Positions 1 through 32,319 of a DNA stretch of 32,319 nucleotides are shown piece after piece. Source of the DNA: a virus (taxonomy: Duplodnaviria; Caudoviricetes); the IMG/VR virus record IMGVR_UViG_3300035003_000005, positions 1 to 32,319 of that record; one strand, 5' to 3'. The position numbers and the translations under genes are program-made. The notes below the pieces were generated by a model. The model was not told where the DNA came from. It was given only the letters and a program-made list of their open reading frames with translations, and did not search any database. Within the stretch, counting starts at the first letter, position 1, and each line of letters opens with the position of its first letter.

Positions 1-366
1 TCAGACGGCCCAACGCAGGGGCTGCTCCGGATCAGCCTCGGCCCGCTCGCCGGGATCGATCAGATCCCACCAGGCGCCGGGGCACAGGGGCTCGACCGGC
101 TCAGGCTCCTGCCACTCCCCGGCGGCTACGGCAGCCTCCCAGCCGCTGATCACCGCTTCCTGCTGGGGATCTTCGGCCTCGGAAGCGGCTTGGCACCCCG
201 GATCCTGGGCCTTGCTGGCGGCCCAGACGCCGAGACGTGCCTGCAGGCGCTGCAGGGCGGCACCGCAGGCGCGGCCCGCTGCAACGCTGAGCTCAGTGGC
301 GACCCAGAGCAGGGCGAGGCTGCAGGCCAGGGCCTGGCGAAACGGGGAGCGGCTGGTGGCTTCCAT
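1..366 (-). CDS. Hypothetical protein (~121 aa, hydrophobic N-terminal stretch, acidic C-terminus)
   Basis: ORF with ATG at 366 (MEATSRSPF...), preceded by hairpin copy A. Confidence 0.55.
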   Translation of the reverse strand: MEATSRSPFRQALACSLALLWVATELSVAAGRACGAALQRLQARLGVWAASKAQDPGCQAASEAEDPQQEAVISGWEAAVAAGEWQEPEPVEPLCPGAWWDLIDPGERAEADPEQPLRWAV

Positions 367-405
367 CGGAGTGCGGCGAAGAACGGCGCCCCTCCGCAGC
401 GGCAA

Positions 406-457
406 GCCGGGAGGTCAAGGGCCGCGCAGCGGCTTGTCTTGCCCTTGACGCCCCGGC
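406..457 (-). promoter_or_regulatory. Conserved CAAGGG/CCCTTG hairpin leader, copy A
   Basis: IR gtcaagggc 414-422 / gcccttgac 441-449; outer IR 406-411/452-457; inner gccgc-gca-gcggc. Confidence 0.7.
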
Positions 458-717
458 GACCGCCAGCCCGTGAGTGCAGCGAACGGCCGCTGGCTGCCCG
501 CTGCACCATGGGGGAGCCTTCCGCCGAACCGGTGGACCACCGCCGCTCCTGCTCGCCTGCCTGTCCGGCCGCCGGTTCTGGCGCTGCTGCTTGCTCAGGC
601 CAGGGCGTAGAAGCGCCCCAGCGTCGTCACGCCCGGAGTGCCGCCGGGGAGCAACAGGCCAGAAGGCAACAACGGGGGAGCAACCAGCCAGAGCCAGCCG
701 CTCCCCGGCACGAGTGC

Positions 718-1149
718 TCAGTGGCCACGGGCTGGCGCAATCCGCCGGAACGGATCCGGCAGACAGGCCTCGACCAGCTCCATGGCCAGGAAGGCCGAGA
801 AGCTCATGCCGCCGCAGCTGATCGCTTCTGCGGCCCCCGGCAGGCTGCCGCGATGGATGGACATCTGCGCCGCTGACGACGCCATGGGCGGATGGCGCCG
901 CTGCAGCTCCGCTTCGATGCGCAGCCGCAGGGCCTGGGGCACCCGGGCGCTGGGGGCATGGCCCCGGGCCCAGCCGCCCAGGGCGCACCAGCGGCAGTGC
1001 TGATCGAGGAGCTTGCTGTGCTTGCCGCGCTTGAGAAAGCGCACCAGTTCCTCACCGGCAACAGGGTGCTCAGGCTGGATGGAGACCCGCCATCGGATGC
1101 CCGCTCTGGTGTGATCGTGCAGCACGATCGGAAACGCTGTGGACGCCAT
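718..1149 (-). CDS. Hypothetical protein, paralog of 30003-30350
   Basis: ATG 1149; shares GIRWRV, LVxFxKRGK, VPxxLxxRIEAxL with the 30003-30350 product. Confidence 0.7.
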   Translation of the reverse strand: MASTAFPIVLHDHTRAGIRWRVSIQPEHPVAGEELVRFLKRGKHSKLLDQHCRWCALGGWARGHAPSARVPQALRLRIEAELQRRHPPMASSAAQMSIHRGSLPGAAEAISCGGMSFSAFLAMELVEACLPDPFRRIAPARGH

Positions 1150-1179
1150 GGCGAAGCCGGCGAAGGACGCCGAAGCCAG

Positions 1180-1244
1180 GCGCGGGGAGGGCAAGGGCGG
1201 CAGAGCGCAGCGAGGCCGCTGGCGCAGCCCTTGCCCCGCCGCGC
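1180..1244 (-). promoter_or_regulatory. Hairpin leader, copy B
   Basis: IR gggcaagggc 1189-1198 / gcccttgccc 1227-1236; outer IR 1180-1185/1239-1244. Confidence 0.75.
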
Positions 1245-1625
1245 ACGCTGAGGAGGCCTGTCGCCCCAACCGGTGGAGGACAAGGCGATTCCGGTGCCGC
1301 CAATAGTGGCGCCTCCATCACGCCCAGGTCAGCCACGAGACTCGTACTCAGCCCACCAGCGCAAAGAACTGTGGTGAGAGCTGCGCAGAAATCTGCGGTT
1401 TTATGCAGATGAGTCAAGCCCGCCACCTCAGTCAGCAAGGGGGAAAGCCGCATATACGCCCCGTTCAGGCCTCACATGGCTTTAATAGGACTGCGCTTGA
1501 GCCACTGCCCACCTGCCATGAGCAGCCCTGACATCCTGATCCAGCGTGTGGGCCTGAAACGGCTTGATTTATGCATCGGACGCATGGATTTGACCATCTT
1601 TTGCGAATAGGGAGCGTTTCTTTTC

Positions 1626-4600
1626 GTGGCTCTTAAGGAACTTTGCACCCCCCGCCCCTCGGTCTTCGCAGCAGATCGGCGCGCCACGGTGCTCAACCTC
1701 GACACCTTCCTCAAGGGTGAGGTGGATGGTGGGGCGTTCTTTGAGGAGAACTACTTCACCAACGGGATGCTCGCTCTGGTGGAGCGTGCCTTCCGTCATC
1801 TGAGTGGCTCTGGTGCTGGCTCCTCGGTGTTTCAGCTCTCCCAGGCCATGGGTGGAGGCAAGACCCACAGCATGATTTCCCTGGGCCTGCTGGCCCGGGA
1901 TCCCCACCTCCGCCAGGAGGTGTGCTCGCAGATCGAAGGCGGCAATCCTGCCCCGAGCTTGGGTGCCTGCCAGGTGGTGGGCTTCAACGGCCGCAGCACC
2001 GATGCCACCGGGGGGATTTGGGGCTCCATCGCAGAGCAGTTGGGCAAGGGCGAGCAATTCGCTAAGTACGTTTCCCCCCTGCTGAGTGCACCGGGCCCGC
2101 AGGCGTGGAAGGAGCTTCTCGGCGAGCAGCCGCTGGTGATCTTCCTGGACGAGCTGCCGCCGTATCTGGAATACGCCGTAGCGGTGCCGGTGGGCAACGG
2201 CAACCTGGCCACGGTGACCACGGCCGCGTTGGCCAACCTGTTCGTGGCCGTCACGGAGATGCCCAACGTCTGCCTGGTGCTCTCCGACCTGGGCGGCACG
2301 AACTACTCCGGTGGGCAGGACAACATCAACCAGGCGGTTGATAAAGCCATCCAGCAGCTGACGGGTGAATCGCGGCGGATTGCGGTGCCGATCACACCGG
2401 TGAATCCCAACGGCGACGAGCTGTATCACATCCTGCGCAAACGCCTTTTTGCCGAGGTGGCACCCCAGAACGCCATTAATGGCGTGGCTGGCTCCTACCG
2501 GGAGGCGCTACGGGAAGCGGTGAACATGGGGCTCACCACCACAACCCCGGAGTCCCTCTACACCCGGGTTCAGGACTCCTACCCCTTCCATCCCGACCTG
2601 CGGGAGCTGGTAGGCAAATTCAAGGAGAACGAGGGGTTCCAGCAGACCCGTGGCGTGATCCGCCTGATGCAGATGGTCGTCTCCGACCTCTGGCACTCAG
2701 GCAAGGCAGCTGGTTTGGAGCTGATCCATCCCTACGACCTCGACCTCAACAAGGATGAGCTCGCCTCAGAGGTGCGCACGATCAACCCCAGCTTGAGTGA
2801 GGCAATCGCTCACGACATCGCCCATGGCGGTGATGCCGAAGTTGAGGTGATCGATGAAGCCAACGGCAACACAGATGCCTCCGATGCCGCCCGCCTGATC
2901 CTGGTGGCCTCTCTCTCCACTACTCCTGGCGCCATCCACGGAATGCGGGAGTACCAACTGGTGGACTGCCTGCAGCGACCTGGCCGAGACCTCTCGTCGT
3001 TCAAGCCGAACGTTCTCGACAAGCTGGCAACGCGGGCCTGGTACCTGCATAACTCACCGGACGGCCGGCTGTTCTTCAAGAACCAGCAGAACCTGGCGGC
3101 CAAGCTGCGCTCCACCGCTCAATCGCTCCACAACGAAACCGTCGAGAGGATGCTGCGGGAGCACCTACAGGACTACTTCGAGCCCAGCCTGCGCGACTGC
3201 TTCCAGGTGGTGAAGGTGCTGCCCCCGCCTGATGAGGTGCAGCTCGATCAGGAGAAAACCACGTTGGTCATCACCCGTCCCGGCGGGCAGGCCAATGGGC
3301 TTCCGGTGTCGCAGGACTGGCAGGACTGGTGGCAGCAGCAGCCATTCAAGAACCGGGTGCTGTTCCTGAGCGGCTCGAAGGACACCTACATGCGCATTCT
3401 TGAGGCTGCTCGGCAAGCGCGCGCCCTAGAGAGCATCGAGGCTGACCTCAAAAGCGAGAACACACCTGCAGATGACCCGCAATGGCGCGCACATGATTCA
3501 CTCCAAGCCCGGATTGGCTTGCAGTTTTCTTCTGCGTTAAAGGAGACTTTTGATCAACTGGTCTATCCATCAAGGGAAAGCTCCCTGCGTCCTAATTCTG
3601 TGATTTTAGATTTCGCAGGAAACACCAATGGCGAGGCCACGATCAAAGAGACCCTGAGAGTTGCCAATAAATTTACGGCTGAAATATCAGATGACAAATT
3701 CCGCGCCTTTGCGGAAGCTCGTCTCTTTGGCTCAACTGATAGTGCCGTAGCTCTGTGGAGTGATGTAAAGCGGGCAGCTGCGACTCGCACCGACTGGCCG
3801 CTGCATAAGACGTCGGCACTCGATGACCTGAAGGCCGACGCGATCCAGCGCGATCGCTGGCGGCCTGAGGGCAACTACGTGCGCAGGGGGCCCTTCCCTC
3901 CGCCGACTCCCAACATCGAGATCCGGGAGCTGAGCCGCGACGACGACGGCGATGGCCGTACCTATCTGCAGTTGATCCCCCTGCACTGCGACAGCATTGT
4001 GTTCGAAAGCGGGGAGAGCGAGCCGACCACCGCCTCATCGCCAGTGCCTTCGACGGCCAAGTTTGAGGCTAAGGGCCTGCAATACAAGTTCCTGGCATTT
4101 GACAGCGAGAACCCTGAGCGCCAAAGCGAGGTGAAGACCTGGACAGCGACCCTGCGACTCAAGAAACAACTCCATGACCGCGGGAATCACTACGAGGTGG
4201 AGCTGTTGGCCTTCCCCAGGGCCAATGGGGTGAGCATCCACTACACAACGGATGGCTCCTCGCCGATCGGCAGCAATGCGGCGGTGTACGACGGGTCGAT
4301 CCGCGTGCCGGACAACTGCCGCAAGGTCTGCGCCGTGGCCCAGGCCCCGACTTACTCGCTGACCTCCCAAGGGATCGTGCAGGACATCCCTAAGCGCGGG
4401 GAGGAGGTGCGCACCATTGATGCCACCCGCCCTGCGCGTTGGCAGAAGGTGAGCAAGCTCGATGACTCTGGGGCGGTGTGGGACCTGATCACCCGGCTGG
4501 AGCAGAACCCAGGGGTGCTGGCCTACGACGTGGAACTTTCTGCCAAGAGCAGCAATGGCGAGCAGATCGTGGACTACTCCGGCTCGCTGGCCAACGGTTA

Positions 4601-4769
4601 CGGCGGCGCCGAGCTCAAGACGGTGGCTGGCAAGCTCCAGGACATCGTGCAGGACGGGACGCTGCGGATGGAGATCGGCAACTTGGGCTTCTCCACTGGG
4701 CAAGCCCTGATCGACTGGCTGAACGCAACTAAGGAGCCGTTCAACCTCAGCTACGTGGATCAGGACTGA
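1626..4769 (+). CDS. DUF499 family ATPase of restriction-like (Gao_RL) anti-phage system
   Basis: 1047 aa; Walker A MGGGKT, Walker B IFLDE, YPFHP motif, GFQQTRGVIR; C-terminal FN3-associated-like IHYTTDGSSP. Confidence 0.9.
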   Translation: MALKELCTPRPSVFAADRRATVLNLDTFLKGEVDGGAFFEENYFTNGMLALVERAFRHLSGSGAGSSVFQLSQAMGGGKTHSMISLGLLARDPHLRQEVCSQIEGGNPAPSLGACQVVGFNGRSTDATGGIWGSIAEQLGKGEQFAKYVSPLLSAPGPQAWKELLGEQPLVIFLDELPPYLEYAVAVPVGNGNLATVTTAALANLFVAVTEMPNVCLVLSDLGGTNYSGGQDNINQAVDKAIQQLTGESRRIAVPITPVNPNGDELYHILRKRLFAEVAPQNAINGVAGSYREALREAVNMGLTTTTPESLYTRVQDSYPFHPDLRELVGKFKENEGFQQTRGVIRLMQMVVSDLWHSGKAAGLELIHPYDLDLNKDELASEVRTINPSLSEAIAHDIAHGGDAEVEVIDEANGNTDASDAARLILVASLSTTPGAIHGMREYQLVDCLQRPGRDLSSFKPNVLDKLATRAWYLHNSPDGRLFFKNQQNLAAKLRSTAQSLHNETVERMLREHLQDYFEPSLRDCFQVVKVLPPPDEVQLDQEKTTLVITRPGGQANGLPVSQDWQDWWQQQPFKNRVLFLSGSKDTYMRILEAARQARALESIEADLKSENTPADDPQWRAHDSLQARIGLQFSSALKETFDQLVYPSRESSLRPNSVILDFAGNTNGEATIKETLRVANKFTAEISDDKFRAFAEARLFGSTDSAVALWSDVKRAAATRTDWPLHKTSALDDLKADAIQRDRWRPEGNYVRRGPFPPPTPNIEIRELSRDDDGDGRTYLQLIPLHCDSIVFESGESEPTTASSPVPSTAKFEAKGLQYKFLAFDSENPERQSEVKTWTATLRLKKQLHDRGNHYEVELLAFPRANGVSIHYTTDGSSPIGSNAAVYDGSIRVPDNCRKVCAVAQAPTYSLTSQGIVQDIPKRGEEVRTIDATRPARWQKVSKLDDSGAVWDLITRLEQNPGVLAYDVELSAKSSNGEQIVDYSGSLANGYGGAELKTVAGKLQDIVQDGTLRMEIGNLGFSTGQALIDWLNATKEPFNLSYVDQD

Positions 4770-4772
4770 GCC

Positions 4773-5396
4773 ATGGCCAGAACCCCCGTAGCTTCACGCA
4801 AGAGCATCGGTCTGGGCTTTGTGCCAGAGGAGAGCCGCCATGGCTTTCTGATCCACATACCCAAGGGTGCCGCCAAGGGGGACCTGATCTCGATCAGCGA
4901 ATACCGGGGCGATCGCTTTAGCGGAGTAGATGTCACCTCCCTACCGGCACCGCCACCTTCCGACCCGGCGCTGCGAGTGTCGTTGGATCGGGGGCGCTGG
5001 GCAGCCCTGGCGCCAGCGTTCTGGGAGGAGGCCAACCGGCGGCTGCGGGCTAACGGCCTGGCCACCGCCAAGCTCACCAAGAGCCCGACCAAGCCGATCC
5101 CGGTGCATCCCTCACTGGGCAAGGAGCTCTGCGTGCTGTGCTGGGCAGTGGAGGAAGCCTCGATTGACGACACCCCCAATGCCCTGCGCAACTGGGAAGC
5201 GCTGGCACCGGAAGAGCGCTGGTGGCTGTACACGATGACAGTGGCCACCACCGGCCAGGCGATGAACAAGGGGGTGGGATGGCGCAAGGCTCTGCGAGCC
5301 GCCATCGCCGATAACCCCTTTGTGAAGGGAGAGGGGATGTCACCCAAAGCTCGCCGTGAACTGCTTGGCCACTCGCAACTAGCGCTTGAGATCTGA
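4773..5396 (+). CDS. DUF3780 family protein of restriction-like system
   Basis: 207 aa; LGKELCVLCWAVE, PEERWWLY, GWRKALRAA motifs; lies between DUF499 and methylase genes. Confidence 0.85.
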   Translation: MARTPVASRKSIGLGFVPEESRHGFLIHIPKGAAKGDLISISEYRGDRFSGVDVTSLPAPPPSDPALRVSLDRGRWAALAPAFWEEANRRLRANGLATAKLTKSPTKPIPVHPSLGKELCVLCWAVEEASIDDTPNALRNWEALAPEERWWLYTMTVATTGQAMNKGVGWRKALRAAIADNPFVKGEGMSPKARRELLGHSQLALEI

Positions 5397-5397
5397 G

Positions 5398-8391
5398 ATG
5401 CAGAAAGCCTTCATCGAAACCCAATTCCCTATTGCCCGGCTCTCGGCGGAAGCATACAAAGAGCGCAAAGCCAATAACGGGCAGACACTGACTCGCCTTG
5501 GTAAATGGTGGGGCCGCAAGCCCCTCATCCTGGTGCGGGCCTGCATCCTGGGGATGTTGATGCCAGCGTCAGACAATCCCAAAAAAGATCGACATATCTT
5601 TCTCAAGATCCTCACGATGGACGATGAAGGCACTTGGAATCGCCAAAAGGGTGAGATTCCTGTGAAAGCTTGGCGGGAGGCAGCTCCAGCACAGATCCAG
5701 GATAAATACTTTGGGGCCAGTGGTTGGCAACGCGGAATAAGTGCTGACCAGAAAGAATTTGTCTTAGCTGAGATTCTGGAAGAACTAACCGAGTCTCAAC
5801 GCCAACGGCTTGATGATCAACGCAGGCGTTCAATCGCCGACCGCTCCACATTCGACGGATTGTCCTATGCCGAGCGAATCGCCGAGTGTGAACGCCCCGA
5901 GAATGTGGCGGGTCCGTCTCAGGCAGCCTGGGCGGAGATCAATGATCACTTGGGTACTAGCGCTGCCAATCTAAAAGGGCTGATCGAACAACTTGGTCAG
6001 CGCAGTTTTGGCCACACGCCCCGAGTGGGCGATAGTTTTTGCGGTGGCGGTTCGATTCCCTTTGAAGCCGCCCGCATTGGATGCGAAGCCTTTGGCTCCG
6101 ACCTTAATCCCGTGGCTGGCTTGCTGACATGGGCCAGCCTGAATCTTCTTGGTGGTGGCCAGGCGATACAGGAAGAGGTGATGTGCGTGCAGGCAAAAGC
6201 CCTTGCCGCCGCTGATCAACAAGTCACTGCATGGGGTATTGAACACAACGATAAGGGTGAGCGTGCTGACGCCTATCTCTATTGCGTAGAAGTCAAGCCA
6301 GAAGGATGTGACTACTACATCCCCTTGGCCCCGAGTTGGCTGATTGGTGAGAAATCAAAAGTAGTGGCCCGTTGGGAACTGGTGCCAGGATCAGACCGAC
6401 TGCAACCAGATATAGCCGTCGTCAACGAAGCTGAATTGAAGCTCTACAAAGCAAAAAAAGGAGCCACTATTGTGAATAGCCGGGTAATCGATCCATTTAA
6501 CTCCAGCCGCTCGTGGTCGATCGAAGCCTTGCGCGGCCCTGAAGGATTGCGGCACTGGAGCAACGAAGATATTGTGCCACGCCCTGGCGATGTGTTTCAG
6601 GAAAGGCTTTATTGCATTCGCTGGATCAATAGCCGCGGTGAACGTCGCTATGCCGCACCCGATGCAGCCGATCTAGAGCGAGAAGGAAAGGTACTTAAGC
6701 TGCTACGTGAACGCTTCTCAGAATGGCAGCTGGAGGGGTTCATCCCGTCGAAAGCGATCCCTGAGGGAGGTGACAAAACCGAGGAACCGATTCGAACCCG
6801 TGGCTGGAAATATTGGCATCATTTGTTTACGCCTAGGCAGTTGTTGACCCATGGGGTTCTGGCGCAGATCAGTGGAGAACTGGCTCAGACAAAGGCAGCG
6901 AAAGTGGGATGCTTGCTGGGGCTAGGAAAACTTGCGAACTGGGACTCTCGTCTCTGTGGCTGGGATTCTAGCCCAGCGAACGAAAAGGGCAACGGAGTAT
7001 TTCAGAACCAAGCCCTAAATACGCAATTTGCCTTTTCAAATAGGCCTGTTATTAAATTCATTACTTCTTGGGAGCTAGATATTGCCTATTCTGTGCCAAG
7101 CATGGCGCAGAGCCGTGTCATTGATGCAGACGCTCGCGATCTCTGCGAGTCCTGTGATCTCTGGATCACCGATCCACCCTACGCTGATGCGGTCAACTAT
7201 CACGAACTCGCCGACTTTTTCCTGTCCTGGTACGACAAGCAAGTCGCAAGAATTTTTCCGGAATGGATTTCAGACGCCCGAGCACAGCTTGCAGTGCGCG
7301 GTGATGGCGATGATTTCCGTCGTTCAATGGTGGAGATATATCAGAACCTGGCCCGCAACATGCCGGACAAAGGCTTGCAGATAGTTATGTTCACCCATCA
7401 AGATCCAGCTGTGTGGGCCGGATTGGGCATGATTCTCTGGGCAGCAGGACTGAAAGCCACCGCAGCATGGACGATCAACACTGAAACAGATGCGGTGGGC
7501 ATCAAAAAAGGCAACTATGTACAGGGCACCGTTTGCCTAGTGTTGCGCAAGCGTGCTGCAGCGGAGCCTGGATTCCTCTTTGACATTTTCCCAATGGTTG
7601 AAGACGAGGTTCGAGCTCAAATTGCCTCGATGCAGGCTCTTGATGAGGATGGAGAGCCAAACTTTAACGATTCAGACTATCAACTAGCTGCCTATGCAGC
7701 GGCACTCAAGGTTCTCACCCAATACTCGACCCTCGATGGCAAGAACGTCACCGATGAAGTCTTCGCCGTCCGCTCTAAAAACCAAAAGAGCGACTTTCAG
7801 CAAGTCATCGAACGCGCAATCACAATTGCCTGTGACGAGCTGATCCCAAAAGGTCTTAATGACTCCTGGCGCGACCTGAGCCTGATTGAGCGCTACTACC
7901 TCCGTGCCGTCGACATCGAGTCCCGTGGTGAACGCCGCAAGGGCATGTACGAAGAACTCGCCCGCGGCTTTGGCGTAACCGACATCAAGCCCCTGCTCAA
8001 GAGCGATAAGGCCAACGGCACCTGCGTCCATACGCCATCGGGCTTTGGCACCAGCCTCCTGGCACCCATCGACGGTGCCGTGGAATCAGCTGCTGCTCTG
8101 CCTCGCCGAGGTCGTACCAGCGCCAGTGGCCCCCACCCCTTCGCCGCCAGCCCCCTACGCCATCTGCTTTTTGCCATCTGCGAGACAGCTGCTGCCGACA
8201 ACGATCCCAATCAAGGGCGCCAGTACCTGCGTGACACCTTCGGGCAGACCTACTGGGGCCGCAGAGAGTCGATGGTGCGTCTACTCGATTGGCTGGCTGC
8301 CCTCGGAAACTCGGAGGACACCGCCGGCTGGGCCAAGGACTCAGAGGCAGCGCGCATCCTGGCCGGCCGCCTGAGGAACGATGACGCCTAA
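5398..8391 (+). CDS. DUF1156 family amino (adenine-type) DNA methyltransferase
   Basis: N-terminal KWWGRKPL; SAM-binding DSFCGGGSIP; catalytic TDPPY; ATG at 5398. Confidence 0.9.
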   Translation: MQKAFIETQFPIARLSAEAYKERKANNGQTLTRLGKWWGRKPLILVRACILGMLMPASDNPKKDRHIFLKILTMDDEGTWNRQKGEIPVKAWREAAPAQIQDKYFGASGWQRGISADQKEFVLAEILEELTESQRQRLDDQRRRSIADRSTFDGLSYAERIAECERPENVAGPSQAAWAEINDHLGTSAANLKGLIEQLGQRSFGHTPRVGDSFCGGGSIPFEAARIGCEAFGSDLNPVAGLLTWASLNLLGGGQAIQEEVMCVQAKALAAADQQVTAWGIEHNDKGERADAYLYCVEVKPEGCDYYIPLAPSWLIGEKSKVVARWELVPGSDRLQPDIAVVNEAELKLYKAKKGATIVNSRVIDPFNSSRSWSIEALRGPEGLRHWSNEDIVPRPGDVFQERLYCIRWINSRGERRYAAPDAADLEREGKVLKLLRERFSEWQLEGFIPSKAIPEGGDKTEEPIRTRGWKYWHHLFTPRQLLTHGVLAQISGELAQTKAAKVGCLLGLGKLANWDSRLCGWDSSPANEKGNGVFQNQALNTQFAFSNRPVIKFITSWELDIAYSVPSMAQSRVIDADARDLCESCDLWITDPPYADAVNYHELADFFLSWYDKQVARIFPEWISDARAQLAVRGDGDDFRRSMVEIYQNLARNMPDKGLQIVMFTHQDPAVWAGLGMILWAAGLKATAAWTINTETDAVGIKKGNYVQGTVCLVLRKRAAAEPGFLFDIFPMVEDEVRAQIASMQALDEDGEPNFNDSDYQLAAYAAALKVLTQYSTLDGKNVTDEVFAVRSKNQKSDFQQVIERAITIACDELIPKGLNDSWRDLSLIERYYLRAVDIESRGERRKGMYEELARGFGVTDIKPLLKSDKANGTCVHTPSGFGTSLLAPIDGAVESAAALPRRGRTSASGPHPFAASPLRHLLFAICETAAADNDPNQGRQYLRDTFGQTYWGRRESMVRLLDWLAALGNSEDTAGWAKDSEAARILAGRLRNDDA

Positions 8392-11189
8392 TGCTCAAGC
8401 ACCACTCCAGTAGGCGCAACCGGCTCGATCAGGGCGTTCTCAACGAACGCCTACAGGGGGCTGTGAGCTACGACCGCATCGCCGGCTACTTCCGCTCCAG
8501 CCTGCTTGAAGTCGCTGGAGAAGCGATCACTGGGGTAAGCGGCAAGGTGCGGATCATCTGCAACTCCGATCTCGATCCAGACGATCTAGCCACAGCCACC
8601 GCTGCCCAGGCGGCACTGCGCCGCAGTTGGTGTGCTGGCCAACCTGAACTAGCGCCCCCCAACGCCCTACCTCGTTACAAGGCGCTCTACGACGCCCTGC
8701 TCAGCGACAAGATCGAGATCCGAGTGCTGCCCGATACGGCCTTCGGGTTGATTCACGGCAAGGCGGGCGTGATCAGCTACGCCGATCGCCCCGCCACCGC
8801 CTTCCTCGGCAGCGTCAACGAAAGCGCCAGCGCCTGGAAGCTCAACTACGAGCTGCTCTGGGAAAGCGACGAGCCAGACACCATCGCCTGGGTGCAGGAG
8901 GAGTTTGACGCCCTCTGGAACGATCACCGCGCCCGCTCCCTGGCCGACTGCCCGTTCATCCAGAACGATGTGCAGCGGATCATCCACCGCCAGGTGGTGG
9001 AACCCGAGAAGCTGCAAACCAGCTCGGTGATGGAGGCTGCCGCCGCCGCCGCGGTGGAAACACCGATCTACCGGCGCGAGCAGGGTCTCTGGCCCCATCA
9101 GAAGTACTTCGCCAGCCTTGCCCTGGAACGCCATCGCCTCGGCGGGGCTCGCTTGGTGCTCGCCGATCAGGTGGGACTGGGCAAAACCATCCAGTTGGCC
9201 ATGGCTGCCCTGCTGATGGCCCTGGAGGATCCCCAAGGGGGACCGATCCTGGTGCTCGCCCCCAAGCCCTTGCTGCAGCAGTGGCGCGACGAGCTGATGG
9301 AGCTGCTGCAGCTGCCTTCTGCCTACTGGAACGGCCGCAGCTGGGTGGATGAAAACGATGTGGAGCACCCCTCGGAAGGGGTGAAGTCGCTCAGCAAATG
9401 CCCAAGGCGCATCGGGCTGGTGTCGCAGGGCCTGATCGTGCGGGGGATGCCGGATGCGATCCGACAGCTGCTCAACCAGCGCTACACCTGCGTCATCGTC
9501 GACGAAGCCCACCGGGCCAGGCGCCGCAACCGACCCAAGACGGATGCCGGCCAGCCGGAGGTGGATGAGAGGGCAGAGCCCAACAAGCTGATGAGCTTCC
9601 TCTGCCAGATCGGCGAGAAGACCAAAAGCATGCTGTTCGCCACCGCCACCCCGGTGCAGTTGCACCCGGTGGAGGCATGGGACCTGCTCTCGATCCTCTC
9701 CAACGGCAACGAAGGGGTTCTTGGTGGCAAGACCGCTACCAGCCGCTGGTTTAGCGCCTACCGCACGATCCAGATCGCCACCGGCGAGCAAAGCGTTCCG
9801 GCAGACGACGATTTCGAGGGCTGGCAATTCGTGATGGACCCTCTGCCCGCTTCCTCAGAGGATCCCGCAATTGAGAAGATCCGCCGGCACCTACGAGCTC
9901 CAGACAAGAAGTGGCAGTTCAGACCTGAGGATCTGGATAAGTTGCCCAATGCGTTGCGCCGCGTACAACTCAAGAACAAGCTGCTACCGGAGTACGGCGA
10001 GCGTTTCAACCCGATGCTGCGCTGCATCGTGCGCCGCACCCGCAGTTACCTGGAGCAGGAGATAAACCCGGCCACCGGCGGCTACTACCTCCCCAAGGTG
10101 GAGGTGAAGCTTTTCGGGGAAGACGACAACGACGCCATCAACCTTGGCGGCTACCTCAAGGACGCATACAAAGAAGCCGAGACGTTTAGTGAGCTCCTGC
10201 AGAAGCGGATGCGCGGGGCTGGCTTTTTCAAGACCCTGTTGCTGCGCCGCCTGGGCAGCTCCATGGAGGCTGGTCGAAACACCGTGGCCAAGCTGCTCAA
10301 CGTCTCACCAGACACAGGCGACGACGAGGACGAGGACGACATCGACGAAGACCTCTTCGGTAACGAGGGGCAGCCCCAGGGCTACAGCGAGTTCCGCAAC
10401 TTCTCCACAGATGAGATCACGTCCTTGGAGCGCTGCCTCAGGCTGCTGAAAGAGGGCAGCAAAAGCGACCCGAAGCTGGAAGCCATCCTCGGCTACCTAC
10501 TCGGCACCAACCCCAATGCGAGCGAACGCTGGGTGGACCGGGGCTGCATCCTCTTCTCGCAGTACTACGACACGGTGCGCTGGGTTGGCGAGCAGCTAGC
10601 CAAACACTCCGACATTCCCAGTGACCTGACGATCGGCCTCTATGCCGGCAGCAACCGTTCTGGGTTCTGGTTGGGCGGCCGTTTCCAACGCTGCGACCGC
10701 ACCCTGCTGAAAAACCGTGTGCGCAGTGGTGAGATCAAACTTCTGCTCGGCACCGACGCCGCCTCCGAAGGTCTCAACCTGCAGCGCCTCGGCACCCTGA
10801 TCAACATCGACCTTCCCTGGAATCCCACCCGCCTGGAGCAACGCAAGGGCCGGATCCAACGCATCGGCCAGGCCCGCAATCAAATCTGGATCGCCAACCT
10901 GCGCTACCGGGACTCTGTGGAAGACAAGGTGCACCGTGTGTTGGCCGAGCGCCTCCAGGCCATCCATGAGCTTTTCGGCCAGATCCCTGACACCCTGGAA
11001 GACGTCTGGGTGAAGGTGGCCCTCAACGATGAGGCCGAGATCGCCGAGCTGATCGATCAGACCACCGCCACCCGCAACCCCTTCGACAAGAAATACAGCA
11101 AAGTGGAAGACTCAGCCTGGGAAACCTGTGCATCAGTGCTCAACCCCATCAGCGTGCGGGAGTTGATGGAGACTGGGTGGGGAGGATAG
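8391..11189 (+). CDS. PLD-like nuclease fused to SNF2-type helicase
   Basis: HGK...GSVN PLD-like motif; DQVGLGKT, DEAH, TAT, EGLNLQ, QRKGRIQR; TAATG overlap with the methylase. Confidence 0.9.
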   Translation: MLKHHSSRRNRLDQGVLNERLQGAVSYDRIAGYFRSSLLEVAGEAITGVSGKVRIICNSDLDPDDLATATAAQAALRRSWCAGQPELAPPNALPRYKALYDALLSDKIEIRVLPDTAFGLIHGKAGVISYADRPATAFLGSVNESASAWKLNYELLWESDEPDTIAWVQEEFDALWNDHRARSLADCPFIQNDVQRIIHRQVVEPEKLQTSSVMEAAAAAAVETPIYRREQGLWPHQKYFASLALERHRLGGARLVLADQVGLGKTIQLAMAALLMALEDPQGGPILVLAPKPLLQQWRDELMELLQLPSAYWNGRSWVDENDVEHPSEGVKSLSKCPRRIGLVSQGLIVRGMPDAIRQLLNQRYTCVIVDEAHRARRRNRPKTDAGQPEVDERAEPNKLMSFLCQIGEKTKSMLFATATPVQLHPVEAWDLLSILSNGNEGVLGGKTATSRWFSAYRTIQIATGEQSVPADDDFEGWQFVMDPLPASSEDPAIEKIRRHLRAPDKKWQFRPEDLDKLPNALRRVQLKNKLLPEYGERFNPMLRCIVRRTRSYLEQEINPATGGYYLPKVEVKLFGEDDNDAINLGGYLKDAYKEAETFSELLQKRMRGAGFFKTLLLRRLGSSMEAGRNTVAKLLNVSPDTGDDEDEDDIDEDLFGNEGQPQGYSEFRNFSTDEITSLERCLRLLKEGSKSDPKLEAILGYLLGTNPNASERWVDRGCILFSQYYDTVRWVGEQLAKHSDIPSDLTIGLYAGSNRSGFWLGGRFQRCDRTLLKNRVRSGEIKLLLGTDAASEGLNLQRLGTLINIDLPWNPTRLEQRKGRIQRIGQARNQIWIANLRYRDSVEDKVHRVLAERLQAIHELFGQIPDTLEDVWVKVALNDEAEIAELIDQTTATRNPFDKKYSKVEDSAWETCASVLNPISVRELMETGWGG

Positions 11190-11193
11190 AGGA

Positions 11194-12621
11194 ATGTTTG
11201 AGGCTATCTGCTCGCAAACCCCAGAACAAAGACGCATCACGGCTGATGAAGCCTATTCTAAAGTTTTCAGACTTGAAGACTGGGGCTCAGTGCAGGTTCG
11301 AGATGGCTGGAGCTGCCCAGAATGCAGCCAACCTGTTTTCCTTAAAGGCCCACACGAGCGGATCAAAAAGAGTCATAGCTACGTCGTTCAGGCCCACTTC
11401 TGCCATCACTCTGCAGCTGCCGCAGAGAAGTGCGAGCTCTATAAGTCTGGAGGGTCTCGGATTGACTCACAAGTGAATACGGCCTACAGCAGCCGAATGC
11501 AGAGCCTGACACGTTTTGTTAGCAATGTGCTTGAGCGCCCAGGCCACCTAGAGGACCAGTTATTTGCTGAGGAAGAGGTACTTCTAGAGACAGCATCTGC
11601 ATTAGGCGCCAGCCCGGATCATAACTTTGAGGGAACAGGCCAGCTATACTTTCAAGTCAGGAGCACTTGCCTTTCTGCCGCTCGTTTACTGAAGACATAC
11701 GCAGCTCTTGACAACTTTCAGATCGGCATTCTTGCTCTTGGCGCCGATCAGAACGAGGGGCTTCAATCTGGATATCTTGCAGAAAAAGGGCGCGCCAATT
11801 GCCTTAGAAGACTATTTATCAAATTTGGAAAGAACCGTAAACACTACTTTCAAGCACTCGCCAAGGCTGGGCTACTGCCAATGCATGACCAAGTCGGAGA
11901 ACGTCTGATAAAGATACTATCCAAAGACAATACAGCAAGTGCGGCAAGGGGCCTGCCTCCTTTCTCTTCGCTTGAGATTCTCGGATCAATTCTCCTTAAC
12001 GCTCGAGCGATCAATCCTGGAGACCTTTCACTCAACCATTTGCAATATGTGTTTTCACTTCCTCTTCTCAGCGACAGAATATCTGGGTTTGAAAAGATTG
12101 AACTTGATCATGCAGCCCTGGGTGATGACGATCTGCAAGCAGAATCGACAAAAGCGAGAAGCAGTCTTCCACCCATTAGACTCACAAACCGTGGAAAGCT
12201 ACTAATTGAAAGCAAGCCCCTCCGTCAAATGGCCGAAGAAGGAGCAGAACCCAATCATCCTACATCTTTTATTCTGCCCGAGTCCAATCCTTCTGACAAC
12301 TGCTTTCTGCTAATTCCCGGAGAGAGATGTTTGCTATTGACTAGCTCACTTCACATAAATCCATGTGGATCTAACAGCGCTGCTCCTCTGAGTTCAGAGA
12401 TGTTGGACTCAGACCCTGAGCTTCCTCCCATGCTTTGGGATCAGAGAATATGTCTATTAACTCCCAATTTCAAAAATGCTGATATTGTGATAGACAGAGA
12501 ATCTTTCTTGTCAGTAATCAATGCGATGAAAAACGCCTTTGGAGATTCCTGTCGCATAGAGAAGGGCGGGCTGAAGCATAGAAGGACGCGCTCAGGATTG
12601 CAGATCACTATCAGTTCATGA
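11194..12621 (+). CDS. Hypothetical 475-aa protein with CoiA-like N-terminal Zn-binding motif
   Basis: CPEC...VFLK...AHFCH...C motif; 4 nt after helicase stop; GGAGG upstream; lower GC. Confidence 0.65.
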   Translation: MFEAICSQTPEQRRITADEAYSKVFRLEDWGSVQVRDGWSCPECSQPVFLKGPHERIKKSHSYVVQAHFCHHSAAAAEKCELYKSGGSRIDSQVNTAYSSRMQSLTRFVSNVLERPGHLEDQLFAEEEVLLETASALGASPDHNFEGTGQLYFQVRSTCLSAARLLKTYAALDNFQIGILALGADQNEGLQSGYLAEKGRANCLRRLFIKFGKNRKHYFQALAKAGLLPMHDQVGERLIKILSKDNTASAARGLPPFSSLEILGSILLNARAINPGDLSLNHLQYVFSLPLLSDRISGFEKIELDHAALGDDDLQAESTKARSSLPPIRLTNRGKLLIESKPLRQMAEEGAEPNHPTSFILPESNPSDNCFLLIPGERCLLLTSSLHINPCGSNSAAPLSSEMLDSDPELPPMLWDQRICLLTPNFKNADIVIDRESFLSVINAMKNAFGDSCRIEKGGLKHRRTRSGLQITISS

Positions 12622-12777
12622 CAGCTCCAAGGTCCTCCGACAAGTAACCTCCGAACAAAACAGCCAGCCCCTGCCATGCCTCCGGACAGATCAGATCTGC
12701 CGCCTGCCGCACCTCGCTGAGCACCTGGAACAGCACCATGGGCTGTTCAACGCAGCAATCAGATCGCCAGTCACCGG

Positions 12778-13237
12778 CCGAGCCCCGAGCAGCAGCTGGT
12801 GGAGAAGCTGCGGCGCATCGAGGCCCTGCGTGCCCGGCCCGGCAGCGAGGGGGAGCGCCATGCGGCCGAGCGGGCCCGCGAGCGCTTCCAGACCCGCCAC
12901 AAGGAGCTGGAGGCCGAGGAGCCGCCGATCGAATTCCGCTTCTCCCCTGGCGGATCAGTGGTCGCGCCACTTGTTCGTGGCTCTACTGCGCCGCTACGGC
13001 ATCTACCCTTACCGCTACCGCGGCCAGCGCCGCACCACGGTGATGGCGCGCCTGAGCCGGGCCTTTGTAAATGAAACGCTCTGGCCCGAATTCATGGAGC
13101 TGCAGGGTTCCCTAGCGGCCTACTTCGATGCCCTCACCGACCGGGTGATCTAACAGACCCTGGAGGTACAGGCTGGCGAGGCCGAGGAAACACCTGATGC
13201 GGCGCCGGCCCTGGCGCCCCAGGGATCGTTGCTGTAG
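12778..13237 (+). pseudogene. Disrupted conserved hypothetical (DUF2786-like N-terminus)
   Basis: EKLRRIEAL..PGSEGERHAA continues in another frame after an extra C at 12944-12947 (FRFS/LADQWSRHLFVALLRRYG); TAA at 13151-13153 with in-frame continuation to TAG 13237. Confidence 0.7.
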
Positions 13238-13274
13238 GGGGAGGGGTGTGGCGGCGGCACTGAGAGACTACGCT

Positions 13275-13340
13275 TCCTAAGCTAAGGTTAACCGGCAAAA
13301 ATGGGGAGCATTTTTGTCAGCGTTGAACCTACAGTTAGGC
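13275..13340 (-). mobile_element. Integron attC site (66 bp), degenerate R' core
   Basis: Minus strand GCCTAAC-TGT-AGGTT(C)AAC...CAAAAATG/CATTTTTG...GTTAACCT-TAG-CTTAGGA: RYYYAAC inverse core, extrahelical base, central stem. Confidence 0.75.
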
Positions 13341-13372
13341 GCGACCGCCTATTCGTTCGGTGCAGTGGGGTC

Positions 13373-14356
13373 TTAGAACGGTATTTCATCATCGAATGCG
13401 GATCGATTTTGCTTCGGTGTTGCCCCTTCGGGCAGAGGGAGCGTGCTCACAACGTATAGGTTCAGTATGTCCTCGCGATCCATGAAGAGGATTTGGCTTC
13501 GCTTGGATGCATCGAGCTTCCCGCCAAGCCAGTTTCTTGCCTGCTTGGTTATGTCGCCGCCGGCAATGATGAACGCGTGATCAACAAGCACTCTTTTGCT
13601 TGTTTCCGGATCAAAGATCTCGTGCCCCAGCATCATTAACGCTTGATTGTGAATTTCAGCGATGTTGGCGTTAGATCCTCTACTCACGCCTGATGCGTCC
13701 AGCTTACCCTTCTTCGCTTGCAGGCCAAAGTACAGGACATGCTGAGTGGGCAGAATGAACCGCATCCACACATCCTTCCCGTACTCAAGAGCTTTGTCCT
13801 TGTGGCCCGCCGACGTGATGCGGTGGTAGCCCAGTTGGCGAAACAGCGGTAGCAGGATGTGTTCAATCAGCTCGTCTTCCGAGCACGTGTCAAGATAGGT
13901 GCTAAGTTGTCCTCTTCTTTTTCTTTCGTTCGGCGTGTATGGTCGATGGGGATTGTTTGCGATAGAAATAGTCTTGGTGCCGATGTGTCGAACGTAAAGC
14001 GAGTTGTCTTCGCCATAGAACGCCTCGAAGCCTTCTCTTTCGAGAGGTTTGTTTAGTGCCTCAAGCGCATGTGTTCGGCCTGGGTCGTCGTCCTCGGCAT
14101 CAGATTTCTGCATCAATACACGCAGAAGGTGAACGAACCTTTCTGGCAACGCATGTGGAGCAGGTTGCGGCTCCTCAAGCAGTTCTGCTAAACGCTCAGA
14201 AGTCCATGCCCAACGTGTTGACCCATCGTGGAAGAAGTCCAAGTCACACTCCTCAAAGAACTGGGTGATGTAAAAACTTGACCGATATGGGAAATGCATC
14301 GAGTCGCCAACAACCATCTCCGCTATTGCGCGCAAGTTTCGAGTCTTGAACTTCAT
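13373..14356 (-). CDS. Cassette-borne PD-(D/E)xK (Mrr-like) nuclease with AbiJ-type-like N-terminal domain
   Basis: 327 aa; E...EYGKD...FGLQAK nuclease signature; N-terminal YRSSFYITQFFEEC...GSTRWAW. Confidence 0.7.
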   Translation of the reverse strand: MKFKTRNLRAIAEMVVGDSMHFPYRSSFYITQFFEECDLDFFHDGSTRWAWTSERLAELLEEPQPAPHALPERFVHLLRVLMQKSDAEDDDPGRTHALEALNKPLEREGFEAFYGEDNSLYVRHIGTKTISIANNPHRPYTPNERKRRGQLSTYLDTCSEDELIEHILLPLFRQLGYHRITSAGHKDKALEYGKDVWMRFILPTQHVLYFGLQAKKGKLDASGVSRGSNANIAEIHNQALMMLGHEIFDPETSKRVLVDHAFIIAGGDITKQARNWLGGKLDASKRSQILFMDREDILNLYVVSTLPLPEGATPKQNRSAFDDEIPF

Positions 14357-14395
14357 TCCGGCCCTCTCTGTTGAATGATGCTGAGTCGTTTGGGA

Positions 14396-14464
14396 GCCTA
14401 ATGCCCAGCTCCACCCAACGACAGCCGCTACGCGGTTGTCGTTGGGTGGAGCGCAGTGCTATGC
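14396..14464 (-). mobile_element. Degenerate attC site (69 bp)
   Basis: Minus strand GCATAGC (contains the stop codon) ... 21-bp near-perfect stem 14408-14452 ... ATTAGGC. Confidence 0.65.
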
Positions 14465-15445
14465 CATGGTTGGCAGGATGACATTTTGAGTAAACTCATC
14501 AGTTGAAAGTATTGCTGGTAGAGATTCTAGAACAAGAGAGCTTTTTGTGTATCCCGCCGAGCGTGTACCGTTCGCTATATTAGGGTAGTTACTAAACTTG
14601 ATTATGTTATATAGTGGCTTGAAAGTATTGACCAGCATAGCCTCAACCTCATTGGTAAGCTCGGCAGCATCCACTCGAAGTTTCGGCAAGCAATACTTTT
14701 CAAAAGATTCATTATCATCTTTGAAATCAAATTCGTGAATAATTGGATCGACGTTTTCAGACAGGCCAAGATTTAACAAAGGAAAAATATTGGCTTCGTC
14801 AAATCCAGAAATATCCAAAAGGATCAAGGATATTTCCAAGGATGACATAGTAGCATTTGAATCGAGGGTCCACTCCTTAGTAAGTATGGCTTGCATTTTT
14901 TCATGGCCCGTCAAGCGGTTCCATATCTCTTGCGAAAACGCCTGGCCGATGTAATGGACTTTATAATTGATATATTTTAAAATATCGCCGTCAATACTAG
15001 CCTTAAGACGTTCAGTAAGTACGTGGTGTATAAACTTCTGTGGTGTTAGCCAGAACAAGAAGTCGCCATCTAGTCGCCTTAGCTGAATTCCTGCAACATA
15101 ATTGAACGGCTCCGACTCGTCTGCTTGTGACCTATAGAACTGGATGTCTACAAGGAGCTCATCATCATCTGCAGCAAATCCATTAAGTCTTGGGTCAAAA
15201 ACGCATTTTAAAGGGCCAGAAGAGCTGCGGTCAGCTATATCAAAAGTCAACAACCCATCGGCAGAGCGAAGATTATGGAAATACGTCAGTGGTCGTTGAG
15301 CAATAATGTATATGGTACATGGCTGAAGAATAGCCTGAACTTCAGCCTCACTCTTTAAGAATTCAAATTCATAAGCAGTAACTATTGGATAGGCACACCG
15401 CGCGTGAATTTGTATATTTTTAATTCCCTGTGAACATTCAGTCAC
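14459..15445 (-). CDS. Cassette-borne GIY-YIG-like protein
   Basis: 328 aa, low GC; YIGQA..RLTGH and EAMLVNTFKPLYN match the GIY-YIG catalytic pattern; GTG start after AAGGGAAG. Confidence 0.6.
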   Translation of the reverse strand: MTECSQGIKNIQIHARCAYPIVTAYEFEFLKSEAEVQAILQPCTIYIIAQRPLTYFHNLRSADGLLTFDIADRSSSGPLKCVFDPRLNGFAADDDELLVDIQFYRSQADESEPFNYVAGIQLRRLDGDFLFWLTPQKFIHHVLTERLKASIDGDILKYINYKVHYIGQAFSQEIWNRLTGHEKMQAILTKEWTLDSNATMSSLEISLILLDISGFDEANIFPLLNLGLSENVDPIIHEFDFKDDNESFEKYCLPKLRVDAAELTNEVEAMLVNTFKPLYNIIKFSNYPNIANGTRSAGYTKSSLVLESLPAILSTDEFTQNVILPTMA

Positions 15446-15460
15446 GAGCTTCCCTTAATG

Positions 15461-15480
15461 GCATAACTTGTTAGTCGGCG
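15461..15480 (-). mobile_element. attI-like cassette entry site (GTTATGC core)
   Basis: Minus strand CGCCGACTAACAA-GTTATGC; core is complementary (1 mismatch) to GCATAGC at the end of the same cassette. Confidence 0.5.
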
Positions 15481-15513
15481 ATTTCCTAGAACCACGGAGA
15501 GCAGGCCTCACTT

Positions 15514-15613
15514 TCCGAGAACCAAGACCGAAACCAACGGGCCAAGCGGAGACCAACCAGTCAAACCAATGGATTTTAACGCCAACTCAACAGCCATGGT
15601 CATGGTTCTCGGA
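15514..15613. repeat. 16-bp inverted repeat (1 mismatch), 68-nt spacer
   Basis: tccgagaaccaagacc 15514-15529 vs ggtcatggttctcgga 15598-15613. Confidence 0.7.
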
Positions 15614-15812
15614 CCTGTGAACCACATGTGCGATTTGCCACACCATGTCTACGGCGCGTCAATCCCGAAGCGACCTACGCATGAGCACATGGGTTTAGTT
15701 CACGGTGGTGGTAACCCCGATCAGCCGAAAGAGGGGCTTGGCCATGGGGATGCCCTGTCTCCATTCCATGGCGGCAACAGCAGGAAGGAATGGGGGCCGA
15801 AGCCCCATGGGC

Positions 15813-16028
15813 TCAGAGCACCGAGATGGTGCTGCCCCTGGCGCCCTGCAGCTTGCGGGCGATCTCGTGCGCCTTGGCGGCCGGCACGAAGCGCAGCTTC
15901 TTGACGGGCTTGCCGCGCTTGCCAAAGAAGCGGACTTCAACGGGATGGGACCCGCCCTTGGCGCCATCGGCGTAGTGATGCTCGATGACGCAGCGGATTT
16001 CGCAGCAGGGGCCTTGTGGTGCAGCCAT
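15813..16028 (-). CDS. Small basic hypothetical protein (71 aa)
   Basis: Protein-like composition (VEVRFFGKRGKPVKKLRF); preceded by hairpin copy C. Confidence 0.7.
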   Translation of the reverse strand: MAAPQGPCCEIRCVIEHHYADGAKGGSHPVEVRFFGKRGKPVKKLRFVPAAKAHEIARKLQGARGSTISVL

Positions 16029-16072
16029 GGGAGGACTGGCGAGGGACGCGACAGAACTCGCCCCGGCGTGGC

Positions 16073-16123
16073 CGGTGAAGGCAAGGGGCCGCGCAGCGGC
16101 CTCGCGAAGCCCTTGCCGAACCG
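16073..16123 (-). promoter_or_regulatory. Hairpin leader, copy C
   Basis: ggcaaggg 16080-16087 / cccttgcc 16110-16117; inner ggccgc-gca-gcggcc as in copy A. Confidence 0.7.
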
Positions 16124-16336
16124 CAAGCCGAGGGCAACCTGTGACGCGCCCTTGCTGTTGCCGCCCATCGGCCCGCAGCCCCGCCCAGTGCTGAGGTGCT
16201 GCGTCGATCGCCCGTCGCTGAGCGAGACGAGGCCCAGGCGTGGCAAGAGCTCCACAGGGCAGGGACCGCTCCGCTGTTGGCTGCGCAACCCACAGGTCCT
16301 TGCTCTCCCTCTACCAATCCCTCGTTCCATGTCGTC

Positions 16337-16591
16337 ATGCCTCCCTCCACCCGTGATCTCCTCGCTGCAGTCCTTGGGGAGCGACCGCTGACGACCGAGA
16401 CAAACGTCGTGGCCTCCCCCCACCCGCCTTCGGCAGCGGCAGATTCCTCCCCAGGGCCCTGGCGCGTCACCGCCCAGGTGCACGGCGGCAAGGTGCAGAT
16501 CAGTAACAACCGCGAGAGCCGGGTGGTGCGCAAAGCGGAGGTTGAGGTCTACCTCCGCGGCCACGGCCCTGCCGTCGCGCCCCGCCGCTGA
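16337..16591 (+). CDS. Hypothetical protein (84 aa)
   Basis: ATG 16337; GC3-rich codons; WRVTAQVHGGKVQISNN. Confidence 0.5.
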   Translation: MPPSTRDLLAAVLGERPLTTETNVVASPHPPSAAADSSPGPWRVTAQVHGGKVQISNNRESRVVRKAEVEVYLRGHGPAVAPRR

Positions 16592-16646
16592 AAAGGCTTG
16601 GCGCTGAGCGTCCTGGCAAGAGCTGGTGAGGTTTGCGCCGCCGGGG

Positions 16647-16934
16647 ATGGCCCGCCACCAATCCACCAACACCGGGCCAATCATGGCCCTGGTTGCCGCT
16701 GAGATCGCTGTCCTGCTCGCGTTCGTGGGGGTGTGCGAGCTTCGGGCCTCAGGCCCCGCGATCTGTGAACATCGCTGGAGCCTGGTGCTGCCCAGCGTTG
16801 CTCTGGTGGGACAGTCGGCGGCCACCTACTTCATGGACAGCGGCAGAGGTGGGGGCAGCCACCCCGATCCGCCCCGCAACACGCGAGGCCAGTTCACCCC
16901 CCGCCGCCGCCAGGACGACGAGCTTCCTGGCTGA
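16647..16934 (+). CDS. Small two-TM membrane protein, holin-like
   Basis: Two hydrophobic segments, charged C-terminus; upstream CTGGCAAGAG motif. Confidence 0.55.
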   Translation: MARHQSTNTGPIMALVAAEIAVLLAFVGVCELRASGPAICEHRWSLVLPSVALVGQSAATYFMDSGRGGGSHPDPPRNTRGQFTPRRRQDDELPG

Positions 16935-17278
16935 AGCGGCAGGCCCTTCTCCATGAAGACCCGTTGCCGCCAATGAAGACAGGTGTCGATCACCACGAAC
17001 GTCTTGCCCGCAGCGGTGGGCTGAACGATGGTGACGGCATCGGGATTCGGAGGCTTCATTGATGGAAGACACCCCCCCGGAGCAGACACCAGGAGCGCGC
17101 TGACGATCCGGCCCCTGCTCCAACACTCTCGACGGATCTCTGACGTTCCAGGCGTGTCACGCCGTCGCCGTCCACTGCACCGATCCAGGTGCCCCGGACC
17201 CAACGGAACGTCCCACTAGACACCTGGCCCCAGGTGCCAGCGCCAGCGGCTCCGAACCTTCAACCCAAGAATCCCAAG

Positions 17279-17306
17279 GCCCGGGGCCAACGCTCCGGGC
17301 TTTGTT
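17279..17306 (+). terminator. Possible intrinsic terminator
   Basis: gcccggggc-caac-gctccgggc stem (one G-U) followed by tttgtt. Confidence 0.35.
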
Positions 17307-17410
17307 GTGGTTATTGGGCGTCTGCATCCATCCAATGACTGTTGGAGGAAAGCCGGCGGCGCGAGATGTCTCCGTTGCCCAGCAAACCACACCCAGCTGG
17401 GCTGGGCGAC

Positions 17411-18106
17411 TCAGCTGGGCAGCGCGGTGTCCCCGACCTCCTCCAGCCGGCAGAGGCAGCGGAAGCGCAAGGCGACCAGCTGGTCGTAGAGCGGGTTGAT
17501 CTTGCACATCGGCGGGATGTGGACCAGCTTCCAGCCGAACAGCTTCACGTCGCGCTCAAAAGGGCACTGGGCGGGGATCAGCCGCACCAGGAAGCGGGCG
17601 ACCTCTGGATCGGAAGGCTCCAGCGCATCCATCCAGCGCCGCACAGCATCGAGACGCCCTGGGTGCTGATGGGTGTCACAGCAGACGTCACTGGAGCCAT
17701 CACGGATCATCGGCGTCTTGAGCAGGTCTTCGATCAAGCCCTGGCCCACCTGAAGCACTTCACTCCAGTGCCGCAGCCGTTCGCATTCGATCGCGCTGAG
17801 ATGGCCATCGGCCAGGGCCACCAGCACAGCGGAGCGCAGGAACTCCTCCGCAACGGGCGTGCCGACCCCGAAGCGGTGGACCACGGCCTCGTCGCCGGGA
17901 TGGTGCAGGTCGTCGAGGGTCAGACCAGGAAGATCCCTGGTCAGCTGCTCCGCCAGCAGCCGTTCCTCTGCAGGGGAGAAATCGCCGTCGGCAAGCGCCA
18001 GCTGGTGCAGCGCAGCGAGCCACAGTCGCCGACGCGCCGCCTTGGCGTCGAGGCCGTCGATGGCAACAGGGTGGCCCATGGGATGCGTAAGGCCGGTGAA
18101 GGACAT
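17411..18106 (-). CDS. TerB-like + Mo-dependent nitrogenase C-terminal domain (Mo-nitro_C) protein
   Basis: LALADGDFSPAEE and VALADGHLSAIE TerB-like motifs; IPAQCPFERD...IPPMCKINPLYDQLVALRFR; start 18106 or 18079. Confidence 0.85.
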   Translation of the reverse strand: MSFTGLTHPMGHPVAIDGLDAKAARRRLWLAALHQLALADGDFSPAEERLLAEQLTRDLPGLTLDDLHHPGDEAVVHRFGVGTPVAEEFLRSAVLVALADGHLSAIECERLRHWSEVLQVGQGLIEDLLKTPMIRDGSSDVCCDTHQHPGRLDAVRRWMDALEPSDPEVARFLVRLIPAQCPFERDVKLFGWKLVHIPPMCKINPLYDQLVALRFRCLCRLEEVGDTALPS

Positions 18107-18421
18107 CCGCCGCAAGTCAGGCGGTGAGGAGCGGCACGGCAGGCAGCCACCCGTCCCATTCTGAGCTCGCAAGGACGCTGACCCGCTGCAGGCGCCAGCT
18201 GGAGCAACCACGCGGGTCCTTGGCTGTCTGGGCGTTGTCCCAGCAGCCGGATCAGGTGCCCTCAGGCCTCGACGCAGAACGAGGCCAAGCGGAGCAATGG
18301 GCAAGCCCAGGCGTACCCCCCGGCCGAGCCGATCCGCCTGCCGCCTGGTAACTGCTGTTGAGCCCTGCCCCAGCGACTCCCCGCCCGGCCGCTGCTCGCG
18401 CCAGCCGTCCGCACGGAACCG

Positions 18422-19210
18422 ATGAGCGACCCGAGCACCGATCCGCCCGGCGGGCAGCGCGGACCTGACAACCAACCCGGGCTCCCAGGTGAGCCACCGC
18501 TGGAGCCCCCAGCCGGGGTGGTGGGGCCGCCGCCGGAACTACCGAGCCTGGGGCCCTTGCATCTGAGCCTTTCAGCCGATGGCCTGCTGTTGCTTGGCAT
18601 GGCCGCCTGGCTGCTCTGGCGCGCCTTCCTGCGCGACACCGTCATGGCCCGCATCGGCACCCTGCTTGGCACCCAGCAGGACAGCCGTTACATGGCCGAC
18701 CTCCTGGCCCAGGTGGGGGTGCTCACCGGCTCCAGCAGGGTGGCGCTCGGCAGCTTCTACAGCCCTGGGCTGACCAGCTACGGCTATGCCTTTTCTCGGG
18801 TGACGATCGTCAGCTCCTACGTCTCGTTGGGACGGCTGCCGCTGGCGCTGGAGTCGAAAGACCTGCCGATCGAGAGGATCCGCCAGGACCTGGAGGTCCT
18901 GATCGCCCATGGCGCCGACAGCTGGCACCTTGTGCGGCTCAGCAGCCTGCTGCCGGTGCCCTGCCAGGACTACCTGCAGCGCAACGGCATCACCTTCCTC
19001 TACGGGCGCCTGATCCTGCTGGAAGGCACCCCGATCGGCATCCTCAACATCCATTTCGACACGCCGCTGGCGGCCACAGATGTGCCGGAGGCACTCCCCC
19101 ACGGCGAGCTGCTGGAGGCGATCTACCGGGAGCTGAGCCGGCTGGTGCGGGGCAGGATGCTGCGCCCGTCGATCTGGCGGCGCCTGTTCAGCTTCTGGGC
19201 GGGGCGCTGA
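18422..19210 (+). CDS. Single-TM protein with GAF-like C-terminal domain (holin candidate)
   Basis: Pro-rich N-terminus, TM GLLLLGMAAWLLW, then SSRVALGSF...YLQRNGITFLY...PIGILNIHF. Confidence 0.65.
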   Translation: MSDPSTDPPGGQRGPDNQPGLPGEPPLEPPAGVVGPPPELPSLGPLHLSLSADGLLLLGMAAWLLWRAFLRDTVMARIGTLLGTQQDSRYMADLLAQVGVLTGSSRVALGSFYSPGLTSYGYAFSRVTIVSSYVSLGRLPLALESKDLPIERIRQDLEVLIAHGADSWHLVRLSSLLPVPCQDYLQRNGITFLYGRLILLEGTPIGILNIHFDTPLAATDVPEALPHGELLEAIYRELSRLVRGRMLRPSIWRRLFSFWAGR

Positions 19211-19783
19211 GCGTCAGGGCGCCGGATTGCACCAGCAGCCACAGCCGCCTTGCCTGCTGCTGCCGCCGCTCCAAGTGGGGCACACCGGGGCGGAAGTACC
19301 CCTGGCCCTTGGCGGCGGAGCCGGTCCAGTAGGCCGCTGCCGCCTCCGCATCCATCCCCGCTGGCCGCTGCTCGAACACCCGCGACCAGCCGATCAGCGA
19401 TCCTTCCGGCGGATCGTGCAGGCCGGCGTACTCCTCCGCGAAGTAGCGCTGCTGCCAGCCGCTGCTGTTGGGATCGATGCGCAGTGCGATCGCCTGCTGC
19501 CGGGCCCGCTCGTAGGCCACCCGGCGCGGCCCTGTGTACTGCATCGCACCGCGGCCCCTGCCGCTGCCGGCCTCCGTCACATCCAGCTGCTCGAGATCGG
19601 GCTGGCCGGTCTCCACGATCACGCAGGCCAGGAAGCCGCAGGCCTCCGCGGCACTGAGCGGGGCGATCTTCCAGGCGCTGGCCTTGGTGACCGCAGAGCT
19701 GGTGAGGAACTGGAGCCAGTGCTGCAGGTTGCTGAGGCCGGACTCCTGCTCAGGCCCTGGCCCCGGACCTGGCCCCGCCGCTA
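19188..19783 (-). CDS. Phage tail lysozyme-like domain without its own start codon
   Basis: EACGFLACVIVETG (putative catalytic Glu), GRGAMQYTGPRR, RVFEQRP; no in-frame ATG/GTG/TTG between the upstream stop and the domain. Confidence 0.65.
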
Positions 19784-20506
19784 CTTTTTTTCCTGGAACA
19801 CCCCCACATAGACGGTGCCCTGCTCGTACAGCGGCAGGATCCGCTCGCGCAGCACCACGTTGTGGACCCGCAGGCAGCCAAGGGTGGGCAGCAGCGTCTG
19901 CCGCGGCTCCCAGGCACCGGGCCAGCCGCAGCCGGTGCCGCCGCCATGGAGCATGATCCCGGCCCGGCCGAGCTTCTGCTCCTGGCCCTCCAGCTCGACC
20001 ATGTCGTAGCTGTACCAGCCATAGGCCATCAGGGTGGCGTCCCTCGGCGGGTTGGGGTTCTTCTCCCAGTCCCGATAGACCGTCCCCAGCTTGTAGAGCC
20101 CCGGCGGGGTGTCGGTGCCGGTGTGACGCCACTCGGTGTCGGTGCCCTGGCCCCGGGCCAGGGACGGTTCCCGCCACAGGAACTTGCCGGTGTGGTCGTA
20201 GGCCTCCATGTCCTGGTCACGGTCGTTGACCAGTAGGTAGGAATCGCCCGCTTTCACCGGTGCCGGGATCAACGGCCCGGCCAGGCCGGCCTCCTCGCTG
20301 CCGCGGGGATCGAGCGGCGGGAGTGCAGAGCTCACCGGCTGCGCGGGCTTCTCGCTGAAAGCGACAGCCCAGGGCGCCTCCTCGCGCAGGATCGCCTCTC
20401 CCCCCTTCAGCTGGCTGATGGCCTGGTGCAGCAGCAGCACGCCCCGCGCTTGTTGTTCTTGAGCCCTGAAGTGGAGGAAGCGGTCGAGGAACCGCTGGGG
20501 CGACAT
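19781..20506 (-). CDS. L,D-transpeptidase (YkuD) family protein
   Basis: DTPPGLY, IMLHGG...PTLGCLRVHN (His/Cys); ATG 20506. Confidence 0.85.
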   Translation of the reverse strand: MSPQRFLDRFLHFRAQEQQARGVLLLHQAISQLKGGEAILREEAPWAVAFSEKPAQPVSSALPPLDPRGSEEAGLAGPLIPAPVKAGDSYLLVNDRDQDMEAYDHTGKFLWREPSLARGQGTDTEWRHTGTDTPPGLYKLGTVYRDWEKNPNPPRDATLMAYGWYSYDMVELEGQEQKLGRAGIMLHGGGTGCGWPGAWEPRQTLLPTLGCLRVHNVVLRERILPLYEQGTVYVGVFQEKK

Positions 20507-20604
20507 CGTGGCCACGGCCTGAAAGCAGCTGCCTTCTGTTGCCAGAGCGAAAGAAAGGCCTGGCGGAGAGGACCGCCAGGCCGGGCCATTGAGGCCTGCG
20601 GGAC

Positions 20605-20802
20605 TCAATACGGCACTTCCTCAGGCCGGATCCAGGCCGGGCAGGAGGGCGGATTGGCTAGCTGCCGCTCCAGCAGCAGCGCATCGGCCAGCCCCCCCAA
20701 GCGCGGCAGGGGAGGACAGGTGGTGCAACAGATGAAGCTCAACCGCTCCAACGAGGCGGAGCTGTGGTGGGAGAGGGAGCGGATGCGGGCAGCGGTGGCC
20801 AT
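20605..20802 (-). CDS. Small hypothetical protein (65 aa)
   Basis: ATG lies at the same spacing from hairpin copy D as in the other copies. Confidence 0.45.
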   Translation of the reverse strand: MATAARIRSLSHHSSASLERLSFICCTTCPPLPRLGGLADALLLERQLANPPSCPAWIRPEEVPY

Positions 20803-20833
20803 GGCCGGCGCAGCGAAGGACGCCAGCGGTCAC

Positions 20834-20890
20834 GCGGGATGGGGTCAAGGGCGGCGAAGCCGCTCGCGTCAGCCCTTGAGGCCATCCCGC
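20834..20890 (-). promoter_or_regulatory. Hairpin leader, copy D
   Basis: tcaagggc 20845-20852 / gcccttga 20872-20879; outer gcgggatgg/ccatcccgc. Confidence 0.75.
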
Positions 20891-21018
20891 ACGATGAAGC
20901 GACCTGCGTGAGCCAGTCCCCCAGAGGGGCCAGGGCCTGGAAATCCCGGGAGCCCCCACTCCTGCTGCCAAGACAGCGCTCAGGCGGGGCCACCACGAGG
21001 GCGACTCCGCCCCGGCCA

Positions 21019-21543
21019 TCAGGCCCGGACAGCGGCAACCTGCAGGGCGCGCCGGCGCTGCAGGCTCTGCTGCACGATCTCGGCCTGGCCGGCGTGATCG
21101 CTGGCGCGGAAGTGCTGCAGCTCATCCCAAGGAAGCCCCTGCTCGAAGGCCTGATGGATCGGGCAACAGCGCTGCACCAGCGCCGAGCAGTGCTTCCACA
21201 GGATGCGCTTGGCATGGTGCGCCTCGCTCTCGCTGAGCGCCTCGTGTTGGCCCTCAGCCAGACGGCGGGACACGCCCACCGCTTTTCCGTGGATCACGGT
21301 GCCGCCCAGCAGCGGCCAGTGCAGGCTTTCCAGCTCGCGGGCCTTCGCCCAGGCGCCGCCGTGGGCGACCACGATCGGCCCGACCCGGGAGAAGGTGAGC
21401 GATTCTGGGCGGCAGAAACACAGCCAGCCGAGCAACTCAGAGCTGAGCACGGGCTCGGGTGGAACGTGAACCCCAATAGAGGTGCAGACGTGATCGCTGT
21501 GGGTGAGGGCCTTGCGCTGGATGAGCAGGATCTGGAGTGCCAT
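21019..21543 (-). CDS. Hypothetical protein (174 aa)
   Basis: ATG 21543 (MALQILLIQRK...), preceded by hairpin copy E. Confidence 0.6.
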   Translation of the reverse strand: MALQILLIQRKALTHSDHVCTSIGVHVPPEPVLSSELLGWLCFCRPESLTFSRVGPIVVAHGGAWAKARELESLHWPLLGGTVIHGKAVGVSRRLAEGQHEALSESEAHHAKRILWKHCSALVQRCCPIHQAFEQGLPWDELQHFRASDHAGQAEIVQQSLQRRRALQVAAVRA

Positions 21544-21574
21544 GAAGGGGGATGGCAGGCGGACCCGAGCGGAC

Positions 21575-21641
21575 CTGCGGCGCGGGCAAGGGTCGGCGGA
21601 GCGCAGCGGCGCCGACTTGCGCAGCCCTTGCACCGCCGCAG
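21575..21641 (-). promoter_or_regulatory. Hairpin leader, copy E
   Basis: gcaaggg 21586-21592 / cccttgc 21625-21631; outer ctgcggcg/cgccgcag. Confidence 0.75.
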
Positions 21642-21700
21642 ATCGTGAGGAAGGCCGCCGCCTGCCCCTTTCAAACCGGTTCCCGCAGGCGCCTTTCCCC

Positions 21701-21720
21701 TCCTGGCAATAGGTGGTGAC
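21701..21720 (+). promoter_or_regulatory. Candidate late-promoter motif CTGGCAATAG
   Basis: 17/20 identical to 16611-16630; related copies at 23722, 25834 and 20545 (minus strand). Confidence 0.5.
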
Positions 21721-21750
21721 GTTGCTGGAGCCCCTGCTCCCGGAGTGACC

Positions 21751-22650
21751 ATGGGCCTCACCCTCATCGAGGCGATGAAGCATGAGACGCGGGTCGATCG
21801 CCTCGCTGTCACCAAGACCTTCGCGGAAGGTGAGCTTCTACGCCGGCTGCCGTTCCGCAATCTCTCCGGCGGTGCCCTCAAGTACCCCAAGGAGATCAAG
21901 CTGCCCCGCGTCGGCTTCCGCGGTGTCAACGAGGGCTACCGCCGCAGCTACGGCGCCATCACCAACGAGACCGAGTTCGTCCATCTCTTCGGGGGGGACC
22001 TCGATGTGGACCGCTCGATCGTTGACATGAACGGCGCCGAGGCCAGAGCCAGCCAGACCGAGCAGAAGGTCCGCTCCATGCGCATGACGCTGGAGGCCGC
22101 GATCATCAACGGTGACGCCAGCTTCGATCCACGCGCCTTCAACGGCCTCAGCAAGCGGCTGGTGCCCGATGGGCCCCGCACCATCGACAACGACGGCGGC
22201 ACCGTCAAGCTCACCAGGCTCGAATCGCTGGTGGATTCGGTCAACGCCAATGGCGGTGAGAAGGTGCTGCTCACCAGCAAGGCAGGACGGCGCCAGATCA
22301 GTCACGCCAGCCGTGAGGCCGGCGGTGACCTCTACCAGGTGATCGACGGACGCCACTGGTTCGAGGACACCGAGATCCTCTGCGTGGATGAGGACGCCAA
22401 CGGCCATCCTGTGCTCGGCTTCGGGGAAGCCGGCAGCACCACCAGCTTCTACTGCTGCGCCTTCGGCGACGAGATGGTCACCGGTCTGCAGGGCCCCTTC
22501 GAGGGTCGCTACGGCATCTCCGTGCGCGACTTCGGCGAGGTCCCCGATGCCCCGGTCTTCCGCACCCGGGTGGATTGGTACGTCGGCTTCGCGGTCTGCA
22601 ACGACCGCTCCGTGGGCCGGCTGTTCAACATCGGCCCCGCCGTCAACTGA
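21751..22650 (+). CDS. Major capsid protein (HK97 fold, epsilon15 gp7-like)
   Basis: MGLTLIEA, LLRRLPF, LPRVGFRGVNEGY, FGGDLDVDR, INGD...FNGLSKRL, RTRVDWYVG; GGAG RBS. Confidence 0.85.
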   Translation: MGLTLIEAMKHETRVDRLAVTKTFAEGELLRRLPFRNLSGGALKYPKEIKLPRVGFRGVNEGYRRSYGAITNETEFVHLFGGDLDVDRSIVDMNGAEARASQTEQKVRSMRMTLEAAIINGDASFDPRAFNGLSKRLVPDGPRTIDNDGGTVKLTRLESLVDSVNANGGEKVLLTSKAGRRQISHASREAGGDLYQVIDGRHWFEDTEILCVDEDANGHPVLGFGEAGSTTSFYCCAFGDEMVTGLQGPFEGRYGISVRDFGEVPDAPVFRTRVDWYVGFAVCNDRSVGRLFNIGPAVN

Positions 22651-22712
22651 GCCCGCAACCCCAGACCCCTTTCCACGCCATTGCTGATCCCCCTTTTGCT
22701 GAGGACACGACC

Positions 22713-23138
22713 ATGAGCCGACCCATTGATGCCGCCGCCACCCTGGTGGGCTGGATCAATCACACCGCCACCGATCCGAACGAGCGCACCATTGCCGGCG
22801 GCACCACCGTGAAACTGAGCACGCCGCTCGATGCGGCCGATGTCTTCACCTTCGTGGCCTCCCATCCGGGCCATGCCGCTGCTGTCACCTTCACCCTGGA
22901 GGTGGCCCCCGAGCTGCTCAACGGGACCATGGGCACCTGGGTGCAGGCCGCCGAGGTGGCGATCCCCGCCGGCGGTGGGCGGGTCGAGGCGCCACTCAAC
23001 GGCGGCAACCTCGCCGTGGCACCAGCCGATGCTGACGACGTCGGCGCCTACAGCGTGGTCTTCGCGCGCTGCCTGATGACCAACCCCAGCGACGTGACCG
23101 TCGCTCCTGCCGGCGCCTATGCCGGCCTCACCTTCTGA
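22713..23138 (+). CDS. Putative capsid cement/decoration protein
   Basis: 141 aa, beta-rich, directly after the capsid gene; GAGGA RBS. Confidence 0.6.
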   Translation: MSRPIDAAATLVGWINHTATDPNERTIAGGTTVKLSTPLDAADVFTFVASHPGHAAAVTFTLEVAPELLNGTMGTWVQAAEVAIPAGGGRVEAPLNGGNLAVAPADADDVGAYSVVFARCLMTNPSDVTVAPAGAYAGLTF

Positions 23139-23148
23139 GGGCCGACCC

Positions 23149-23700
23149 ATGGCACCGATCGAGGACGGACTGGCGGCCCCCGCCGGGATGCTGCTGATCT
23201 CCAAGGAAGGCGAACAGGACCGGATCATCTACCCGGTCCACGCCGACGGCTGGCGCCGCCTGGGCTGGACGATTCACCCGCCCCAGCCGGAACTGGAGCT
23301 GGAGGACGACGAGCACGAGGAGGACGGGGAACCAGCCGCTCTGGAAGCAGAGGGCGACGAACTCCTGCCCGCTGGGTTGCTGCTGGAGACCGGCGGCCAG
23401 GACCACCAGGAGCGCCAGGACAAAGGGGCCAGCGAGAGGACTGCTGAACCGTTGGAGCTGGAGCGGCTGACCAAGCCCCAGATTGTCGCCGCCGTGCGTG
23501 AGCGCTTCGGGGTGCTGCTCGATGGCAGCCAGACCCGCGCTGAGCTGCTCGCCGCAGCGGAGGAGCTGCTGGACGCAGAGGTGCACGACGGCCAGATCAA
23601 GACCGAGAGCACCGGCCCGGGCAAGGGCATCGGCGAGGCGGAGGGCGAGGGCAACGGGCAGAGCGAGGGCGAGGAGCTGGTCCCCAGCCTCCTGATCTGA
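23149..23700 (+). CDS. Acidic protein with HeH/Rho-N-like motif
   Basis: LERLTKPQIVAAVRERFGVLLDGSQTRAELL; motif type often seen after phage head genes. Confidence 0.6.
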   Translation: MAPIEDGLAAPAGMLLISKEGEQDRIIYPVHADGWRRLGWTIHPPQPELELEDDEHEEDGEPAALEAEGDELLPAGLLLETGGQDHQERQDKGASERTAEPLELERLTKPQIVAAVRERFGVLLDGSQTRAELLAAAEELLDAEVHDGQIKTESTGPGKGIGEAEGEGNGQSEGEELVPSLLI

Positions 23701-23753
23701 GACCCGCCATGCGTTCTGCCGCTGGCAATGGTCAGTAGCCCGGTGCGTGAGCG

Positions 23754-24533
23754 ATGCCCTACCCGCTGCCCTCCACGCCACCGCAGAACGGCGATCGCCT
23801 CCGCCTGCTGCCACCCCTCGGCTGCCCCGGCCGGGGCGAGTGGGTGGTGCCCCATGAGGTGCCGCGCTGGCTGGCCATCGGCTTCCGCACCGCACCCGTT
23901 CCTGCCCTCGATCTGGAGCTCAGCTGGATGCCATCCCCGCGGCGTTGGGATGAACCGGCCCTCTCTCGCGCCGTGGCGCTGCTGGTGAACCCTCGGGCGC
24001 TGCCGCCGCAGCCGATCGAGATCACCTGGGGGGATGGCAGCAGCGAGACGGTGCCCTGGACGCCCTACGACCAGCGGATACCGGAACCCCGCCACCTCTA
24101 CACCGACATCGAGGATCACAGCGTCACCGTGCAGGTGGGACTCCTGGTCGCCACCCTTGAGGTGGCGCTGCACAGCTGCCCGCTCCCCATCACGTCACCG
24201 CGGGCCGGTGACGATCCGCCCCGCGTTGGTGTGGGCCTGGCCCTGGTGCCTGGTGCCGGCCTGAGCGGCAACGCCTTCGATGGCAGCCGCAACGAGCAGT
24301 GGCAGCTGCGCCTCCATCCGCAGGGCGGCCTCGGGCTGCTGCCCAGCCCCGTCGACGGCCAGCCGGCGCTGGTGGCGATGCACGGCTCCGGCGTGGCCAG
24401 CCGCGGCGTTCGCTGGTACTCGGGTGACGGTCCACCCACCTTGCAGTGGCACGAGGAGGTGCAGCCGCCGCCGGCGCCGGGGGATCTGTATCTGGATCGG
24501 CTCAGCGGCAGCATCTACGAGCTGGAGGTCTGA
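23754..24533 (+). CDS. Putative virion protein with PKD-like domain and fibre motif
   Basis: ITWGDGSSE..HLY PKD signature; C-terminal WYSGDGPP..GDLYLD. Confidence 0.65.
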   Translation: MPYPLPSTPPQNGDRLRLLPPLGCPGRGEWVVPHEVPRWLAIGFRTAPVPALDLELSWMPSPRRWDEPALSRAVALLVNPRALPPQPIEITWGDGSSETVPWTPYDQRIPEPRHLYTDIEDHSVTVQVGLLVATLEVALHSCPLPITSPRAGDDPPRVGVGLALVPGAGLSGNAFDGSRNEQWQLRLHPQGGLGLLPSPVDGQPALVAMHGSGVASRGVRWYSGDGPPTLQWHEEVQPPPAPGDLYLDRLSGSIYELEV

Positions 24534-24733
24534 TGAGCTGGACCCCCACCGGTGATTCGCTGCGCGGCCCCCCGGGCCCGTCGCCGAGCTGGGGCGCCAT
24601 CGGCGGCAGCCTCGGCGACCAGATCGACCTGCAGCAGGCCCTGGCCACCAAGCTCAACGCCTCGCGCCTCACCGTTGGCCCCACGCCGCCACCCGACCCA
24701 GCTCCTGGTGACCTCTGGATCGACACCACCTGA
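24533..24733 (+). CDS. Small fibre-module protein (66 aa)
   Basis: TGATG coupling; WGAIGGSLGDQIDLQQAL and PAPGDLWIDT fibre motifs. Confidence 0.65.
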   Translation: MSWTPTGDSLRGPPGPSPSWGAIGGSLGDQIDLQQALATKLNASRLTVGPTPPPDPAPGDLWIDTT

Positions 24734-24735
24734 CC

Positions 24736-25548
24736 ATGGCCATCACCTCCCGCGACCAGTTGATCGCCGCCCTGGCGAACTCCCGCCATTCCTTGTTCGA
24801 CAAGGCCTCGATCAGCAACGCCGTCGTCGGCCGCTTCTATTCCCTCTGGCGGGCGACGGGGCAGCCAGGCCAGGGCGCCATCCCCACCGCGCCGGCGGCC
24901 TGCACCAACGCCCTGTTGGGCTCGTTGAACTACCTGCCCCAGCCGCAGCCTTCCAGCAACTACATCGGCTGGGTGGATGTGGCCACCAGCCTCGCGACCG
25001 GCAGCCTGGAGATTCACGACCGCCTCTGCCACCAGGGCGGACTGGTGGGGAACCTCAACACCCTCCAGAGCACCAACCTGCCGCTCTCCCTGGCCGGCGT
25101 TGCGGCAGAGCGGATCGGCCTTGGGGATTTCAGCCAGCTGCAGTGGTGGCTGGAGTGGTACGCCGACACCGGCTCCACGGCCGTCACCGCCAACGTGAGC
25201 GTGGTCTGCGAGGACGACAGCACCCAGGTGGTGGCGGTGCCGCTGGTCGCCACCAGCCGCGCCTCGGGGCTCTACCAGATCCTGCCGCCGCAGGGCAGAA
25301 CCGGCATCAAGGCGGTCAACAGTGTCCAGCTCAGTGCCACCAGCGGCACCGCCGGCAACTTCGGTGTCACCTGCAGCCGCTACCGCGCCGGGTTCTTCAC
25401 GGTGGTGGCGAACAAGGCGGAGGTGTTCGACTGGGCCGCCCTTGGCCTGCCGGATCTCCACAGCGACGCCTGCCTCTGCCTCATCCAGCTCTGCACCGCC
25501 ACCACCACGGGCATCTCCAAAGGTGTAGCCCGCTTCATCGCCGGTTGA
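24736..25548 (+). CDS. Putative virion structural protein (270 aa)
   Basis: MAITSRDQLIAA start, Ala/Thr/Gly/Ser-rich, in operon. Confidence 0.7.
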   Translation: MAITSRDQLIAALANSRHSLFDKASISNAVVGRFYSLWRATGQPGQGAIPTAPAACTNALLGSLNYLPQPQPSSNYIGWVDVATSLATGSLEIHDRLCHQGGLVGNLNTLQSTNLPLSLAGVAAERIGLGDFSQLQWWLEWYADTGSTAVTANVSVVCEDDSTQVVAVPLVATSRASGLYQILPPQGRTGIKAVNSVQLSATSGTAGNFGVTCSRYRAGFFTVVANKAEVFDWAALGLPDLHSDACLCLIQLCTATTTGISKGVARFIAG

Positions 25549-25551
25549 GCC

Positions 25552-25800
25552 ATGGCCCGCCATGAGCGCGACGCCCGCCCTCCCTTCCCGGGTGGCTCCG
25601 ATCGCTGGGACCGGGGCCCGGCCGGTGACCTCATCACGGCTGACTTCTTCTCGCCTCAGCCGCCACCGCCAGCCGGGGGCGAGCTGCGCTTCTGGAGCGG
25701 CACCGACTGGCGTAGCCGGCCGGTGTTGGTGTGGACCGGCAGCACCTGGACGGCGAAACCCGCCCGCCGCTGGAGCGGCACCGCCTGGCTGCTCACCTGA
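25552..25800 (+). CDS. Small protein with WxGxxW repeats
   Basis: WSGTDW, WTGSTW, WSGTAW. Confidence 0.6.
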   Translation: MARHERDARPPFPGGSDRWDRGPAGDLITADFFSPQPPPPAGGELRFWSGTDWRSRPVLVWTGSTWTAKPARRWSGTAWLLT

Positions 25801-25870
25801 GCGGTAAGTGCGGCCTCCGCTGGCCCTGCGGGGCTGGCAATAGAGGGCAGGCACGTCCTGCTTTCGCCCC

Positions 25871-26905
25871 ATGACCTGGCAGAACACCGGCTCCCTCCGC
25901 GGCCCCCAGGGCGTGCCGGGGCCTCCCGGCCAGGCCGGCGGCCCCGGGCCAGCAGGCCCGCCAGGCCCCGCCGGGATGGGCATCGACTTCAAGGGCAGCG
26001 TTCCAACCTTTGCCGCCCTGCCCACGAACGGCCTGCAGGAAGGCCATGCCTATGTCGTCGCCGATCAAAACGACCGGCTCTACGTCTGGGACGCGGACAC
26101 CAGCAGCTGGGTGGATGGGGGCTCGATCCAAGGGCCGCCGGGACCTGCTGGAGCACCGGGCAGCGCCGGCCCCCGCGGCAGCGGCTGGTTCGTTGGCAGC
26201 GGCCCGCCTGGCTCCATCCCCACCGCCCTGGTGGGCGATCTCTATCTCGATCTGGTCAGCGGTGAGGTGCACCAGCTGCAGCCGCCCCCGACCGGCTTCC
26301 CGGTCGCCAACCTGCCGGCGATCGGCGCCGCCTTCCAGGGCGGCTACTACGGCGGGCTGATCTCGCAGGCCGCCAACGGCATCGCCAGCCATGCGCTGAT
26401 CATTGCCCCCAAGGCCACAGGCGAAAGCTCCAGGGCCTGCAAGAGCGCCAACACCGCCACCGCCGGGACGGGCAGCAGCTTCGATGGCTTCGCCAACAGC
26501 GAGGCGGCCAAGGACGCCGCCCACCCGGCCAACCAATGGGCCCGGGCGCTCTCCATCGGCGGCTACGACGACTGGTACATCCCGGCCCTCTACGAGCTGG
26601 AGATCCTCTACCGGCGCTTCAAGCCGGACAACAGCGAGGGCAGCACGCCAGGCTTCGGGGCGAACGCCTACGCCATTCCCGCCACCACCGCCAACTACTC
26701 CGGCGTGATTCCAGCCCAGACCGCCGTGGCGCTGTTTACGACCGGCGGCGCCCAGGCGTTCTTTTCCGGCGGGATTGGCACCTCCACCCAGGACTCGGCC
26801 ACCACCCACCAGGTGCAGGACTGGTACTACGGCAACTGGGATCCGCTGAGCAAGACCACGGCTCAGACGGTGCGGGCGATTCGAAAGATCGCCGTGGTGC
26901 CCTGA
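25871..26905 (+). CDS. Collagen-like fibre with C-terminal DUF1566/C-type-lectin-like domain
   Basis: Gly-X-Y repeats; IGAAFQGGY, GGYDDWYIPALYEL, terminal VRAIR. Confidence 0.8.
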   Translation: MTWQNTGSLRGPQGVPGPPGQAGGPGPAGPPGPAGMGIDFKGSVPTFAALPTNGLQEGHAYVVADQNDRLYVWDADTSSWVDGGSIQGPPGPAGAPGSAGPRGSGWFVGSGPPGSIPTALVGDLYLDLVSGEVHQLQPPPTGFPVANLPAIGAAFQGGYYGGLISQAANGIASHALIIAPKATGESSRACKSANTATAGTGSSFDGFANSEAAKDAAHPANQWARALSIGGYDDWYIPALYELEILYRRFKPDNSEGSTPGFGANAYAIPATTANYSGVIPAQTAVALFTTGGAQAFFSGGIGTSTQDSATTHQVQDWYYGNWDPLSKTTAQTVRAIRKIAVVP

Positions 26906-26908
26906 GCC

Positions 26909-27319
26909 ATGCCCTGGGTCGCCAGACAGGAGGGACCGCGCCGGCTCAGCCAGAGCCTGCTGCTCCCGATCGCCGCCGGCCCCCAGGTGGCACCACTGAG
27001 CTTCGATCGGCTGGGCAGTGCCGGGCTGCTGCTGCTCGTCAGCTGCGACATCCCGGCCTGGCTCAGCCTCTACGTCTCGGACGCCGCCGCCCTCGCCGAC
27101 GCCAATCGGCCCCAGAGCGCCGATCCGGATCCGGCGGCTGGCGTGGTGCTCGATGCCGTCTTTACAGAAGACAGCGCGGTGCTGCGCCTGCCGCCGGGGG
27201 TGAGCTGGGCCAACCAGGACGATCCCCCCGCCGCCCTGCTGCATGGCCGGCTGCGCACCGACCAGGGCCAACCCATCGAGGCGATGCTGTCGATCAGCAG
27301 CCTGCTGCTGGCGCTTTGA
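26909..27319 (+). CDS. Cyanophage-like fibre-associated domain protein
   Basis: AWLSLY...ADANRP..DPDPAAGVVLD pattern recalled from cyanophage virion proteins. Confidence 0.6.
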   Translation: MPWVARQEGPRRLSQSLLLPIAAGPQVAPLSFDRLGSAGLLLLVSCDIPAWLSLYVSDAAALADANRPQSADPDPAAGVVLDAVFTEDSAVLRLPPGVSWANQDDPPAALLHGRLRTDQGQPIEAMLSISSLLLAL

Positions 27320-28182
27320 TGGCGGCGATCCTCACCGATCTCTCCCGCCGCGGCGATCAGGGCTTCCCGCTGCCGGATCTCTTCACCGACGTGGAGGCCC
27401 TTTTGGCCAGCTGGCTGGTGGCGGCCAACGCCCAGAACCCCACCCAGCTGCTCGAGGTGCTCACCGGCCCGGCCGCCGATGCCGAGCATCTGGGCTGGAC
27501 GATCCGCGCCACCCTCGCCGCCACCAGCGGCGGTGCCCCTGTCCAGCTGATGAGCCAGTGGGTCGCAACCCTGGCCGGCACCACCGCCACCACAGCGGTG
27601 GGCCTGGCCGCCGGCCACAACCCCAACGGCGGCCTCGGCGCCCACGGCCTGCTCAGCGGCGGCCAGTTCCACGCCCCGGCATCAAGCCTCAATCCCGCGG
27701 AGCCTTACCCGGCCCTGGCCTGGGTCGTGCGCAGCCTGGCTCCGGGTCAGGAATACTTCGGCTTCTGCCTCTCGCTGCACACCTTCTCCACCCGCCAGGC
27801 GGTGGTGCTGCTGATCGCCAAGGACGTCACCTCAGGCCTCTGGCACCTGCACAACACCACCATGGGCGGCCTCCAGTGCATGGTCGCCTGGAACCTCGCC
27901 GCCGCCAGGGAGATCTTCGCGACGGCCCTGTGGAGCGAGTTCTTTAACGGGCCCCCGTTCGCCTTGCGCCACCCTTCGGCCTGGATGCTGGCAACCCCTT
28001 CGATCGTCCATGTCACCCCCCTGCCGCCGCTGCGCCGCTGGGATCCGGTGGTGTTGCCGGCGGACTTCGGCACCTACAACCGCACCTTCGCCACCGGCGG
28101 CTACCTCAAAGCCGCCAACGGCAGCGAGTGGCTGGTCTTTGGCCCCAGCCGCCTGGCGGTTCGTCTCATCGACGCCCCATGA
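27319..28182 (+). CDS. Putative virion protein (287 aa)
   Basis: TGATG coupling at 27317-27321; similar to the next gene. Confidence 0.7.
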   Translation: MAAILTDLSRRGDQGFPLPDLFTDVEALLASWLVAANAQNPTQLLEVLTGPAADAEHLGWTIRATLAATSGGAPVQLMSQWVATLAGTTATTAVGLAAGHNPNGGLGAHGLLSGGQFHAPASSLNPAEPYPALAWVVRSLAPGQEYFGFCLSLHTFSTRQAVVLLIAKDVTSGLWHLHNTTMGGLQCMVAWNLAAAREIFATALWSEFFNGPPFALRHPSAWMLATPSIVHVTPLPPLRRWDPVVLPADFGTYNRTFATGGYLKAANGSEWLVFGPSRLAVRLIDAP

Positions 28183-29405
28183 CCCTCACGGCCTGTGCCC
28201 GCACCTGGGGCCCGGACACCTACAACTGGGCCAGCAGCGCCGCCACCGATGTCGGCATGCGGCTGCATGAGGCCTTCTCCGCCTTCGCCGCCGCGGCAAA
28301 CGCCAACCCGGCCAATACCGATCTGCAGCTCAGCGTGCTGCGCAATCACGCCAGCGCCACCGGCAGCACCAGCTACGGCTTCGTGTGGCGCCTCGGGCAC
28401 CCCACCTCCCCCCTGGTGCTGAGCTTCCACAACGTCTCCCTGGCCCAGGGCTTCAGCTCCAGCACCGCCAGCGCCCTGCTGCGCCTGGGCCTGGCCAGCA
28501 ACTGGATCGATGACACCAGCAACGGCGGCTACGGCAACTTTTCTTCCACCCTGCTGAGCGCCAACCGGGGCCTCTCCCACTACGGGCCCAGCGGGACGCC
28601 TGCGGTGGCGGGGCTGGAGGGGACCCTGATCGTCGTCTTCGATGCCACCCCAGGGGCGGAGTTCTTCCTGGCCACCCTGCTGCGCCCCGGCGATGACAAC
28701 TACAGCCTCAACCTCTCGATCCTGCTGTTCCGCAGCCCGGCGGTCAGCGGCTGGAACCTCTGGTTCCACCGCGCCCGCGCCTACATCGGCATGTTCAGCT
28801 CCAACGATCGCTGGAGTTGGCGCGGCCAGTCCCCGGAGGTCGTCAGCTTCGTTTCAGGCGCCTCCGGCACCCAGCAGATCAACGCCCCCATCGCCTGGCA
28901 GGTCATCCCGCTGGCCACCGGTGCGGTGCAGTTCAACAGCGTCCAACCCCGTCTTCTCCTGCCACCCCTGCTCTGGAATGGCGACAACCAGCACACCGAC
29001 CCCCGCCGCCTGGCTCGTTTCAGTGACCCCGCCGGTGGCGGCACCTACTACCAGCTCGGCGCCGCTGGTGGCGCCGTCGATGACCTCTGGCTCCGGCTCC
29101 CCTCCAGCCCTCCGCCGTCTGTGTTGAGTGGCTGGGCGGCCATCGGTTCACTCAGCTGGCGCAGCCTCAGCGATCGCTTCTCCGTCATGGCCCTGCCGCC
29201 GCTCTCCCCCTCCCTGATCGGACCGGCGAGCGTGCCGGATCTGATCACGGACTGGAGCCCCAACGCCGCCGGCCTGGCCGGCGTGCAGCAGCACCCGCTC
29301 TATGCCCAGCAGCTGGCTGCCGCTGGTGGCATGGGCGGGGGAACGGGCGGCGGCGGCGGATCGGGCCGGCCCGCCACCGGCGTGCTCTGGCCAAGGCGGC
29401 AGTAA
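28179..29405 (+). CDS. Putative virion protein (408 aa)
   Basis: ATGA coupling; Gly linker and terminal RPATGVLWPR. Confidence 0.7.
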   Translation: MTLTACARTWGPDTYNWASSAATDVGMRLHEAFSAFAAAANANPANTDLQLSVLRNHASATGSTSYGFVWRLGHPTSPLVLSFHNVSLAQGFSSSTASALLRLGLASNWIDDTSNGGYGNFSSTLLSANRGLSHYGPSGTPAVAGLEGTLIVVFDATPGAEFFLATLLRPGDDNYSLNLSILLFRSPAVSGWNLWFHRARAYIGMFSSNDRWSWRGQSPEVVSFVSGASGTQQINAPIAWQVIPLATGAVQFNSVQPRLLLPPLLWNGDNQHTDPRRLARFSDPAGGGTYYQLGAAGGAVDDLWLRLPSSPPPSVLSGWAAIGSLSWRSLSDRFSVMALPPLSPSLIGPASVPDLITDWSPNAAGLAGVQQHPLYAQQLAAAGGMGGGTGGGGGSGRPATGVLWPRRQ

Positions 29406-29523
29406 CGGCGCGCCGCCTACGACGCGTGCCAGCGCAGGGCTGCGGACATCGCAACAGCAAACACGCGCTTCGTGGTGTCGACGGGACGGGGGCCCAACGG
29501 GCGCCTGCGGTGCTCCGCCCATC

Positions 29524-29934
29524 TCAGCGCCGCCGCGACGGCGACCTGGCCAGGTGATGCACCGCATGGGCCACCACCCCAAACAGTCCCGAGCGATCGA
29601 ACGACTCCAGATCCAGCACGATCACCGCTTCCCCGGCGCGTTGCGGCTCCAGCAGCCACTGCTCCCCCTCACACCGCAGCGGCCGCAGCAGAAACACCCC
29701 CCGGTGGGCCACGATCACCACATCGCCGCTGCGGGGCTCGACACTGCGGTCGATCACGAGCAGGTCGCCGTCGTGGATGCCGTGGCTGCGCAGCCCATGG
29801 CCGCTGACCCGCATGTAGAAGCTGCAGGTTGGATGGGGCACCAGGGCGCCGTGGAGATCCAAACCCTCCTCATCGGCGCTGACGCTGCAAGGAATCGGTT
29901 GGCCCAGGGGCAGCTCGGCCAGCATCGTCCCCAT
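29524..29934 (-). CDS. UmuD/LexA-like S24 family protein, apparently catalytically dead
   Basis: LDL..LVPHP..SFYMRVSG..GIHDGDLLVIDRS..GDVVIV..FGVV; GHGL replaces GxSM and LLRPL replaces TxKRL. Confidence 0.8.
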   Translation of the reverse strand: MGTMLAELPLGQPIPCSVSADEEGLDLHGALVPHPTCSFYMRVSGHGLRSHGIHDGDLLVIDRSVEPRSGDVVIVAHRGVFLLRPLRCEGEQWLLEPQRAGEAVIVLDLESFDRSGLFGVVAHAVHHLARSPSRRR

Positions 29935-29941
29935 CCGCAGC

Positions 29942-29955
29942 AGTACAGATGTCCT
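29942..29955 (-). promoter_or_regulatory. Cyanobacterial-type LexA box
   Basis: AGTAC-AGAT-GTCCT (one mismatch from AGTAC-N4-GTACT), just upstream of the umuD-like ATG. Confidence 0.6.
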
Positions 29956-30002
29956 ACTACGGATGGAGCCTCTCCGGCCTGCTCTCCGCAGCAGCGTGGC
30001 CC

Positions 30003-30350
30003 TCAGCCGCCGGGGCCGCCGCCCCGCACCGGCAGGCGCACCAGACGCCCTCGCACCTGGCCCCATTCGCTGCGCCGCCGCGGCAGCGGCGCACCCCGCA
30101 GCAGCGCCTCGATCCGCTCCACCAGGCAGCGCGGCACCAAACCCCCGCTGACCTGCTCCCGGGGGGTGAGGAAGCTGCCGCTGTGCAGCGGGCTCCAGTG
30201 GGCCTGCTGCCAATGCAGCAGCCGGCCGGCCTTGCCCCGCTTCTCGAACAGCACCAGCGCACGGGCTCCAGGGCGGAAGCTGGGCAGCAGGGTGACGCGC
30301 CAGCGGATCCCGCTGCGCTGAACATCAAGAAGGATCTGAACACCGGCCAT
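30003..30350 (-). CDS. Hypothetical protein, paralog of 718-1149
   Basis: GIRWRV...LVLFEKRGK...VPRCLVERIEALL. Confidence 0.7.
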   Translation of the reverse strand: MAGVQILLDVQRSGIRWRVTLLPSFRPGARALVLFEKRGKAGRLLHWQQAHWSPLHSGSFLTPREQVSGGLVPRCLVERIEALLRGAPLPRRRSEWGQVRGRLVRLPVRGGGPGG

Positions 30351-30380
30351 GGCCGCAGCGGTGAAGGACCCGACCTCCCG

Positions 30381-30481
30381 GCGGGCCCGCGCAAGGGCTG
30401 GCCGGCGCCCTTGGCACCAGCTGCTGTGGGCAGAAAGCAGCCGGCGGAGGCCAGCTCGCGAAGCCCTTGCGCGAGGCCCGC
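30381..30481 (-). promoter_or_regulatory. Hairpin leader, copy F (expanded interior)
   Basis: 12-bp IR cgcgcaagggct 30388-30399 / agcccttgcgcg 30462-30473; outer gcgggcc/ggcccgc. Confidence 0.75.
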
Positions 30482-30592
30482 AGGATGGGGAGGGCCGCCA
30501 CCGCCTCTTCTGGCTCGCGAACCGATCCCGTCGCTAAAGCGACTGTCTTACCCTACTGACCCCGACTAGCCTTTCGCAGCGATAGCAGCCTC

Positions 30593-30838
30593 ATGGCTAT
30601 GGATCTGCTCTGCACTGGCACTGACAAGCAGACCGTCGACACCCTCCTCCTGCCGGAGCGCAGCCTCGTGAGGCGGTGGTCGCTCCTGGCCATCCAGCAG
30701 GCCAACCCGTCGACCTTCATGCGCCACCAGTACGCCCGCCACGCCGCGGCTCGCATGCTGGCTGCCTGCAGCGACTGGTTGGAGAGCAACGGCCACCGCC
30801 ACCTCGCCGCCGCCATGCGCGAGCAGCTCAAGGCCTGA
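30593..30838 (+). CDS. Hypothetical protein (81 aa)
   Basis: GC3-rich ORF with helical pattern (ACSDWLESNGH..LAAAMREQL). Confidence 0.55.
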   Translation: MAMDLLCTGTDKQTVDTLLLPERSLVRRWSLLAIQQANPSTFMRHQYARHAAARMLAACSDWLESNGHRHLAAAMREQLKA

Positions 30839-31832
30839 GCGACTCAGCCGGTGGCCTCAGGCCAGGATCCGCAGCTCCGCCTCCCGATGCCGCTGCAGGG
30901 ATTGGATCTCCGGCCGGCTCCTCGGGACAGGGCGCCTCCGGGCACAACAGATCCACCGCTTGGCGCGCCTCGCTGATCACCTGCAGCAGCACCTTCGGGG
31001 ACTCGCGCAACACAGAGATCCAGCTCTGCAGATAGGCGGCGTGATGGGCCAGCTCGCAACCGATCTGCAGCCGCTGGCCGATCAGCACACTGCCCAGCTC
31101 GGCCACCAGCTCCTCGCGGGCATAGCCGCGGGAGCCAAACGCACCAGATAGATCCCGCTTCAGGCGGGATTCGTGGCACGTGGAGTGAATGCACTCGTGG
31201 GCCCAGGTGGCATAGAGCGCAGCCGGCGAGTGGAAGGCCTCGCGCTCGGGCAGCTGGATGCGATCGGCGCCGAGGGCATAGAAGGCCCGCTCACCGCCCC
31301 AGCCAACCGGCACCTCCCAGGCCTGCAGCACCTCCTCGGCCTGCTCGATCCGCTCCAGCGGTGCCCTGGGCTGCACCTGCGGCAGCCGGGCTTCGATCAG
31401 AGCGGCGAGCGCCTCGCCTTCCAGATCGCAGGCATTGAACACCGGCACCGGCCGGTAGCGTGCCCAGCTGCGCAGCACCGGCTCACCCTCGCTGCCCTCC
31501 TTTTCGCTGGACTGCAGCTGGGGCCGCAGGATGCGAACCGACTTCGATCCCTTGCGCGGGAAGAGGCCCAGCTTCTTCGCCTCGGCGAAGCCGCACCAGA
31601 ACGGCAGCTCAGCGCCCCGCATGGCCATCCCCAGCTCCAGGAGGATGGGATTGCCGCCCCGGTAGGCCCGGCCGCTGAGCAAATTGCTGTGGACGCCGCC
31701 ACCGCGGCTATCCCATGGCCGGCGCCAGGGTGTGCTGCCGGCCTCGAGCAGCTCGATCAGATCGCGCACCATCGCCTCCTCGGGCGAGGGACCGGAGAAC
31801 CTGTGGCGGCGCGTGGTGGTGGATGCGGCCAT
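30828..31832 (-). CDS. ardC: ArdC-family antirestriction / ssDNA-binding protein
   Basis: PWRRPW, SGRAYRGGN, VFN, AFY..DRIQLP, HECIH zincin motif, YAREELVAELGS, AYLQSW; ATG 31832. Confidence 0.9.
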   Translation of the reverse strand: MAASTTTRRHRFSGPSPEEAMVRDLIELLEAGSTPWRRPWDSRGGGVHSNLLSGRAYRGGNPILLELGMAMRGAELPFWCGFAEAKKLGLFPRKGSKSVRILRPQLQSSEKEGSEGEPVLRSWARYRPVPVFNACDLEGEALAALIEARLPQVQPRAPLERIEQAEEVLQAWEVPVGWGGERAFYALGADRIQLPEREAFHSPAALYATWAHECIHSTCHESRLKRDLSGAFGSRGYAREELVAELGSVLIGQRLQIGCELAHHAAYLQSWISVLRESPKVLLQVISEARQAVDLLCPEAPCPEEPAGDPIPAAASGGGAADPGLRPPAESLRP

Positions 31833-31862
31833 CGGGAAGGGCGCAAAGGACGCCGACGTGCC

Positions 31863-31936
31863 TGCGCGGGTGAGCGCAAGGGCGGGAGGCCCGCCAGGGC
31901 CGAACCGCTCGCGCAGCCCTTGCGCCATCCCGCGCA
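31863..31936 (-). promoter_or_regulatory. Hairpin leader, copy G
   Basis: gcgcaagggc 31874-31883 / gcccttgcgc 31916-31925; outer tgcgcggg/cccgcgca. Confidence 0.75.
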
Positions 31937-31986
31937 CACTGAGGCACCCTGCGCGCCTGCCTTTCAACAAAAGGGAGCCCTACAGC

Positions 31987-32319
31987 TCATGCTGTGACAC
32001 GCCTTTGCGCTTCCAGCCAGAGCAGCGCAGAGCGGATCACCTCGGCGTGGCAGGCCAACGGCGCGCACCAGCACAGCAGCTCCAGCGGGCCCACTTGGGC
32101 CTGGGCCAGCAACTGCTCCAGCTCGCGCAGTTGCAGCGAGCCGGGCACCTGCAGCTGGGCCCAGAGCCAATGCCGGTAGCGGGCAATCACCTCAGCGCGG
32201 CTTCCATCGCGGCCGAGCTGGAAGGGATTGCCCAGCGGGCTGGGCCGGCCCACATAGACCTGACCGGGCAGGGGATCAGAGAGCCTGCTTCGCCGGGCTT
32301 TGCCGATCGTGATCTCCAT
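31987..32319 (-). CDS. DUF4326 family protein
   Basis: VYVGRPSPLGNPF, REVIARY-like segment, LLCWCAPLACHAEVI. Confidence 0.85.
   Translation of the reverse strand: MEITIGKARRSRLSDPLPGQVYVGRPSPLGNPFQLGRDGSRAEVIARYRHWLWAQLQVPGSLQLRELEQLLAQAQVGPLELLCWCAPLACHAEVIRSALLWLEAQRRVTA

Follow-up and report, generated by a model that had tools for sequence, protein, structure and literature searches.

In the literature covered, tests of single-stranded DNA (ssDNA) promoters have to date concerned those of enterobacterial conjugative plasmids. The early promoters of coliphage N4, a dsDNA phage, are template-strand hairpins with C-GNA-G loops, which need N4's own virion RNA polymerase and a hairpin of 5–7 bp. 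The class 2 ssDNA promoter ssp2, itself one of those tested, is located upstream of klcA/ardB in F and of klcA and ardA in pESBL (PMC12672017, 10.64898/2026.01.09.698686, PMC13478746). Also relevant are d(GNA) loops closed by a C-G pair, which form unusually stable DNA turns (PMC3201870), and RcGTA, a phage-like particle whose DNA reaches the cytoplasm through competence proteins (PMC9690577). Here we describe a repeated hairpin in a prophage-like, cyanobacterial, head-encoding element (terminase, portal, scaffold and major capsid) represented by a window of 32,319 nucleotides, the whole stretch of DNA analyzed.

Seven repeat copies and the genes behind them

The pattern CAAGGG-N5-35-CCCTTG has eight matches in the window against 0.10 expected, a number reached in 0 of 100 shuffles. 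Seven of these are the dispersed, co-oriented copies listed in the initial annotation; the eighth (at 9234) is internal to the gene for a SNF2 helicase, and the bulge motif is missing from it. A covariance model, trained on a set that included two of the seven, likewise places all seven on the + strand (E ≤ 1.3e-4; next distinct match in the window, E 0.2), confirming that the repeats are real. In a whole-genome model search (150 of 3197 candidates scored), six of the seven copies were recovered in genome G000, all inside the element and on one strand, with none elsewhere; the genome-wide, REP-like scatter weighed against the initial interpretation is therefore rejected.

All seven copies lie on the + strand and all genes behind them on the – strand. 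Copy 1 (406..457, core 416–447; 41.9 bits) is degenerate, without the mini-hairpin motif or a –10-like hexamer, and precedes an uncharacterized 121-aa gene (1..366) whose family is also present in relatives. Copy 2 (1180..1249, core 1192–1233; –10-like CACGCT at 1244–1249; fold z –3.7) precedes an uncharacterized 143-aa gene (718..1149), which shares a blastp family with the gene behind copy 6. Copy 3 (16073..16140, core 16082–16115) is of a long-spacing type, with CAACCT at 16135–16140, 16 nt past TTGCCG, and stands before an uncharacterized 71-aa gene (15813..16028). Copy 4 (20834..20895, core 20846–20878; CACGAT at 20890–20895; z –3.2) has a GC-GTCA-GC variant of the mini-hairpin and is followed by a 65-aa gene (20605..20802), beyond which come a YkuD-like and a tail-lysozyme-like gene of the same orientation. 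Copy 5 (21575..21646, core 21587–21630; GATCGT at 21641–21646; z –3.1) precedes an uncharacterized 174-aa gene (21019..21543), and lies about 100 nt upstream of the + strand major capsid gene (21751..22650; PHROG 212; 42% identity to the capsid of cyanophage P-SS2). Copy 6 (30381..30486, core 30392–30469; CAGGAT at 30481–30486; z –2.7; 23.8 bits) carries a long apical insert; behind it (29524..30350) stands a 115-aa gene, with a UmuD-like gene next in line. Finally, copy 7 (31863..31940, core 31877–31922; CACACT at 31935–31940; z –2.5) stands before a 334-aa gene (30828..31832; PF08401 and PF18818; phrog_7245), in agreement with its earlier assignment as the anti-restriction gene ardC. Thus a template-strand stem-loop lies directly upstream of a gene at z ≤ –2.5 in five of the seven copies, whereas in copies 1 (z –0.6) and 3 (z –1.5) the + strand fold does not surpass that of shuffled sequence.

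Counted by hand, the outer stem ends 40, 31, 45, 32, 32, 31 and 31 nt from the ATG in copies 1–7, which reproduces the distances first given (31–32 nt in five copies, 40 and 45 in two). The outer stems had been described as fully paired and in fact contain mismatches, and the bulge motif is lost from copy 1. Across picocyanobacterial copies, the ATG falls 30–75 nt past the core in 114 of 121 cases, mostly at 40–44 nt. The genes behind the hairpins differ among relatives, the constant neighbor being a gene on that side, and the main downstream families were seen, among the loci examined, only in or beside these elements.

Fold, strand polarity and the promoter-like hexamer

The copies were initially folded on the minus strand. 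Loop polarity and the hexamer described below indicate that the structure most likely forms as DNA on the opposite, + strand, which is the template strand of the genes. There the predicted architecture is a three-way junction with GNA loops, in which a long imperfect stem bears the CAAGG/CCTTG stem, an upper hairpin that varies, a linker of two pyrimidines and a GC-GNA-GC mini-hairpin. Among the upper-hairpin loops, which lay outside every search query, template-strand G..A is found in 42 of 83 from picocyanobacteria and in 28 of 56 from elsewhere; the opposite polarity is seen in 1 and 2, respectively. Covariation, proposed earlier as a check, is evident: across 43 sequences, four of the five upper-stem pairs are altered on both sides, and the covariation score is 0.37 (0.088 when shuffled, ≤0.062 when slid). 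Outside cyanobacteria, isolated mismatches favor G.T on the template strand (60 vs 19); in picocyanobacteria they lean the opposite way (22 sense vs 12 template, p 0.12, with p-values overstated because the sequences are related). Folding energies hardly distinguish the strands in picocyanobacteria (18 of 32), and were set aside there as an uninformative strand test. When copies 2 and 4 are folded as + strand, the GTCCTTCGC box is base-paired to the distal arm.

The distal arm carries a promoter-like hexamer. At offset 8–12, a window picked after inspection of the data, 25 of the 37 picocyanobacterial types show NAnnnT on the distal arm; on the gene-side arm none of the 37 does, and shuffles give at most 9. 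Adding the long-spacing window brings the –10-like hexamer to 29 types, again with none on the gene-side arm; it is missing from both windows in the other 8. The hexamer sits where pairing breaks, such that A(–11) is unpaired in 20 of 25 while the 5 nt upstream are paired in 118 of 125. Its picocyanobacterial form is [C/G]AnnnT, with TAnnnT in 0 of 37, and canonical TAnnnT at 15–19 nt from a TTG hexamer is absent from both arms (0 of 32). In other phyla, the most frequent position of the hexamer is 16–17 nt past TTGACN (TTGACN-16/17-TAnnnT), and canonical –35/–10 spacing is clear mainly in these non-cyanobacterial copies. Bacteroides-type plasmids have TACCTTTG in three of four cases and TACATTTG in the fourth, 20 nt past TTG on the distal arm; the Bacteroides –7 consensus is TAnnTTTG (PMC4747536). 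Across phyla, the distal arm appears to track the host promoter consensus. A constant leader length was also considered and is unsupported, as hexamer offset and start-codon distance correlate with rho –0.30 (p 0.14).

Distribution and host element

The hairpin core recurs in at least eight phyla, where its neighbors include relaxases, ArdC, RadC, SSB, rolling-circle Rep and inovirus Zot; many non-cyanobacterial copies adjoin transposases or housekeeping genes and have no gene behind them. Searching 150 genomes drawn from the phylum with the model added two further genomes, both with matches lacking the exact mini-hairpin. Blastn of copy 3 against plasmids returned chance matches only, and short-core blastn against isolated phages gave partial matches that never covered the whole core and hence turned up no cultured phage that carries the motif. 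Rfam yielded no window match at gathering score, and the motif was unmatched in nine related loci at E ≤ 1. A literature search of titles and abstract openings, subscription papers excepted, returned no description of the motif or of these elements.

The initial annotation had drawn an analogy to ArdC and the leading regions of conjugative elements. The ArdC association does recur in relatives and in Gammaproteobacteria, and with oriT position inferred, a leading-region location fits Bacteroides plasmids and loci L126 and L161; at L157 and L122, the hairpin strand disagrees with the inferred transferred strand. The analogy fails for the element itself, which is phage-like: relaxase and coupling families PF10412 and PF03432 are absent from G000, and PF08751, PF03389, PF01076 and PF02534 from all five genomes searched (G000 and four relatives). 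With these families as the search set, no conjugative or mobilizable leading region was found around the window copies and therefore no oriT behind the strand bias, nor did these searches identify a source of ssDNA in the element. Copies beside virion genes are antisense to those genes in 86 of 86 cases.

Several observations concern the elements more generally. Integrases on contig C5 were found by PHROGs and inspection and overlooked by a Pfam tyrosine-integrase search. The protein after the capsid gene has a confident beta-sandwich fold, with only weak jelly-roll matches in fold comparison (all at E > 0.001) and no match to a tail tube, and two structural-module proteins had no named match in atlas searches. 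Three metatranscriptomes yielded RNA contigs that match relatives in scattered pieces, without information on strand, start site or level.

A candidate single-strand promoter, its alternatives and known systems

The anatomy described above suggests that each copy probably becomes a promoter with the template strand (window +) in single-stranded form, and at no other time. The copies are best read as a compact family of ssDNA promoters that would work like ssp2/Frpo of the F plasmid and belong by sequence to neither. The single-stranded + strand would fold into the long imperfect stem topped by the three-way junction, and the distal arm would act as non-template strand, offering a –10 element with A(–11) already unpaired. 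Host RNA polymerase would then copy the other arm and continue into the gene, with the GTCCTTCGC box as the duplex around the start site. In duplex DNA the gene would be off, because the gene-side arm has no –10. The outcome may be a burst of ArdC, UmuD-like and uncharacterized small proteins during a single-stranded phase, perhaps together with an RNA primer for the second strand. Sequence anatomy, strand asymmetry, covariation and distribution are observed here, whereas the fold in vivo, the activity as a promoter, its timing and the way in which a phage-like element would become single-stranded are inferred, as is the expression upon entry into a new cell that was first proposed. Overall, the initial interpretation is partly supported: of its three options, an ssDNA promoter is best supported, and a cis-RNA motif is disfavored by the loop sequences and the absence of an Rfam match.

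Promoters restricted to single-stranded DNA are known from conjugative plasmids, and their presence in a phage would be unexpected. Strict use of one strand in capsid-encoding elements would imply a single-stranded stage or a DNA-damage response, neither of which is predicted by tailed-phage biology. The family is compact and alignable, its core invariant and its hexamer varying with the host, so that the rules of RNA polymerase on folded ssDNA could be tested with short oligonucleotides. Several small uncharacterized protein families also become candidate anti-defense or establishment factors. A more specific scenario is conceivable, if unlikely: picocyanobacterial head-encoding elements in which no tail was recognized may deliver their DNA as one defined strand, e.g. 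via ComEC like RcGTA, and for that reason run establishment genes (ArdC, UmuD, Sak/Rad52, small proteins) from ssDNA-only promoters on that strand, the core being a cross-phylum junction re-tuned for each host sigma factor.

Alternatively, the hairpins might mainly be single-strand initiation (priming) or replication-roadblock sites, with the genes expressed otherwise. Consistent with this, the copy on Bacteroides mobilizable plasmids immediately precedes mbpA, on the strand inferred to be transferred, pRGI01058 carries two inverted copies, one per strand, and Frpo is reported to prime, and ssp2 to stall, second-strand synthesis (10.64898/2026.01.09.698686). However, priming alone hardly explains seven origins in 32 kb, each tied to a gene start, or the regular distance to the ATG across picocyanobacterial copies. 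We regard it as improbable as the main function, and priming and promoter roles are compatible.

Control in duplex DNA would make the distal arm a conventional promoter directed away from the small gene, with the palindrome as an operator or cruciform for an element-encoded regulator or sigma factor; this possibility has a similarly small chance of being correct. The linear + strand does read TTG..-16/17-TAnnnT or TTGCGN-18-NAnnnT, copy 5 lies about 100 nt upstream of the capsid gene, sigma factors are among the proteins encoded by the elements, and such elements have no known ssDNA stage. Yet the constant neighbor is the gene on the opposite side, an operator needs neither variable half-site spacing nor compensatory change nor strand-polar GNA loops, and no sigma-70 consensus site was found in 15500–32319.

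A structured 5′ RNA leader on the minus-strand mRNAs, acting in translational control or attenuation, is very improbable. Although the fixed position before start codons and the slight picocyanobacterial excess of G.U-type mismatches on the sense strand would suit it, sense loops are C-UNC-G triloops and not RNA tetraloops, mismatches in other phyla favor the opposite strand, Rfam is silent, and an RNA would not account for a promoter hexamer that is host-specific and lies on the strand complementary to the 5′ arm. Least probable are recombination handles that swap gene cassettes in the manner of T4-type PeSLs, or passengers from plasmids: the genes behind the repeats vary among relatives, and PeSLs join promoter and stem-loop and drive shuffling (PMC2839356), but the copies have only about 20 invariant bases in common, structure kept while sequence diverges is the reverse of what homologous recombination needs, and, among the loci examined, the main downstream families were confined to these elements or their immediate surroundings.

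Returning to the ssDNA promoter reading, comparison with described systems delimits the family. RcGTA is a precedent for DNA entry through competence proteins, a route that is hypothetical for the present element; RcGTA also differs in that its particle is tailed and the DNA it packages is random host DNA (PMC9690577). PeSL cassettes of T4-type phages are also repeated regulatory units before variable accessory genes, but are described there as strong sigma-70 duplex promoters with terminator stem-loops (PMC2839356); at copies 3–7 neither a promoter-like nor a terminator-like site was found, and, without folding of the DNA, the strand that bears the promoter-like bases is the wrong one for the adjacent gene. 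In contrast to coliphage N4, scanning of the genes revealed no N4-type virion polymerase, and the hexamer follows the host consensus. Frpo/ssi (class 1, in F and ColIb-P9) resembles the copies in proposed mechanism, and a CAAGGGG/CCCCTTG stem surrounds the F copies; it differs in its length of about 330 nt and in an A/T-tract core (PMC11541004), which by inspection the window copies lack, and the model has no match in F 50–68 kb at E ≤ 2. Nor does the model match ssp2, whose stem is surmounted by an insert of about 130 nt and which has three extra bases after the mini-hairpin and a conjugative leading-region setting, whereas the window copies are 70–110 nt long and lie in phage-like elements. 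Compared by eye, however, ssp2 is likewise a long template-strand hairpin before an anti-restriction gene, with a CAAGGG/CCCTTG stem, GCGAAGC three bases before CCCTTG, and TTG..-15-TAAGAT on the same, distal arm.

Conservation of the repeat and the element that carries it

The CAAGGG...CCCTTG repeats are real and conserved, and they probably constitute an undescribed compact family of single-stranded DNA (ssDNA) promoters, most likely serving phage-like elements here as a regulon. With a 5–35 nt spacer, the palindrome has eight matches in the window versus 0.10 expected. Seven are the copies reported in the initial annotation, all of which are present at its positions (406-457, 1180-1244, 16073-16123, 20834-20890, 21575-21641, 30381-30481 and 31863-31936); the eighth, beyond that set, lies inside a helicase gene. 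Counting by hand returned the same outer-stem-to-ATG distances (31–32 nt in five copies, 40 and 45 nt in two), and a covariance model, a check proposed at that stage and trained here on the template-strand sequences of 43 short-core copies, scores all seven window copies at E ≤ 1.3e-4. The model revealed no copy outside the element in the whole host genome, G000 (150 of 3197 candidates scored), and Rfam gave no match to the motif in the window or related loci. On the + strand, the template strand of the downstream genes, the conserved core reads CAAGG-G[upper hairpin]C-TY-GC-GNA-GC-CCTTG, and the bulge noted in the initial annotation is therefore a GC-GNA-GC mini-hairpin.

The window corresponds to G000:C7:35451-67769 in a picocyanobacterial genome (3.25 Mb, ~68% GC) with relatives named Cyanobium and Synechococcus. 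The element terminates at tRNA-Pro (C7:68140); its products include terminase, portal, scaffold, major capsid (42% identity to the cyanophage P-SS2 capsid), fibre-like proteins, a sigma factor, Erf, exonucleases and RusA. Contig C5 bears copies of the tRNA-Pro end at 248902 and 260430, an integrase-like ORF directly after the latter, and a tandem repeat common to its end and the start of C7, which together suggest a C5–C7 join and an element of ~79 kb. The scanned ORFs of the element and of the flanks of related capsid genes included no recognisable tape-measure or tail-tube gene, and the product encoded next after the capsid folds as a beta-sandwich rather than a tube. The relaxase/coupling-protein families PF10412 and PF03432 were not found in G000, and PF08751, PF03389, PF01076 and PF02534 were absent from 5/5 genomes that are 99–100% complete; ComEC was found in 5/5 genomes.

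The element also carries a defence-like DUF499–DUF3780–DUF1156–SNF2/PLD helicase operon (window 1626-12621) between scaffold and capsid genes, two back-to-back pairs of small antitoxin and PIN-like genes between LysM and scaffold genes (G000:C7:32272-33672; L002:16272-17672 in the fetched locus), and a Mo-nitro_C/TerB-domain gene (window 17411-18079, minus strand) resembling a C4 host gene in the run on relatives. The non-coding stretch at window 16950-17310, lacking an Rfam match, recurs in diverged form on C5 (87% over 389 nt) and partially on C11; very high-depth RNA contigs lie on 17060-17310 in one metatranscriptome, and the element may here carry an abundant small RNA of cyanobacteria. 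Flanked by the two tRNA-Pro end copies is another element, of 11.5 kb (G000:C5:248902-260474; L297, L298), which has integrase, primase-like and excisionase-like genes and a 1043-aa tape-measure-like gene, with no head genes among those scanned; it adjoins the head-only element described above and could be its satellite or partner.

Among family genomes, the exact motif pattern occurs in 32/301 (reversed control, 0/301). Hairpin clusters sit among head genes in six relatives, for which 146/221 (G160, G247, G055), 28/68 (G262) and 43/64 (G024, G239) proteins were scanned. Across all loci with virion genes, 86/86 copies are antisense to those genes, some records overlapping and all being kin; 21 motif-bearing loci had no virion genes within the fetched stretch. 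Recurrent downstream families are ArdC (16 times) and five small, functionally uncharacterised families (8–20 times each), and one hairpin subtype is located 5′ of Gp157 and Rad52/Sak annealing genes. The relatives' head genes are likewise interspersed with BREX, type I RM or the DUF499–DUF3780–DUF1156–SNF2/PLD operon. In G160 (C1:344000-437000; L050-L055), portal and capsid genes lie ~70 kb apart around BREX, arsenic-resistance-type and metal-transport genes, hairpin copies being retained at both ends.

Folding strand and promoter-like anatomy

The initial annotation had folded the minus strand. Short upper loops read G..A on the template strand in 42/83 picocyanobacterial and 28/56 other cases, with 1 and 2, respectively, reading so on the sense strand; search queries fixed the mini-hairpin sequence and left these loops free. 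The mini-hairpin variant GC-GTCA-GC occurs in 23/107 copies. Loops of the d(GNA) type with C-G closure are stable DNA turns, according to PMC3201870. Among isolated mismatches, those reading G.T on the template strand are the commoner in other phyla (60 versus 19) but not in picocyanobacteria (12 versus 22), where template G.A outnumbers C.T (41 versus 5); for both loop and mismatch counts, a few picocyanobacterial loci were placed in 'other' and were regrouped for the later hexamer analysis. Changes on both sides occur at 4/5 upper-stem pairs and two flanking pairs, core and mini-hairpin pairs being uninformative on covariation because they hardly vary. Folding-energy models did not separate the strands in picocyanobacteria.

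Were the template strand to fold, the arm far from the gene (distal arm) would take the non-template role. In picocyanobacteria, NAnnnT starts 8–12 nt past TTG on this arm in 25/37 sequence types. The gene-side arm has it in none and shuffles in 3.1 (maximum 9), the offset range having been picked after an earlier look at the data. In promoter hexamers generally, A(−11) and T(−7) have textbook functions; here, the hexamer A is unpaired in 20/25 types and the preceding five bases are paired at 118/125 positions. A second class places NAnnnT at 18–21 nt, bringing both classes to 29/37 types, and 6/7 window copies have a distal-arm hexamer. In 45 types from other phyla, excluding L004, L125, L170 and L182 as doubtful, the hexamer peaks 16–17 nt past TTGACN (NAnnnT 24 versus 10; TAnnnT 10 versus 3, p 0.07). 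Counting against the promoter reading, T is never the first base of cyanobacterial hexamers, 8/37 picocyanobacterial types lack the hexamer in both offset windows, and hexamer offset does not predict leader length. In Bacteroides, the spacing from −7 to −33 is 19–21 nt. Mobilisable plasmids of this genus carry TTG-20-TACCTTTG, agreeing with the −7 consensus given in PMC4747536.

Wider occurrence and a possible single-stranded stage

A one-genome-per-species scan yielded at least 120 stretches with the motif, some being chance matches in coding sequence; those listed span Bacillota, Bacteroidota, Chloroflexota, Pseudomonadota, Actinomycetota, Acidobacteriota, Spirochaetota and Patescibacteria. 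Neighbouring genes, from 142/269 called ORFs scanned, include a MOBQ relaxase with ArdC and a methylase (locus L126), ArdC (L122), RadC (L144, L296), SSB (L121), DUF932 (L011), inovirus Zot (L180), a rolling-circle Rep (L116) and relaxases (L157, L161), and several further copies adjoin transposase ends or plain chromosomal genes. Bacteroidota and Chloroflexota copies (L107, L112, L119, L132, L163, L135, L128) often lie at rve/Mutator transposase 3′ ends or contig ends, as if belonging to a repeated mobile element. A 2.2 kb RepL plasmid (L289, HG796421.1) has near-perfect copies at 1321-1404 and 2140-2223 in opposite orientation, one per strand, and an AT-rich viral contig bearing the motif also holds a glutamine riboswitch (RF01739; L008:7034-7149).

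For a dsDNA head-encoding element, a single-stranded stage is not obvious. One candidate is entry via competence proteins, which would parallel RcGTA as described in PMC9690577. Further candidates are island uptake by natural transformation, resection at DNA ends or breaks (the hairpins then being damage sensors), strand-displacement replication and mobilisation in trans. The one-strand rule fits a defined route, as weak evidence, since accessory genes are commonly oriented against the late operon anyway.

Comparison with known ssDNA promoters

Experimentally tested ssDNA promoters include Frpo1/2 and ssp2 (PMC9849209, PMC12672017, 10.64898/2026.01.09.698686, PMC13478746 and PMC11541004). With relaxase genes taken as the last to enter, the hairpin would lie on the transferred strand in L126, L161 and the Bacteroides plasmids, and not in L157 or L122. 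A CAAGGGG/CCCCTTG stem encloses Frpo1/2 of F, and ssp2 of F has GCGAAGC, three bases and CCCTTG, together with a distal-arm TAAGAT 15 nt past TTGCAT. The covariance model found no match in the F-plasmid region, so the repeats fall outside ssp2 by sequence, while probably functioning in the same manner.

Follow-up and report, generated by a model that had tools for sequence, protein, structure and literature searches.

What kind of mobile element carries an intact operon that begins with a major capsid gene and contains no recognizable packaging or tail-core gene? This question is raised by the window analyzed here, a stretch of 32,319 nucleotides (1..32319) from an element hosted by a picocyanobacterium, in which the original prediction saw an orphan capsid-cement-fibre operon within a conjugative-type backbone. 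In picocyanobacteria, which rank among the major primary producers, intact prophages are regarded as rare, and islands that resemble phages are mostly labelled relics. In its genomic context, the window is the right-hand part of an approximately 79-kb integrative element at tRNA-Pro, which extends approximately 46 kb to the left and, on the right, reaches the 3′ end of tRNA-Pro(tgg) (C7:68138-68213) 370 bp beyond the window. A 45-bp repeat of the tRNA-Pro 3′ end (att) is present at C5:260430-260474 and C7:68138-68182, and the integrase gene adjoins it. We infer the left end by joining contigs C5 and C7 over a 99-bp tandem repeat, and the same layout is contiguous in the sister G262.

The operon consists of 11 open, co-directional genes on the + strand (21751 to 29405), all with ATG starts and GC3 values of 0.84-0.92; as originally described, they are intact and often closely coupled, seven of the ten junctions being no longer than 10 nt and three of these overlapping. 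Gene 1 (21751..22650) encodes a P-SS2-type major capsid protein of 299 aa (phrog_212, E 3e-53; Pfam GP7; 41.8% to cyanophage P-SS2) with a dN/dS of 0.034. The cement part of the original prediction comes down to gene 2 (22713..23138, 141 aa; dN/dS 0.14), which always follows the capsid gene, is present in 8/8 complete elements and is likely a cement or decoration protein, as judged only by position, size and conservation; it gave no match to solved structures. Gene 3 (23149..23700) encodes an acidic protein of 183 aa that has a small helical domain in common with S-CRES3 gp103 and was found in 6/8 complete elements (tblastn) and additionally in G304. Genes 4-7 (259, 66, 270 and 82 aa; 23754..25800) are fibre-like accessory structural genes that occur in just 1-4 of 8 complete elements, with dN/dS values of 0.11-0.35 against G262; gene 4 shares a C-terminal motif with gene 8, and gene 5 has one tail-protein match (PHROG/family scan). 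The predicted fibre is represented by gene 8 (25871..26905), a collagen-repeat protein matching tail-fibre PHROGs (best E 4.7e-17), whose weak C-terminal Lcl-type domain (Lcl_C E 0.004, below its cut-off) may serve as a receptor-binding tip. Genes 9-11 (136, 287 and 408 aa; 26909..29405) are accessory structural genes homologous to the C-terminal domain of S-CRES3 gp94/P-SS2 gp087 and to S-CRES3 gp72 (profile matches E 3e-23, 1e-7 and 6e-14), and are present in 3/8 complete elements. None of the 11 genes matched tube, tape-measure, sheath or protease families, in agreement with the original prediction. Past genes 2-3, no post-capsid gene is common to all lineages of the eight complete elements, and the fibre, Mtd and beta-propeller genes that occur after the capsid gene are variable. 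With regard to the flanks, the expected convergent UmuD-like S24 peptidase gene follows the operon (29524..29925, − strand; family matches), and the expected divergent gene precedes it (21019..21543, − strand; homologues in six sources, no family match), although the hairpin said to lead it was not singled out.

The portal, terminase and scaffold genes that had been thought absent are all located upstream of the window. To its left, the element encodes an integrase, Xis, an O-like initiator, RusA, Erf, an exonuclease, a TerS-like protein and TerL, as well as a sigma factor, a portal, an adaptor-like protein, a stopper-like protein with LysM and a scaffold; the terminase, portal, two neck-type, scaffold, sigma factor and replication initiator genes lie on the same contig as the capsid gene, 23-42 kb upstream of it. 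TerL (C7:22573-24186; phrog_38, E 1.5e-68), portal (C7:28607-30190; phrog_145, E 1.6e-23; DUF4055) and scaffold (C7:33856-34737; phrog_206, E 2.2e-10), the last of which ends 714 bp before the window, were assigned by family, whereas TerS, with no family match, was assigned by its position before terL and its conservation in 8/8 complete elements. Since terminase, portal and scaffold belong to the same element as the capsid gene, the original prediction is refuted as far as packaging is concerned, and this is not an orphan operon that remodels the head of a helper phage. No head maturation protease or HNH family was detected among the element ORFs scanned, a scaffold gene being there instead. 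The conjugative-type backbone was not borne out either: ardC (30828..31772, − strand; family matches), the DUF4326 gene (31987..32319, − strand), which is the last gene ahead of the tRNA-Pro junction, and umuD are present, yet profile searches of the 99.99%-complete own genome detected neither VirB4 (PF03135) nor the coupling protein (PF10412) (the two profiles matched in 1 and 7 of 14 controls, respectively), and relaxase families had no match among the scanned C7 element ORFs.

The two genes after the portal gene are homologous to the neck genes that come first and second in tailed relatives. The adaptor-like protein aligns with S-CRES3 gp75 (hhalign 75%); as a lead, the Pfam-bearing Atlas cluster nearest to it is that of a phage adaptor (0.89). 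The stopper-like protein matches S-CRES3 gp77 (95.6%) and aligns end to end with P-SS2 gp062, which was detected in P-SS2 virions (PMC2784084); in several lineages, LysM is fused to the stopper-like protein. The fold match of the stopper-like protein is weak, and the predicted adaptor and stopper roles lean on the neck-position homologues in S-CRES3 and P-SS2. In S-CRES3, the genes next after this pair include Neck1, the major tail protein and the tape measure. Here, Neck1, terminator, tube and tape-measure genes are absent from both the element and 8/8 complete relatives (44.6-102.7 kb, two of them circular), in all of which nine head, packaging and neck genes are kept; with no tail core found and selection not relaxed, the element is not an ordinary rearranged prophage either. 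Fourteen tail queries, taken from P-SS2, S-CRES3 and a tailed prophage of G194, each found 0/8 complete elements, and PHROG scans of 123, 78 and 55 element proteins revealed no tube, tape-measure or sheath family; a single 'baseplate hub' match was LysM-driven. PF17212 (tail tubular/nozzle) matched nowhere, including the controls, and no conserved large ejection-type protein was found. The only Neck1-like and tape-measure matches in the own genome are located in a separate 11.5-kb element. A relative in G235 is exceptional in having a truncated contractile-tail fragment. In four sub-lineages that are ~60% identical, the stopper gene is followed by the same clean boundary.

Between the scaffold and capsid genes lies a cassette (1626..11189, + strand) of a DUF499 ATPase, DUF3780 protein, DUF1156 methyltransferase and PLD-SNF2 helicase, which matches PADLOC models PDLC02192, 02191, 02189 and 02193 and is predicted to be an anti-phage system; it separates the upstream packaging and scaffold genes from the capsid gene, and recurs in relatives L046, L058 and L063, but there after the capsid gene. 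A predicted lysis block includes genes for a lysozyme-type lysin (19188..19784, − strand; Phage_lysozyme2 in Pfam, E 6e-7 on the same-frame ORF 19188-20177) and a YkuD-family L,D-transpeptidase-like protein (19781..20515, − strand; Pfam YkuD, E 1e-4), the latter being found in 17 sources with a dN/dS of 0.17. In addition, an 83-aa protein (16683..16934, + strand) that is hydrophobic near its N terminus (hydropathy 2.28 over 19 residues) and has homologues in five sources is a holin-like candidate with no family match. Endolysins are present in relatives, and none was recognized in G304.

A conserved box (YGGCAAYRG) precedes each late gene block and, in the own element, also the portal and scaffold genes. 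It is found ahead of the YkuD/lysin block (TGGCAACAG, 20536..20544, − strand), 38 nt before the capsid start (TGGCAATAG, 21704..21712, + strand), before gene 4 as a variant (TGGCAATGG, 23723..23731, + strand) and before gene 8 (TGGCAATAG, 25835..25843, + strand). Among related genes, it lies upstream of 33/34 capsid genes (at a distance of 34-39 nt for 30 of them), compared with 53/2516 host genes within a stretch of the same size, and about 21 nt upstream of 9/16 YkuD homologues; it is predicted to be a promoter element for the element's own sigma factor.

Within the family, the capsid gene was matched in 72/301 genomes, TerL in 66/301 and a P-SS2-type tube gene in 3/301, and the element is present in 6/16 genomes of the own genus; multiple copies per genome occur. 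All 42 capsid proteins formed one clade (support 1.0), in which purifying selection is strong, and core genes are under purifying selection (dN/dS 0.03-0.17), in contrast to the relaxed selection that had been proposed as a sign of decay. Elements with closely related capsid proteins range from 45 to 103 kb, and different tRNA sites are used. Two elements, those of G301 and G304, form circles in which one tRNA 3′ core adjoins the integrase; in G304, no fibre gene follows the capsid block, and this element therefore could not adsorb unaided.

From the gene content, att repeats, gene order, circles of relatives, purifying selection and boxes, all observed directly, it seems somewhat probable that this element replicates itself, forms its own capsids and borrows the tails of siphoviruses. 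The tail-less layout is intact in many relatives, and it is therefore likely that the element and its anti-phage genes spread on borrowed tails. The dispersed modules and fibre-decorated tail-less particles envisaged earlier come close to this reading, with the direction of dependence reversed, as tails rather than heads are likely borrowed. In such a cycle, integrase and Xis would excise the element and the O-like initiator would replicate it; the sigma factor would read the YGGCAAYRG box, jointly switching on the portal, scaffold, capsid, fibre and lysis blocks despite the intervening defence cargo. Scaffold-built heads would be filled by TerS/TerL, closed by adaptor and stopper, and freed tail-less by the lysin and YkuD protein or by a co-infecting phage. 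The tail of a helper (a P-SS2-like siphovirus) would dock on the stopper ring, either intracellularly or once the cell has lysed; attachment to cells may be helped by the LysM repeats of the stopper together with the lineage-specific fibres, and the host would retain the element for its defence cargo.

The closest functional parallel is provided by cf-PICIs (EcCIEDL933, KpCIDSM30104; bioRxiv 2022.09.08.507074, 2025.02.11.637232), which are likewise integrated, encode capsid, portal and both terminase subunits without a tail, and carry immune cargo that varies and sits to either side of the packaging genes; their head-tail adaptor and connector, which set the choice of tail (bioRxiv 2025.02.11.637232), have predicted counterparts here. 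In the tail-borrowing reading, the element would function as cf-PICIs do without belonging to them. They are about 10-18 kb in size, whereas the element family (45-103 kb) is 3-7 times larger; they have a maturation protease and an HNH endonuclease in the packaging module and no lytic genes, whereas the element has a scaffold, no HNH gene detected near its terminase, lysozyme-type lysin and YkuD genes (19188-20515), a sigma factor and fibre genes of its own, and packaging genes in separately boxed blocks. Its capsid is of the P-SS2 type, which points to an origin independent of cf-PICIs. By sequence, the element descends from P-SS2-like siphoviruses, of whose neck genes it keeps only the first two: P-SS2 and S-CRES3 share with the element the order terS-terL-sigma-portal (PMC2784084), a homologous portal family, the first two neck genes, scaffold, capsid (37-42%) and some accessory structural genes, but have, in the stretch that parts neck from scaffold, genes for Neck1 and for terminator-like, major tail, tape-measure and tip proteins, where the element has LysM repeats and cargo. 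PICI-like tycheposons and VEIMEs (bioRxiv 2020.12.28.424599; PMC9618062) are also tRNA-targeting, integrative, picocyanobacterial and phage-dependent; however, tycheposons have a capsid gene or small terminase only and no extra cargo, and VEIMEs are under 17 kb and have no capsid gene, whereas the element encodes a whole head pathway with heavy cargo.

Other readings of the same genes were considered. A self-sufficient temperate virus without a conventional tail, using its own fibres and LysM-bearing stopper or a short tail made from the unassigned post-capsid genes, would agree with the element's own replication, sigma and lysis genes, the LysM-stopper fusion in several lineages and the variable fibre, Mtd and beta-propeller genes; however, the neck genes are of the long-tailed phage type, no conserved large ejection-type protein was found, and the post-capsid genes beyond genes 2-3 are not common to all lineages and are lacking in circular G304, which makes this reading unlikely. 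It is quite improbable that the locus is mainly a defence island whose head and neck proteins soak up or poison infecting siphovirus tails, its own transfer being secondary: defence systems do fill the cargo slots, several copies occur per genome and tail-less neck rings would presumably compete for tails, but interference needs no terminase, portal, replication or lysis genes, all of which purifying selection keeps, and a studied cf-PICI costs its helper nothing (bioRxiv 2022.09.08.507074).

The dispersed late blocks under one regulator, the wide family spread and the 45 to 103 kb size range despite closely related capsid proteins might also point to an element of the gene-transfer-agent or lateral-transducing kind that packs mostly host DNA into its heads. 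We give this a similarly low probability, since the integrase, att repeats, varied tRNA sites, patchy presence (6/16 in the own genus) and circles indicate a mobile selfish element and not a domesticated locus. Finally, the tRNA-bounded, ~42-kb islands of Synechococcus RS9917, with P-SS2-like terminase, integrase, sigma, ORF25 (portal) and lysozyme genes, were published as relic prophages (PMC2784084), and the present element could by analogy be the decayed remains of a P-SS2-like prophage, without its former tail genes and retained for the cargo. Broken copies are indeed known, terL and portal being split in G077 and fragments occurring as well, and some genomes, such as G010, hold the element only in part near the capsid gene. 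Those islands were read as degraded, while the element's similar layout, likened to theirs by description only, is conserved, selected and circular in relatives; with the identical boundary after the stopper in divergent sub-lineages, the low dN/dS and the intact late boxes, decay is very unlikely and largely refuted already.

The tail-borrowing reading may be extended to the proposal, about evenly balanced in our judgement, that picocyanobacteria harbor a widespread class of autonomous, phage-sized tail pirates with their own replication, late transcription, packaging and lysis, which descend from P-SS2-like phages independently of cf-PICIs and release DNA-filled, tail-less heads with up to ~100 kb of defence cargo to which siphovirus tails are added; this would account for what have been called 'relic prophages' in Synechococcus and Cyanobium. 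Cultured strains permit a direct test of this idea, thanks to the conserved late box and to the sharp cut that follows the stopper. If the islands are working head-only elements, approximately one-fifth of the sampled family genomes carry an active vehicle that moves tens of kilobases of anti-phage defence, and tail piracy would have arisen twice in evolution, on this second occasion in an element as large as a phage that has lysis and sigma genes of its own.

The window corresponds to positions 35451-67769 of contig C7 in the source genome (3.25 Mb, 68% GC, 99.99% complete), whose proteins have Cyanobium and Synechococcus as named relatives. As originally predicted, the block at 21751-29405 consists of 11 open genes running in one direction, coupled for the most part and headed by the major capsid gene: gene 1 matches phrog_212 (E 3e-53), and the capsid protein of cyanophage P-SS2 (41.8% identity) is its top match among the 160 phage records matched. 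Gene 8 encodes a collagen fibre and genes 9-11 have homologues among structural genes of the cyanosiphoviruses S-CRES3 and P-SS2, while family scans found no family for most of genes 4-11.

The packaging genes not recognised within the window are located upstream on C7, where contig scans placed the starts of terL, portal and scaffold at C7:22573, C7:28607 and C7:33856, all late genes sharing the capsid strand. The scans also revealed a protein with a stopper-like domain fused to three LysM repeats (C7:30680-31795; L002:13680-14795 in the extracted locus), an O-like initiator (start at C7:14853), Xis, PD-(D/E)XK nuclease, RusA, Erf, exonuclease and a sigma-70 factor. Elsewhere, the stopper-like domain occurs with HTH_17 and LysM in one lineage and unfused in another. 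A conjugative-type backbone was not borne out, as neither VirB4 nor the coupling protein was detected in the source genome. A tRNA-Pro(tgg) lies 370 bp beyond the right edge of the window. Contig C5 carries two further copies of the 45-bp 3′ end of this tRNA, at C5:260430 and C5:248921, and an integrase follows each of them. Since one 99-bp tandem repeat forms both the end of C5 and the start of C7, we infer that the two contigs join across it, giving an integrative element of approximately 79 kb. A sister element in G262 spans 102.7 kb on one contig, with a 97%-identical integrase at one end and tRNA-Pro at the other.

Cargo blocks between the late genes include a Druantia-like system, a RelA/SpoT protein, two VapBC pairs and a DUF499/DUF3780/DUF1156/PLD-helicase cassette (window 1626-11189). 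In the region formed by C7:643-11117 and the end of C5, the DruE/DruF genes are preceded by a coiled-coil ORF made of the 99-bp repeat, at which the assembly breaks. The DUF499 cassette shows 90-98% identity in distantly related elements (71-78% for the methylase) yet sits in another slot there, which suggests recent cargo exchange among elements. A host-like gene for a protein with TerB and Mo-nitrogenase C-terminal domains (window 17411-18079) also appears as cargo, and an exact late box lies within it (18061-18069, + strand). A 72-aa gene of no known family (15813-16028, − strand), present in 27 of the sources compared, ranks among the element's most conserved genes.

This late box, YGGCAAYRG, was found ahead of 33/34 capsid, 22/27 scaffold, 16/21 portal and 9/16 YkuD genes, ahead of none of 15 terL and 11 terS genes, and ahead of 53 of 2516 host genes as background. 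Thus, each late block is likely to have its own promoter, which would explain why the capsid block appears bounded and orphaned and would allow cargo to be inserted between blocks.

Of the 301 family genomes, 72 match the capsid protein, counting fragments and with as many as seven matches in one genome, and 66 match TerL. In two sub-lineages, an in-frame insertion near residue 390-395 splits the TerL match (e.g., G143:C1:3107549-3109222). Gene order was kept in 23/23 IMG/VR loci and in the fetched genome regions for the genes seen, some regions being too short to reach all genes: terS, terL, sigma, cargo, portal, the 166-aa adaptor-like gene, the LysM protein, cargo and scaffold, followed by cargo and lysis genes, capsid, gene 2, gene 3 and variable fibre-like genes. 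Eight elements are complete (five with att repeats at their ends, two circular and one CheckV-complete provirus) and span 44.6-102.7 kb, and all eight carry nine core genes. Both circles (G301 and G304) have a single tRNA 3′ core beside the integrase; insertion sites are tRNA-Pro, -Gly, -Arg and -Ser. A recognisable tail is indeed missing, in that 14 proteins of the Neck1, terminator-like, tube, tape-measure and tip types gave no tblastn match in the eight complete elements. The P-SS2-type tube family occurs in three of the 301 genomes: G194 and G086 have distant capsid matches (28% and 38%), and in G280 the tube gene lies beside a tape-measure gene on a contig other than that of the element capsids. 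In a capsid tree rooted on G194, all 42 element proteins group into a single clade (FastTree support 1.0) that splits into four sub-lineages and excludes P-SS2, S-CRES3, G086 and G194.

These genes somewhat favour a head-only element that would borrow siphovirus tails. The strongest single argument is the complete circle G304: because it has head and neck genes and no fibre gene was found in it, the core would need outside help to adsorb. The source genome yielded no helper prophage; tailed P-SS2-like prophage fragments carrying neck, terminator-like, tube and tape-measure genes occur in G194 (C53, C30) and G086 (C61, C72, C83) and are candidate helper phages. The tRNA-Pro site also hosts a second, tandem element of 11.5 kb (C5:248902-260474; L065/L066). 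This element has integrase, Xis and primase genes, a Neck1-like gene and a gene for a tape-measure protein of 1043 aa, and no capsid gene was found in it. It is likely a tail-manipulating satellite, comparable to EPIPs (PMC12822802); a similar G262 element keeps the Neck1-like gene and has the tape measure only as a remnant.

Contractile-tail genes in G235 count against the tail-less reading: Pvc16, an unknown gene, sheath and tube of an extracellular contractile injection system (C1, about 629660-633594; L102:10660-14594) occupy the cargo slot just upstream of the element capsid gene, in the same orientation as that gene. An IS91 element truncates them, and G235 was the only one of 24 genomes positive for sheath. 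A self-sufficient virus, tail-less or short-tailed, is an unlikely reading; in other lineages, beta-propeller and Mtd-type proteins are among those encoded after the capsid gene, and, with most of genes 4-11 lacking a family, a short tail could go unrecognised. Fibre tips of the Mtd type (Bordetella BPP-1 tropism determinant) were seen in some relatives (L062:6956-7921, L053:12701-13735). Tail interference for defence and GTA-like packaging are both improbable, and decay, consistent with the broken element copies that exist, is slightly more so. Median dN/dS, over pairs with dS 0.05-0.5, was 0.034 for capsid, 0.10 for portal and scaffold, 0.11 for TerL, 0.14 for gene 2, 0.15 for stopper-LysM and 0.17 for the adaptor-like gene; against G262, genes 4-11 gave 0.11-0.35 and gene 3 gave 0.79.

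Borrowing of tails would be the same way of working as in cf-PICIs; by the membership criteria in bioRxiv 2025.02.11.637232, the element falls outside the cf-PICIs on size, protease/HNH and lysis genes. In the literature searched, which covered few subscription papers, no conserved tail-less capsid-forming picocyanobacterial element was described (other sources compared: PMC2784084, bioRxiv 2022.09.08.507074, PMC9618062, 2020.12.28.424599, 10.1101/325100, PMC6337551, PMC10696648 and PMC10690885), and such islands are treated there as relic or incomplete prophages. The capsid-fibre block points instead to a widespread, selected, phage-sized and probably head-only element.
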